In this document: in pieces, positions 1 to 64,000 of the stretch
Numbering within the stretch: position 1 is the stretch's first letter
Layout: each line of letters opens with the position of its first letter
Source of the DNA: Ylistrum balloti
Lineage: Eukaryota
Direction of reading: 5' to 3'
Assembly: GCF_031769215.1 (NCBI RefSeq)
Contig: NW_026782756.1
Location: forward strand, 186,001-250,000
DNA length: 64,000 bases
Program-made: the position numbers and the translations under genes
Notes under the pieces: generated by a model
Told to the model about the DNA's origin: nothing
The model's database searches: none
What the model saw: the letters and a program-made list of their open reading frames with translations, nothing else

Positions 1-1790
1 CGCATATGACGCATGCTTTTTCATGTGAGGGCAGGGTCTTGTTTACATTTGTTCTTACTGTCTAAAATGTCGGCATGATGGATGAATGACTTTTTACGGT
101 AGAATAAGACTTCTCTATGTCGAAAAACTTATCTACTTCAAAATAGCCCTCATTTCATACCGCATAGAACTTAGGAAAACAACAACCGGTCAGATGTCCC
201 AGTTATTAGTATGGCGGTATCCGATAGAAACGGCATAAATAAAGTGACGTAACATGGAATGTACAGGCATTAGGCCTAGTCAATGTCACACATAGTTTAA
301 CCCATACATTTTAATAAATATCTCATTCTTTCATCTCTTTTACTTCTTGGGAACTTTCCCCTGTTGTCGAATAGCTTTAAAACTTATAATTATTACAGTA
401 ACAAATTTTGAGAAGTCCCATGTTTATAAATGGTAACATATCAGCTTCTTGCTAAAGTATAGATCTAATAATATTTCATCAATTTTGGAAGAGAGTATGT
501 TATAACTGGAAAATCATTTTCCTTTGTCCTTGTTGAATTTTGCTATACCTATTGTCATGCCACTGTGTGATAATGAAATTACACACTTGCAGATTTGCTG
601 ATTAATTAATTAGTCCTGTATCTTGAAATCATACTTGTATATTTGATAATTGCATTTATAATTAATGTAATAATAGTAAAGCACAATGTGTTAAGAAAAG
701 CACAACAAAAATATGACTACCAAGTATAGTGACATAAAAAAGTTTTATGTAATATTTGTGAAATTTGGAAGAAAAAATTTGAAGTCTTAATTAATCATGA
801 AAAGCACTGTATGGATCTATCAATAATTTCATTTTTTCATTTTTAATTTTCATTTGTTATGATTGCTTAATCATAATATTAAATGCTATAGTGTTTTAAA
901 ATTTCATTACCTGTTTTCTAATTGTCTTTGGGATTGCCTTCTCTTGCTTGGATATGTAATAAAACGATAAATTGCTTACAAAGCAGACTATGTACACAGC
1001 ATCATAGAGCTATAAGATAATTTATACAGTGATCAATAAACATGACCACCAGAAAATTGAATTCATCCAAGCATGACAAAACATTTCAATGAGACTATTA
1101 TAAAGGAGGGTTAAAAGTAATTTGCACTCAGCTATCTTCCAGTTTGATATCATCAAATTTGACACATGATTTGGCACACATGCTTTCAACTATAATATGG
1201 CAAAGTAATCAGTTATCGCAGTTCACTATATCTAACAAGAATTTTTATAGACATTTTTAAAGGGGAAAAATTAGGCTTAATCTTTTTTCTATCTGGATCA
1301 TTGACTATGAATCGCATTATGGAAATTAATCCTGTAAGGATAAAAGTCACAGTATAATATTCTTGTTTGGATTTTCTATGGTCACCTGTTATTCCCATAT
1401 TGGTTGATATGCTGATTCAAAAAGACAAATTATTCACATGACTGATTTACTGCAGCAAATTAGAATGATTGTCATACCAATGTTCACAGTAAAATGAAAA
1501 ATAGCTGCCTAAACATGTGGTATGAATTTAGCTGTTGTCTTTGGTTGATTGTTGTGTCATCTCTTGGAGTACTGTGTTAATGAAAATTAATTTAGGAAAA
1601 AAAATTTAAACTTTAGTTACCGTATTTATATAGCTATAAACCCATGCCTGATGATAATCCCACCTACATCTATTGTATCTTCATAAAAATGTGAACAAAT
1701 GCTACATCACTGTAATAATATGTCTGCCCTCCTCCTAAGAGTCAGAAAATGTTTCTTTGGTTCCCTTGCAGGATAGATATGCTGGGTTTA

Positions 1791-2016
1791 TAAACTTTAT
1801 ATATTTTACAACAATTGTGAAACAAGTTATTTGAACTTATGCTAATTACTCTTGTTGGCCCGGATGGAAGTGTATGAGAGGTCTTATTGTGAGAGGAAAT
1901 CGGAGTACCCGGGGAAAACCCACGTGGTCAGGTAGGTGACCACTGCCTTTTCACATTTGTTCTAGTAGTCAAACCCAGGACGGCTAGGTGAAAGGCGAGT
2001 GTATTCCGACCACCCA
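1791..2016 (-). mobile_element. tRNA-headed SINE with V/Meta-type core, in an ELOVL 5' intron or upstream region
   Basis: Minus strand reads a degenerate tRNA head (GTGGTCGG...CGCCTTTCACC...GGGTTTGACT), then core GTGGGTTTTCCCCGGGTACTCCGATTTCCTCTCAC, then an AT-rich tail. A second copy of its 3' half lies at 15346-15450. Confidence 0.7.
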
Positions 2017-2106
2017 TGTTAGGTTTCCATACTTTTGATAACGTCTGTAAATAATTGTTTTTGTTTTCAGATAAAAGTAGGCAAGATCTGGTAGAAAGCT
2101 TTAGAA

Positions 2107-5100
2107 ATGGCAGGATTCATAGTAGATGCCCAGAAAATGTGGGATGAGGTTCTTGTCAATGCAGGTAAATACCTTTTCATCGCAACTGTTAGACACATTC
2201 GTGAATTAGAATAATCAAAACTATGAACACAATTTCCTTTAGGAATGTACATTTTCATGTTTTGAGTACTGCACAACAGATTTTTTTTTGTAGTTAATGT
2301 AAAATTTTATAGTTCTGACAGAAAATCTACTCTACCTGGTTATCTTAAGCTGTTGAAATAAACTAGTGATATCAAATCTGAGTCATAATTCAAAAATCTT
2401 TGAATATCTTTATTGTATTGTTAAAAGAATGGTGCTGCTTTGACTCAAACGTGTGAACACATTCTCAGTTCTTTATTTCATTGAGAATTTTAAATCCAAA
2501 CTTTATCACAATAAATCAGTGGATCAGGACCTCTTGAGTCCTAAATTGCTTTAAAGTGGAACTATTGACATAAAAATACAGACTATATTACTTAAAGTTT
2601 GCATATTTTTTTTTCAGATCCACGTGTAGAGGATTGGTTTATGATGTCCAGTTTTGTCCCTAGCCTCATTATCTGTGTGTTGTACATAACAATTGTGTTA
2701 CTTGGCCCCACGCTGATGGCAAACCGGAAACCAATGGAGATCAAAAATATCTTGTTGGTGTATAACTTGGGAATGGTAGCTCTCTCTACATATATTTTTG
2801 TGGAGGTATGTTATTTTTTTTTCACTGAAATGTTTTGTATTACCATGATATCATTTATTTGATGTAGTTGTGAAAATTTAATTGTAACTAAAAACCCAAT
2901 GGCAGTACAATTACAATTGAATGAAATATGTGAAAGTATCTGTCAGTCAGATATGAAAATGGCACTGAGTATAATGGCTGATTTTGGAGTCAATCCATGC
3001 AACAGTTAATACTATAAGGATAATATCTGAACTGTATGTAATGTTTACCTACTGGAAGTCCAAATGGCCTTAATAGCAGGTGTAAAACTTCTTATTTAAT
3101 GACTGAAAAAAACTTTTCTGTTAAACCACTTATATCACTTGCTGGGACTTGCAAATTCATTTTGGTGTGTGTGTTAAAAATTAATACACTGTATACTACA
3201 CATTAGTGAAAAGTGAGTGTTTTCAAGAGGTGCAGGTTTAAGATTTATGTATGAAGATGGCAAATAATTTGTTTCTGTGGGATATGGACAAATTATAAGT
3301 CTTATATTACCCTTCTTTCATATATGTCCCACATACTATGTACTGTGTATATTTTCCCAACAGTTCCTGTTGTCGGGCTGGGCCACTGGTTACAGCTTAC
3401 ATTGTCAGCCAGTAGATTACTCCAACTCTAAGGCTGCTGTGAGGGTAAGAAACATTGACAAGCTCAAAGAATGCTATAAATATGTGAACTGTATAGAAAT
3501 GTCCAACAAAATTAAGTTTGATTTCCCAATACAATGATAGAATAAACTACTTCATTGTAATGTCTTATCTAACTATTACTACACCATACTCCTTGATTAG
3601 ATAGATTGTTACTTGTTTATCTTCTCATTTTATTGGCCCATTACCAGTCAAGGTCATTTTGAGGTGAGGTTTTTTTATAGCAAATGTAGGCTACCCTCAC
3701 ATACCATCCAGAGCAAATGAAAGAAAGCTTCATAAATGCAAGAAAACAGAATGGTCATGATCTTGGCTTCAGACCAACCTGTACAGGGATCAAACCTATG
3801 AACACTGGATCTTCATCTGAAGTTGTATAGTTTGATTCTCTACAAGATCAACGTAGCTTTTTTAGTTAGATTGATGTGAACAAAACATTAATTTTTACTT
3901 GTTATGGCTGGAAAATGCATACATTATAATTTGTCTTCACTGAGTCTTTCACTAGTAATATTTAATATATGGTTTCATATGAAAGACATCAGCCCAACAT
4001 GATGATTATGTATGTTTAATTACATGTTTCTTTTATGATTTTGCAGATGGCAAGTACTTGCTGGTGGTTTTACATATCCAAGTTCATTGAACTTTTTGAC
4101 ACCGTAAGTACATTATTGTATTATGGAATATAAAGTGGCATGTACTGTTTAATCTTAACTACAAGTTATATTAACTTTTTGTGATATGTCATGCATGAAC
4201 TGATGATCTTTATACCAATAAGAGAATTTCATGACATGGCCAGTCATGTTCTGCAGTATTCTTTTTTATTTTTTAATACTTCTCTTACAGAACATATGAT
4301 ATGACCATAGGTAAAATTAGACAATACAAAATGTACTTTCCAATTATATTTACATTGATATTGGCAAATTTTGCAATTAGCAGATTGTAAATCTAATTTG
4401 AATTTAAATTTTGTTATGGTAGATGAAGCTGTGGATGATCTAGATATTTTCTTTTGCATGTAATTCAAACACTAAACATGATGTTAATTGGAGCAATATT
4501 TGATTTTATTTCAGATTTTCTTCATAATGAGAAAAAAGTTTAGCCAGGTTTCATTCCTGCATGTATTCCATCATGGGATTATGCCGTTTTCCTGGTGGTT
4601 TGGAGTCAAGTTTGTGCCAGGTATGGTTTCTCTCTATCACATGTAGTGATATTGTTTATGTGAAAAAGTAGTAATATAATCTGTAGAAAGATTGTCTACC
4701 TGAAAACTTCAGTAAAACAGGAGTTGTCTCCCCTCTGCAGAGACACTATTACCAGCCCGGTTTTCATTTATCACCGTGAACAATGGGACCACATTTTTTC
4801 ATTTATAAAACAAATACTACAAAAGTATTTTGCTTTCTGGTGATCTTCTACTAAACCGTTCAAGGCCAGTGTTAAAATTTGCAGGTATGTCCTGATAATT
4901 CCTGACATGTTGCATAAAAGAAACAAACAGGCCCCAAGATTGACATAATATTTACATTTTTCAAGACTTGAGACTATTTCTGTAAAATAAATTTCCCTGA
5001 CCTACATTGAAATACTTTTCAAATGATTTGTTTCAATTCATAACAAAACTTCTAGCAGTTGTTTCCAGAATGTCACAAGCAAAATAGATATGACAGAGGA

Positions 5101-6929
5101 TTTTCACTGTTTACTGCTACAGGTGGATTTGGTACCTTCCATGCACTGTTGAATTCCTTTATCCATCTAATGATGTATACCTACTATGGACTGGCAGCTT
5201 TGGGACCTCAATATCAAAAATATCTTTGGTGGAAAAAGTATATGACAAAAATGCAGCTGGTAAGTGCAGCATGTAAGACATGTTAATTACCTGTAAAATG
5301 TCACCCATTTCACTTCAATATCAAATATAGAGGGCAACACTACACGCTACCTTCACTTAAATACAGTAACAGATAAAGAGTATTTGCCTGGTCCGTTAAT
5401 TCAAGGATGCTGTGTCCTGTTATTTTAGCTGATATTTCACACATTGAGAAAAGAGTTGATACTTCAGTTGTCAGGTGGCATGTTATATAAAAAAAGGACC
5501 CAATAAGACCCCAAATTTACTATTTGACTTTCATTCTTTAAAAATGGTTCCATAATGAATCTTTTTATTGGCAAATGTTGACAATCACTGCAAACATCTA
5601 TTTGACTTAGAATTTCAAGAACTATGCATATAAGTTAATAAAAATAAAGATTCCTGGATCATAGCTTGGTCGTTATGCAGGTACATCCTGAGCCTTTTTT
5701 CTAGATTAAAATGGGATTATCTTTTGTTTTGTTAATTTTTTTTTTTGTTGCCAACATACTGGATATACATAACAAAATATCATATAAAACAAAGCAAATG
5801 AAAGAATAATGCTTGATTAAAGCTACATTGTTAAGTAAATCAGATGTATGAAGTGAAGAACCACATAAAAAGAAACAAGGTGTCCTCTCATTTACCTCTA
5901 TCCTCTATCGCACCACAACAGATTAGTTGTTAGCATTAGTGTACTAACTCTTAAATACAATAAGACAAATGGGGTTATTTTGATCTTTGTTAGAATTTGT
6001 GATTTGTACATAGGCTGTCAATTTTCTACATTGAAATCTCTAAAGTATTTTCTTGATGTTTGCTTTTATCTTGGTTATGTGACACTCAGAAAAAAAGACA
6101 TGATGGATTTCATGTATGTACTGATCAGGAATTCATCTAAAGAATGATAGATAGTCCTAACAGAGAAAGACTTTAAAACCTTTACATATACCCAAATCCA
6201 AATCTATTGACAGCTTGGCAAAGAAGCTTTGGGAAGTGGGCAGAGCTTCAACATCACCAAAGTTTGCTATAAGCATATATAATATTACTAGGTACAATTA
6301 CTATATCAACACGATGGTTAAACTCAAAGTTTTGCAAATTTTTGAAATATATTCTGTTTATAGGCTTTAGTTGAGAGTTTGATATTTTAATAAGATATGA
6401 ATTGATTTTGATGAAAAGGAAAAGATAATTTAAAAACATGTATTGGCATATTTGGTTACAAGTAATAAAAATGTTTTCTTTATTTGAGATATGGGCACGG
6501 AGAGTTAATCAGTTTGGATACAAAGTGTTTTGAAAATACATAAGAATTTAAAAGTTGTGCCAGTCAGTGGCACTGAGTTATCTTTTTTGTTTTGTTTTTG
6601 TTTCTTACACTGTTATATTTTTTTAACATGAAAGATGTAAGTGTGTATATAGTTTCATTTGTTACAGAGTTAAATGTGGATTATAGGGTATGGTTTATGG
6701 TGTATGTTTGACTTTTCAGACCCAGTTCATACTCTGCCTGATTCATGCCACACAATTATTGTACATGGAATGTAATTATCCAACACTGTTTGCCTACTGG
6801 ATTGCACTGTATGCAGGAATATTTCTTGTGCTGTTTGCGGACTTCTACTACAAGGCATATATGTCCCGCAGGTCAAAGCCACAGAGCAATGGTGCTGCAC
6901 AGAATGGTGTCAAGGAGAAAACTAATTGA
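2107..6929 (+). CDS. ELOVL7: Very-long-chain fatty acid elongase, ELOVL1/7-like (7 coding exons, 278 aa)
   Basis: Exons 2107-2164, 2618-2805, 3364-3444, 4047-4103, 4515-4620, 5123-5259, 6720-6929; all GT-AG, phases consistent, 837 nt. Motifs [38 protein letters not shown] (HxxHH), [34 protein letters not shown]; C-terminal KEKTN is a KxKxx ER-retrieval signal. The WWFGVKF motif favours the ELOVL1/7 clade over ELOVL4; exact orthology is not proven. Confidence 0.92.
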
Positions 6930-9149
6930 TGTTCCTGGTTGATTAGTTCATTAGTTATTTGCACGATTGTTAGAGATCTGATTTATTTTTTTACTGAAAT
7001 GCTTTTACTTTGTGCCTTTTTTACACTATTTATATAATAGTACTAACAACACTTTGGTAGGTGCCTCCATTGTCAAAATATATATGAAATAATTATGTTG
7101 TACTACTGAGTTTGATCTGATTGTTGTCGTATTACTTAGATATTGACATATATTATATTTAGAAATTTGTAAAAGTCACTTAATTGCTGCAATTAACCTG
7201 TTAGCTCTATCCAAAGTTTGTGATTCTGGTTTTTCACTAGACATTTCCTTGTTTTATGTATACACTGGTAGAACTACATGTTTTGATTAAGGTAGTGGTC
7301 TGTTTGGCATTGCGTAGATACATTACTAAACAATCCAGTTATTAATCTACCTACGAGTCCAGGCACAAATGACCCATACATTTCTAAATTGTCCCATTAA
7401 TATAGAGAAATCAACATGCTATATATAGGGAATGTCATGTTATTTGCTTGGTTTTTTGAGGAATATGTTCAACATTTCAAACTGTAGATAAACTGAAGAA
7501 GATATTCGTGATATTGCTGAGGTGATGATTATTTGTGGTGCACTGTAATGCTGTAGAACAAACATGACCTCATCAGATTTATTTGAACATTTTTGGTCCT
7601 TGAATGACTGTTAAATGGTATACAACATCAATTATATATGTGATTTACAACATCAATTATATGTGTGACTTACAGGACTATGTAATACATTGTATGGTTT
7701 ATATCAGAAAATTCAACACGACTAAATTTGATACAAAAACCAACAGACCAAAATGTTTCAAATAATTTGCATATCAGGTGATGTCTGAAAAAATGATATC
7801 TTTGCGTGTCCCCTTAAAAAGTAGTACTGTATGTCTGGATCATGATGTTGGCAGCTATAGTGGTTGTTTCATGCATTATTCTGTGAATCCCAAAGACCTC
7901 AGATTTCTTGTGTGAAATCTAAGATCAGTATATTGTTTGTTACTTCCCTTGGGATTATCTTGTTCAGACTTCTTCATGTCAGTTTCTTTATTTGAATGCT
8001 TGGAATGGCAATTCAGGTCTATGATTGGGTAATTGTGACTTCCTATCGTCATCTGTTGTCCTGTGTCAGGACAATTGGTTACTGATGATGATAACAAAAA
8101 GAAAAAGGATTAAAGCATAATAAAAATATTCCTCTTTGACTAGCAATACACCATGAAGTGCTGAAAGTTTTAACTAGGAATTTTTATTGAGCTGCTTCTG
8201 AAATCCAATATGGCTACCAACGACTAACAGTATCTTGATTTTTTTCACTATCAGTGTTTTGATTTTAAGAACTCCTAAAGGGATGCTACGGCATATTTTC
8301 AGATTATTAATGTTATTATTTCAGTTACATTGGCTTCTGCAGAAATCTTGTTAAAGTGTGTTGTATGTAACAGTTGTAAATTATTCCGTATCCTCACTAC
8401 ATAGGGATATATACATGTGGTAAAACAATGACCCATCCTGGTGCACATATATCCGTCCTCGTGTGAACCCGTTTTTTATTGGCATACTATTTTTGTTCAA
8501 TTTTGATTCATTATGAGAATATCATACTATCTTAACAATTTTTGTTTAGTTATTACCTTTATACCTCCAACTAGAGGATGGGCTTATTTGTGAGCATCCC
8601 ATCATTCATTAGGGTCTACCATCTTTGTTAATTTTCATACCTTACTTAGACCTAGTTCCTCGAAGACACAAAAAAGTGGAGAGGGACTTATTTGTGGGTG
8701 ATGGCTTAAATGAAGGAAAATTCAGTGACTTGGGGGAGAAAAGTGCATTCTAACTTCAGACAGTCCTGACTGGATATACTGAAAGTTGATGCCAACAATA
8801 GGGTCATTACAATTTGAAATGTTTGCAGTCAAATGCCCTATTGATAAAAAGGTTACAGCCGAACTTGATCAGAATGCAAAATACCAGGTAGTTGTGGTTA
8901 CATTGGTAGTTCTGAACCATTGACGATGTCATATTATTTTGTGTGATTAAGATGTTTAGAAAAATTCTATTGTTGATCAATCATTTATTTACAGTCTGTC
9001 TATAATTAATTACATACAGTTTATGAATTCAATGTATCTCTTTTACATGTAATAGAATAGAAAGAAAATTAAGCTTGACAAATGATTTACACATTGATAG
9101 GTGAGTGTGATATAACACTATTATTCCCATTAGAGAATGGTTGGTAAAA

Positions 9150-10550
9150 GTGATCTACATATTGGCAGGTGATTCTGTCCCGAGAATGGATGAAATGTTT
9201 GATCTACACATCAATATGTGTCCTGTCCTTGAAGGAAGGGAACGTTTGATCTACACATCAATAGCTGATCCTGTCCTTGAAAGGGTGGGAATGTTTGATC
9301 TACACATCAATAGCTGATCCTGTCCTTGAAAGGGAAGGAATGTTTGATCTACACATCAGTTGTTGATCCTGTCCTTGAAGGAAGGGTATGTTTGATCTAC
9401 ACATCGATAGGAGTCCTGTCCTTGAAGGGAGGGTATGGTTGATCTACACATCAATAGATGTCCTGTCCTTGAAGGAAGGGAATTTTTGATCTACACATCA
9501 ATAGGTGTCCTGTCCTTGAAGGAAGGGATTGTTTGATCTACACATCAATAGGTGTCCTGTCCTTGAAGGAAGGGAATGTTTGATCTACAAATCAATGGGT
9601 GTCCTGTCCTTGAAGGAAGGAAATGTTTGATCTACACATCAATAGGTGTCCTGTCCTTGAAGGGAGTGTATGTTTGATCTACACATCAATAGGTAATCCT
9701 GTACATGAAAGGAAGGGAATGTTTGATCTACACATCAATTGTTGATCCTGTCTGTGAAAGGTAGGGCATGTTTGATCCACACATCAATTGTTGATCCTGT
9801 CCTTGAAAGGGAGGGTATTTTTGATCTACACATCAATAGCTGATCCTGTCCTTGAAAGGGAGGGTATGGTTGATGTACACATCAATAGCTGATCCTGTCC
9901 TTGAAAGGGAGGGTATGTTTGATCTACACATCAATAGCTGATCCTTTCCTTGAAAGGGAGGGTATGTTTGATCTACACATCAATAGCTGATCCTGTCCTT
10001 GAAAGGGAGGGTATGTTTGATCTACACATCAATAGCTGATCCTGTCCTTGAAAGGGAGGGTATGTTTGATCTACACATCAATAGCTGATCCTGTCCTTGA
10101 AAGGGAGGGTATAGCTGATCCTGTCCTTGAAAGGGAGGGTATGGTTACACATCAATAGCTGATCCTGTCCTTGAAAGGGAGGGTATGGTTGATCTACACA
10201 TCAATAGCTGATCCTGTCCTTGAAAGGGAGGGTATGTTTGATCTACACATCAATAGCTGATCCTGTCCTTGAAAGGGAGGGTATGTTTGATCTACACATC
10301 AATAGCTGATCCTGTCCTTGAAAGGGAGGGTATGTTTGATCTACACATCAATAGCTGATCCTGTCCTTGAAAGGGAGGGTATGGTTGATCTACACATCAA
10401 TAGCTGATCCTGTCCTTGAAAGGGAGGGTATGTTTGATCTACACATCAATAGGTAATCCTGTCCTTGAAGGGAGGGTATGCTTGAGCTAAACATCAATAA
10501 CTGATCCTGTCTTTGAAAGGGAGGGTATGTTTCTTCTACATATTGATAGG
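9150..10550. repeat. 49-bp minisatellite, about 28 copies
   Basis: Unit TGTTTGATCTACACATCAATAGCTGATCCTGTCCTTGAAAGGGAGGGTA; degenerate at both ends. Confidence 0.95.
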
Positions 10551-11700
10551 CGATTCAGAGCAAAGAATGATGTCAGGTTGGGTGTGTTCCTTTATGAACT
10601 GATCAGAGGTCTTGACCAAAATAATCAGGTTCCAAGTCATAGCAGATCAAAAGGGTTGGGATTTTCTTTATTGTTAATCAAAGATTATCTTTTAAGGTCT
10701 TGCTAGACTTACACATTATGTATCAATAATGTAGGTTTTATTTCTATGATAAAGGTCCTTTTTTTTCAATATCTATATATTTATCGTAGGTTGATCACAA
10801 TTTTTATTCACAAAATCTTTGAACACTTGTCTTATTAATGGATTTATTTTTTGGGAGTCATATTGAATATCAATCCCATTCTTATCCATTGTTATTGCGT
10901 TATGATTATAAACATTTTTTAATTTTAGTTGTTTAGGGTGTTTTTTTCATTAAAACAACATGGTTTATATATACAAAGAAAGTTCTCTATGATGTTCTGT
11001 GTTTCTGAAAGATTGTTTTGATATTTATTGTGTCGTTTTTCCTAACTTGGATACAAGATTATTGGTGTAATAGACTCTTGCCTGTAAGATATTATTATGC
11101 AGATGTATTTTGAAACCATCCAAATCATCTTTTTATGTTAAGAGAATATAGAGAATTCAATCATTTAATACATTGAATTTATTTTTAAGTAAAAATTTGC
11201 ATTGTATTGTTTTGATGTCTTTCACACTGATATTAAAAATAGTATCTGTTATTGTGTGAAAGACATTTTTGCCAGTATTGACTGATATAGTACTGTCACT
11301 AATTCATTGCTTCCAACATTTCAGATTTTTAATTCAGTGAACATGAAAATTCATTTTTTATCTTTGTTAAATGGTATTTACTTAACATGAACAATCAATT
11401 TCATATGGAAAGCTTGCCAAAGAATTGCATGTCTGATTCACTAACATTGTATAAATACTAGTAGTCACAACTTCATTATTCATTATATACACCAAATATA
11501 ATTTTTCTTAATTCACACTATTTTTGTTGGCATTGCTAAAACATTTTGTCATTATAAGTTTAAGATTTGGAAACAAAATTAGTTGGTTTTAAGGTATCCT
11601 CTTGAATACGAGTTTTTGTGGAAGTTCAGGGATATGGGCATTTCATCTGCACAGTGTTGTAGAGCTTTTGTGGCTGTGTGATAAAGTGTCATGTCTTGAC

Positions 11701-11765
11701 AAAGTTAAGCAGCATCAAGCACAGTTATCTCTTGGATGGATGGCCAGTATCCCGGTGCATGTAGC
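11701..11765 (+). pseudogene. Degenerate 5S rRNA 3'-half fragment (pseudogene or 5S-derived SINE remnant)
   Basis: AAGTTAAGCAGCATCAAGCACAGTTATCTCTTGGATGGATGGCC...CCCGGTGCATGTAGC resembles the 5S segment AAGTTAAGC...GTTAGTACTTGGATGGG.GACC...CCGGGTGCTGTAG; the 5' half is absent. Confidence 0.5.
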
Positions 11766-13899
11766 ATATTTACTTTTATAATTGAAAATAAACAGTAGTG
11801 TTTTTTTATGCTTTGTCAACCAAGAGAAGTAAATGTGCAAACATTCTGATAAATATCTTACTCATCTATATATTGTTGATTAAAATAAGATGTTTATGAT
11901 GGGTTAAATATGTGTATATACAGCACATTGACTTCTTGGTGCTTTAGATACATTCTCTATGTAACATATCCTTAGGTGCTTCTTACACAGCCTCTGATAC
12001 ATATCTTCAGGTGCAATACATACATTCTCTGGCGTATGAACAAAAGTGATTTTAAGACATGTTCATGATTATATTGATTTGCATGTGCAGTTATTTTAGT
12101 TTTGCATCACAGCTGGTTAGTCCAATAATTTTTATCACAGTATAATTATCTGTTTATAATTCACATATTTTGTGATGGCTATCACATTAGGTTTGCTTTA
12201 GTATAAATTCTATTTTATTTCATATATTACTATATAATATATTGCACAAAGATTATGATATATAATATATAGAACAAAGGAAGAAGATCTAGAAAGAAGT
12301 TGTGAAACTTTCATTGACATAATTCTTTGTTTGCTTTTTTCACACTTGAAAACTGTTACACATGTAGTTACATTATTTCTATATTAAATTGATCCAAATG
12401 ATAAAGACGTTTGTGTTTTGCAGAATAAATAATTGGCCTTCATCTAAGGCCTGACAAGTAGCCAATCAGGGATGCAGGGGTAGAAGCATCCAGGGATGAA
12501 GCCCCAGTAGGGATTTGGAGGGAAAACCTGGAAAGAAATTTGGATGTTTGGCATTTAATTTGCACTATCAAAATTACATGTATACCGCAGATGTATTTGT
12601 TTAAAGGCAGCTACATCCCTAGAGGCCACTCTCCACTTATAATATCCTTCAAAGTCTCCATTTACTATTTGTAGGGAAGAGCTCTAGTGTTCTCTTTCAT
12701 ATACAGATTTCCCATTATTTGCAGCTGTACAAGTTGAATTTTAGGACTGCAACATCAGGAAAATAAAAATGACCTCTTGCATTTTGACTGAAAATGCTTC
12801 TTAATGCTATTTCTTGAAAAGAAATGGAAGGATCTTTTTCGCAAATTTTGCATGTGCATGTGTCAGGTTTTTATTGGTCGCTAGTATTTAATTATCAGTT
12901 TCGGTTCAATTGCAAAAAAATGGTCTACAAATGTACTCATGTATCTTGGATTTCTGACAAATTATCTGACCAAATTTCATATCTAGGGTTTTTGTTCATG
13001 CTTATCTATGTTAAGTCTTGAGACTACGCGGAAAAGTAACTTAATTCAAATTTTGCATTATAGTAAAATCTTAAATGACCATCAATGATGCAATACTCCG
13101 CCCTTCAGGTCCATTCTTGCATACCTGGCAGGTAAAATAATAGAATGAAAACTTGAGATCATTAATGATATATAGAGATAGGTAATTCTCCAAATACGAA
13201 AAGGAAAGAACTTGTCAATGAAAGCATAGGTCCTTTTAATTATAATAACATTTTTTCAGAGTCTAATTTGGGGTATAGCTCTGAATTTTTTTTCATGAAT
13301 ATGAACAAAAATCCCCAGTCCGTATGTAATTTAAGTACAGTAGACCTATAAGCATGTATGATCATGAAATTTCAGTTTATTGTTTTCACAAAAAATAAAT
13401 ATGGTCACTTGGGTAATTTTAGAAGGGGGTGCACACTGGGTGCATCCCCTCTGGATCTACCAGTGGTTGATTCCCAAGAAGTTAGAAGATGGGGTCCAAA
13501 AGAGGGTCACAATGTAAACAAGTATAAAAAAAAACTTGCCAGAAGTTAATCCTTGGAATTTTACAAGTGTAAGTGAAATTATAATAAAATGTGGGAATTG
13601 AAATGTGTGTTTGACACCAAATATCACAATCAATAACAAATTTGTGAGATTATTGATGCCTGCATGGTCATGCACATGAGATGAATGGCCATTGAGAAAC
13701 ATGTCTTTGAAGTATACAGGGTATGAGATGGTAATGTTCACTAAAGGTGAAAATAATGTGATGTGATTTGTGGTAATAAGATTCAAGGGGAAACAGGGTG
13801 AAATGGTCTTTCATAGGTACATTCAACTGTACAAGAGAACCCAGAAGCCCACCAACATTTGATCTTTATTTTCTATAAGTGTCATATCTTACATTCTTT

Positions 13900-14390
13900 T
13901 CTTTGTTTTTGGCACAAATAGTGACTTAGGGAAACCTACATTTGATAAAGATTCCTCCAGTTCTCAAGAAAATAAATAACAAACTTTCATAGTAAAAATC
14001 TGAAATTGGCCTGTCTGCCAAGTTAGACATTTCATCAGTCCCAAAATCAAAAGAGCACAACTAGGGACCAAGGGGAACCTACGTAGGAAATTTGAGAAAG
14101 ATTCATGCAATACTTCTCAAGAAAAAGTGATAACAAACTTTTATTGTCAAAATCAAAATGTTTTTCTAATCGTCCCAAAATCAAACCACACAACTATGAA
14201 CCAAGGAGATCAATAGAGAACTTATTAAGATGTAGCAATATCAAACTTTCATTGTCAAAATCCAAGATGGCCCTCTGTCAACCATTTGGTCTTTCTAATC
14301 AATCCTAAAATCACAAGGCAGACTAGGGGTCAAAGGGGAGCTACATGTGAAATTTGAGGAAGATCCATCCAGTAATTCTTGAAATACCAA
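13900..14390 (+). repeat. Degenerate tandem repeat of about 130-135 bp (satellite-like, 3-4 units)
   Basis: CCCAAAATC recurs near 14041, 14174 and 14305, with shared GGGGAACCTAC...AAATTTGAGAAAGAT...AACAAACTTT...AAAATC blocks. Confidence 0.55.
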
Positions 14391-15006
14391 GTATTATTGA
14401 TGGATTAATAAATGACAGAATGTAAGGGGATGCATTATCCCATGTAAGTAGATTTGATTATTACCTGGTTATAGATGTGTACAGTCCATGGGCCCCCTTG
14501 TCCTTATTCATTACTGGCCTGACACACACAGGGTATCCAGTTGGTGCCCTTGATCTACGGATTCTGTACTGTGTTACCAAAAGAAGGCTAGTGTTTTCAT
14601 TCAGATGATTTAATTTAGTATTTGCCACTGTAATGATAATGTCCCAGGCAATACAGCATATTATGTTGGTCTGTGTTAAGGAATTTGGAACACTCATTAG
14701 TACCAACTTTAGATGTATCTTTTTAAAGGTGCTCTTCACAGGACCAAGGTCATTATGTGTTAGAACGTAAAACAAAGTAAATGTCGCTAAAAGGAAAAGT
14801 GACTGCTCGTACATACTAACTTCGAAAAGTTTAAATAAAACCAGCAAATACAAAATTTCACATACATCAAATTTTATTAATTAATTTCAAACATACAAAT
14901 GCTGCAACTTTGTATAATATTTTTTCAAGTTGTCTTGTTTTATTACCCTTTTCAGGGTGCACATGTAGCCTTCATATTTACAAATTGAATTCTTTTAAAA
15001 CAATAT

Positions 15007-18000
15007 CTAGTCTTCCAATGTCTCAGTGTCTGTTGGTGAATTAATTTTCTTTCTTGCAGCCCGTTGTAATAATCTTTTTTCACGTTCATATTCTTTCATC
15101 CTAATCACAAATCTGAAAGAAAAGAAAGTTTAAACCAATAAAAGATCTTTAAAATTTCATGAATGAGAAATCTGAGTAAATATATAAGAATTATAATTGA
15201 CTTTTTATCAATACTTTAACCTTGACATTGAATCCTGAAATACAACAATTACTTTGTAATTTTTTTGTATACTTGATATTTGAAGGAGGTTTTATTAAGG
15301 TACTTAAATTTAGGAACAGCTGTTAGAGAATTGACCTTGAATAAGTTTCCTCTCACAGCAAGACCCCTTACACATCTCCAGTTGGACCAACAAATGTGAT
15401 TGATATGAGCTGATAGCTTGTTTAGCAGTTATCGTAAAATAATTAAAGATATAGTTATATTAAAGTTTTCATATGCAGATATGAACAAATGCTGACTGAG
15501 ACACTGGTTCCTGCAATATGAAACATTTTAAGGTTAAAATATATCACATCCTTGTGAGGAACATTTGAAATCAGGTTGATGAAGATACAATAAGAAATGG
15601 AGAGACTACAGGAATCAATACAGCATATGATATTCAGGTTATGTGAATATGGTGATACTGAATGCTTTTTTGTGTAAATACATCTTTGTATTTCATAAAT
15701 TGTCACAGGTCCATTCTATACAATTGCAATGTGGTATTCCCTCACAGTCTTTTGATAAAAATTTGAACAACAGGAACATTTTTTTAAACATTTTCTTCAG
15801 GTTGGTAATGTCAATAGAACAGAAGTTCTTATAACGCAACCAGAAGAAGATTAGAGTGTGACTTTTGATGACTGCACAGTCACCATCAGACAAATGACCA
15901 GTGTGGAGCGTACTAACACTGACGTATGTAGCGTATGAGATGGAAGCAACCAACTTTTTCAGCTGTACTGTAATCCTATGTACACTAAAGTAGAAAACAG
16001 TGTGTGGAAGGAGATTTAAAGAGATAAGTATTTTGTATATGGTCTTCATTTTCTTACAGCTTTAATATTCATCAATCTCAAATTCTTATAATTTTACGTA
16101 CTCATCAAACTGGCAATCATCCCAATGGTGCTTTTCATGAGAACATCTGTAACCGAATGGCATATGCTTCCGAAAACATTTTTGTAATTCAGCATAATGA
16201 TGGGCGCAGTAATCCCGAAATTCTTCTGGTATTTTATATGCTACCATTTCTTCATATGTAAGAGTAGGCTCTGAAATAAACAAAAACTCACAATTAGCAG
16301 AATATTACAGAGTCTTAACATAGAAGATGTGAGGTGGTCTGACTAAACTTAAATACATGTAATACATTTAATATTTCATACAAATAAAATAAAACCTGAC
16401 ATCAACTTGTACATACATTATGCACAAAAGGAATAGAGGGCTAAATACTGATGACTAGTAGTAGATTGATGCTGAAAGAAGTTACGTCATATTTCTTGTG
16501 TTGCTTTCTGATAAAGTGACAGTCAAATGACTTGTTGCTGAGAAAGTCAAGTGATATGGAGAAGAGGAAGTCATTTTGCTATGTCAAAATGCTGATATAA
16601 AAACAAATTTCAGTATTGGACCATGCTTACCAAATGAATTTCAATCACTGGGTCACATTATGTCGAGGAAAAATATACCTTATTGGTCACTGGATTGTGT
16701 AACATAGTAATTGGTTGGTGGCACTTTTTCTCCAATGACTTGACTGATAATCAGATGAATGCAAAGCAAGGTATATGTGCTTATGAAGTAATATAGGAGA
16801 GATTGACCAGAGTGTGACAACATATAGGTAAAGTTTGTATATAAGTTATAAATACTGAAAATATGTGATTTTAATCTTGCTCGTCTGGTAGACAAGTGAA
16901 CTGATGGTCATGGGGTCCAGATTTTTAATCCTCCATCATCAACATTTCCCTTTAAATAACCTCTCTTTAATAACCAAAAAACAAATTCATGAAATGTTCA
17001 ATGCTAAATTGGGAAATGTTAAAAATCATATAAAAGTCATTTTTGTTACAATGTTCTGAATGAACTTTATGTGTTTCTATTTCAAATCATTTCCTATTTG
17101 AGAAACCATTTAGCAGTAAATGTTACTTAAATGTAGGACTATGATATTACCATATGTGCCCAACCTGTAAAATGTTGTAGCAAAAAATATTCTTGTTTTA
17201 AGTTCAGCCTTTAACAAATTGGGCACACTCCCACATATGGGTAATATTCCAACATTTAAGTAACACTTACCAATTTGAGTAATAAAATTTGATACTCAAG
17301 TGTGAGGTAATTTGAAATAGAGACACTAAGAGCTTTCAAACATCTGCATCAAAAATTCATCACAGCCAAAAAATATATGCAACATCATACATTTTTACAC
17401 AAAAAACAAACAATTCCGTTGACTTATTTTTTGTAAAAACAACAAACTTGATCACCTCCATTGCTTATAATGTGTCTAAAAAAAAAGAACACAGGTAAAT
17501 ACACACTCACCTGAGATATTTGCACTGAATGGTCCCAATGACTATAAAGTGCAGTCAATGGAGAACAAAGTCAGTGATGTAGATTGTCATTTTAACACAA
17601 AGTTAGATAAGAGAAATGAATATTATACAATATTTTATTGGCTATTGAGTCATGTCAGGGCTCTCGATCTGCCAGATTTGGGGCAGATATTTGACCCAAT
17701 TCCCAATGCAAAATAGTATCTTTTTTCCCAATTCTAAGGAAAACACTGTTATTATTCCCAATTCTAGGGGCCCCGGACCCTTGGCCCCAGTCCCAAAATG
17801 GGGTGAGAGCCCTGCATGTTGAATTATGACACCCTGTTTTGATGCAAATGTTTGAAAGAACTACATGTCTATCTGTTTTAAATCACTATGCATTCAAGTA
17901 ACAATTTCATTACCCAAATCGGTAGCTGCAACTCAAAAGCAGGGCTCTTTCCCATTGCAAGAGTGTGCTCAACATGCTTAATCTTTTTTATATTAAATCA

Positions 18001-18858
18001 CAAGTCTTGAACTGTTCAACAATGAATAATTTGTGTTGTTATTATCTTTTGGAAGGCCAGTACAACATGTTTCATGCCAAATGTGAAATGCTTTATCTTT
18101 AATTCCAATTAGTTGAAAGATTTTAAGTTAACCTAAAGTCATTAAGTTCATACCTGTTTGAGGATAATAAATCATCTACATCTATATAAAGGTAAGAGTC
18201 CTGTCATGACATTTCTTTTCATTTAGTTTGAGACATCCAATATAACTGAACACTTACTTGCTTTTAATGCATTACGCTTGGTACTTTATGCAAAGAGCAT
18301 TATGCTAAATCCTTTCTTTGAAATGCTTCATTTGAAATGCTGAATGTGAAAAGCATAATCAGATTGATATTTTGTGCTGAATGCAATATGCTTTAAATGA
18401 ACTATTTTTAATGAAATAAACCCTCTTATTTTGATATACTGAATGTTCGACACCTGCTCTAGGCCTACGGGCAACTATGGACGCTTTCTGTATCCCTTCC
18501 AGTTCGATTATAAATCTTATTGATAAAAAACATACTGTTTGACATTTCACATTACGCATTTCATTTTCAGCATTTTGCAAATATCAATTCGCGTTGAGCA
18601 TTTTGCATGTCTTACATTCCACTTTATTACAAATACCAATGTGTTGGTGCTCAGAAAATTTTCATTGGGGTATTGAGGATCAATCAGAACAGTTGAAGGT
18701 GAAATGGTCAAATTGAAAAGACAAATGATCGTGATACCTCTCTCTTTACGACCATTGGGAAATCCATAATTGGCGTCAAAAGTAGGGGGCTCCAGACGAT
18801 TAGGATGCAAATGTGGTTCCTTCCATTCCCGGTAACCTGATGACATTACCATCCCCAT
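15007..18858 (-). CDS. NDUFB7: NADH:ubiquinone oxidoreductase subunit B7 (3 exons, 131 aa)
   Basis: Exons 18858-18738, 16270-16102, 15112-15007 (396 nt, phases 1 and 2 consistent). Protein MGMVMSS...PPTFDANYGFPNGRKER-EPTLTYEEM...RDYCAHHYAELQKC...CSHEKHHWDDCQFDEFVIRMKEYEREKRLLQR: twin CX9C motif and an MGxxxS myristoylation-type N-terminus. Confidence 0.95.
15346..15450 (+). mobile_element. Truncated, diverged copy of the same SINE (3' half)
   Basis: TTTCCTCTCACAGCAAGACCCCTTACACATCTCCAGTTGGACCAACAAATGTGATT... aligns by eye to the reverse complement of 1791-1900. Confidence 0.6.
17116..17270. repeat. Imperfect inverted repeat (foldback or MITE-like)
   Basis: GTAAATGTTACTTAAATGT...ATATTACCATATGTG..CCCAA pairs with TTGGG...CACATATGGGTAATATT...ACATTTAAGTAACACTTAC. 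Confidence 0.6.
17656..17814. mobile_element. MITE with 10-bp terminal inverted repeats
   Basis: CAGGGCTCTC (17656-17665) and GAGAGCCCTG (17805-17814), flanked on both sides by CATGT (5-bp direct repeat). Confidence 0.7.
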
Positions 18859-19152
18859 TTTGCCACTGAGACAGGCTTTCAATGGCGACAATCGCTTAAG
18901 TTCATAAAAATAAAAGAAATACATATATTTTGTTTATAAATTATGAAGACATGTTTTTATCGTAATTCATTATATTCAACTAAAATTACATGAATTTGAA
19001 ATATACAACAAAACTTATGTTCTTTTCTATAGTTTTGATAGTTATATCATACTTACTATTGAAAACGGTGTGCTCCCTCACGCAAGCGCCTTTCAGACTT
19101 CCGATATCCTTTCATTTCCGGTGTGCATGGCAGCCTTTCGAAATAACGCAAA
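18859..19152. promoter_or_regulatory. Shared bidirectional promoter and 5'UTRs of NDUFB7 and EIF3I
   Basis: Only 294 bp separate the two divergent ATGs; locally CpG-richer; ETS-like TTTCCGG and pyrimidine-rich tracts upstream of the EIF3I ATG. TSS positions cannot be determined. Confidence 0.7.
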
Positions 19153-22100
19153 ATGGTAATATGTTGTGTAGTTTTGTGCGGGTGGATGGTTTTAATTATC
19201 ATCGTATTGAATAGAAAGAAGCAGTTCATAATATTTTCTGTTGTAATGATAATAATATGTTGACCAGTTCCATCAAACTTGTTTTACAGATAATAGATAG
19301 CATTACCCCAGTAAAAGTATGGTCTCTGTAACTATCATTTGTCCATTTGTTTCGGACCCTCTAGGAATCACATCTCGGTAGCTAAGCTAAGTTGACGAAT
19401 TACAACAAAGCAATTATATACACGTATTGAAATGTTTCCAGAATACATTTTCAATAAGGTGTCTTTGTAGAATCAGTATTTTCAATAAATATAACGAAAC
19501 CTTGGTCACCTGAAATTGTAGTCTCGTTCACCCATTTTTGTATCATTTCTCTGTTGACGTAGTATGTGCAATCGACAAGAGTCTGATAAAACGAAATTAT
19601 TTAAATTGTGAGTTACACATGCTATTTGTATTTTGAAATATTAAATGAGATACACTACCTTCATGTACTCTGTTGTACATCACACAGGAATTGTTTTCTT
19701 GGTGTACTCTGCTCGTGTGACAACACTTCTGTTTTCTGTTGTCATAACTAAAATGTTCAAGTCACCCTTTTAGCCTAAAATGCAGGCTTTACATTGTCTC
19801 TCTGATTTGACAGAATGGTTATTATCACTTTCTTGATTGGAATTTATAAATTGAAAGAAGGGAAAAGGTCCCAATTTCACAAAAGGATATAAAACGTGGT
19901 GGGCACCAAAATCACCATGGGATCTATACCTGTAGATTTCAGACAGACAAAATTTACTACCACAAATCTGTACTTTGGCATGGTTTATTAATTGATTATT
20001 TTTTTTTAAATTAGATTTAATTTGTTTTTCTTCTTACAGAAGCCAATTTTACTACATGGTCATGAGCGATCAATCACAGAAATCAAATACAACAGGGAGG
20101 GTGACCTTATCTTTTCTTGTGCTAAGGATCACCAACCTAATGTGTGGTATTCTCTCAATGGAGAGAGACTTGGGTCCTTTAAAGGACATACAGGAGCTGT
20201 GTGGAACATGGATGTCAATTGTATCCTTTTAATGTTAAAAATTATATGTAAATGTTGTTAAGTAACTGTTGAAACAAGCCAAGGTCAAAATAAACAAAAG
20301 TTGATATTGTTCAAATGTTTTAAGTAAATTATAGAATTTTAAACAAAAAACACTGTATATGTCAGTAGTTGTTTTTGAGGGTCAAAAAAATGGTTACTAG
20401 TAAAGGCAGTTGAAATACTCTTTAACTCATAGGTGTCTACAGCCTATGTTAATCTTTGAACAATATGCCCATCAGCATTTATTGTAACTCTGATAGAAAT
20501 TCTTTCTCATTATCCTGTATCAAGCTCATCTCTACTTTGAGTCTGTGACAGTGTGTTGATCCTGAGAACTTATTGTACATTGAAGGATGAATACTCGGTG
20601 CTGTGTGTCCATTTATCACCCTTACCTACATGTACCTGTTAACTGCAGTCAGGATTTTTGTACATTATATAACATTTGTTCTATTATGAATAAAACAGTA
20701 CTTTCAGAATTTTACCTTGACTACAGCGTTCAGGGGACACAACCTATGTGTTGACAGCTTCTGCAGACAACTCTTGTAAACTGTGGGATTGTCAAACAGG
20801 TCAGTTAATAATGATACTTAGTATTCAGTCATGTTAATTAGATCACACAATCTGTAAATGAATTTAATCATCACATAACAGTAACATGGCATGAATTTGA
20901 TGCATTTTAGATAGCTGCCATAAAGTGTCTGTATTTCATTTTGAGAAGCATGAAGAGACAAACTTCCCAACAGGATTGTTTATTTTGTTTTATTTATTGT
21001 TTGTTTTTTTTTTTTGTCGCTAGAGATTTGTTTACAGAATCTCTTTCAATTACAAGCTTTTGCAGTATAAAGATATATAACTTTGCAAAAATACCTAAGT
21101 GAGTAATTAAGTCCGCTTAATTTGGTATCTTACAGGGAAAATGCTGTCAACAATGGAGTCTAAGACAGCTGTACGTACATGTGGGTTCTCATACAGCGGA
21201 AATCTTATAATGTACACAACTGACAAAACCATGGGACATCCTTGTGAAATCCACATCTACGACATCAATGATATGAGTACGAACTTTAAAAGTTAAACTA
21301 ATGACAATAATGACTGAACTGTAAATCTGATTGGAGGAGTGTAATAAATCACACCTTTCATCTATCAAGTAATAAAATATCTCATGAATCAGTAATATGA
21401 GTATGATCTGTATATTACCTGCATCTGTGACATAGAAATACCCAGTTTGCCAGTTCAGTTCATTTTGACTTAATTATAGATACCAGTATGTTGATTGATC
21501 ATTTGTGTTCACTTAAGCATAACCTTAATACAAATTATTTCACTTGAAACTTTATTTGATAATTTTGGTGCAAACTTTTATGTACTTCAGGAGAGCCGGC
21601 TATGATCATTCCTATAGCTGGGCCAAAGATAACATCTGCTCTCTGGGGTCCATATGAAGAATACATTATCACAGGACATGAAAATGGAGAGTTATGTCAC
21701 ATTGATCTTAAAGTAAGTGTTAAAAGTCATTTTCATTATAAAACTTATGAATAATCACCATGCTTAATCACCATGACATCAACTTGTGTTTACCTGAATG
21801 GCAGTTTGATTCAGTAGATTTTAAAGGTGTAATTGCTCCCCCTTTTTTTTAGACCACCTGAGACAAAGTCTCATGGGGATTTAGTGTGATCACCTGAGAC
21901 AAAGTCATGATTATGTATTATTTTATCAAGAGAATATATAGCACCATTTTCCTTGTGACATTTTGAGACAATATTACCATATCATTTTGTACATTGTTCT
22001 GCCCTTTGGTACTTTCTTTCATCTGATGGTCTTTGTCTGAAAATTTGGGGGAACATTGACAAATAAAAGATTACAGGGTTATCTGACATGATGTTTTTTA

Positions 22101-24725
22101 TATGATAATATTATTCATAATGTATTGATGGTATTTCTCTAACAGTACCTGTGCTAAATTTATTTGTAGACTGGTGAAAAGATCCATGCTGTCCATGACC
22201 ATTCTAAACAGATCAATGACATCCGATACTCTAATGATATGTCCATGATTATCACAGCATCGAAAGACACTACAGCCAAGGTAATTAACTTTATCAATGT
22301 TTTAAGTCAACACACCCAAGGTTATTCGCTGTCTCAATAATTATAGTCTATGCAACAAAGAGAACCAACTCTGTCAAGGTTTGATTGTCAACACAACAGA
22401 GGTAACCCCCCCCCCTCTGCCAATATGAAATTAGATGTCTAAATACTACACATTTGGAAATCTGGAACTGAATCATTAATTTGATAGATTTTTTTGATGT
22501 GAAACTTTGGGTGAATACACAAGTCTGTAAGCTGATCAATTAAACTTTCTTCTAGTATCTGAATTTCATCGCTTTGTTTGACTTATTTGTTATCAAATTT
22601 AAAATATACACAAATATTTCACACTGTCCAGCTAACAAGAAACACCTTTTAAGGCTTAATCATGGTTAAGATAATGTTTTGAATCAGTTCAGCTTGATCT
22701 ACATAGAATTTACATAAATTAAATATTAGAAGATTGTTTATATGGTGATTGTGGCATACTATTTCTATAAGAGCACAAGTATACTATTTTGTGATGTTTG
22801 TAACCCATCATCATTCAATTTTCGGTCTGATCAGAGAAATAAAATGGCCAACAAGGGGCCATTCAAGATTTGGATATTAAATGTTTGTCATTGCTATTTG
22901 TTGAGAAGTACTGCATAGATCCTCCTCAGAATTTATATGTAGGTTTTCCTTAGTCCCTTGTAATGAACTTTTGTCTTGGGATTGTCAGAAAATCAAAATA
23001 CTGACCGGCTTTTATTTGACAGTTGAGAGCAATTCCAAAATTTTGTATAATTAAGAGCAAATTAGGGGAACACAGAGACACTTTTAAAGAGTTAAAGAAG
23101 ACCACGCACGCAGTGGTGGGGGCCAAGATCCCTCTGGGATATCTTGTTATAAAAAACCATATAATGCAGAATAAATCTTTAATGATCTTCACAGCCAGAG
23201 TAACTAATTCTGTCAATGTTTATGGTCTGTACAACCAATATTGTAAAATTAGCTTTTTGTGCATTATCATCAAAAATTTATTCGAGAGTTTTTAAGCTCA
23301 GAATAATGTGAACTGAAAACAAAACAAAAACAAAAATAACTGAAACCAAAATATTCCAAAGAAATGGAAATATGAAAAATTAATAGTTTCTATTTGATCA
23401 GAGTGAATCAAGTACTGATTTCAAATATTAATCTTTCTGTAATATTTCCTCTCCACAGCTGTTTGATACATTATCCTTACGACATATGAAGACCTACAAG
23501 ACAGAAAGACCTGTCAACTCCGCAGCCATTTCTCCTATCAGGGATCACGTAAGTTTATTATAAAGTTCACAAAACAGTAGTAAATTCTTAATTCTTCTGA
23601 ACACATTATAGAGATCCAAAAGTATACTCATTAAATCATTAGCCATTTCAAAATTAAATGAAAATGTTAAATGTATTAACAAAAACTTGTCATGTTTCTG
23701 CTTGTATCCTGATGTCACATTTCTGTCTGTATTCTGATGACATCTTTCTGTCAGTATCATGATGTCATCTTTCTGTCTGTATCCTCATGTTTCCTGATGC
23801 AATATTTTTGTCTTTACTTATTGATGTAGCTTTCTGTATTCTGATAAAACCTTTCTTTCTGTATAACAATGCCAGGTGGTACTTGGAGGTGGACAGGAAG
23901 CTATGGAAGTCACTACAACTTCATCAAGGGTAGGCAAATTTGATGCTCGCTTCTATCACCTTGTCTTTGAAGAGGAATTTGGCAGAGTTAAAGGTCACTT
24001 CGGTCCAATCAACAGTTTATCATTTCATCCAGATGGAAAAAGGTAGGTGTTTTTGACAAACGCAAGTACCATCAATGTAATCAATACTATTTTTCTAGAA
24101 GGGATTTTTGAGGACGTGCAATGATTATTTGTCCTTATAATGGTCAAATAGATATAAGAATATCATGGATTATTATATTCCACTGTGTGTGTTATTGCTT
24201 TTGTGTTATCTTCCTAAATTATATGTATCAACATGTGCACTGGTCTGCTGGGGCTACGCCATACAAAGACTGGTAGTTAATAAACATGTTTGAATTATGA
24301 TGATATATTGAAAAGATTTATTATTTATAGTTGAAAAGATCTTATGAATGTCGTCAAATTTATTTAGACTGAGACTTCTTTTGAGTCCATTACAAGCCTT
24401 TGCAAATCAAGAACATCAGAATTACATCATGGTATAACAGAAAGCGAGTTTGATTAGAAACATTTCCTGTGATCCGAGTGCAGCAGACATTACTGGAGTA
24501 GTAGCCATTTTAAATACCAACTGCAGATGGATATCTACCAGTCTTTGTAAAGCGAGGCACAGTCCTTGTGAAAATAAGCTTGGAATGTGTGTTACCCTGT
24601 TGATTTTTTACCTCCCCTGATTCTAATACTGTATCTCTTACAGCTATAGCAGCGGAGGAGAAGACGGATATGTACGAGTTCATCATTTTGATCCAAGCTA
24701 CTTTGAGTTCAGGTTTGATTATTAA
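19153..24725 (+). CDS. EIF3I: Eukaryotic translation initiation factor 3 subunit I (WD40; 9 coding exons, 320 aa)
   Basis: Exons 19153-19155 (ATG only, inferred), 20040-20220, 20734-20799, 21136-21276, 21591-21712, 22170-22280, 23459-23548, 23876-24042, 24644-24725; 963 nt in frame. [23 protein letters not shown]...[12 protein letters not shown]...[16 protein letters not shown]...[13 protein letters not shown] matches eIF3i. Confidence 0.96.
20221..20733 (+). other. U12-type (minor spliceosome) GT-AG intron, EIF3I intron 2
   Basis: Donor GTATCCTTTT at 20221; branch site TACCTTGAC at 20713-20721 with branch A 13 nt from the AG at 20732-20733; no polypyrimidine tract; joins T+GG (Trp) in frame. 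Confidence 0.9.
21843..21910 (+). mobile_element. Possible 5' fragment of a non-autonomous Helitron/Helentron (HINE)-like element
   Basis: T-run + AGACCACCTGAGAC with hairpin TGAGAC-AAA-GTCTCA, resembling the TTTTTAGCTCACCTG ends of bivalve elements as I recall them. Confidence 0.35.
23690..23850. repeat. Degenerate tandem repeat of about 25 bp just upstream of the EIF3I exon 8 acceptor
   Basis: Repeated TTTCTGTCTGTATYCTGATG-like units. Confidence 0.55.
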
Positions 24726-26273
24726 CACTAGTGGAACGTTAAAACTTGGAAATTGACTGTTTATTTATATTCAAAAAGTGCTCTGGACACTGAAAAGGTC
24801 TGCCATGCCTAAATCTCAACACAACGGAAAATTAATTTGGAAGATGGATAATGTTCCTATCAGCAAGATCCATTTCGAACACAGTGGTGATTATTGGATC
24901 ATGAATAAATTTTTCATCTGGATACAATATCTTGTCTTTATTTTCATTCATGTACTTAAGATTTTATTTCTGTCTAGCCATCTCTTCCTTTACCCAATAT
25001 CACATAATGGTTCGATGTTTGGTGATATTAGCCAACTTTCCTTATTCTTTAGCAAAACCTCTCCATAACTAGATATATTCAGTTTCAGTATCATAAGTCT
25101 GTATCCGAAACAACAGGAAACAACATGAATACACTGGTTGATATAAAACCATTTATTAACAAAACATGGCAACAGAACATCTACATAAGTGTTGGGTCTG
25201 TTTTATTTGTAAAAAAAAAAAATCATACAACTGTGTACCATTGATATCTTGCAATAAGCACACAAGTCAACACATTATCTTCATCTCAAAGTCAGGAATT
25301 GCGCTTATAAAGGGCTATTTAAGCAATGATATAGTGTTGCTAATAGTTTTGTTGAAACCACAATAAATGTGGGTGGGGTTATTACTAAGCATGTGCTTGT
25401 CACTGGATTTGTTCTGTAATGTCAGAAAAACGTCCAGCAAGTTACCACATTTGATAAAATTTAACAATCTTCAAGAATATACTGTTTTTGACAAGGCATT
25501 ACTCTTACACCTCTCATACCCCAACCTATTGAAATCACATTTAATCTGACTTGTAGCTTGTTGGATGCAGGAGAAATGTGACGGGTCCATAGAGGCATCA
25601 AATCTTGTTTATTTCTCAGAATTCACAAGCCAAAAGTATTAAAAAAAAACTTTCTTGTAGAATAATTAATCGGAAACTATCAACAAATTATGAAATATTG
25701 TGTAAACTTCCTGTATGCATTTTCATAATGTATTGAAGTTTTATGATATTGCTAACTACAAAATACAAAAAATATTTGGAATAGTTTATGACATGTAATT
25801 TTAACAATTTAGGCTATATAAATATAGCATTCACAGACACATAAATCACCCCTGACAATGGACATGTATTATCCAATTCAACTTGAATGACCGACACACA
25901 AATCTGCTGCTTTTCAAATACATGTTAGGAATTGTTAAAATCAGAGAATGTTTTATTGGTGGTTAGTCTGAACTATGTTAATTTTCTAGAAAGCGAAAAC
26001 AATCTTCTAGAAAATCCCATTCAGACTTATTGTTCCTTGCAGAAACTAAATGTAAAAATGGATGAGCCCACCTAAGCACAAGCATCTCAAATGTAGGTGG
26101 TAACCTAATTTTCATTAATTGAAATATGATTTTGAAATGTCAACCAAGCACGATTTGTGATCCATCGTTCATCACAAAATGACTGAATAAAGTCTGTATT
26201 GCAACATTTATTACAGAATATCTACATTTGTTGTGAGCATATCTTAAATCCTGTCTTTCGTTGGGAGATGGTA

Positions 26274-29200
26274 TCAGGATTTGGAGGCCCTACTCCTGCT
26301 TCTACTAGACCCTGCTGACTTTTTTCGGTCTTCCTTAGGACTTTTAGGTTTCCTCACAGGAGTCACTGCTGGTGTTTTCGGTTTCGTGTTGAATCTTGGA
26401 GGCTGGCCTGTAAGAGATACTTGACAAGATTAGTCTTCTACCATTACAATGACTTTGAATGAAATTAGCCGCAAAAAATTTGATTCAGACAAGAAAAAAA
26501 TCAGGCTAAGTGATTTCAAATGAATAGAAAATGGGCAAAGATCTTGATTTCAACATACTTTAGTAACTGATGCATGTTTGTTGAGTTAAATCTATAGTTA
26601 AATTTCGCTCCGTTGAGGATAGTATATATATATGTAACTGGAGTTTAAACTTGGCTAAAGGATATGTATTGCCTTTAAAACTCAAATAACTTTATAACTT
26701 TGATAAGCAGAATTTGATAGCAGCCAATAATGACTACAGAAGATTTATCTCACACTACATTACACAAATTACACCTGTTTTCCTCTTCGATACCTTAGTT
26801 TTTGTCATGATATGTTTGTTGGATGTACATGAAGCTAACAATGCTTTAGATGTTTGAAAGCACTGACTAAAATAAAATCATGAGTGATGAAAAAGTAAAG
26901 CATGCTTTGTAATTAAATGTTGTGTAATATAATTTTTCATGCAATATATATGTATTCAATGTCAGTATGTATTTCTGTAGTAAATCTCGATTGACATGAT
27001 CCACCTTTACCATTGTGACATGGAATGGATTTATCATGTTACCTTCTTGTTTACTGATCAAAACAACATTTGTATTAGCGTGTTGTTCTGTACCTATCTA
27101 CCAACTGTTTTTTCTATATAAATGAGAATTTTAGTAAAACACATTCTCCCATTCCTGCTTTGGTATCATAGTACTTGTATTATTGGGCTTTGTGTTTTGT
27201 CACTCTATAAAGTTAAAATTGTGTAAGAAAATGACAAAAGAATTATTAATTATCACTCTAGAATAAAATTGTTACATCAAATGCCATTGAAGAAATTCAC
27301 CATCCTATAACGTAAATGTTGTGTGTGGTGCCATTATCCACTATCATGGCGAGATCTTAAATTCACAGCAAACCTTATGGCAAACAAATCAATGAAGCAG
27401 TCAAATTTCACACCAAAACACAACTTATATCCATCAATATTTTATGAAAATGTCATCTTTATACTTTAAACAAAATTTAACTGTTTTCTGATGTGTTGAC
27501 ATGAACATGGAAGCAAATTGTGAAAAAAACATTACAAAGGAAATTACTCGTAATGTATGCATATAAAATTTCAAAACTAGATTTGTCCAGTTTGTTTGGA
27601 AGTGCTTAAACTTCTAAACCTCTCAATCAAAACCATGGTGTTTTACCTTGGTCATCAGATTTGAAAATTGGTTAATAATAGTGAAATGCTGAAATTGGTA
27701 GCCATTCATGATCCGAGTTACATTTATGTCATCAATAATCATTAGATTTTGTGATTAATTATTTGACAATTGTAACATACAGGACAATCTTTTTTCAGGG
27801 TGTTTTTCTTGCTATTTTTGACTAGGATATCAGCCTTGGATTTGACAACAATTTTTGTACTCAACCTCAGTCAACATATGTTTATCATTGTTACTGTATC
27901 AGTAATTGTTACAATTAGACTTCTGATTACTAATGTGAATGATAACTTTACTGAATACCCAAATTGTTAATATCACTCTTAAACATACTTTCCTGAATAC
28001 TGATTGTTAATCTGAAAATGTACCAATTAGAAATATACATGATCACATATCTGTGTATACATTATGACATAGAGAATATATATAGATGGCTACATAATAC
28101 ACATATTTCCCCAACAGTTTGTTATACACATACAATAAGATATACCATGTGTTTTGTATATATAATAGCCCTGGTCAATGTCGCCTGTTATCCAGAAACA
28201 AACCAGTGCATTTGCTTCTATTGTAGCAAAAACAAAAAACATCAACAAATTCTGTATAAATGGCTGTGAGATTATTGAAATACTTACATCTCCTCGTCAT
28301 CTACAAGTAGGTCTTAAAACGAACAACGATCATCAAAATTCATTGACACAGTCAAGCTAATAAATTCATACACTCCACCTGTTTTATAACAATGCGAAAT
28401 GGCCAAAGCTTAACTGAAATCTGATATTCTTGTGAACTTCATGCTCCCCAACTACATTTACCATGATCTATTTGAATTTTGTCAACCTGCCCAAAAGTGT
28501 AGACTTAAAATTCTCCTCTATAGATATATATAACTGTTAGAAATGGAAAGTGGGATGGGATTATGTGAGGGAAATCAAAGAAATCCTACTCCTCCAGTAA
28601 ACATTGATGTTCTTTAATGAAACTTAGTGTGGAGCATCCATATTCAGGAGGGCTTATTTTGCAAAAAAAAAAAAAAAAAAAAACATATGAGGATTAAAAT
28701 GGGAAATGAATTCTTGCAGATCTAGTCTATACCTTTCCTTAAATGTTGAGGGATGTCTGAGGGGAAGGAATTGTAATCAAATCAGTTTTTGATGGTAGAG
28801 GTTAACGTGGGTGACATATATTCATACAATTTCCAAAAGGTTAAGGAGGTTGCTAAGTTAGAAAATCAACTATGGTCATACAAGTCTCTAGAGCTTAAGG
28901 GGGTAGTCATATAGGTGACAAACTTTATCAGAACAAGTCCCTGAATGGTAAGTGGGTAGTCATATAGGTGACAAACTATATCAGAACAAGTCCCTGAATG
29001 GTAAGTGGGTTTCCCTGTGGGTGACAAAACTATATCAGAACAAGTCCCTGAATGTTACGGGGGTTTCCCTGTGGGTGACAAAACTATATCAGAACAAGTC
29101 CCTGAATGGTAAGTGGGTTTCCCTGTGGGTGACAAAACTATATCAGAACAAGTCCCTGAATGTTACGGGGGTTTCCCTGTGGGTGACAAAACTATATCAG

Positions 29201-32200
29201 AACAAGTCCCTGAATGTTACGGGGGTTTCCCTGTGGGTGAAAACTATATCAGAACAAGTCCCTGAATGTTACGGGGTTTCCCTGTGGGTGACAAACTATA
29301 TCAGAACAAGTCCCTGAATGTTACGGGGGTTTCCCTGTGGGTGACAAACTATATCAGATCAAGTCCCTGAATGTTACGGGGGTTTCCCTGTGGGTGACAA
29401 AACTATATCAGAACAAGTCCCTGAATGTTACGGGGTTTCCCTGTGGGTGACAAACTATATCAGAACAAGTCCCTGAATGTTACGGGGTTTCCCTGTGGGT
29501 GACAAACTATATTAGAACAAGTCCCTGAATGTTACGGGGGTTTCCTTGTGGGTGACAAACTATATCAGATCAAGTCCCTGAATGTTACGGGGGTTTCCCT
29601 GTGGGTGACAAAACTGTATCAGAACAAGTCCCTGAATGGTAAGTGGGTTTCCCTGTGGGTGACAAAACTATATCAGAACAAGTCCCTGAATGTTACGGGG
29701 GTTTCCCTGTGGGTGACAAACTATATCAGAACAAGTCCCTGAATGGTAAGTGGGTTTCCCTGTGGGTGACAAACTATATCAGAACAAGTCCCTGAATGTT
29801 ACGGGGGTTTCCCTGTGGGTGACAAACTATGTCAGAACAAAACCCTGAATGTTACGGGGTTTCCCTGTGGGTGACAAACTATATCAGAACAAGTCCCTGA
29901 ATGTTACCGGGTTTCCCTGTGGGTGACAAACTATATCAGAACAAGTCCCTGAATGTTACGGGGGTTTCCCTGTGGGTGACAAACTATATCAGATCAAGTC
30001 CCTGAATGTTACGGGGGTTTCCCTGTGGGTGACAAACTATGTCAGAACAAAACCCTGAATGTTACGGGGGTTTCCTTGTGGGTGACAATCTAAGCCAATA
30101 CAAGTCCTTGAAGGACAAGGGGGTTTCCCTGTGGGTGACAAACTATGTCAGAACAAAACCCTGAATGTTACGGGGGTTTCCCTGTGGGTGACAATCTAAG
30201 CCAATACAAGTCCTTGAAGGACAAGGGGGTCATCAAGATGGTGATAATTATGTCTATAAAAGTTCCTGATGATTGAGGGGGTTCCTGTTCACAGAGAGAG
30301 CTACCTAGTCTAATGATAGAGAGTGGTGGATTTACATACATTGTACACAGGGAAACATTCACCTTTGCATAAAACTTTTCATTTTGACCCAATGTCAAAT
30401 TCACCCTTACATATGAGTACATATAAACATGTTTCCACTGAAATTCAAACTTAGCTCAAATTTTATTTTATTGCAAAAAGGGTGAAACAGGTGAAAGATA
30501 AACTGCTGTGAACGTTTTCTTGTATTTAATAGACTAAAAATTAGGAGAAACATTGATTTGAGGAAGATAAACTTGATATCGATTAAACATTTGTAACAGA
30601 TAACATATATGTGTATACCTCATGGCTATGAATATTTCATTATATAGCACAAAATGCAGGAGAATGTTAAAACTTACAGGTTATGCAATAGTAGCTAGCT
30701 GAGATTACAGAGTATATAAGTCAATAAATATTGATAGCATCAAATTAAATACTGCAAAAACCCATATAATGTACACTGGGTTTTTTGGAGAAATTTAAAG
30801 TCCAAAGTGTGATTGCCAATATAACATAGGTAAATGATTACATTATCTATGTGAGATATTTCTGATTTCTTTCTTGTGGGTTTAAATTATGCAAAGATTA
30901 GGAGGGTTGTTCCTTTTCCAGACTTACCCATGTTAGCAGGACGAGGAATGCTTGTCTTCTCCAGCTTAAGTTCCAGATCCTCTTTCATGTCGTTTATGTT
31001 GTTTTTCATCTTATCCAACAATGCACTGGTATGTGCTTGTAAAACCTCTCGGATTATTTCTCCTACTTTCTACAATCAACAAAAAAAGTTAAAGGAATTA
31101 GTGAAAATTTGAAACTGCAATCCATTTTAACAGCATTTTCTTTTGAAACTTTATTCAAAGAGAAAAATTCAATATGATATTTACTTTCATATGCATGTCA
31201 AAAATTTTGACAGGATGCACTAGTACATGTATCATGGTAAGGCATAGTCCCTCATTCAGTGTAAGCTTTAATTTGTATGGAGTTCTTCCATAGTTCTGTT
31301 TCTATTTTGGTAGGCTTGATTATCATGACATGAAGTTGTGAATTCTTGAATGACAGCTGATTGAACAACTTTTTGTTTAGGTATTTCTATGGGGTTCCCG
31401 CCCCTCCCCACTCTTTCGTTTTGATTCGATAGATTGCAAGTTCTTTTTATTGTCTTTTATTTCTTTTTTTATTCTATCACTATTTTCATCTTTTCTGTAG
31501 ATCTCTTGAAGTTTCTGACTGATCTCTTTCCAACTTGTTACACTTTTTCACTTAAATATATATCACTGTTTCCACTATGTTATTTTGACTCAAGGAGTTT
31601 TGGAAGAGTTATTGCCCTTTGTTTTTTCCAGCTTTTGTTGATCTCTTGATATATCCCCTCACTTAGTTTACAACAGATATTGCATAAATTGGTAGATTTT
31701 ATTATAGTGACATGAAATTGTGCAGTTCTATTCATTGAGATACAATAATGTGTTTCTCTTCAGTAAGGGAAGGGCATATGTCGTTCTGCACTGCAATTTT
31801 CTTGTTAAAAGCAAAGAATCAGTTTAAACAAATCTTCCAAAAAGTTATTTTATTTCTACTCTACCTCTTTATTTAATGGCTGTTGTTCCTGACTTTCTGT
31901 AATTTTTTTCATCATCTGCTCTTTCTGTTTACCAGCTTCTGCAGCCTGAATCTCCCGCTTAGCAGCCCTCTGCTCCGCACAATCTCTCTCCCTTTGTTGT
32001 ACTGCTTCATACTTCTGATTATATTCCCAAATACGTTTTTCTTTGGCTGTCTTTAAGGCTTCTGAGCACGATGATGGAGGTGTATGAATCTCTAGTTGGA
32101 CATTGGGTACCCGACTCTCACGATCATGTGTAAATACATATTGGAATAATCTGTATTGCCTCATGAATGTCAAAAACACATACTCTGCATAAACTTTGTA

Positions 32201-34046
32201 ATTTCTTGTAGCTAAAACAAAGCCCAGTTCTTCTGATTTCTGTTTGAATATTTCCAATGTATCTGGAAGACTTTTACCTGGAATATTGAAGACGATATAT
32301 CAGAATCAAACAAAACAAAATAAAAATTAAAGAATTTATTTTTTAGCTATTGAAGTAAAGAATTTAGTAAATATCAGTTCAGCAATCAAACCTCTTTATG
32401 CTCTATTACTTGTAAAAGTAACATTTGATGTTGTGAAGGAATTAGTTTAACAGTCAATATGTCAGTCAGAATCGAACTGACCTACCTAAGATTTTACTGT
32501 TAAATTAGATAACAAACATCACATTACACACTAAAACATGTTATATTTACCAGCAAAGCTCAGTGTCATTGATGTTGACTGTAAATGGCGCAGAAGTGCA
32601 GTTTTATGATTTCATTAATACATTTTACACACTTTGCTATCCTATGCAGATCCTTGTTCAATTTTTACCTACCATGATCATTAAAAAGGAACAATCATTT
32701 AAATTTTGACAACTTTAACATAGCAATTCATAATAAAATGACAGGTGATCCATGTCATTAGGTTTGTATATTTATATAGTCTTAAGAGTAACAATGTCAT
32801 GTCAATGTAAATCTTAATCATCCTTGCATACCTATAGATTCCTGTAACAGTTGTTCGGAGAAGTCCACAGCTGCACACACCTGGTCCCAGGAAAAGCCCT
32901 TCTCAACAGCAAACATAAGGCACTCATAAAGGAAATCCAAATGGATATCATGGCGCATAGCCAGCTCTGCATTGAAGGGCTGCCATCCTAAGTGTTTTAG
33001 GAGACTTTGCTTCCCTTTTTCTTTCTGAAGAAAAATAAATAAATAGAAATGCCACATGGTTTAATATAATATAGCTTTGTATCTAGGAAGGATTTTTTTA
33101 AATAGTTATCCTATTTTAGTATAATTACATAAATGGCCATGGGAAGCATCAATCATACATATTTTTAACTTAACTAAAAGCAAACTACAATATTATGTCA
33201 ACACTTTTAATCTTAGAATAATTATCTAGCAATGTTTGCATCCCTCCTTGCAATGTGTTTGCCCACGAACACTGCATCAACCCAGGTTATATAGCCCCTC
33301 CAACAAAGCCTTTCACTCTCCTAGCATGTACTTGATTGGTGTACTGAATCAAATTTAGCAGGAAAGATTACTGTATCCCCACCGTGGGTCACACCTTTGA
33401 CCCCTGGCTTAGCTAAATGGAATTTCCCTCTAGCATGAAGCTAAAATGCTACCATACCTCTATATAAATTAAAACCTGTCACAAATAGAAAGTGTATAGT
33501 TATTGATATGATGAAACTGGGTATATTAAAAGCATGTATAAACGTTGTTTTTGTACAGTTTTACCGCTACTGAGAACCCATGCTATTTTTTCAACTATAT
33601 ATACAAACACATAACGGTCCGGAATCGATGTCGAGACAATACAACTACTTGGCAGAAAATATGACTACTACACAATTTTCCGATCTTTGGAAAAAAAAAT
33701 CAGAAAAAAACAGACAAAACAAAATTTGATATATTTCATACGACGACTTTCATTTTTCAATTATAAATGTAAATAATTGCATCAAATCAATATTTGGCGT
33801 AACGTAAATTTAGGTGTCATACACATTTTCTTCGATAGCACGATCAACTTTCGCTTTCGACGCATATGAATGTGGTTAACACGCATGATAAATTGTTTGG
33901 CACTAAATATATTCAGAGAAATAAAATAGAAGTTTCATTTTAAGATGAAGGTGATTTGTTTCAGCCAAAATGCTCATGCGAAGCAGTCAACATACCGAAA
34001 GACTTGCGACGTGCTGTGCAGCAGTTGTTGACAGAATCGCCGCCAT
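26274..34046 (-). CDS. C8orf74: C8orf74-family uncharacterised protein (5 exons, 310 aa)
   Basis: Exons 34046-33996, 33024-32832, 32277-31865, 31069-30928, 26407-26274; 933 nt, phases 0/1/0/1 consistent, ends TGA. Segments DIHLDFLYECLMFAVEKGFSWDQV and TFMRQYRLFQYVF...LEIHTPP resemble remembered human C8orf74 (ILLDTLYESIIFAVGKGFPWVEV; TFIRHYKLYQYVL...LEVCMPP). Confidence 0.85.
28900..30230. repeat. 53/54-bp minisatellite, about 25 copies, in C8orf74 intron 4
   Basis: Unit GTGGGTGACAAACTATATCAGAACAAGTCCCTGAATGTTACGGGGGTTTCCCT, with a variant carrying GGTAAGTGGG. Confidence 0.95.
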
Positions 34047-34348
34047 TTTGTTGCTACCAAGCTTTTAACGCGATTCTCGTAAAATCTCGACTTTGTTAAC
34101 TACATTATTTGCAAGATAATGCGAAACATAGATCATAGTATACTTCATATTTTCAACATGGCAAAAATGGAAATTTGAAAAAACAAAATTGACGTTATGA
34201 ATGGACAAATAACAGAAAATAATTGTTTGCCGATCTATTGTAAAACAAAATCACGTGATTAGAAACGAGATTAACCGCCTGCTTCATGTGGATTACTTTC
34301 CAGTAACGATAGTAAACAACAAGGAAATGTCATCCTACTTCAGACAAG
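34047..34348. promoter_or_regulatory. Putative bidirectional promoter of C8orf74 and the RP1-like gene, with candidate RP1-like exon 1 ending at 34348
   Basis: CpG-richer zone; perfect palindrome AATCACGTGATT (34249-34260, E-box); X-box-like and forkhead composite GTAACGATAGTAAACAA (34303-34319); donor-like AAG|GTAAAA at 34349. Confidence 0.5.
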
Positions 34349-35280
34349 GTAAAACTAAAGATAGAGATGCACTGCCAACCTCTAGATTAGTTCTATCGCG
34401 CGTGTTAACAGAATTTCTTCTTTAACTAATTCACATAATGTTGTCAGTGAACAAAAATGTGCATGCCCGCGAAACGCAATACATGTTGAACAAGTTCATT
34501 TTTCCAGATCTCGTTTTAAAAAGTGAGACACTGATGGTTGAATGTTTCCTTAAATGCGTAAATGCACTTGTTTTTCTTGTTTACCGAATAGCATAACGAT
34601 CTGTCTGTGTAAATCGTAAGGGGAATTAAGGTACCTGTTACTTGATATTAGGAATGCAAAAGAAGATGTACAATTATGCCATATTATATTTGTCCATTTT
34701 TAGCCGAATAAACAATGAATCATTGAACCAGCTTGGATTGATCTATGTTTCAATATCTTTCAATTATGGATTAATCCTGATTTTATGTATTTGAATTCTT
34801 AAAATCCTTTGACAAGTGTTCCATTCATCTACATCCTGTATAAAAAAAATTATAATTTTCCTGATGTTTAGCCTCGATTAATCAATGTCATGCTGTGGCC
34901 TCTGCTTTGGGTTATACATCATTGTTTATCGCAAAGATTGTCTACACCATTCAGTAGACGGTATTTGGATAATATCACTCCTTCTATGTGTATGTATTTG
35001 GGGGATAGTGATTCTAGAATTTGAAGCGTTTCACTGTTTGATTTATCCTTGAGATCATACTACATTTTTGTGGTGTGTTGTTTGACTCAATAGCTTGTAT
35101 CCTTTATAAATAAAGGACTCCATGTCTTTAGAGTCTAAATATGGTCATAATAAGGCTTTATATAAAGACATGAACATTAATAGGTAACCCTGTTATTATG
35201 AACTTCATGAAATGTCTATTATGAAGTTAATATGTTTGTTGATATACATTTAGGTGGATGACTGGAAGAGTTCCAAACTA

Positions 35281-38200
35281 ATGGCAGACACTGATACCAT
35301 GGACTCCAAAGGGAGGGAGGAGTTGGACCCTACCTCCCAGAATACAAAGGAGGAAAGGAAGCAGTTTCGAATAGTCAAACCAAAAACACGCAAGCTCAAA
35401 CCTTTGTTTGAATCAGATTCACAGAGTGTGGAGGAGGGAAGGAATCGTAAAGATCAAATTCATCACAGTCGCACATCTTTGACTGCCCCAACACAAGCAA
35501 AAATATGTTACTTCTACAAAGATGATGATTACACTTTCAAGTCATTGAAAGTAGCAGTCAGTGACCGTAAATACAAGAGATTTGATTCCCTCTTTAGTGA
35601 ATTAACAAAAAGAATGCCAGGTTTAAACTATGGTGTTAGAAGCATTTTCACACCACGAGGAAAAAACAGAGTTGAAAGTTTCGATCAGTTGACGAATGAG
35701 CAAAAATACATCTGTTCAACTAAGCGACATACACTGAAAGGTTTGGATTTAGACAGACTAGATAACCGTGAAATGTGGCACTCAACTCGTCCTCCAAGTG
35801 GACGTAGGGCATATAACCGTCTGGTGAGGGACTCTCGGTTACGAGAAAGTAAAGTGAGAAAAACAGGAAAACGAGACCCTCAGATGGCATATGCTTATTA
35901 TTATTCCATGCCTAAAAAAGTTACCATTATGAGGAATGGAGACCCAACAAATCGTCATGTCATGATATTTAACAGAAAGACTGCCCAGACATTTGACCAA
36001 GTGCGAGATGACATGGGAGATGTAGTGAAATGTTCAGCCATGAGAATTTACACCATTGATGGAAAGGAGGTTTGTATTTACTAAAGAACACTTATACAAA
36101 TCGATGCATTAACATCACTGAACAGGCAACTTAATTTTGATTTCTTAAACTGTTAGTGTTGGCAGAATATCAGATTTTCATGGGTAATACCTATAAATCA
36201 AAGTCCATGTTACATTTACTCTTTCATTGTTCCATAAATAAATGTGAGATTGCTAATAAAAGAATTGTTTACATACTCTAATGGATCCTGATGATGAGAT
36301 TTGTAACAATACTACTCAATATTTGCAGCAAATGATGCCCTTTTCCTCCTGATCATTATGGTTTGATAAATTTTAACAGATACGGAATTTACAGCAATTG
36401 ATGAACGGCCCAGATGTAATGATAGTAGGAGGTAAAGAACCATTCCGTCACATGGAGGGGGTTTCATTCACACCTCGACAGTCCAGACTCGCCTTTTCTC
36501 GTGGGGGCCTCAGCACTCGAGGAGGGTCTGACATGATTGCCAGGAAAATGCAAGAACGAAGAGAGAGATTAAAGAAAACTCGTAAGTATTATTTTAGAAT
36601 TTCAAAGTAAACAAATGAGTTGTACATTTGGGAGAATCAGGTTATGTAGATAGGTTCTTGGTGGTCTGTATTCAATTGGTATTCATCAAAATCAAAATGT
36701 AATATTATATCACTTTGCAAACCTCATGTTTCCTACTTTAAAATCTTTCACCTGCTAGTTGAGATCACCCTATTTCATCCCAAAGGGGTTGTAAGATTAA
36801 ATCAGTATTTTATCACTGCATTGGTGAATGGTGGGGACCCAATGGTACTGTATCTGTGACAACAGGTGATTTAAGAGTACCCAATAGTAATTGGTTAGCA
36901 TTTGTCTCCGTGGCAACATATGATCGAGTGCTGGACATTCACCAGCATTGTGGGTCTCTCATATGTGATGGCCAGCATGAACTGTAAAGACTTTGTAGAA
37001 AGAAGAGTATAAAGAGTTTGAAAATACAATGTATTGTATAACATTTAAGATTAATGTTCTGCAAAATATTTTGCCAACCACTTCAGTGTTAAGATTGAGC
37101 ACAAGTGAGAATTCACATACTCAAGATTACTTGACTTACTCTGACAACCAGACAACTGAATACATGTAGTTTATTTGACAAACCTGTTACCCCTCTATAT
37201 GTTAACAAATAACCATAACCATACATTGCCGTTTTCAGAGGGTAAATGGAAGGTCCTAGTCCAGACCAACAAACACCCGTCTACTGGAACACCAGCTCAA
37301 GTAACGCTGACTGTGTATGGACACAAGGGAAATTCTGGACCCATTGCTCTTGGAAATGGAGATGGCACCCAATTTAAAAGTGGGAACATGGATACATTTG
37401 ATGTATGTATGGGGACTACTATTGTTGGGGAAAAGCTAAAAGATTGATTGTTTGATCAGCCTTCCTCCAAGAGGTGATGATCAGTTTTTGTATATTTGGT
37501 AATCTTTGTGGAGGGTTTAATTTCACTTTGTTTGTGATCGTTAAGGATTGCAAATATGCAACATAGATTTTACTGTTTATCAAAAAATGCTGTCCTGTTT
37601 ATAGCTGAAGAATAAATTGCTTGAAATTTGATGTTGTGAAATATCTCTAACCTTGATAACTGAAAAATATCTAACAGTACTACAGTATAAAATTGATGGT
37701 ATTGTAAAATTGTTCCTGGGATCAATTCTTCTATTATATCAATAACACCTGAAAATTTGTATGTTGGGGTTATTCATGGAAACTCTTGATTTAGTCAAAT
37801 GAGCCATTATTGATTAAATAGATTAGTCAAACAATGCTTAGTCACATTATCATATTACAAATAGACCTGGTTTCCTTATTCAATCATCTAAAAAGGAATA
37901 TAAGTGGGAGGGAGAGTTTTTTCACTTAATTTCAGTAAAGCAAATGTGTTCTGTAAACATACACATTCAGTAACATATGTAAAAATGAACTCATTCATGT
38001 ACATCATTTTTATCACAATAAGGGAAAACATCAAAAGAAAAAAATGACTGAAATTTTTTCCACAGAAAATAACAATAGGCTATTCGTACTGAGTACGTTT
38101 AGCCTAAAAACCTTTTATAGAACTGCTACATAATGAAAGAAACAATAAATGTAGGATTCAATGAACTTTCATCCTTATTTGTTTTCTGCTGAGGAAGTTT

Positions 38201-41200
38201 TGGCAAGTAGAAAACCTGGATCATATCATTATTTCATTATGATTAATGAAGGTTTTATTATCCAAGGTTGTAGTACAACAGATGCTTCAGTGATTAATAC
38301 TTTTCAATAAAATTTATATGGAAGCACAGTCTTGGGCTTAACAGTGTCTAAAATTGGCTGAAAACATAAGGAGGGTTGAAATGGAAGAAGGAAGGAAAAA
38401 AGCAATACAATTATTTTGTTGGTCATATTTACAAATGGTCAGTTAAGTTACCTTCCTGAGACTTTTAAAGAACATGAATATAGATTATTGTGCTCAATGA
38501 CTGGAAAGTTGAATTGTTTAGCAAACATGTGAAATTATTAGTCTTTTGTTTTATTAGATATTTAAAGGTCAAAGCATGCAATGACATTTACTTATATAGC
38601 TGATGAAACATAAGATTCACTTCTTTTTATTGGGAAGTTTTAGATTTATCAAATATTTTCGCATAATTTTTAACATTTGCTATTTACACACGAGCTTCCT
38701 ACATAAATTATTTTTTATCCAAATTTAACAAAAAACTCCCACAATTGTAATAGAATGTGTGATCTCATTCTATAGGTGTCTGTAGGATCATAGTAGGAAT
38801 TATAATGGTATGTGCGACTTCATTCTACAGCTGCCTGTAGGATCATAGTAGGAATTATAATGGTATGTATGACCTCATTCTACAGCTGCCTGTAGGATCA
38901 TAGTAGGAATTGTAATAGAATGTGTGACCTCATTCTACAGGTGTCTGTAGGATCATAGTAGGAATTATAATGGTATGTACGACCTCATTCTACAGCTGCC
39001 TGTAGGATCATAGTAGGAATTGTAATAGAATGTGTGACCTCATTCTACAGCTGCCTGTAGGATCATAGTAGGAATTGTAATAGAATGTGTGACCTCATTC
39101 TATAGGTGTCTGTAGGATCATAGTAAGAATTATAATGGTATGTGCGACTTCATTCTATAGGTGTCTGTAGGATCATAGTAGGAATTGTAATAGAATGTGT
39201 GACCTCATTCTATAGGTGTCTGTAGGATCATAGTAAGAATTATAATGGTATGTGCGACTTCATTCTATAGGTGTCTGTAGGATCAATAGGAGAGATATAC
39301 AAGATTCGCATTGGACATGACAACTCTGGAGACAACCCAGGATGGCTCTGCGATGAGGTTAGTTACAGATATTAAATGTAAGATTAAAAAAAAACCAATA
39401 GAGTTTCTAGAGATTTTTTATATTTTTGTAATGTATTTTCTTTTCAATCTACTGTTTTGAAACTTAGTAAATAAGAAATTCAAAATTACTAGTAAACTTT
39501 GTCTTTTCAAGTATAGATTTGAAAAAATTATTAAATGAGATATATAATACAAAAAGACTTTAGGTGTGAACTAAAAAAATGAACGTGAAAATATTTGGTT
39601 GTAATAAATCTTGTATATAATGATAAATCCTTGTTCAATGTTTGATATCAGGTAAAAATGATGGACACACACAGTGGTGAAGAGCTGAGATTTGAGTGTC
39701 ACAGGTGGATGGCTCGAGACGAGGATGACATGGAGATCTGTCGAGAAATGCCTGCTGTGCGTAAGAGGGAGCCCATACTACCAGGTGTGTGGACAAATCT
39801 GTACCATACTGTCAAAAGTGGAAAGCTGTATAGGGCAAAAAGAGAATCAGATCACAGTTCAGTTTTACAGTTCCATCGGGGCATTGGAAAGTCATAAGGT
39901 CAAAGGTGAATTTAAAGTAAAACCTCATACACTAGAGGTCATTTATTTCTCTTTGAACCTGTAAAAGTAAGAGAGAAAAAAGGTCAAATCTCATATAATA
40001 TAGGGTATTCACGTCATCTAGGCAGGAGGAAAGGAAATGAATAGAAATGAAAAATTGACCAATTGAGACAGACTTAAAATTTTTACAACTTATTTTGACT
40101 GATACTGATATTTCTATTTTCCTTTTGTAGTAATACGATACGAAGTGTATATACACACAGGAAGTCTGTGGAATGCTGGGACAGATGCAAATGTGTACAT
40201 GACCATATATGGTGATCGAGGAGATACAGGTGTAAGGCAGCTGTTTGCTGAAGCCAAGACCTCAGTGTTTCGACAAGGCCAGGTAAGTGATTTGTAGACT
40301 AATAGACCCTATTTTATACTCTATCATGTGAAACAAATTATATCCATTTCTTTTTTAACTGGAAAATGGTATTTCATGATAACATCATAGATTTATTAAA
40401 TGACCCTTTGTAGTAGATGTTTTCATACTTTAAAACTTGGTGTTGCGTTGCAGGAGGATAGGTTTACAGTGGAGGCAGTCAGCCTTGGACGTCTAAAAAG
40501 GGTCATTATTGGCCACGACGGAACAGGCTCTGGTCAGTATTTAGGACTATAAATACATACATAGTAAAGGAAATAACATTAACCAGTTTTCAAAAAAACT
40601 TTTCATAATCAAGCAAAATGAAATACTGTAAAACTTAAATTTGTCGGCATTAATTTTTAGATATATTAGTAAATTAGGGAAAGTGCTGAGGCTTATGATT
40701 TTTTGCAGAAGATTGGTTGAAGAAATTCCCCCCCCCCCTATTTTTGTTGTTGTTTTCATCAAAGGTGCACAATACTTTATGTGTGTGTATTGTACTAAAA
40801 TTGTATATGTTTGCTATTAGTAGTTTGTAATGTTTTTTGGTATTTCTTGTGTTTAGGAAATGGCTGGTTTTTGGAGAAAGTTGTGATCAGGGAACCAAAT
40901 AGCAAGGCCACAGATGACTACTCCTTCTACTGTGGAAAGTAAGTCACACTTTTATGTAAAATAGAAATAATTTATATTGATATATGAATTAAACTTACCT
41001 GTGTACTACTAAGTAAAAGACATCTGTATAGTCTACTATAGATGAAGGCTGTTTATAACTTATATGAAATTTATATAGTAGTATTGTAGTAGAAGATACA
41101 GGCAATACTGACTACATATGTTTATCTTATCAGATATTTGGGGTAATTTTATTTTCATTTGTTTTGCTGATGTAGAAAGTCAATACAGAAATATATTAAA

Positions 41201-44200
41201 CATAAAAATAAAGTGACATGTGAAATATGTCTTACATTGCATTTTACTGAATGATAGTAATTTGCAATTGGAGTATTTAAAAACAAATAATTACGTAAAG
41301 AGTGAAAAAATAAAACTACAGGAAAGGAACATTTATATAGCCAATCATTTACCGTTATAATGAATATTTTGTATTCTGGAGTTATCAGATAAAGAGTTGT
41401 GTATATATATCCACTGTCAAGAGAAAAAATGGGTCACTATTGTGTAACCCAATTGGAATTGTTCAGGCTGTACAGAACTATTCCATGATAAACAAATACA
41501 CTTGTACCGTATGTTGGAAATATAACATGTAAAGATCACAACACAGTTTCAGAATTTCTTGTCAAATGTTAAACAATAAACCAATGATAAAACTCGTGTC
41601 ATTTTAACCCCTTCTGAATATCATAACATTTTCAGACCCTATTTTATGCAGAAACCCTGAAAGCAAATAATATTCAGCTGGTTAGTTTTTAATAACAGGT
41701 ACAACTAACTCCCTCAAACTACTTTCCATATATCCCCAGATCAGCCTCTCATGGTGTTGTTCTCAGGTTCAGTCAATCAAAAAATTCAACTGCTTACACA
41801 AAGCAATCAAAGATTCCTTGACAGTGCACATAATTCTCAGCCAAAAATATCATTTTTTCTTCCTTTACTTTCACATCAATGAGGCATTATTATATGTTAG
41901 AAAAAAAAACTGCTCAAAACTGGAACTCTTCTTCAGAACTGATTCAGTAGTATCCTTCATCTTAATCATGGTGTAAATGTTATGTTTTAGATTAGGTGAT
42001 CTTCCTGTTTGTACATTCTGGCTTACGTAAAATGTTTACCTTTCTGTTATGTTTTAGGTGGTTAGATGAAGGAGAAGATGATGGGAAAATTGTGAGAGAG
42101 CTGAAAGTTCAGGAAGAATACATGGATGACATACTAGAAAAACGAAATGTGAGTGAGATCAGCGACAAAGCAGAAGATGATGATTTAAATGTTTGGTTTG
42201 AGTATAAAATTGATTTGTAATATCTAGAATGACTGAATTTCTGTCTAGTATCTTATGTTTGTGAGTGCATTACATACTTCCTTAGAGTATCATAATATAG
42301 TGTATTTTTGTGATGTTTAGCTGTTTAGTACGTCAGCTCTGATATCGTAAACCATTAAATGGGTACATGTGATCTGAATATGTATAGAAATGTAAGTTAT
42401 TATGGGTATCTAATACTTCCAAATGGTTTTTCCTTTGAAATTCTTTGTAATTATAAACTGGTTATATTTAAACTTGTTATGAAGATATTATCTGTCTGCT
42501 TTAGACACTGCTTCATGCTGCAAACACTCACTTGTGACATGGTCAAACTTTGTTGTACATAAGCCATTCACTGTGCTGAGAAGTGAAACTAATTTTTGGC
42601 TTTAATCACCTAACTCATGCTATTTTTTTAATCAATTGATGTGAAAAAAAGTAAAATTAAAAACGATGTTATCCTAAATACACCATGATGTATCTTATCT
42701 ATACAATGTATTACATTAAGGTAGAGTGTCTCAAATGTCTAGGTAATCTTCCTGGAAGAGAAATTCAAGGTATTTTTTTTTTCACTTCGGAATTCTTGCC
42801 AATGTCTACACAAGGAGTCAAACAGTCTGTATTGTGAAGAACACTCTGTACTATACCGATCCTTAACATCTTTGATGTTAACAAGGATTTGTTCACTTCA
42901 CTTTACTACAGCAGTGAATGAACACTTTGCCTGTCATCTACTTTGTATCAATATGACAAAAATAACACCAAGTACATGTTTTAAATAGAAAAATACCTTA
43001 CAAGCTCTGTATACAAAGCATTGGGACTCTCTACTTGATAATCTGTTTTGCACTTTGTAATTTGTAATAAGTTGTTTAATGTGCTGTGAACACTACAATA
43101 GCCCTAATATGGTATGTTTTGCACTGTAAGCCTTTAATTGAGCATTGTACTCTGGAGCAATGTCATTTGTGATTTTTTTAGCACTTATGTTATTGTTGCT
43201 CTGTTATTAATCCACTAAGTGTTTTATATTAATCCTTCTGCTACTAGATGTAAATCATCTTGTGTCATCACATACAAATTGTCATCTAAGATTTCCTTTA
43301 CTTTTCTCCATTTCTGTATCTTTCTGTATCTCATCTTTTTTCATCTTAACAAAGCTTCATTTGTGTTTGCATCATTATGTGCCTTTGGGTCGCTCAAAGG
43401 ACGAAGATTATAACAATACATGTGATTTAACCTCTATGTACACTTGTCTTTGTCAGCACATTCTCAAAACATACTGCACATGCACTTCTTATAGAACCTT
43501 AGATAAATGAAAACAGGACAGAGTTTTGAGAATATTGAAATGTATCACAGTGGCTGTGGTTCTGTAACAAGTGTCTAGAAATGTATTGGTAATTGTTAAA
43601 CTACCAACATTCACTGTATATATTAGGAGTTGTCAATTTCACAATCTCCTCATGTTCTGTTTTGTAAGATCCACTTTAAGACAACATGATATGCATATAT
43701 TTCAATGTTTGCTAAATTGCAGCTCCTACAATATTTTTGACATTATAGATAGCAGTCTGTAGTCTTGTGAGGTTGTAACATTGATGATAATTCCTATTAT
43801 ATCATCAAACCATGTTATATGACCAAAGTTTAACTTTGAACTTTTGTACTTAACTACTAACTTTTGAGGTTATGTTAAAAATTTTGAATTGTAATGTTTC
43901 ACATTTATTTTGATAGTGATTTTATGGTACTGATGCATATTTGTTTATGATTCAATTGTAGCTAGTTGATATATGTAGGATGAATATTTACTTTGTGAGC
44001 ATGAGATGTATGATAAGGGGAGGTAACCCTACTGGGTCTTTCAGGGTTGCTTGGGTTTTTGCATAAAAAATGGTTTAGTCAACATTTCAGCTGCATGTCA
44101 ATTTTTGGCTTTGGTTGGGACAGACATACATATGTTAATACAGGCCTTGAAAGGCTTCGTCAAGATGCCTTTCTTGTGTCAAGGGCAGGTAACTCTTTTT

Positions 44201-47200
44201 AACGCAAAGAGCAAGTGACGTGAGAGTTTGTATTGCAGTGGGAGTATGAGATGTGGAAGTTCCAGAAAGACAGCAAGGTCAAATTCTACAGTTTAGTCAC
44301 ACACAAAGCTGTCCGTATAAGACCCAACCTCACAGTTGATGCGCTAGCTGATGATCAAGACAATGATGGTAAGTTTTGGAGATGTTTCAATTACTTCTTA
44401 GGTGTAGCACTGATGTTTCACTGTAATTATTTCAGTCTTAAGATGGTTGTATGTAACAAAAGGTGAATTTTGTGTTCCAGCAGTGTTCAATGTGGTTGTG
44501 AAGAAAAAATCTATGGTGAGAGCATTCAGTAGTGCAACAAAACCCAAGAACTTCCTAGCCATCGACAATGGCAAGATCACCATGCAGGTAATAATTTGTG
44601 TTGTCTATGTATGTAGTTATTGCCACATGTAGCCAATTCTTGATACAGTGAGATTTTGTTGAAACTGTAATCGATATAAACCAACATCTAATTCTGCAAC
44701 AGGTAGGCTGTTATGTTACTCAAGGAAGGCGTTAAAATATTGTCATAGTGTTGGAGTAGGAGAAGTTATTTAGCTGTGTGTTTAGATTATCTTGGGTAGA
44801 TTTCTACTGTGTTGAAGTGACAATTTCTGAATAAAATACATTTCATTGACAGGGTATGGGAGGACCATATTGTGAATTTCGGGTACGTGTCCAAAATGAC
44901 TGGTCAGTGATGCTGGAGTCTATTAAGAATCCTCTACAATTTGTCACATTTGGTGAAGATGGTCAACCCGATGATGTGCGAGGCATTCTTGATAAGGACC
45001 CGACTCGAAGATTCTTTGTTTACACTAAGGTAGGTTATTCTAGTAATCTTCATTATATGAAACACCCTGGATAAACAAATCAGACGTGAAGATTTTGTTT
45101 ACCCTTATGTTAGTGATATACTACAAGGTATTTTTTTGTGTAACCAAATAAATAACTGTTATATTTTATTCCTTGCACACAGGGAATGTTTCGTCACCGT
45201 GGTGTGATCATGCTGTGTTCCTCCTTTACACAAGCCATCACAATCAACCATGACTACACCATGCAGGCTACTGGAAAACAAAACAAAATGGCACAGTTCA
45301 GGGTTCACAAGATCTCTACTGGAGGTGTTCGCATGTTTGAGAGCATGATGAGCCCTGGAAAGTTTATACGCATGAAAGATGGCAAAATTGATTCATTGGT
45401 GAGTTATAGATGTATAATCAGATAAACTGGAAATGCTGCTATGAAATAACTATTATATAGTTGTCACCTCCATGATTGTTAACCATGAAGGATGAGATAA
45501 ACGACCTTGAACTTCAAGGATGGGAGAAATTGAAGAAATAAATTGAACTCGAGAAATGAGAGAAATATGTATGATTAAAACATTAATGCTTAACTATTGG
45601 CCATTTAGACTCAGAATAATGAATAATCCAACTGCCATTATTTGTTGACCTTGACATTGTTAAGATGTCACTGGGAATCCCTATTGCTATTAATACATGA
45701 ACTTTGACATGGCAGGGTGAGCGAGATGAGTACTCTCACTTCATAGTTGAAAAGCATCGTGACCTGGGATACGTATCACTCCAGTCAGGTACACAGCGTG
45801 GCTTGTATCTCGGGATGAAGCCAGATGGTCGTATATGGCCCACAGTGGATACAGGTGTCAACAATATCTGGTTGTACCCTTCAGTCATTGAATGTAAGTC
45901 ACTGGTTCTCTGTGATTATGTTACTTCTGCCATATATCTGGTATTTGACTAAACAGGATTTATTCTTAACTTTAAAATGTTCAGAACAGCTATACCTCTT
46001 AATGTCTCTCTGTTATCATACTGGAGACTTGTTGTACATTTATGTAATTCTGTACATACACGTTGTATTGGGACTGTTTTGGTAATATCAATTATACTGT
46101 CTTTTGGATAAATTTTATCTAAAATTTGTTTAAGAATTTTAACAAAACGTTGTATAAAGAAGGACCTGTTCTTGATTCTCATTCCTACCTGACAGTTGGT
46201 GTCCCGAAGATACGAAGCACAGAACAGGTTGAGGAGAATGCCATGATGCAAGCCAGACAAACTGACAGTGCCATGACTGTTGACTACACGCCCACTCCTA
46301 CTCCCCGTGCAGACTTTGCAGGTATTGTAAAAACATTGCTACGTATTCAGATTCCTTTTAAATATAGCTTAAATCAAAATCTGATAAACTGGTATTACAT
46401 ATAAGATGCCTTAATCACTTAATTACATTTGAAGTTGTAGTTTTTTGTGTATGTATGGCTAATGGAAATTAGAGGTTACTCAGTCAGTAAATGACATTAG
46501 CCATATCTATTGATACTTTTTAGTACATGTATCAGAAGGAACCAAGCCTGCTGTCAAAGGTAGGTTGTCTGGAGACTGGTTGTGAATGTGGTGGCTGTAC
46601 AAGGAAACTTGGTTGGCTGAAAACTTTATAAACTTGAAGCTTGATACTATCTGCAAATGCAGGATGGTCCATATTCTCCAAGTTTCCCTGTACATGTCAT
46701 TCAACGTTGTTGCAAGTCATCATAACATCATTGTTTGCTATTTTTGTGAATGTGATTGTTTTATAAAGTTAATTGTACGTCATTTGAATTCATTGTCACT
46801 TTGTTTGTGACTAATTGCTTGAATTGAATCTAACATATGACATTTTTTTTTGTTTTGAAACTAATACATGTCTATGTTTGGTCTTCACAAAATTTCATAA
46901 TGTTTTAGTAACTGGGTAAATGGTGTGAAATATATCTAGTTTAGGAAACTGAAGACTCTCCATTACAAATGAGTTAAACTAACGTTTAGCCCTCCTATGC
47001 TGCATGGCCATTAGTCTTCAAATGATATAATATGAATTTACTTGAATGTCTACTCTGTCAGTTTGCCACAGAAAACTTGTTGTGACTTACATTTACTCAG
47101 CTAACTTTGGTTAGGTTTGGTGTTAACATTCATTTTTTTCTGAAACATGTATATGCAAGATTTCATTTACATATATATCTGAACCCTGTTACCTCTATAT

Positions 47201-50200
47201 TATAACCACTGCTAGACAATGGACATTTTACAGTGTAAACATGTGCTACTGGAGATCTTTAAGTATGACGATTTTTCATTTGGTCCTTGATACCTGGCAA
47301 ATTTCTAAATGTGGACCTTGGTTTCCTTGTGTTTTGTAGTGGGAGACTGGAGTATCCAGGTCAGTACCTTGGACACACTACAGGATGGAGAAGTGGCCCT
47401 GGTTGTGTACGGTGACCATGGAAACTCGGGAGCTATCCAGTTAGGGGCTCCGGGTAAGGACATTTTCCAGAAAGGCAACAAGGACGAGTTCAGGGTAAGT
47501 AGGGGGCTTCAATGTCCTATGTTTACTGTTACTGCTGTCATTGATAAAGGGAGGATATTGTTTTACTGAGTTTGGCTTGCTGAAACAGTGATTCTGAAAA
47601 GATATAAATTATCTAATGCTGCATTTATTATATCCATTGTGACATTGTTTGCATTTTCAGGCAAATCTGCAGAAAGTTGGTACAATAAAAAAAATTCGAC
47701 TTGAACTGACTCCTAAGGGACCTGATGCCTCCTGGAAGGTAGAAGATGTTGTGTTTGAGAACTTGGGTTCTGATGAAGTGCTTGAATTCCACTTTAATAA
47801 ATGGCTGTCCAACAAAAAAGAGGATCAACAGAACATGAGAGAAATGCCAGCCATCAAACCCGGCACAGACTCCTTAAGATGTAAGTGTGGTAGAAAACTT
47901 GTCAGTTTATTGTATCAGACAGGTTTTTAAGTTGCTGTATCAGACAAGTTTCTTATTGACTGTATTAGACAAGTTTCTCATTGACTGTTTCAGACAGGTT
48001 TCCCAGTGGCTGTATCAGATAGGTTTCATAGTGGCTATATCTGACAGGTTTCCTAGTGGCTGTATCAGACAGGTTTCCCAGTGGCTATATCAAACAGGTT
48101 TCCTAGTGGCTATATCTGACAGGTTTCCTAGTGGCTGTATCAGACAGGTTTCCCAGTGGCTATATCAGACAGATTTCCTAGTGGCTATATCAAACAGGTT
48201 TCCTAGTGGCTGTATCAGACAGGTTTCCCATTGGCTGTATCAGACAAGTTCCCCAGTGTCTGTATCAGAAAGGATTCCCATTGGCTGTATCTGACAAATT
48301 TCTAGTGGCTGTATCAGACAGGTTTCCAATTGATTGTATTAGACAAGTTTCTAGTGGCTGTATCAGACAGGTTTCCCTATTGGCTGTATCTGACAAGTTT
48401 CCAGGTTTCCCATTGGCTGTATCTGACAAATTTTCTAGTGGCTGTATCAGACAGGTTTCCCAGTGGCTGTATCAGACAAGTTCCCCAGTGGCTGTATCAG
48501 AAAGGTTTCCCATTGGCTGTATCTGACAAGTTTCTAGTGGCTGTATCAGACAGGTTTCCAATTGGCTGTATCAGACAGGTTTCCCATTGACTGTTTAAGA
48601 CAAGTTTCTAGTGGCTGTATCAGACAGGTTTCCCAGTGGCTGTATCTGACAAGTTTCTAGTGGCTATATCAGACAGGTTTCCCAGTGGCTGTATCAGACA
48701 GGTTTCCCAGTGACTATATCTGACATGTTTCTAGTGGCTATATCAGACAGGGTTCCCAGTGGCTATGTCAGACAGGTTTCCCATTGGCTGTTTCTGACAA
48801 ATTTTCTAGTGGCTGTATCAGACAAGTTTCCCAGTGGCTGTATCAGAAAGGTTTCTATGTGGCTTTATCAGACAAGGTTCCAAGTAGCTGTATCAGACAG
48901 GTTTCCCATAGGCTGCATTAGACAGGTTTCCTGTTAGCTGTAACAGACAAGTTTACCTACCATTGACTGTATCAGACAGGTTTCCCACCAACACTGACAG
49001 ACAGGTTTCCCAGAAACTGTATCAGACAGGTTTCCTAGTGACTGTATCAGACAGGTTTTCTAGTGGCTATATCAAACAGGTTTCCTAGTGGCTGTATCAG
49101 ACAGGTTTCCTAGTGGCTATATCAGACAGGTTTCCTAGTGTCTGTATCAAGCAGGTTTCCTAGTGGCTATATCAGACAGGTTTCCTAGTGTCTGTATCAA
49201 GCAGGTTTCCTAGTGGCTGTATCAGACAGGTTTCCCATAGGCTGCATTAGACAGGTTTCCTGTTAGCTGTAACAGACAAGTTTACCTACCATTGACTGTA
49301 TCAGACAGGTTTCCCACCAACACTGACAGACAGGTTTCCCAGAAACTGTATCAGACAGGTTTCCTAGTGACTGTATCAGACAAGTTTCCCAGTGGCTGTA
49401 TCAAACAGGTTTTCTAGTGGCTGTATCAGACAGGTTTCCTAGTGGCTATATCAAACAGGTTTCCTAGTGGCTATATCAGACAGGTTTCCTAGTGTCTGTA
49501 TCAAGCAGGTTTCCTAGTGGCTATATCAGACAGGTTTCCTAGTGTCTGTATCAAGCAGGTTTCCTAGTGGCTGTATCAGACAAGTTTTCCAGTTCCTGTT
49601 TTAAGCAAATAGTATGATTGATAGTCACCAGCTTCCATGCTTAGTATTAATCACATCTATAGTAGAAATACCTTCAATTACTGTATCTTTGTCCTACAGT
49701 ACTGTAAAATCATATATTTTCATTGGGTTCAATTTTTGCAGTATTTCGAAACATTTATTCATGGATGCTTGATTTTGTGGATAAATAGCTCAATAATTCT
49801 ACTTTTTCTAACAGATCATGGATATTTGAATTTGTGGATTAAGAGTACTATAAAATCAATCAAAATAATGAAAAAATGAAAAATACCCACAAAAATTAAT
49901 TATTGTACTGTAAATCTTTCTGCCAACTGAAGGTGAGGTGTTACTTGTTGGTCCTCATGGTGTATTGAAGGAAAATTATGGTATCTGTGTGTATGATTCT
50001 GATGTTGATTTTCTGTGTAGCCTGTGATGGCTGTGTATGATGCATAGATGAAATACATGTCCTGTTTCTGCACCAAACATTACTGTCATCAATTTTATGG
50101 TTCAGCAGACAAATTATAATAGTGATAACATTTTATGAAAGTCATACAGGTGTAATGGTGTTCTACAAAGTAAAGAGATAATATCTTGGTGTATTGCTAA

Positions 50201-53200
50201 GGCATGTTTATGCGTATAGATCTGAAGTCACTATGGGGAGTTGTGTTTTTAGAATATTTTCTAGTGTTGGTTGGAATATTTGGTTGATTAATAGAGAAAA
50301 CTTACACAATGAGATTCAGACATAATTCTATTTATACCGTGAAACTTGTATGTCAGACCAACCGTCTGTAAGTTACCTGTTGAAAGTTACTACCAGTCTA
50401 AAGTTACAAAGTGTCTTTATCTACTACCTGTCTTATAAATATCACCAGTCTGTATCTTTTGGTATGTCTTTATCACTTCTCTAAATCTATCAACTTTCTA
50501 TATCTATCATCATTCTAAATCACCTGTCTTTATAAATTACCTGTCTATACATACCACCTGTCACATGACTACATCTGTCATCTTTCTACACCTGTCATCT
50601 GTCTATATCTATCGTCAGTCTAAATCACCGTCTTTATAAATTACCTGTCTATATCTATCACTTGTCTATATTATATTACCTGTCTTTAACTGTCACCTGA
50701 CTACATCTATCAGTTGTCTACATCTATCACCTGTCTACATCTATCATCTGTCTTCACCTATCATCTGTCTATATCTATCACCTGTCTACATCTATCATCT
50801 GTCTACATCTATCACCTGTCTACATCTATCATCTGTCTACATCTATAACCTGTCTAAATCTTCCACCTGTCTACATCTATCATCTGTCTACATCTATCAT
50901 CTGTCTAAATCTTCCACCTGTCTACATATATTACCTATCTACATCTATTACCTGTCTATATTTATAATCTGCCTATGTCTATTGTCTGTCAACATCTATC
51001 ATCTGTCTATAACTACTGCCTGTCTGTCTCAATTCTCTGTTTATCTCCACCTCAAGTTTGTAGATACAGTGTACATTGTTATAGAAATTTTAAAAATAAC
51101 TCTATTGACTATAGATCACTTGTCGACTTATTTGTTGAGACTGATTTTACTGTCCTTAAAGGATTGATAGAGACATGTTTTACACTGTCATACCAAGCAG
51201 TAGGTCTAGAGGATTAACTGGTAACTTTGTTTACATGTACAATGATCAGTAATCTCTATTTACCAGTAATGAAGTATAAGGTGATAGTCCAGACCGGAAA
51301 TGAGATTGGTTCAGAAACAGATGCTACTGTCTACTTCAACCTGTTTGGAGATGATGGAGACATAGGAAAACGTCTCCTGCTTAATTCCAGCAATAGGCAG
51401 AGATTCCGACGTAGTCAGGTCAGTTCTCAGTTTGTCTCTTGTTGCTTCCTTAAACCCATATATTCAGTACCTTTTATTCAAATTAGATATTCAAGATCAG
51501 TGTTACAATTATCTAAACAACAAGTTCAAGATTCATAATTTAAGGAATTTTTTTCTTCTTCCTCAAAATTCAAAAGAACAAACTAGAATACATTGGAACT
51601 ATAATAAAATCTTTTGACTGATGTTATTTCAGGTTGATGTGTTTGAGCTGGAGGCAGTTTCGATTGGTCGTCCACAGCGGTGCATTGTAGGTCATGAAGA
51701 GACAGCTGATGGTAAGGGATGGTACTTAGACCAGGTTGTAGTACAGGAGGGAGATGATGCACAGGAGAAGTACATCTTTGAATGTGACAGGTATGTAACT
51801 TACCCAGACTTGTTTCTATCATGTGCAATGTAAGGTTAACCAAGGTTACCAGGAGCAACCAAGGGTCATGTAGGGCTACCCAGGGTTATACAGGGCAACC
51901 AAGACTTGTGTAGTACTACCAAGGGTTGTGTAAGGCTACCTAGGGTTATACAGGGCAACCTAGACTTGTGTAGTACTACCAAGGGTTGTGTAAGGCTACC
52001 TAGGGTTATACAGGGCAACCTAGACTTGTGTAGTACTACCAAGGGTTGTGTAGGGCTACCCAGTGTTATACAGGGCAACCTAGACTTGTGTAGTACTACC
52101 AAGGGTTGTGTAGGGCTACCCAGGGTTATACAGGGCAACCTGGACTTGTGTAGTACTACCAAGGGTTGTGTAGGGCTACCTAGGGTATTGAAGAGATACT
52201 CATTGCTGTAAGAGGTTAACTAGTATTGTTTGAGGATGCATAGGATTGTTTCAAGATATCTAGGGCAATGTAAGTAAAACCTGGGGCTCCATGGGGCCAA
52301 CTGTTGTATGGGGAACTTAGTGATGTGTGGGGCTAACTAATATTGCTTGAGGCTATTTGGATTCATTGGAATATGAAAGGTTGCCAAAGGTTGTGATGTG
52401 TGGGGCTAACTAATATTGTGTGAGGCTTTTTGGATTCATTGGGATGTGAAGGTTGCCAAGGGTTGTGTAGGTCTATCTTGGGTTATGGTGGGGGTTAATA
52501 GGGCTGTAAAGGATCCCTTTGGGATGTATTGGGCTATGTAGAGCTTAGTGATGCTCCTCATGGCTATGTGGGACTACTAGTATTGCTTAAGGTTATCTAG
52601 AGTTGTGTTATGATTACTTGGGTTGTAAAAGGTTGTCAAGGGTTGTGTAGGTCTACCTAGGCATTTGTTGGGCCAACCTTATGCTGCCAAAGGTAACCTA
52701 GGGTTGTGTCGGGCTATCTAGGGCTATATGGTGCTGCCAAGGGCAGTGAAGGCTCTCTGCTTCTATCATTATTTGTGTCAAGAAATCATGTATGTGTTGA
52801 TGAGTATTAATGTCTAATCGATTAAGAACAGTGCTAGTATTACTGTAATGTCATATTCTCTCTACTACACTGAGGATTTTCTTTTTGTTGTAGGTGGTTG
52901 GACACTGGTCAAGAAGATCGCCGTATAGAGAGGACACTTACACTCAAGGGTAGGTGATGGTGTTCAATCACGTCGTACTTACCAACTGCTCATCTAACCG
53001 TGTTTTGGGCGTGGTTTGAAAACTGGGAGCATGTGATGGGTGGGTGTATCTGAGATGTTTGCTGAGTGTGTGTCTGGGTGGTGGAAAGGAGGGGATGAGG
53101 TGGGTGGAAGGGCGTAGATAGGGTGGGGTGGTGGGATGGGGTGGGGGGTGGAGGGGTCTGCATGCTGGTCCATCTGTTAAATTGACAGAATCTACCTGAC

Positions 53201-56200
53201 AGAATTTACCTTCCCCTGTAATATGTGTCACAAGCCAAACAAGAATGACCATATAGAATAATATTCGTTCATGTACTTTTGTTGCCATCAAAATGAAAAA
53301 ATATAAACAACTGAAGGTATTATGTTACCAACAAATCTCAAAACATTTACATACTGCCCAGTTCTGATGACTGGATCAGAACTGTGAGAGAAAATAATTA
53401 TCAGTTTGTTAAATGAATTACGGTGGCCATATTTTTAGATACGCATCCTATGTTTCACATTGTTTTGTACAGATTTATTTCTTAGCTGTTATGTTAACTG
53501 GAACATTGCTTTTTTACTTTGCATTTGTTAAGTATGGGTATATTTACTTGTTGATGACCTAATGCACATGTTGACATTTATCTCATAAATTTATTCTTTT
53601 CCTTTAACGGATCATACGTGTAAGATATTTTACGTTAACTGATGCCTAAAGATTGTTTTCTTTTCGTCGTTTTTTGGCTTAATGTTGGTGTATAGCTGTA
53701 TGGAATCTCATTCGTATGCTGATTTGTGACTGGTATATCATTATCTATTGTGGCATGTTAACGTTTGTATGCTTGATCGTTATATTGCACAACTTATTTT
53801 AGCTTATTTACAATCAGCTGATAGATATACATTAGTTTTTATAACTTATTTATTACATACTGTTATATTTATAACTCAATATATAGACATTAAATATTTT
53901 TATATTTAATTCTGCCTTAAATTTACTATTTATATACTATTTTTTAAATTTACCTGAGACTTCTTGTATGAAGGAAAAAGAAAATGCTGCTTTTCATAAG
54001 AACGTTGAATTTGGAAGCAGTCACTATAAAAACCCAAGGTGATGAGATTTTAAGAAAAATTGTGTCTAAAAACACAGATGTAGATCAGTGAAATTAATAA
54101 GCTTTTCACTTTAAAGACATGTATTCCAGAGTTTGAAGATTTTTCAGTTGTTATGTGTAGACTTTTGGTGTTGGGTAATTTTGTCTTCCATAGCTATTGT
54201 TGTTTGGAATATTCAACCAAAGTCTTTTAGGTTTGAATATGACAATGATAAAAACTGCCTTGTATTGTGTCTCTGTTTTAGAAATTACATGATGTATGGA
54301 GAACTAGGACAAAGCTCTACAGCTAGTTATAGTGAATAGATTAACCTGGTAGTGATAGAAAATGGGATGAATTCATTAGGAGCCTAACACATAGCTATAA
54401 GACAAGTTTTGGTACAGTTAACAGCCCAACATTAATATCATCTATTTAAAGATCAGGATTAATATTAACTGTATAGTTTGACAAAAGACATTGGTAGACA
54501 TATTTGATATTGCTGAAACTGTGATTTAGAATCACCTAAATAGTACAGATCTGGTAGCTGAGAGTTTAATAGTCAGGAGGTCACTTTGTCACTTGTAGGG
54601 GCTCAGATGTGTAGTCTACATGATTACAAGAAGTTAGTAAAAAGATATACAGAAATCCTATTTTGTATTCATCTGTCTGTCCATCTGTTTTGTAACCCAT
54701 TTTGTGCACATGATAAGTACGGTACCTGAAGTAGAAGTGTGCTTGTGACATTTAGTCTTCTCTTTGCCAATTTTCTGAGGATTCCTCGTCGTTTTCTTAG
54801 ATACTACTACCCTCTAATTCCATTCTACTTAATCTCTGTGCATGTTTTGAGTACCCAAACATTAAGTGTCTCTTGATTTACTTTCGATTTTGATGATTTT
54901 CTTTGAAATTATGACCCTTTCATGATTTCCTTACATAAATCTTCATATGGGAGCACTGTTGGTCACACTATTGTTTTTTGTCATATATTTTCATAGTATG
55001 AGGAATTTAAAACGCATACATAGGCAAGGTCTCAATTTTTTCTAGTTTGTTGATCATTTTTAAGTCCTTATTAAGTTTGGAACATTTACATTTTAAACCT
55101 ACTGTAACGTGTATTTGAATAACAAGGCTAAATATTTCAACTGTGTATATTCTGTTTTGGATTATGACATGAGAATCTGGATGAAGCTTGTGCTTGTAGT
55201 AATAGAACAGAATACTCCCGCAATTTCTGTGCTGCACCAAAATGACAAAATAACAACAATTCTGTTTTTTTTTTATATTATTTTCAACATAAATAAATAT
55301 TTGATTTGTCTGCAATCCCGTACTGATCCCAATGTTTGATATTTGATCAATGATTTGAAAACAGTTGCTTGTTTTTAGGAAAAAAGATAATATTTAAATA
55401 TAGATCTGAAGGGAATTCATCATTTTTTAATAACCGTTTTTCCTGTAGTAGATATAAACAACCTGTAAACATAACTCCACATGTGGCTCACTTTATCAGG
55501 ATGATTTTGTTGAATTGTTTGAGTTGGTAAAGTGACACTTTAAGAGTACATGTATGTTTTATGACAGTGTGGTTTAGATAACAGGAATGGGTTTATATTT
55601 GTTGAGGTTTTGTTTTAACAGAAAATCTAACAATACCTCATAAATCATGGAGTGATTTTAACCAGCTGAATAAATAAACCTGGTGAGAATAACTCATGTA
55701 CATACTGCTGTACTGCTTTCCAGACTGGTGCTCTTCCTTCATACTGCAGTCATACACATTTTTGTGGAAATATTATTTTGGCATATTTTCGTTAATAGTC
55801 TAATGCTTGAGCATTGATAACACTTCAGGATTAGTATACCAGGTATGACTGTCATCTCAAGTAATTTGTCATCTGTTATTAGGATGGGTTAATGGGGAGA
55901 TAGGTGAGGAGTTTGTGGTGAGGTTAGAACGCCACACACCCTCAACACTGACCACTGACTCATGTGTGCTAAAATAATATTTACACTAATATTTGTATGG
56001 TAATGGTATAGAATTGTGATTTCTGCTGACCTGTAACCAAAGATGTAATTTATGATATTTATAGTACAGAGAAAAATAAAGATTAGATGAAGAATTGTTT
56101 GTACTTGTTTTTTCCTTGTAGTATAGTTCTATTTCTATCTTTACACAGATTCTCAGGTTACTGGTAAGATAAATACCATCAGATGATAATGTTTGGGCTG

Positions 56201-59200
56201 ATGTTTTGGTATACTATTAACAGTGCTTTCTGTGAAATTCAACCTTTTGCATTTTAATCAATTCAGTCTAACGTTTTGACTGGAAATTTATATAGAATTT
56301 TTGATATTTTGGAAAACAAATTTTTTTTTTCCTTTTTTTTATTTAGCTCACAAGAGGTATTTACAATGATTTAACAATACTTTTGTATGATGTAAAATTT
56401 TAGTCAATACAAAACTGCATTGTTTGACTGCCTATTCCATAAAAAAAGCAGCAAACATCATTCATGTCACAGTAAATCAATGTCAGACAAACATGAAGTG
56501 ATGGTCCTTTCATCAACTATTTCCTGAAAAATTATTGATTGAGATTCAATTACGCTTATCATTCATTAAAGGGTGGTAGTTTCTACAGTAAATGTCCTTT
56601 ACTTTGTTTCAAAAGTGTATTTTATCTGTATACAAGGGAGAGGGAGAAAACAAATCAGATGGAAATACACTTTTATATTTTGGTTTTAGCTGGAAGGAGA
56701 AACAAAATTCAAAACGAGACATGAACGGTTGAAATATTTAAAATTGTGTATTTCCTATTTAATGCAGCTGAAATTAAGGACATTTACCGTAGACGTAAAA
56801 GGTTAATCAATTTGAAAAATTGCACATATACCCATCATGATTGTTACAAGAACAGTGTAAAAGTGTTGCCTAGAAATTGAGGGTCTAGAGGAGAGAGTAT
56901 GTGTACTAGAGTGAGGTATATATGGTGTCCGAAGGTGTGGATTATTTACTTCCAGTATTTGATTGTGTTGACTGATTGTACACTTTCATTTATAGACCCT
57001 TGATCATTGAAGCTTGGGTTGAAAGTACTTATGTCCTTTATGAGACAAATTAAAATGTTTGATGTGTTGGATTTCATTGATTCATGCCATATAGGGTGAT
57101 GTAAAAAAAACTTTTGATGTTTTTTATGTGTGGTTTTTATTTTGCTCCATGTTATATTTGTGATATTGTTATTTAGATATTGTCAATTCTTCTTTTTCAG
57201 ATCTAAAATTACAACATACTTAGCTTTAGTACATTATTTAGTTTACTAAATTAACAAGTAGAAAACATAATAGGATTATACACTTGCTTATAACAGAGAT
57301 CAGGTATCAAACTAACCATTTATATAAAAACAATCTCTGTATTTTGTGTTGTGGGCTGTGTACAAACCATAAGTAATAAACACTTACTGGTTTTATGTAT
57401 ATAACCATTTATTTTTCAGCAAATCATTTCTGTACTAGTTTATTTAATTCTCTTTAATTCAATTGAGAGTTGGAATTAATAGGTAAGCAAATTATACCTG
57501 GCTTGCTCTACTGGATATTTACACAAGTTTTGGTGTTGAGAGTAAATGTGATCCAAGTGATCACGATATCCATTCCAGTAAGTTTTTATTTGGCACCTGT
57601 AGGTTTTCTAGTCTTGCGGCGCCTTTTGTAAAAACAGGCCTAATATACATACTCATTGTTGAGATATATAAATAGGCTTTGAAAGGCAATAGAAAAGTCC
57701 TTGTTGAGTTAAATAGCTTGGAAACCTTTATCTGGCAGTGTTAACATGTGGCAGTGAGATATAGATAGGGTAAATACAACGGAAATGGATTAAGTGGGGG
57801 TCTGGAGGAGAAGTATACCACACTGATATACCCGAACTATAACATAGACATGATTTACATTTAAATTAAAAATTATTCACGGTTCACCTCATGACTTCAC
57901 AGTCCAGAAATGATCAATCATTCTTACCTAAATTTTACAAACATCAAAAGGTATACATAATTGATATATCCCTGCAATAAATGTTGATCATTCAAATTTT
58001 ATTGAAATTATCAAAAATGAAGAAAATTTACTACATTATATTGTCAAGGAATATTGATTGTTGACTGCTTGAAGTTGTTATCATAACTTTCTAAATAAGT
58101 CCATTGGCTTTTATTTACAATAGTATCACTAGTCAGACAAATTAAATACCCAGGTGAGATATACCTCAACTCCTGACCTCTAAATACCAAGAAGTGATTG
58201 TATTGGATGTAATCTTTATTTACTTAATGGGGTTTAAATTTATATCGTTATGTTAATGTTTATTTGGAATGTTTTACAACATGGAGAAGTTAAGTAGGAT
58301 TAAGTATTAATTGACACACAGCACGACAGTTAGCATGGGTATCATGTGTCGAAATTGACCTTGTACACATAATTACATTGAATAAACATTTATAATGTTC
58401 TGAAAACTATTGTAACAAGCAACTGAATGTTTCACTTGCCATTCATCAACGTGAAAGGACTTGATTCCCAAATCAATTGTAAAAAGTCATTGATTCCAGT
58501 TTTCTCCAATACACCTCAAATCTCTATCTACATTACATTTCCTCCAATAGACCTCAGATCTCTACCTACATTACATTTCCTCCAATAGACCTCAGATCTC
58601 TACCTACATTACACCTACATTACATTTCCTCCAATAGACCTCAGATCTCTACACTACCTACATTACATTTCTCCAATAGACATTCTAGTTTACATTTCCT
58701 CCAATAGACCATTACATTATAGACCTCAGATCTCTTCCTACATTACATTTCCTCCAATAGACCTCAGATCTCTACCTACATTACATTTCCTCCAATAGAC
58801 CTCAGATCTCTACCTACATTACATTTCCTCCAATAGACCTTAGATCTGTACCTACATTCGAGTTTCCTCCAATAGACCTCAGATCTCTACCTACATTACA
58901 TTTCCTCCAATAGACCTCAGATCTCTACCTACATTACATTTCCTCCAATAGACCTCAGATTACTACCTACATTACATTTCCTCCAATAGACCTCAGATCT
59001 CTACCTACAATACGTTTCCTCCAATAGACCTCACATCTCTTCCTACATTACATTTCCTCCAATACACCTCAGATGTCTTCCTACATTACATTTTCTCCAA
59101 TAGACCTCAGATCTCTTCCTACATTACAATATCTCCAATAGACCTCAGATCACTACCTACATTACATTTCCTCCAATAGACCTCAGATCTCTACCTACAT

Positions 59201-62200
59201 TACATTTCCTCCAATAGACCTCAGATCTCTACCTACATTACATTTCCTCCAATAGACCTCAGATCTCTACCTACATTACATTTCCTCCAATAGACCTCAG
59301 ATCTCTCCCTACATTCGAGTTTCCTCCAATAGACCTCAGATCTCTTCCTACATTACATTTCCTCCAATACACCTCAGATCTCTTCCTACATTACATTTCC
59401 TCCAATACACCTCAGATCTCTTCCTACATTACAATATCTCCAATACACCTCAGATCACTACCTACATTACATTTCCTCCAATACACCTCAGATCTCTTCC
59501 TACATTACATTTCCTCCAATACACCTCAGATCTCTTCCTACATTACATTTTCTCCAATAGACCTCAGATCTCTTCCTACATTACAATATCTCCAATACAC
59601 CTCAGATCTCTTCCTACATTACAATATCTCCAATACACCTCAGATCACTACCTACATTACATTTCCTCCAATAGACCTCAGATCTCTCCCTACATTCGAG
59701 TTTCCTCCAATAGACCTCAGATCTCTTCCTTCATTACATTTCCTCCAATAGACCTCAGATCTCTACCTACGTTACCTTTAACTCCAATAGACCTCAGATC
59801 TCTTCCTTCATTACATTTCCTCCAATAGACCTCAGATCTCTACCTACATTACCTTTAACTCCAATAGACCTCAGATCTCTTCCTACATTACATTTCCTCC
59901 AATAGACCTCAGATCTCTACCTACATTACATTTCCTCCAATACACCTCAGATCTCTTCCTATATTGGTCCCAGAGGGATGATAAGTTGGTAGAAAGTTAT
60001 TTCCCTATTATTGTGACAATTATTGTAAAATAGATAACTTATATTTATCATATGATAAACCAATGGGGCCAACACATTACTTCTTTCTCAAAGATGAAGG
60101 ATAGGATTATTACAGAAAATTGTTAACATTTTATTACATGAACCATCTGTTATCCTTGTAATATTTTGGGTATAACTTGCCAGTGTGATAAGCATTTTTC
60201 ATTGATTGTGCCAGTCAATAATCAACTGTGATGTCATATTATGGACAATGACATTATGTCATATATATTGAAAAGGCACAAGAAAATGGCTGCCTTCATT
60301 AAATTGTAAATTTTTACTTTAAAATCTGTCAAAATTTTACTCGTCTTAGCTATATGGAAAAGATTTTTTTTTTCTTTTCATGTGAGATTTTATGATCGTG
60401 CATAAATAAAAACTTCTAAGACGCATTCAATAAAATCTCATGAAATGAAAGTTCATTTAAAATCACATGTATATTGGTTTGAAGAGCAACATGCTTGGAT
60501 AGGTCTATTGCATGGATTTTTATCACATATATATGATAAGTTATTAAGATTTTAAGCTTTTGTCTATTTGTGTACATGTCTATTTATACAGCTGTAGCAT
60601 GACATTCCTGCACTTATACTAGGTGATATAAATTTCACTTGAATATACAAAAAATACAATGGACAGTAGAATAATCATATAGCTATTATGTCTTTGATAT
60701 ATTTCAATGGTAATAAATTTATCTTTGGTGTATGTCATTGGTGAAATATTACCTTATCTGCAATATATTTCAGAGGTGAAACCTGTCGTCAGATTAGAAA
60801 GTGTAGCTGAGACAGCAGAGGAAGAGGAACTAGAACAGGAAGAAATTCACCCTGAGACTTTCCGAGGTAAAAAATTATCACCAGTTATGTCCCTTTATAA
60901 CACTTAAGTATTCTTTGGAGGAATATTGATTGTTTTATTTGAATATGTGTTGTTAACTTTGTTACATATGTTTTATCAGTAATTATGCATCAAGAATGTT
61001 TGTGTACCAGGTAATTTGCTTCTGTCTACTGTTGATATTCTGTTACAATCAGATGGAGACTGGCGGCTGTACCTTACCACAGGGTCTGATGCTGTTATGG
61101 GCACTACCAACAGTGTCTCCCTCTATGTTTATGGGACCAATGGTGTGATTGGGCCAATCTCTCTCGGTCAGGATGATGAGGAGCCTCACTTTGGTGCTGG
61201 AACAACTGATGAGTTTAAGGTACGCTCAGTTTGTAACCAATAAGATGAGTTCAGTCAACTGCTCTGTATATAAGCTTATTAAATGTTATAATTTTTAATT
61301 GGTTAATTAATGGCACATATACAAAGTACACAAAAAATGATGACACTGTAGATATACATAACATGAGCTGTGGTAGGGGAGATAATTTAAGCTCAGATAG
61401 GTGTATGTAAGTATTTGAAATAAGCGGGAATATACTTACAGGTGTTTATAGGACCTGATCTAGGAGACCTTTACAAACTGAGGATTGGCCATGATGACAA
61501 GGATAGCAAGTCAGGATGGTTCCTTCAAACGGTCAGTATCTCATGACAACTTTACAGATTCTATACATGTTTATCACTTCAATAACTTACTTGCAGATAC
61601 AACTAGGAATTCATTATGGTAATTGTATGTACTAATATTTGTCATTGTATCACATGACAGATTTAATTTCATCACATGACAGATTTAATTTCATCACATG
61701 ACAGATTTAATTTCATCACATGACAGGTTTAATTTCATCACATGAAAATATCTTTTTTATAGATGAAAATGAAGAACATCAGGACAAGTGAAGAACATGT
61801 GTTTAAGGTACATCGATGGATGTCTAGGTCACGTGATGATCGTGATGTATGTCGGGAAATCCCTGTGTCCACCAATGGCAAGCCACTATTACCAGGTGGG
61901 TACATCCCTATAGTAGTACTGTATGTGGAATAATGTGCATGGTGTGAGGGCGGCTTACTGCTTCCTCAACAGTGTGAGGCAGGGCTGGGGGTCTTCTTTT
62001 ATCTGGTGAGATTTCACAGCAGTATACTTTACTGTGTAACCATTACACTGCCAGTTTGTTAGCTTTGCATGTTTCACAGATGGATGCTTACTGATAAAGA
62101 AAATAAAACTTTGCATCGGTATTTTGTTCTTTCTGAATCATACTTAATGGACAATTTCCCTTAACTTTAAGATTTATATAAATCAATCTTTGAAATTTTG

Positions 62201-63990
62201 TGAGAGGTTAGGTATACATACAAAATATGCTCTGAATTTTGAATAGCAACCTTATCATCTCAGTGGTACAGCTCAGAAAACAGAAACAAGGCAAATTATA
62301 TTATTGTTGATTTCACAGTAAGATTTGTATAATTAACCTGTAAAACTTAAGTGATATACCTGTAAAATCTGTATTATATACCTGTAAAATCTGTATTATA
62401 TACCTGTAAAATCTGTATTATATACCTGTAAAACTTAAGTGATACCTGTAAAACCTGTGTTATATACCTGTAAAATCTGTGTTATATACCTGTAAAATCT
62501 GTGTTATATACCTGTAAAATCTGTGTTATATACCTGTAAAATCTGTGTTATATACCTGTAAAATCTGTGTTATATACCTGTAATATCTGTATTATATACC
62601 TGTAAAATCTGTGTTATATACCTGTAAAATCTGTGTTATATACCTGTAAAACCTGTGTTATATACCTGTAAAACCTGTGTTATATACCTGTAAAACCTGT
62701 GTTATATACCTGTAATATCTGTATTATATACCTGTAAAATCTGTGTTATATACCTGTAAAATCTGTGTTATATACCTGTAAAATCTGTGTTATATACCTG
62801 TAAAATCTGTGTTATATACCTGTAATATCTGTATTATATACCTGTAAAACTTAAGTGATATACCTGTAAAATCTGTGTTATATACCTGTAAAATCTGTGT
62901 TATATACCTGTAATATCTGTATTATATACCTGTAAAATCTGTATTATATACATGTAAAATCTGTGTTATATACCTGTAAAAACTGTGTTATATATAAAAC
63001 CTGTGTTATATACCTGCAAAATCTGTGTTATATACCTGTAATATCTGTATTATATACCTGTGCGTTATATACCTGTAAAATCTGTGTTATATACCTGTAA
63101 AACCTGTGTTATATACCTGTAAAACCTGTGTTATATACCTGCAAAACCTGTGTTATATACCTGTAAAATCTGTGTTATATACCTGTAAAATCTGTGTTAT
63201 ATACCTGTAAAATCTGTGTTATATACCTGTAAAATCTGTATTATATACCTGTAAAATCTGTGTTATATACCTGTAAAATCTGTGTTATATACCTGTAAAA
63301 CCTGTGTTATATACCTGTAAAACCTGTGTTATATACCTGCAAAATCTGTGTTATATACCTGTAATATCTGTATTATATACCTGTAAAATCTGCGTTATAT
63401 ACCTGTAAAATCTGTGTTATATACCTGTAAAATCTGTGTTATATACCTGTAAAACTTAAGTGTTATATACCTGTAATATCTGTATTATATACCTGTAAAA
63501 TCTGTATTATATACCTGTAAAATCTGTGTTATATACCTGTAAAACCTGTGTTATACCTGTAAAACCTGTGTTATATACCTGTAAAATCTGTGTTATATAC
63601 CTGTAAGATTTGTATAATTAACCTGTAAAACTTCAGTGATATACCTGTAAAATCTGTATTCTATACCTGTAAAATCTGTGTTATATACCTGTAAAACCTG
63701 TAAGTTTTGCACAGTTTATCAATATGGCTGTATACAATGTTATCAGCCAGTGTGTGTTATCTGTCTGTTGAATGTACCTTTTTTCTGCCTAGCCATTTAT
63801 GTGCTGTTTCACCCTGCTTTCACCTATTTCAGTGATCACATACACAGTCCAAGTATACACAGGTTCCGAACTCAACTCCAGTACCACAGCTGACGTGTTT
63901 ATATGCATGCATGGTCAGCGAGGTGACACTGGCCAACGTAAACTTGTCAAGTCAGAGACAACAGAATCAGCTGTGTTTCAACAAGGCACT
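35281..63990 (+). CDS. RP1: RP1/RP1L1-like protein: 2 DCX, at least 6 PLAT/LH2 and 2 FGF-like beta-trefoil domains; 3' end lies beyond the window; automated pipelines may call it LOXHD1-like
   Basis: 25 GT-AG exons in frame: 35254(ATG 35281 or 35299)-36069, 36380-36581, 37239-37402, 39271-39357, 39652-39784, 40131-40282, 40454-40532, 40857-40938, 42058-42148, 44239-44368, 44481-44587, 44853-45029, 45183-45398, 45716-45893, 46196-46321, 47340-47494, 47661-47880, 51267-51418, 51633-51790, 52894-52949, 60774-60866, 61053-61219, 61442-61531, 61763-61895, 63833-63990 (4095 nt from 35281). DCX1 GVRSIFTPRGKNRV and DCX2 MRNGDPTNRHVMIF...IYTIDGKE-IRNLQQL...VGGKEPF resemble RP1. PLAT motifs include YEVYIHTGSLWNAGTDANVY, IRIGHDNSG..GWLCDEV and CHRWMARDEDD. 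The start codon is uncertain. Confidence 0.85.
35500..36450 (+). other. Tandem doublecortin (DCX) domains of the RP1-like gene
   Basis: KICYFYKDDDYTFKSLKVAVSDRKYKRFDSLFSELTKRMPGLNYGVRSIFTPRG...YICST and PKKVTIMRNGD...QTFDQV...IYTIDG...GGKEPF fit the DCX consensus. Boundaries approximate. Confidence 0.85.
38746..39285 (+). repeat. 55-bp tandem repeat, 10 copies, spanning a real splice acceptor
   Basis: CATTCTAYAG ends at 38775, 38830, 38885, 38940, 38995, 39050, 39105, 39160, 39215 and 39270; the last is the functional acceptor of exon 39271-39357. Confidence 0.95.
44239..45893 (+). other. Two tandem FGF-like beta-trefoil domains in the RP1-like gene
   Basis: Two repeats of about 135 aa (exons 44239-45029 and 45183-45893). 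GYVSLQSGTQRGLYLGMKPDGRI resembles FGF2 GVVSIKGVCANRYLAMKEDGRL. Fold assignment is by pattern only. Confidence 0.65.
47905..49590. repeat. 25-bp minisatellite with an internal higher-order duplication of about 329 bp
   Basis: Unit GGCTGTATCAGACAGGTTTCCTAGT; the variant block CCCATAGGCTGCATTAGAC... occurs at 48905 and again at 49234. Confidence 0.92.
50390..51030. repeat. 17-bp minisatellite, degenerate at the edges
   Basis: Unit CTACATCTATCACCTGT. Confidence 0.85.
51860..52190. repeat. 60-bp higher-order repeat (3 x 20-bp subunits), about 5 copies, decaying to about 52740
   Basis: GACTTGTG at 51903, 51963, 52023, 52083 and 52143; subunits ACTTGTGTAGTACTACCAAG / GGTTGTGTAGGGCTACCCAG / GGTTATACAGGGCAACCTAG. 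Confidence 0.9.
58515..59965. repeat. 38-bp minisatellite, about 38 copies
   Basis: Unit CTACATTACATTTCCTCCAATAGACCTCAGATCTCTAC. Confidence 0.95.
61649..61747. repeat. 22-bp tandem repeat, 4.5 copies, ending 15 nt before the exon at 61763
   Basis: Unit ATCACATGACAGATTTAATTTC. Confidence 0.9.
62319..63700. repeat. 22-bp minisatellite, about 60 copies
   Basis: Unit TATATACCTGTAAAATCTGTGT; the leader GTAAGATTTGTATAATTAACCTGTAAAACTT occurs at 62319 and again at 63603. Confidence 0.95.
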
Positions 63991-64000
63991 GTATGTCATC

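Follow-up and report, generated by a model that had tools for sequence, protein, structure and literature searches.

A head-to-head C8orf74 and DCX-PLAT gene pair in the scallop Ylistrum balloti, an old arrangement possibly shared with human RP1L1-C8orf74

Does the pairing of a C8orf74 homologue with a doublecortin (DCX) gene in a scallop reflect the same ancient neighbourhood as human RP1L1 and C8orf74, which we take to be divergently oriented? The question arises from the window, the whole stretch of 64,000 nucleotides of Ylistrum balloti DNA analysed here. A sequence-only reading had placed C8orf74 there head-to-head with an RP1-like DCX gene, proposed ancient bilaterian microsynteny held together by a shared promoter, and drawn C8orf74 into a ciliary programme. 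The reading we favour, at a probability of roughly 0.55, is an old divergent pair of C8orf74 and a DCX-PLAT gene with a compact control region shared in bivalves, occupying the same neighbourhood as human RP1L1-C8orf74.

By sequence comparison the minus-strand gene is the probable orthologue of human C8orf74, encoding a helical CLAMP-domain protein of ~300 aa. It is laid out as follows.

26274..34046, minus strand: C8orf74 homologue, five coding exons, ~310 aa, CLAMP (C1a-32 type) domain
34046-33996; ~33024-32830; 32278-31865, minus strand: exons 1-3, from tblastn
31069 to ~30923; ~26408-26277, with the stop at 26274-26276, minus strand: exons 4-5, from tblastn

By tblastn, the five exons match the Pecten maximus 'C8orf74 homolog' (P0001, 310 aa) from end to end; exon 1 begins at 34046, confirming the start given earlier, and exons 1 and 3 agree with the Y. 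balloti C8orf74 homolog (P0194) at 100% identity. A phmmer search with exon 3 returned 113 relatives, with 'C8orf74 homolog' names from cnidarians to vertebrates (Mollusca, Brachiopoda, Nemertea, Annelida, Echinodermata, Hemichordata, Cephalochordata, Vertebrata and Cnidaria), and reached the 'C8orf74 homolog' proteins of Latimeria, gar, Erpetoichthys and Ascaphus with matching positions. Pfam CLAMP (PF14769) is found in 23/23 full-length family members. The earlier assignment to the C8orf74 family is borne out by all of these searches.

Facing this gene is a plus-strand gene with two DCX domains, and the head-to-head arrangement is real, both gene structures being legible in the window.

35254..36069, plus strand: first coding exon of the DCX-PLAT gene, acceptor 35253, ATG ~35281, donor 36070
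36380..36581, plus strand: second coding exon, end of the second DCX domain and basic linker, phase 1
37239..37402, plus strand: first PLAT exon, Pfam PLAT E 2.7e-5
39646..63999, plus strand: further exons, Pfam PLAT and a weak FGF match, tblastn to Pecten and oyster
39646-39894, 40109-40294, 41996-42217, 47309-47566, 47643-47927, plus strand: PLAT halves, Pfam
51218-51535, 51618-51830, 60983-61240, 63793-63999, plus strand: PLAT halves, Pfam
44224-46401, plus strand: beta-trefoil-like exons of the same gene, weak FGF match

The first coding exon contains the N-terminal DCX domain and the greater part of the C-terminal one; its open reading frame (35254-36081) contains two Pfam DCX stretches (E 3.7e-21). 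The exon matches DCX and DCLK1 in the PDB and has orthologues in Pecten, oyster and Lingula. Its ATG is most likely at 35281, since a stop codon lies shortly before the corresponding Met in the Pecten orthologue; the distance to the ATG at 34046 is thus 1235 bp. The second coding exon, whose last base (36581) is exactly the end coordinate given by the sequence-only reading, is followed by a GTAAGT donor at 36582 and is matched by tblastn in Pecten, oyster and Lingula. It joins the first PLAT exon in frame across a gap of 657 bp, C + AG forming a Gln codon. The gene extends past the end of the window; NCBI gene models of relatives are 3833, 3451, 3077 and 5757 aa long and combine DCX with PLAT (and a faint FGF match). 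The RP1-like architecture proposed earlier does not survive, as the product is a DCX-DCX-PLAT(n)-beta-trefoil protein of 3000-5800 aa.

It is very improbable that the DCX and PLAT exons are two genes wrongly joined, which would leave C8orf74 beside a short RP1-like gene. An unspliced reading frame with exon 36380-36581 does meet a stop at 36608, but the donor at 36582 is strong and leads to an in-frame junction with a PLAT exon. Moreover, exon-by-exon tblastn recovers the identical order of DCX then PLAT exons in Pecten, oyster and Lingula, and four independent NCBI models join the two.

PLAT is a membrane- and lipid-binding domain and DCX a microtubule-binding domain. LOXHD1, a PLAT-repeat protein of hair-cell stereocilia, has a similarly long PLAT chain but is not known to carry DCX domains. 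A literature search for doublecortin domains linked with LOXHD1 or PLAT repeats found none.

The relationship of the DCX tandem to known families can be read from its spans and motifs. The stretch of the second DCX domain between R-N-G and L-Y spans 40 residues in 28/28 scorable DCX-PLAT orthologues and 44 in the three DCLK-type proteins. A published alignment, read by eye for the RP1 side, gives 40 for RP1/RP1L1 and 44 for DCX, DCLK and DCDC2. RP1 and the DCX-PLAT tandem have in common the motifs FYK.GD, TP[RK]GR (TPRGR) and, in the linker, W..[ST]RP. The tandem is N-terminal, with its two Pfam stretches and a PDB profile match to the DCX tandem of 115.7 bits, and it is without the DCX/DCLK-type states (spans of 46-47 and 44 residues, FYRNGD). 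Three orthologous fragments are automatically named 'retinitis pigmentosa 1' at JGI.

Two other placements of the gene were rejected. For the DCX/DCLK clade, DCX-PLAT orthologues reach 226 bits or more, the DCLK-type fragments P0191-P0193 106-124 bits, and both spans and motif differ. For the DCDC2 clade, the DCDC2 domain (2DNF) reaches just 18.3 bits (E 0.015) against the DCX-PLAT family profile, and the loop length differs. Profile scores, spans and motifs thus agree in leading away from DCDC2 and DCLK, the placements that would have told against the earlier claim. From the indel and motif signatures set against the published alignment, together with the automatic JGI names, we infer that the DCX-PLAT gene belongs to the RP1/RP1L1 clade.

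The label 'RP1-like' therefore holds for loop lengths and motifs and fails for architecture. RP1 proteins are ~2000 aa long. RP1 and RP1L1, which are photoreceptor axoneme proteins, open with a tandem of the same 40-residue span as DCX-PLAT but continue into long low-complexity tails with neither PLAT nor beta-trefoil; in the scallop gene globular regions follow the tandem, the PLAT and beta-trefoil-like exons continuing in frame.

The literature gives the human 8p23.1 order as PRSS55-RP1L1-C8orf74-SOX7-PINX1, which bears out the claimed adjacency of RP1L1 and C8orf74, and places RP1 beside SOX17; in gar, C8orf74 adjoins a SoxF gene. In human as in scallop, a C8orf74-family gene lies beside a gene opening with an RP1-type DCX tandem, although the scallop partner is far longer, with numerous PLAT domains and a beta-trefoil region; this comparison draws on the literature for the human locus, the 10-kb vertebrate C8orf74 flanks ending short of rp1l1. 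The most economical reading would be that vertebrate RP1 and RP1L1 descend from a DCX-PLAT-type gene and that the scallop and human RP1L1-C8orf74 loci are one neighbourhood, an equivalence for which support is only indirect.

The likeness to the human locus could instead be coincidental, DCX-PLAT being an invertebrate-type DCX family without direct vertebrate descendant, or a relative of LOXHD1 through its PLAT domains, and RP1L1 having reached C8orf74 independently. Such an explanation would suit the different architectures, the restriction of the RP1/RP1L1 group to vertebrates in a 2006 survey, and the gar locus, where the 10 kb upstream of C8orf74 contain no DCX exon. We consider it unlikely, as DCX-PLAT has two RP1-specific indel states and several RP1-type motifs, invertebrates carry separate DCLK-type genes (P0191, P0193), the DCDC2 score is very low, and the same neighbour would hardly have been gained twice. 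Descent from a DCX-PLAT-type gene, our preferred reading, suggests an origin for the vertebrate-only RP1/RP1L1 family in a DCX-PLAT giant, and microtubule- and membrane-binding modules in one protein would fit the supposed photoreceptor role of RP1.

How old is the pair? C8orf74 and the DCX-PLAT gene are head-to-head in Pecten (1.39 kb, 1388 bp), oyster (1.42 kb, 1418 bp) and Lingula (7.3 kb). In the hemichordate Ptychodera the two genes are adjacent on the same strand, and the pairing is absent in the starfish Patiria, the crinoid Antedon and Nematostella. The 10-kb C8orf74 flanks of abalone (Haliotis), Owenia, amphioxus and gar gave no gene call and no DCX/PLAT tblastn match. An arrangement common to oyster and brachiopod, and loosely to the acorn worm, is old; from these sequence comparisons the divergent pair dates at least to the mollusc-brachiopod ancestor and is probably of bilaterian age. 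The earlier proposal of bilaterian microsynteny is partly supported: scallops, oyster and Lingula show the pairing and Ptychodera the adjacency, and Patiria, Antedon and Nematostella show neither.

Irimia and colleagues are said to have described, in Genome Research in 2012, conserved ancient microsyntenic pairs in metazoans. In such pairs unrelated neighbours are kept across phyla, often divergently and at short spacing. C8orf74/DCX-PLAT resembles them, although its conservation is patchy, and is a modest addition to that known class.

What might have kept the two genes together is best considered with the DNA between them.

34048..34062, minus strand: half X-box motif GCTTGGTAGCAACAA (C8orf74 sense), directly 5' of the ATG, in promoter or 5'UTR
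34048-34056, minus strand: putative RFX X-box right half-site, core TAGCAACAA, within GCTTGGTAGCAACAA
34251..34269, plus strand: bivalve-invariant block TCACGTGATTAGAAACGAG, palindromic E-box and flank, ~205 bp from the C8orf74 ATG
~34223-34348, plus strand: conserved non-coding block, putative non-coding first DCX-PLAT exon, on conservation and an AG/GTA donor

The 15-mer GCTTGGTAGCAACAA does not vary between the window, Pecten and oyster; in Haliotis, Lingula, Patiria, Ptychodera and Nematostella its core TAGCAACAA is found 1-20 bp upstream of the C8orf74 start codon. The half X-box thus occurs at the C8orf74 ATG in at least six independent lineages, against a 7-mer background of 0.117 per kb. 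It is missing upstream of C8orf74 in amphioxus, Owenia and Antedon; the gar upstream sequence reads GTTGCC-CCT-AGAAAC. The right half, TAGCAAC(AA), is well conserved across species and the left half is degenerate; the bivalve intergenic DNA contains no full palindromic X-box with up to one mismatch. Validated X-boxes end in ATAGCAAC (PMC3245922), and that of DYX1C1 is CCCTAGCAACC (PMC5024701). A TAGCAAC motif near the start codon, conserved across species, likewise marks RFX-regulated X-box genes of cilia, such as DYX1C1 and DCDC2 (PMC5024701) and, in C. elegans, the xbx/bbs genes (PMC3245922), whereas at C8orf74 only the right half is well conserved. The ACAAA portion before the ATG could be Kozak context.

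The E-box block TCACGTGATTAGAAACGAG is invariant in the three-way alignment, at offsets from the C8orf74 ATG of 205 (window), 207 (Pecten) and 206 bp (oyster), and was not found in Lingula intergenic DNA. The surrounding block at 34223-34348 is ~92% identical to Pecten maximus, against ~50-60% in the neighbouring intergenic DNA, and the AG/GTA donor that ends it is conserved with Pecten. Lying ~180-300 bp from the C8orf74 start codon, this block is a candidate for a non-coding first exon of the DCX-PLAT gene. The spacing of 0.3-1.2 kb suggested earlier fits both the 1235 bp between start codons and a putative exon starting ~180 bp away.

In bivalves, then, we propose a compact control region common to both genes, with the half X-box abutting the C8orf74 ATG and the E-box block and putative first exon ~200 bp off. 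It would activate both genes in cells with cilia or flagella, and their joint activation would help to retain the pair. The shared promoter of the earlier reading cannot be what holds the pair together everywhere, since the Ptychodera genes lie on one strand.

A competing explanation is passive linkage, in which the two are neighbours by descent and slow rearrangement without functional tie, each motif serving its own gene. Consistent with this are the differing orientation in Ptychodera, the 7.3-kb spacing in Lingula, the loss of the pair in two echinoderms and Nematostella while TAGCAACAA stays at C8orf74 in Patiria and Nematostella, and the neighbour on the other side of C8orf74, a WD40 gene of 320-360 aa (EIF3I-like) that is equally conserved in Pecten, oyster and Lingula. 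Against it, the distance between start codons is near constant in scallops and oyster (1235, 1388 and 1418 bp) and two invariant motifs sit at equal offsets in bivalves. For two given genes, chance adjacency is of the order of 1 in 10,000 per genome; slow rearrangement or constraint is therefore required for them to have stayed together repeatedly. We regard purely passive linkage as doubtful. Outside the head-to-head arrangement C8orf74 mostly kept its own X-box: the motif persists in Ptychodera, where the arrangement differs, and, among the species that lost the pair, in Nematostella and the echinoderm Patiria; in the echinoderm Antedon it is gone.

A pointer to C8orf74 function comes from its relatives of known structure. 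Against the PDB, the family profile matches FAP114 best (E 6.4e-19, 71.6 bits, nearly full length), then mouse CFAP119 (E 1.8e-14, 56.9 bits) and FAP119 (E 7.3e-7, 32 bits); beyond these there is no match below E 0.29. The preference for FAP114 over CFAP119 is modest, and coiled coil accounts for part of the excess. An AF2 model of the protein (pLDDT 84.9) was searched with Foldseek, and all matches with E < 0.1 are Chlamydomonas or mouse central-apparatus chains. C8orf74 shares with FAP114, FAP119 and mouse CFAP119 (PDB 7N6G, 7SQC, 9IJJ) the CLAMP domain, a helical fold and similar length, although identity is ~18-21%. All three are subunits of the C1a/C1e projections in the central apparatus of motile cilia. 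The mouse sperm model has a CFAP119 chain and no C8orf74 chain, and the central-apparatus literature equates both FAP114 and FAP119 with CCDC189/CFAP119, leaving C8orf74 unmentioned. With both algal subunits assigned to CFAP119 alone, an additional animal paralogue may have escaped notice. The ciliary role of C8orf74 claimed earlier is well supported by homology, predicted fold and promoter motif, and not by the synteny from which it had been argued.

More tentatively, and with odds below even, the ancestral DCX-DCX-PLATn-beta-trefoil giant would have been an axoneme-to-membrane linker of which RP1/RP1L1 are truncated forms. C8orf74 would have stood beside its 5' end since the bilaterian ancestor, as the FAP114 (C1a-34) orthologue and a pan-metazoan RFX target, the pair being a relic motile-cilium expression unit.

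Human C8orf74 has been called uncharacterised in the literature. Its homologies would give it a concrete place, as a CLAMP protein of the FAP114/CFAP119 kind in the C1a/C1e projections of the motile-cilium central apparatus, and its RFX-type promoter motif is conserved from sea anemone to hemichordate. The human gene lies within 8p23.1, a region that recurs in GWAS.

The two genes of the head-to-head pair are almost certainly real and divergently arranged. In AT-rich DNA with many introns (about 33% G+C), five minus-strand exons found by tblastn span all of Pecten maximus protein P0001 ('uncharacterized protein C8orf74 homolog', 310 aa). Exons 1 and 3 are 100% identical to P0194, the Ylistrum balloti counterpart, so the DNA belongs to this scallop or to one very closely related. 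The Pecten locus and the window are collinear for at least 22 kb. On the plus strand an ORF at 35254-36081 encodes two DCX domains (Pfam E 3.7e-21; PDB matches to doublecortin and DCLK1). Its start codon is most likely 35281, because Pecten has a stop codon just upstream of the equivalent Met; from there to the C8orf74 ATG is 1235 bp. The sequence-only reading had placed the pair at 26274-36581, and both its start spacing and these outer coordinates, which are exact exon ends, proved accurate. The DCX gene, however, extends past the window end and is far larger than that interval. Both gene models were searched exon by exon.

Features of the two genes (C8orf74 exons from tblastn with P0001)
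34046-33996, minus strand: C8orf74 exon 1
about 33024-32830, minus strand: C8orf74 exon 2
32278-31865, minus strand: C8orf74 exon 3
31069 to about 30923, minus strand: C8orf74 exon 4
about 26408-26277, minus strand: C8orf74 exon 5, stop codon 26274-26276
35254-36069, plus strand: DCX-PLAT coding exon, ending at a GT donor
36380-36581, plus strand: exon completing the second DCX domain, phase 1 end, GTAAGT donor
from 37239, plus strand: exon opening a PLAT domain, frame restored
39.6, 40.1, 42.0, 47.3-47.9, 51.2-51.8, 61.0 and 63.8 kb, plus strand: later PLAT halves
44.2-46.4 kb, plus strand: beta-trefoil-like exons, weak FGF match

The minus gene had been called a C8orf74 orthologue, and this is accepted on sequence comparison; its separation from the paralogous CFAP119 lineage is provisional. 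Searched with exon 3 (phmmer, 1.84 billion representatives), the family is small, at 113 proteins; full-length members have 280-350 aa and align at equivalent positions, and a Pfam CLAMP match occurs in all 23 that were aligned. Source databases use the name 'C8orf74 homolog' in bivalves, gastropods, cephalopods, Lingula, nemerteans, echinoderms and Ptychodera, and also in amphioxus, coelacanth, gar, bichirs, a frog and Nematostella. A word search with the family alignment, aimed at CFAP119 and FAP114, yielded pectinids and octopus only. Two longer models carry a C8orf74-like segment and are possibly fusions with neighbours: P0018 (746 aa) and P0022 (531 aa, Acipenser, flagged UNVERIFIED_CONTAM). 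The last C8orf74 intron holds a 53-bp minisatellite (28914-30198, 24 copies, 92% matches) that creates long spurious ORFs.

The exon order of the plus gene is identical in Pecten, oyster and Lingula (tblastn), and the NCBI models of Pecten, oyster, Lingula and Ptychodera (3833, 3451, 3077 and 5757 aa) have DCX followed by PLAT domains and a faint or weak FGF match. The partner of C8orf74 is therefore a DCX-DCX-PLAT(n)-beta-trefoil giant without RP1 architecture. From its domain families, one would predict binding of axonemal microtubules by the DCX part and of membranes by the PLAT part; our literature search found no paper linking doublecortin domains to PLAT or LOXHD1. Six tandem arrays lie in its introns (38743-39285, 47911-49593, 50558-51009, 51858-52186, 58500-59965 and 62336-63701; periods 55/165, 25, 17/51, 20/60, 38/381 and 22 bp).

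The description of the plus gene as RP1-like thus fails for its architecture, but it probably holds for the DCX tandem. Membership of the DCDC2 or DCLK clade was the alternative. About 38 exon-sized orthologues form a tight group scoring at least 226 bits on the DCX-PLAT profile, on which invertebrate DCLK-type fragments and skate DCLK1a reach 106-124 bits. Against PDB, whose contents include no RP1 structure, the profile gives 115.7 bits for doublecortin and 18.3 for a DCDC2 domain. Word searches with the DCX exon and a 16-sequence alignment returned exon-sized invertebrate fragments and DCLK-type sequences, under a length filter that leaves out proteins of about 2000 aa; three orthologous fragments had been automatically named 'retinitis pigmentosa 1' by JGI. 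In the Clustal alignment of 67 tandem-DCX proteins of Reiner et al. 2006 (supplement 3), two loops in the second DCX domain are at their shortest in RP1 and RP1L1 and in no other group. The span from R-N-G to L-Y there is 40 residues in mouse RP1 and 44 in DCX, DCLK and DCDC2; it is 40 in 28 of 28 scorable DCX-PLAT orthologues and 44 in three of three DCLK-type sequences. RP1 and DCX-PLAT also share an FYK.GD start (FYRNGD or YRNGD elsewhere), TP[RK]GR[HD] (against TIDG.. or TPRTGH) and the linker motif W..[ST]RP, the RP1 side of span and motifs being read by eye from the mouse and chicken rows, as a comparison and not a phylogeny. Reiner et al. 2006 report RP1/RP1L1 in vertebrates only. By these sequence characters, the DCX-PLAT tandem is probably sister or ancestor of RP1/RP1L1, and not of DCDC2 or DCLK type.

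The neighbour survey covered 10-kb flanks around orthologous C8orf74 proteins retrieved by exact look-up; the gene ranges in it are apparently CDS-based.

Genes upstream of C8orf74 in other species
Pecten maximus: DCX-PLAT, head-to-head, 1388 bp
Magallana gigas: DCX-PLAT, head-to-head, 1418 bp
Lingula anatina: DCX-PLAT, head-to-head, 7317 bp
Ptychodera flava: DCX-PLAT (5757 aa), same strand, 6.2 kb between its 3' end and the start of C8orf74
Patiria miniata: MFS transporter, without a DCX gene
Antedon mediterranea: HADHA-like gene, without a DCX gene
Nematostella: TMEM234, head-to-head

For Haliotis, Owenia, Branchiostoma and gar, the 10 kb upstream of C8orf74 contain neither a gene call nor a DCX/PLAT tblastn match. 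Under random gene order a given pair of genes would sit side by side in about one of 10,000 genomes, so the adjacency in Lophotrochozoa and a hemichordate is best read as inheritance. The pairing very probably goes back at least to the common ancestor of molluscs and brachiopods. It is lost in some lineages and changes strand in Ptychodera, and any constraint on it is therefore not absolute.

Human RP1L1 and C8orf74 we take to be divergently transcribed; the human gene order used in the comparison is the published one. In gar, a SoxF gene follows C8orf74 on the opposite strand, which agrees with the human order PRSS55-RP1L1-C8orf74-SOX7-PINX1 in the literature. RP1 adjoins SOX17, in keeping with an RP1-like/SoxF neighbourhood predating the vertebrate genome duplications. 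The sequence-only reading had dated the pair to the protostome-deuterostome ancestor. The lophotrochozoan pairs and the Ptychodera adjacency speak for that age, and the patchy distribution against it. The pair is real and conserved, and an ancient origin is plausible but hinges on the unproven orthology of the DCX partner. We give a probability of about 0.55 that this pair and the vertebrate RP1L1-C8orf74 neighbourhood are homologous, which would make it bilaterian in age.

The genes downstream of C8orf74, at 18547-24950, are a plus-strand EIF3I-like WD40 gene (about 20.0-24.9 kb) and the minus-strand NDUFB7 (18.5-18.9 kb); an ELOVL-like gene occupies 2.6-6.9 kb. Pecten, oyster and Lingula all keep the WD40 neighbour, and in Lingula TMEM234 follows it. 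As TMEM234 is the head-to-head partner in Nematostella, this hints at an older block of DCX-PLAT, C8orf74, EIF3I and TMEM234.

Between the two genes, window and Pecten DNA are poorly conserved apart from two blocks.

Conserved intergenic features
50 bp upstream of the C8orf74 ATG: conserved block, window against Pecten
about 34223-34348 (about 125 bp): conserved block, about 92% identical to Pecten, ending in a conserved AG|GTA
34048-34062: element TTGTTGCTACCAAGC, invariant in window, Pecten and oyster
34251-34269: element TCACGTGATTAGAAACGAG, invariant in window, Pecten and oyster

The second block, judged from its sequence, is probably a first exon of the DCX-PLAT gene that is non-coding, which would leave no more than about 200 bp between the two transcription units. 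The E-box of the 34251-34269 element lies 205, 207 and 206 bp from the C8orf74 ATG in window, Pecten and oyster. The palindrome in it, ATCACGTGAT, which does not vary among the bivalves, is an E-box of the USF/MITF/TFE type.

In the sense direction of C8orf74, the element at 34048-34062 ends in TAGCAACAA, and the ATG comes next; this 9-mer has the form of an RFX-type half X-box. It recurs 1-20 bp before the C8orf74 start codon in Haliotis, Lingula (both haplotigs), Patiria and Ptychodera, and directly before the MAPSL start of the older 281-aa Nematostella model (P0087), a start that aligns with other orthologues. Gar carries GTTGCC-CCT-AGAAAC some 40 bp before the ATG. Against a 7-mer background of 0.117 per kb (both strands, 274 kb of loci), sense-strand copies confined to 25 bp in five or more independent lineages are beyond what chance can produce. 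Experimentally validated X-boxes (che-13, bbs-1 and others) end in ...ATAGCAAC (PMC3245922), and the human DYX1C1 X-box is CCCTAGCAACC (PMC5024701). Conservation is good in the right half of the X-box-like motif only, part of which overlaps the likely Kozak context. The half motif was not found upstream of the ATG in amphioxus, Owenia or Antedon, and a scan of four intergenic regions for full X-boxes (GTNRCC-N1-3-RGYAAC, at most one mismatch) gave none in bivalves and one chance-level match in Lingula. Near-X-box sequences in the conserved block, around AGTAACGATAGTAAAC and at the TAGAAAC beside the E-box, were rejected as too distant from the consensus; this TAGAAAC is similar to the variant half X-box found in gar. 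A shared promoter had been proposed to hold the genes together; tentatively, a common RFX/E-box control region would help to do so in Lophotrochozoa.

Ptychodera has a second TAGCAACAA (L008:3947, in its C8orf74 locus) about 200 bp past the DCX-PLAT coding end, in the 6.2-kb spacer. P0150, the Nematostella model now in use (350 aa), carries 69 extra N-terminal residues without counterpart in other orthologues (L011:10001-10210); the shorter P0087 is probably right, because TTAGCAACAAA directly precedes its MAPSL start.

The functional placement of C8orf74, called not characterised in a GWAS paper, is the most useful outcome of the analysis. Its family profile matches Chlamydomonas FAP114 over nearly the full length (E 6.4e-19), mouse CFAP119 over the domain only (E 1.8e-14) and Chlamydomonas FAP119 (E 7.3e-7) in PDB, with no fourth protein below E 0.29. 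FAP114 and FAP119 are both treated as CCDC189/CFAP119 in reviews and in the mouse structure paper, none of which mentions C8orf74; the searched portions of papers mentioning C8orf74 state no ciliary function. The suggestion of the sequence-only reading that C8orf74 takes part in an axonemal programme is well supported by this homology and the promoter motif. The AlphaFold2 model of the Pecten protein is entirely helical (pLDDT 84.9), and its Foldseek matches at E < 0.1 are all chains of central-apparatus structures, from Chlamydomonas C1 (7SQC, 7N6G) or mouse sperm (9IJJ). What the evidence indicates is a place in the central apparatus of motile cilia, and not specifically RP1-type functions.

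What the first reader, a model, noticed from the sequence alone, without database searches (positions are those of the whole stretch)
35281..63990. Long ancestral-type RP1 protein: DCX-DCX + PLAT repeats + beta-trefoils in one ORF
Seen: 25 exons join in frame, linking two microtubule-binding DCX domains to at least six PLAT/LH2 domains (lipid or protein binding, as in LOXHD1) and two beta-trefoils. No giant low-complexity exon like that of canonical mammalian RP1 appears in this window. I recall that some vertebrate RP1 long isoforms carry PLAT domains, so this may be the ancestral form. Inference: a microtubule-to-membrane linker in invertebrate cilia or photoreceptors, functionally unstudied.
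Basis: partly seen in the sequence, partly recalled or inferred. Interest (0 to 1): 0.7.

Follow-up and report, generated by a model that had tools for sequence, protein, structure and literature searches.

The report
Scallop RP1-type gene: DCX, trefoils, PLATs
The window holds the first 25 exons of a real scallop gene, already in public annotation as "LOXHD1-like", that joins two microtubule-binding DCX domains to two beta-trefoils and a long PLAT array; it is the invertebrate counterpart of the vertebrate retinal-cilium genes RP1 and RP1L1.

Summary
I rebuilt the model exon by exon. Twenty-five GT-AG exons (35281-63990, + strand, 4137 nt) join in frame. They encode two DCX domains, a PLAT pair, two FGF/fascin-like beta-trefoils, three more PLATs and the first half of a sixth.

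The window is 100% identical to Ylistrum balloti contig JAUZWB010000775.1. All 25 exon peptides and junction codons equal residues 1-1379 of the public 3767-aa protein "lipoxygenase homology domain-containing protein 1-like". So the gene is already annotated, and it runs about 37 kb past the window end (22 PLATs in all).

The "ancestral RP1" reading holds:
- The same architecture is annotated across spiralians, echinoderms, hemichordates, amphioxus, tunicates and most vertebrate groups, where it is often named "oxygen-regulated protein 1".
- In a DCX tree the scallop gene sits with bivalves, below a vertebrate split into RP1 and RP1L1.
- PLAT-type, canonical and fused RP1 models intermix by species.
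- True LOXHD1 is a separate PLAT-only family.

The proposed role as a link between microtubules and membrane in cilia is inference only. No RNA run was found for this species, and no paper on the DCX+PLAT form turned up.

Verdict: a real, ordinary, already annotated gene with a modestly interesting evolutionary angle.

The parts
35281..36069 (+). Coding exon 1 (residues 1-263): start ATG and both DCX domains
   Evidence: Pfam DCX 3.7e-21 with 2 stretches. Matches doublecortin 4atu_I residues 58-248 at 2.1e-17. Exact match to P0380 1-263.
36380..36581 (+). Exon 2: linker between the DCX tandem and PLAT1
   Evidence: 46-48% identical and contiguous with Mytilus and Ostrea proteins. Exact match to P0380 264-330.
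37239..37402 (+). Exon 3: N-terminal half of PLAT1
   Evidence: Pfam PLAT 3.1e-05. Donor fixed by ortholog alignment. P0380 332-385.
39271..39357 (+). Exon 4: middle of PLAT1
   Evidence: 80% identical to Mytilus 408-437. P0380 386-414.
39652..39784 (+). Exon 5: end of PLAT1
   Evidence: Colinear tblastn. P0380 415-458.
40131..40282 (+). Exon 6: start of PLAT2
   Evidence: Pfam PLAT 1.4e-07. P0380 460-509.
40454..40532 (+). Exon 7: PLAT2
   Evidence: Colinear tblastn. P0380 510-535.
40857..40938 (+). Exon 8: PLAT2
   Evidence: Colinear tblastn. P0380 537-562.
42058..42148 (+). Exon 9: end of PLAT2
   Evidence: 86-91% identical to bivalve orthologs. P0380 564-593.
44239..44368 (+). Exon 10: start of beta-trefoil 1
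   Evidence: P0380 594-636. Pfam FGF on P0380 607-713.
44481..44587 (+). Exon 11: beta-trefoil 1
   Evidence: Acceptor 44481 fixed by P0380 residues 637-672.
44853..45029 (+). Exon 12: end of beta-trefoil 1
   Evidence: Junction read from the sequence and ortholog alignment. P0380 673-731.
45183..45398 (+). Exon 13: start of beta-trefoil 2
   Evidence: P0380 732-803. Tandem-trefoil AF2 model of the ortholog segment.
45716..45893 (+). Exon 14: end of beta-trefoil 2
   Evidence: Weak Pfam FGF hit, 0.073. 73-76% identical to bivalve orthologs. P0380 804-862.
46196..46321 (+). Exon 15: acidic linker
   Evidence: Acceptors 46160 and 46163 give stop codons. Acceptor 46196 restores the motif shared with Mytilus. 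P0380 864-904.
47340..47494 (+). Exon 16: start of PLAT3
   Evidence: Pfam PLAT 0.0082. P0380 906-956.
47661..47880 (+). Exon 17: end of PLAT3
   Evidence: Pfam PLAT 3.7e-05. P0380 957-1029.
51267..51418 (+). Exon 18: start of PLAT4
   Evidence: Pfam PLAT 0.00014. P0380 1031-1080.
51633..51790 (+). Exon 19: PLAT4
   Evidence: Pfam PLAT 0.0049. P0380 1081-1132.
52894..52949 (+). Exon 20: end of PLAT4
   Evidence: tblastn with Mytilus and Ostrea linker segments. P0380 1134-1151.
60774..60866 (+). Exon 21: acidic linker after a 7.8-kb intron
   Evidence: Splice-site scan. P0380 1153-1182.
61011..61219 (+). Exon 22: start of PLAT5
   Evidence: Pfam PLAT 9.8e-05. P0380 1184-1252.
61442..61531 (+). 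Exon 23: PLAT5
   Evidence: Pfam PLAT 0.0021. P0380 1253-1282.
61763..61895 (+). Exon 24: end of PLAT5
   Evidence: Colinear tblastn. P0380 1283-1326.
63833..63990 (+). Exon 25: first ~50 residues of PLAT6; the gene continues beyond the window
   Evidence: Pfam PLAT 0.00022. P0380 1328-1379. GT follows at 63991. The gene ends at window-equivalent 101115.

Best explanation
The finding is the 5' 37% (coding exons 1-25, codons 1-1379 of 3767) of a single protein-coding gene of the saucer scallop Ylistrum balloti. The gene is publicly annotated as 'lipoxygenase homology domain-containing protein 1-like'.

By its DCX tandem and its colinear domain order, it is the single-copy invertebrate counterpart of the vertebrate RP1/RP1L1 pair. 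It is not LOXHD1. The domain order is DCX-DCX, a PLAT pair, two FGF/fascin-like beta-trefoils, then ten more PLAT pairs. The vertebrate RP1 locus keeps this same long product beside the textbook form, which ends in a giant exon placed between the DCX and PLAT exons.

Inferred mechanism (not shown): the protein has no signal-peptide-like N-terminus on inspection, so it is probably cytosolic. The N-terminal DCX tandem would dock it on the microtubule lattice, as in doublecortin and RP1. The long chain of PLAT pairs, beta-sandwiches that bind lipids and proteins in lipoxygenases, polycystin-1 and LOXHD1, would reach to membrane or membrane-protein partners. The whole would then tether membrane along microtubules, most plausibly along ciliary or flagellar axonemes.
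For: Identity and gene structure:
- The window is 100% identical to L003, contig JAUZWB010000775.1.
- All 25 exons and junction codons equal P0380 1-1379.
- All introns are GT-AG.
- Introns 1 and 2, between the DCX exon, the linker exon and the first PLAT exon, are only 310 and 657 nt.
- One contig of an independent DNA run spans 35200-38102.

Domains:
- Pfam and PDB matches.
- 22 PLATs arranged in pairs.
- Trefoil fold.

One gene in other taxa:
- Colinear full-length proteins in scallops, mussel, oysters, gastropods, annelids, nemerteans, a brachiopod, echinoderms, hemichordates, amphioxus, tunicates and vertebrates.
- A tunicate contig carries an uninterrupted 647-aa ORF with DCX and PLAT.

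RP1 relationship:
- Careful ML tree: Mollusca 99/95, vertebrates 99/96, RP1 95/93 and RP1L1 100/99. PLAT-type, fused and canonical RP1 rows intermix by species (clade names).
- Fused models place the giant exon between the DCX and PLAT parts.

Not LOXHD1:
- PLAT-only LOXHD1 of Lingula, Owenia, amphioxus and frog scores about half as well on the window's PLAT exons as the RP1-long protein of the same taxa (or, for frog, of a related species), and is not colinear.
- LOXHD1 PLATs are one-to-one between Lingula and frog, but show no diagonal against the scallop array.

Function of relatives:
- RP1L1 and RP1 are axonemal microtubule-binding proteins proposed to tether discs (PMC7600334).
- PLAT domains bind lipids and proteins (PMC8051682).
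Against: - No transcript evidence for this species. The only run found holds the stretch as DNA.
- Whether the public model rests on RNA evidence is unknown to me.
- The DCX tree has no outgroup, so 'below the RP1/RP1L1 split' rests on the unrooted topology matching the species tree.
- The canonical RP1 giant-exon region has no counterpart here, so functional equivalence with studied RP1 is not assured.
- Binding to microtubules, lipids or proteins was not tested, nor was localisation.
- At the single-domain level the scallop PLATs are as close to LOXHD1 PLATs as to frog RP1-long PLATs, apart from PLAT1-2.
Confidence: 0.8

Rival explanations
1. Two neighbouring genes wrongly merged: a short DCX-only gene (exons 1-2) and a PLAT/trefoil gene that starts at exon 3.
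For: - Many database hits to exon 1 are short DCX-only products of 180-360 aa.
- An in-frame stop lies 12 nt beyond the exon 1 donor, so a short product is possible.
- There is no RNA evidence in this species.
Against: - The exon 2 linker is conserved and contiguous with both flanks in all full-length orthologs.
- Introns 1-2 are 310 and 657 nt, leaving little room for a terminator and a promoter.
- The same fusion is modelled in many distant taxa.
- A tunicate contig has DCX and PLAT in one uninterrupted ORF.
- Most short hits come from contigs of about 1 kb.
Confidence: 0.04
2. It is the scallop LOXHD1 ortholog that gained a DCX head. It would then work like LOXHD1, in mechanosensory bundles, rather than like RP1.
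For: - The public name is 'LOXHD1-like'.
- Single PLAT domains score about the same against LOXHD1 PLATs as against frog RP1-long PLATs.
Against: - A separate PLAT-only LOXHD1 of about 2500 aa exists from Trichoplax to frog, alongside the DCX-PLAT gene in Lingula, Owenia, Ptychodera and amphioxus; frogs carry both families too, seen here in different species.
- LOXHD1 is strictly one-to-one in its PLAT order between Lingula and frog, and the scallop array is not colinear with it.
- RP1-long proteins score 1.4-2.3 times higher than same-taxon LOXHD1 on the window's PLAT exons.
- LOXHD1 has no DCX or trefoils (Pfam column).
Confidence: 0.05
3. Same gene, different job. It would be a scaffold on cytoplasmic rather than axonemal microtubules, tethering vesicles or organelles in neurons or in spermatid structures. 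The beta-trefoils might bridge to actin.
For: - DCX-family proteins such as doublecortin act on cytoplasmic microtubules (PDB matches).
- The tandem trefoils resemble fascin, an actin bundler.
- The downstream neighbour encodes a SPATA6-domain protein, which is only context.
Against: - The closest studied relatives by DCX sequence, RP1 and RP1L1, are axonemal (PMC7600334).
- The trefoil similarity is at fold level only (10-17% identity over two domains, 29% to a designed FGF-derived trefoil), and the sequence profile points to FGF type rather than fascin.
Confidence: 0.2

Closest known systems
Vertebrate RP1 ('oxygen-regulated protein 1'), PLAT-type long products of about 2800 aa, e.g. Bufo bufo XP_040289065.1
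   Same: Same domain order: DCX-DCX, PLAT pair, two FGF-like trefoils, PLAT array. Colinear with the window exons. The DCX region lies in the same phylogenetic group.
   Different: Vertebrate products have about 17 PLATs against 22 in the scallop. Only PLAT1-2 and a few others are clearly one-to-one. The vertebrate locus also holds the giant exon of canonical RP1, which the scallop lacks.
Canonical RP1 and RP1L1 (about 1900-2800 aa in the non-human vertebrate models compared here; human RP1L1 is 2400 aa, PMC7600334; photoreceptor axoneme proteins)
   Same: An N-terminal tandem DCX of the same subfamily. They are microtubule-binding axonemal proteins proposed to tether membrane discs (PMC7600334).
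   Different: Their C-terminal giant low-complexity exon has no match anywhere in the scallop locus. They carry no PLAT or trefoil domains (Pfam column).
LOXHD1 (PLAT-only stereocilia protein; 15 PLATs as described in PMC8051682, 17-18 by my HMM)
   Same: Long arrays of closely related PLAT domains, which explains the automatic name. Its PLATs are thought to bind lipids and proteins (PMC8051682).
   Different: LOXHD1 has no DCX and no trefoils. It is a separate ancient family, present in Trichoplax, with a rigid one-to-one PLAT order. It is not colinear with the scallop array.
Fascin and FGF-type beta-trefoils
   Same: The exon 10-14 region folds as two tandem beta-trefoils. Foldseek matches fascin and HA33, and Symfoil at TM 0.83. 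The profile hits FGF1/2 and Symfoil.
   Different: 10-17% identity over the two domains, 29% to the designed FGF-derived Symfoil. No evidence of actin, heparin or sugar binding.

Membership tests
Doublecortin (DCX) superfamily | One or two DCX domains scoring above the Pfam threshold | tested here: met
   PF03607 at 75.4 bits against a cut-off of 22, two stretches. Aligns over both domains of doublecortin 4atu_I.
RP1/RP1L1 subfamily | The DCX tandem groups with RP1 and RP1L1 rather than with other DCX proteins | tested here: met
   The best 150 of 592 phmmer hits are RP1, RP1L1 or DCX-PLAT proteins where named. The tree follows the species tree, with RP1 and RP1L1 as vertebrate sisters. Caveat: no DCX, DCLK or DCDC2 outgroup was included.
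RP1/RP1L1 subfamily | A giant C-terminal low-complexity exon with the 'RP1 domain' of the canonical proteins | tested here: not met
   Canonical RP1 and RP1L1 proteins match only the DCX exon, in the window and in the 85.8-kb locus.
RP1/RP1L1 subfamily | Colinear with the PLAT-type products annotated at vertebrate RP1 loci | tested here: met
   Bufo, Chelonia, Macrotis and Pyxicephalus proteins map colinearly on the window exons. Domain content matches.
RP1/RP1L1 subfamily | Localisation on the photoreceptor or ciliary axoneme | not testable with these tools
   No RNA run or protein data for this species.
LOXHD1 | A protein made only of PLAT repeats | tested here: not met
   DCX x2 and FGF-like trefoils are present. 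True LOXHD1 entries list PLAT-type Pfam families only.
LOXHD1 | One-to-one order of PLAT repeats shared by LOXHD1 orthologs | tested here: not met
   Lingula against frog LOXHD1 gives a clean diagonal with mean best score 354. Scallop against LOXHD1 gives no diagonal, mean 208.
PLAT/LH2 domain proteins | PLAT beta-sandwich domains scoring above the Pfam threshold | tested here: met
   PF01477 at 1064 bits with 21 stretches on P0380. Exon-level hits. PDB matches to polycystin-1 and lipoxygenase PLATs for the ortholog.
Beta-trefoil (FGF/fascin type) | A twelve-stranded trefoil fold, here two in tandem | tested here: met
   The test used the Mytilus segment P0255:612-885, which aligns contiguously with window exons 10-14. 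AF2 pLDDT 93.8. Foldseek hits fascin, HA33 and Symfoil. The profile hits Symfoil and FGF. Pfam FGF on the scallop's own protein.
DCDC2C (DCX plus ricin-type trefoil; FLJ46154 in PMC1550402) | DCX combined with a ricin-type trefoil, with the DCX repeats in reversed order | not tested
   Considered because. The top phmmer hits were all RP1-type.

The most novel reading that the evidence does not exclude
The textbook RP1, which ends in a giant exon, would be a vertebrate add-on. On this reading the ancestral product of the locus is a 2800-3800-aa protein with DCX, trefoil and PLAT domains. It is still conserved from scallops to marsupials, and PLAT and trefoil exons are still readable downstream of the giant exon in at least two placental mammals. 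This long form would be the working protein in cilia outside photoreceptors, and it is unstudied, so variants in its exons would be missed by current RP1 testing.
Probability: 0.45. Interest if true: 0.6.

Novelty: already known. Interest (0 to 1): 0.3.

Why it matters
For this window, little: the exact gene model is already public, and dozens of orthologs with the same architecture are annotated.

The useful by-products are two.
- The automatic name 'LOXHD1-like' is misleading. By DCX phylogeny and domain order the gene belongs with RP1/RP1L1, and a separate true LOXHD1 family exists.
- The comparison shows that the RP1 locus of most vertebrates keeps a long PLAT-bearing product. I could find no paper on it. 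If that product is expressed in cilia, it offers a concrete membrane-binding part for a protein family whose link from axoneme to membrane is still unexplained.

Tried and rejected
- The RNA evidence search found only one run, X1. It holds introns too and differs by about 0.3-0.5%, so it is DNA and gives no transcript information.
- My first splice choices were wrong at four places, and orthologs corrected them:
  - Exon 3 donor: 37423 changed to 37402.
  - Exon 12 donor: 45042 changed to 45029.
  - Exon 15 acceptor: 46160 and 46163 both give stop codons; changed to 46196.
  - Exon 11 acceptor: 44484 changed to 44481.
- P0264, 'LOXH1 protein [Polypterus]', was tried as a LOXHD1 anchor. It proved to be another fused RP1 model.
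- Microsynteny test: the flanks of Scleropages RP1L1 (L002) show no called upstream gene and no tblastn match to the window's upstream minus-strand exons. Only a Src-type kinase lies downstream. The C8orf74 claim stays untested apart from a weak Pfam CLAMP hit.
- P0253 (Ostrea) is not on record for a locus look-up.
- Six literature searches for DCX+PLAT, RP1+PLAT or RP1+LOXHD1 gave nothing relevant. The mollusc LOXHD1 search was unproductive.
- The greedy exon-to-Physella mapping went out of register after exon 15 because of the repeats, and I ignored it.

Full report
**What is there.**
The window is AT-rich animal DNA without N runs. On the + strand from 35254 on, stop-free frames carry recognisable domain pieces. 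The 276-codon frame 35254-36081 holds two DCX domains (Pfam 3.7e-21). It aligns over both domains of microtubule-bound doublecortin (4atu_I, 2.1e-17). Nine further frames give PLAT halves.

**Exon model.**
I searched exon by exon, by reference, and never handed a joined translation to a search tool. Candidate splice sites were listed around each tblastn core and chained by phase. Four first choices were wrong and were corrected with the Mytilus and Ostrea proteins.

The result is 25 exons from the ATG at 35281 to the donor at 63990. All introns are GT-AG. The exons total 4137 nt, or 1379 codons, and introns range from 112 to 7824 nt.

**Identity of the locus.**
The last protein search brought in scallop orthologs. 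One of them, P0380 ('lipoxygenase homology domain-containing protein 1-like [Ylistrum balloti]', 3767 aa), matched exon 1 at 100%. Its locus L003 lies on assembly GCA_031769215.1, contig JAUZWB010000775.1. L003 is 100% identical to window 25281-64000 over 38,720 bases.

All 25 exon peptides and all split codons equal P0380 residues 1-1379. The finding is therefore the first 37% of an already annotated gene. That gene spans 65.8 kb and ends about 37 kb beyond the window.

P0380 has DCX x2, an FGF-like region and 21 Pfam PLAT stretches. My own PLAT HMM finds 22 PLATs arranged as 11 pairs. The window holds PLAT1-5 and the first ~50 residues of PLAT6.

**Beta-trefoils.**
Window exons 10-14 equal P0380 594-862. 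I aligned the matching segment of 46 orthologs (A1).
- As a profile, the alignment hits Symfoil designs and FGF1/2 in the PDB (6.5e-17 to 1e-6).
- AlphaFold2 on the Mytilus segment gives pLDDT 93.8 and pTM 0.88, with an all-beta pattern in two halves.
- Foldseek returns tandem-trefoil proteins, fascin and HA33. Over a single domain it returns Symfoil-1 with TM 0.83 and rmsd 2.2.

Two trefoils are confirmed. The exon 12/13 boundary falls between them.

**One gene or two.**
There is no RNA for this species. The only run found carries the introns and is DNA. One of its contigs spans 35200-38102, so the DCX exon, the linker exon and the first PLAT exon are physically contiguous in a second data set.

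Indirect support for one gene is strong:
- Introns 1 and 2 are 310 and 657 nt.
- The linker exon 2 is conserved and contiguous on both sides in the orthologs.
- Full-length DCX-trefoil-PLAT proteins are annotated in scallops, mussel, oysters, pearl oyster, clams, gastropods, annelids, nemerteans, a brachiopod, echinoderms, hemichordates, amphioxus, tunicates, lamprey, sharks, sturgeon, bowfin, coelacanth, lungfish, amphibians, turtles, crocodilians, birds, squamates and marsupials.
- A 2043-nt contig from run SRR3402057 is 73.5% identical to Styela. It has DCX and PLAT in one uninterrupted 647-codon ORF, as a spliced transcript would.

**Relation to RP1.**
Exon 1 found 592 relatives by phmmer. 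Where named, the best 150 are RP1, RP1L1 or DCX-PLAT proteins. A careful ML tree of the DCX tandem (50 rows) follows the species tree:
- The window groups with an unnamed relative (P0001) inside bivalves.
- Mollusca has support 99/95 and spiralians 99/99.
- Echinoderms, amphioxus and tunicates branch in turn.
- Vertebrates (99/96) split into RP1L1 (100/99) and RP1 (95/93).

Inside the RP1 clade, PLAT-type, canonical and fused models intermix by species. The larger quick tree agrees.

Several gene models carry all three parts in order: DCX, then the canonical giant-exon region, then the PLAT-type region starting at its residue ~272. These come from penguin, tinamou, ostrich, coelacanth, catshark, bowfin, Polypterus, mole-rat and goat. 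So the giant exon lies between the DCX and PLAT exons of one locus, at the position of the scallop's intron 2.

The scallop has no such exon. Canonical RP1 and RP1L1 match only the DCX exon in the whole 85.8-kb locus.

**Relation to LOXHD1.**
A separate PLAT-only family of about 2500 aa, annotated LOXHD1, exists from Trichoplax to frog. It is annotated beside the DCX-PLAT gene in Lingula, Owenia, Ptychodera and amphioxus.

On the window's PLAT exons, RP1-long proteins score higher than LOXHD1 of the same taxa, and only the former are colinear:

| Taxon | RP1-long (bits) | LOXHD1 (bits) |
|---|---|---|
| Lingula | 740 | 395 |
| Owenia | 764 | 337 |
| Amphioxus | 747 | 497 and 458 |
| Frog | 569 | 414 |

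Domain-by-domain comparison gives four results:
- LOXHD1 of Lingula and frog pair one-to-one, with mean best score 354.
- Scallop and mussel RP1-long pair one-to-one for PLAT1-16. The scallop has four extra PLATs.
- Scallop and frog RP1-long keep the odd/even pair pattern in all 22 rows, but clear one-to-one matches are limited to a few domains (PLAT1-2 and 6-8).
- Scallop against LOXHD1 shows no diagonal.

The public name is therefore a PLAT-similarity label, not orthology.

**How it probably works.**
Shown: the domains and their order. The N-terminus is hydrophilic on inspection, with nothing like a signal peptide; this was not tested with a predictor.

Inferred: the DCX tandem docks on microtubules. 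RP1L1 and RP1 are axonemal microtubule-binding proteins proposed to tether discs through unknown partners (PMC7600334). PLAT domains bind lipids and proteins (PMC8051682; PDB matches to polycystin-1 and lipoxygenase PLATs). A microtubule-anchored chain of 11 PLAT pairs would suit tethering membrane or membrane complexes along an axoneme. No expression, localisation or binding evidence was obtainable.

**Literature.**
Six searches for DCX+PLAT, RP1+PLAT or RP1+LOXHD1 gave nothing relevant. The 2006 DCX-superfamily survey mentions a ricin domain in one member but no PLAT.

**Verdict.**
The gene and its family are already in public annotation. Interest is low to moderate.

Noticed in passing
window 38743-39285: A 55-bp minisatellite of 9.9 copies (89% matches) whose unit copies the acceptor of exon 4 and the exon's first ~15 bases. 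In the copies a TAG stop follows, so each copy is a decoy acceptor upstream of the real one at 39271.
   Followed up: partly
window 47911-49593, 50558-51009, 51858-52186, 58500-59965, 62336-63701: Five large intronic minisatellites, with periods of 25, 17/34/51, 60, 38 and 22 bp and up to 67 copies. Together they cover about 5.3 kb of the 28.7-kb stretch. Several start or end within ~130 bases of an exon, and they create the long repeat-derived ORFs seen in the ORF list.
   Followed up: partly
window 37916-38109: Word depth in run X1 jumps from about 11 to about 2465 here, and contigs break with many different loose ends. This points to a very high-copy short repeat in intron 3.
   Followed up: no
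window 40071: Run X1 carries a 30-base insertion relative to the window in intron 5, plus 26 single-base differences over 5.8 kb. It is probably another haplotype or individual.
   Followed up: no
window 26274-34046, minus strand: A head-to-head upstream gene, annotated as a 310-aa product with only a weak Pfam CLAMP hit (flagellar C1a-32 family; 0.0016 on exon 31859-32299). Beyond the window, the downstream neighbour of the RP1-type gene encodes a SPATA6-domain protein.
   Followed up: partly
window 2596-6926 (+), 16089-16304 (-), 20010-24043 (+): Exons of three ordinary genes: an ELO-family fatty-acid elongase (Pfam ELO 1.9e-14), NDUFB7 (8.4e-22) and EIF3I (1.9e-33).
   Followed up: partly
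P0380 residues 334-3651 (window exons 3-25 and beyond): The 22 PLATs come as 11 pairs with about 16-residue spacers. In comparisons with frog RP1-long, odd domains always match odd and even always match even. The evolving unit is therefore a PLAT pair. The scallop has four PLATs more than the mussel.
   Followed up: partly
L001 (run SRR3402057 contig, 2043 nt): A tunicate contig with an uninterrupted ORF covering DCX x2, PLAT x2 and the start of the trefoil. It ends in a stop at codon 648, which could be a short isoform or a retained intron.
   Followed up: no
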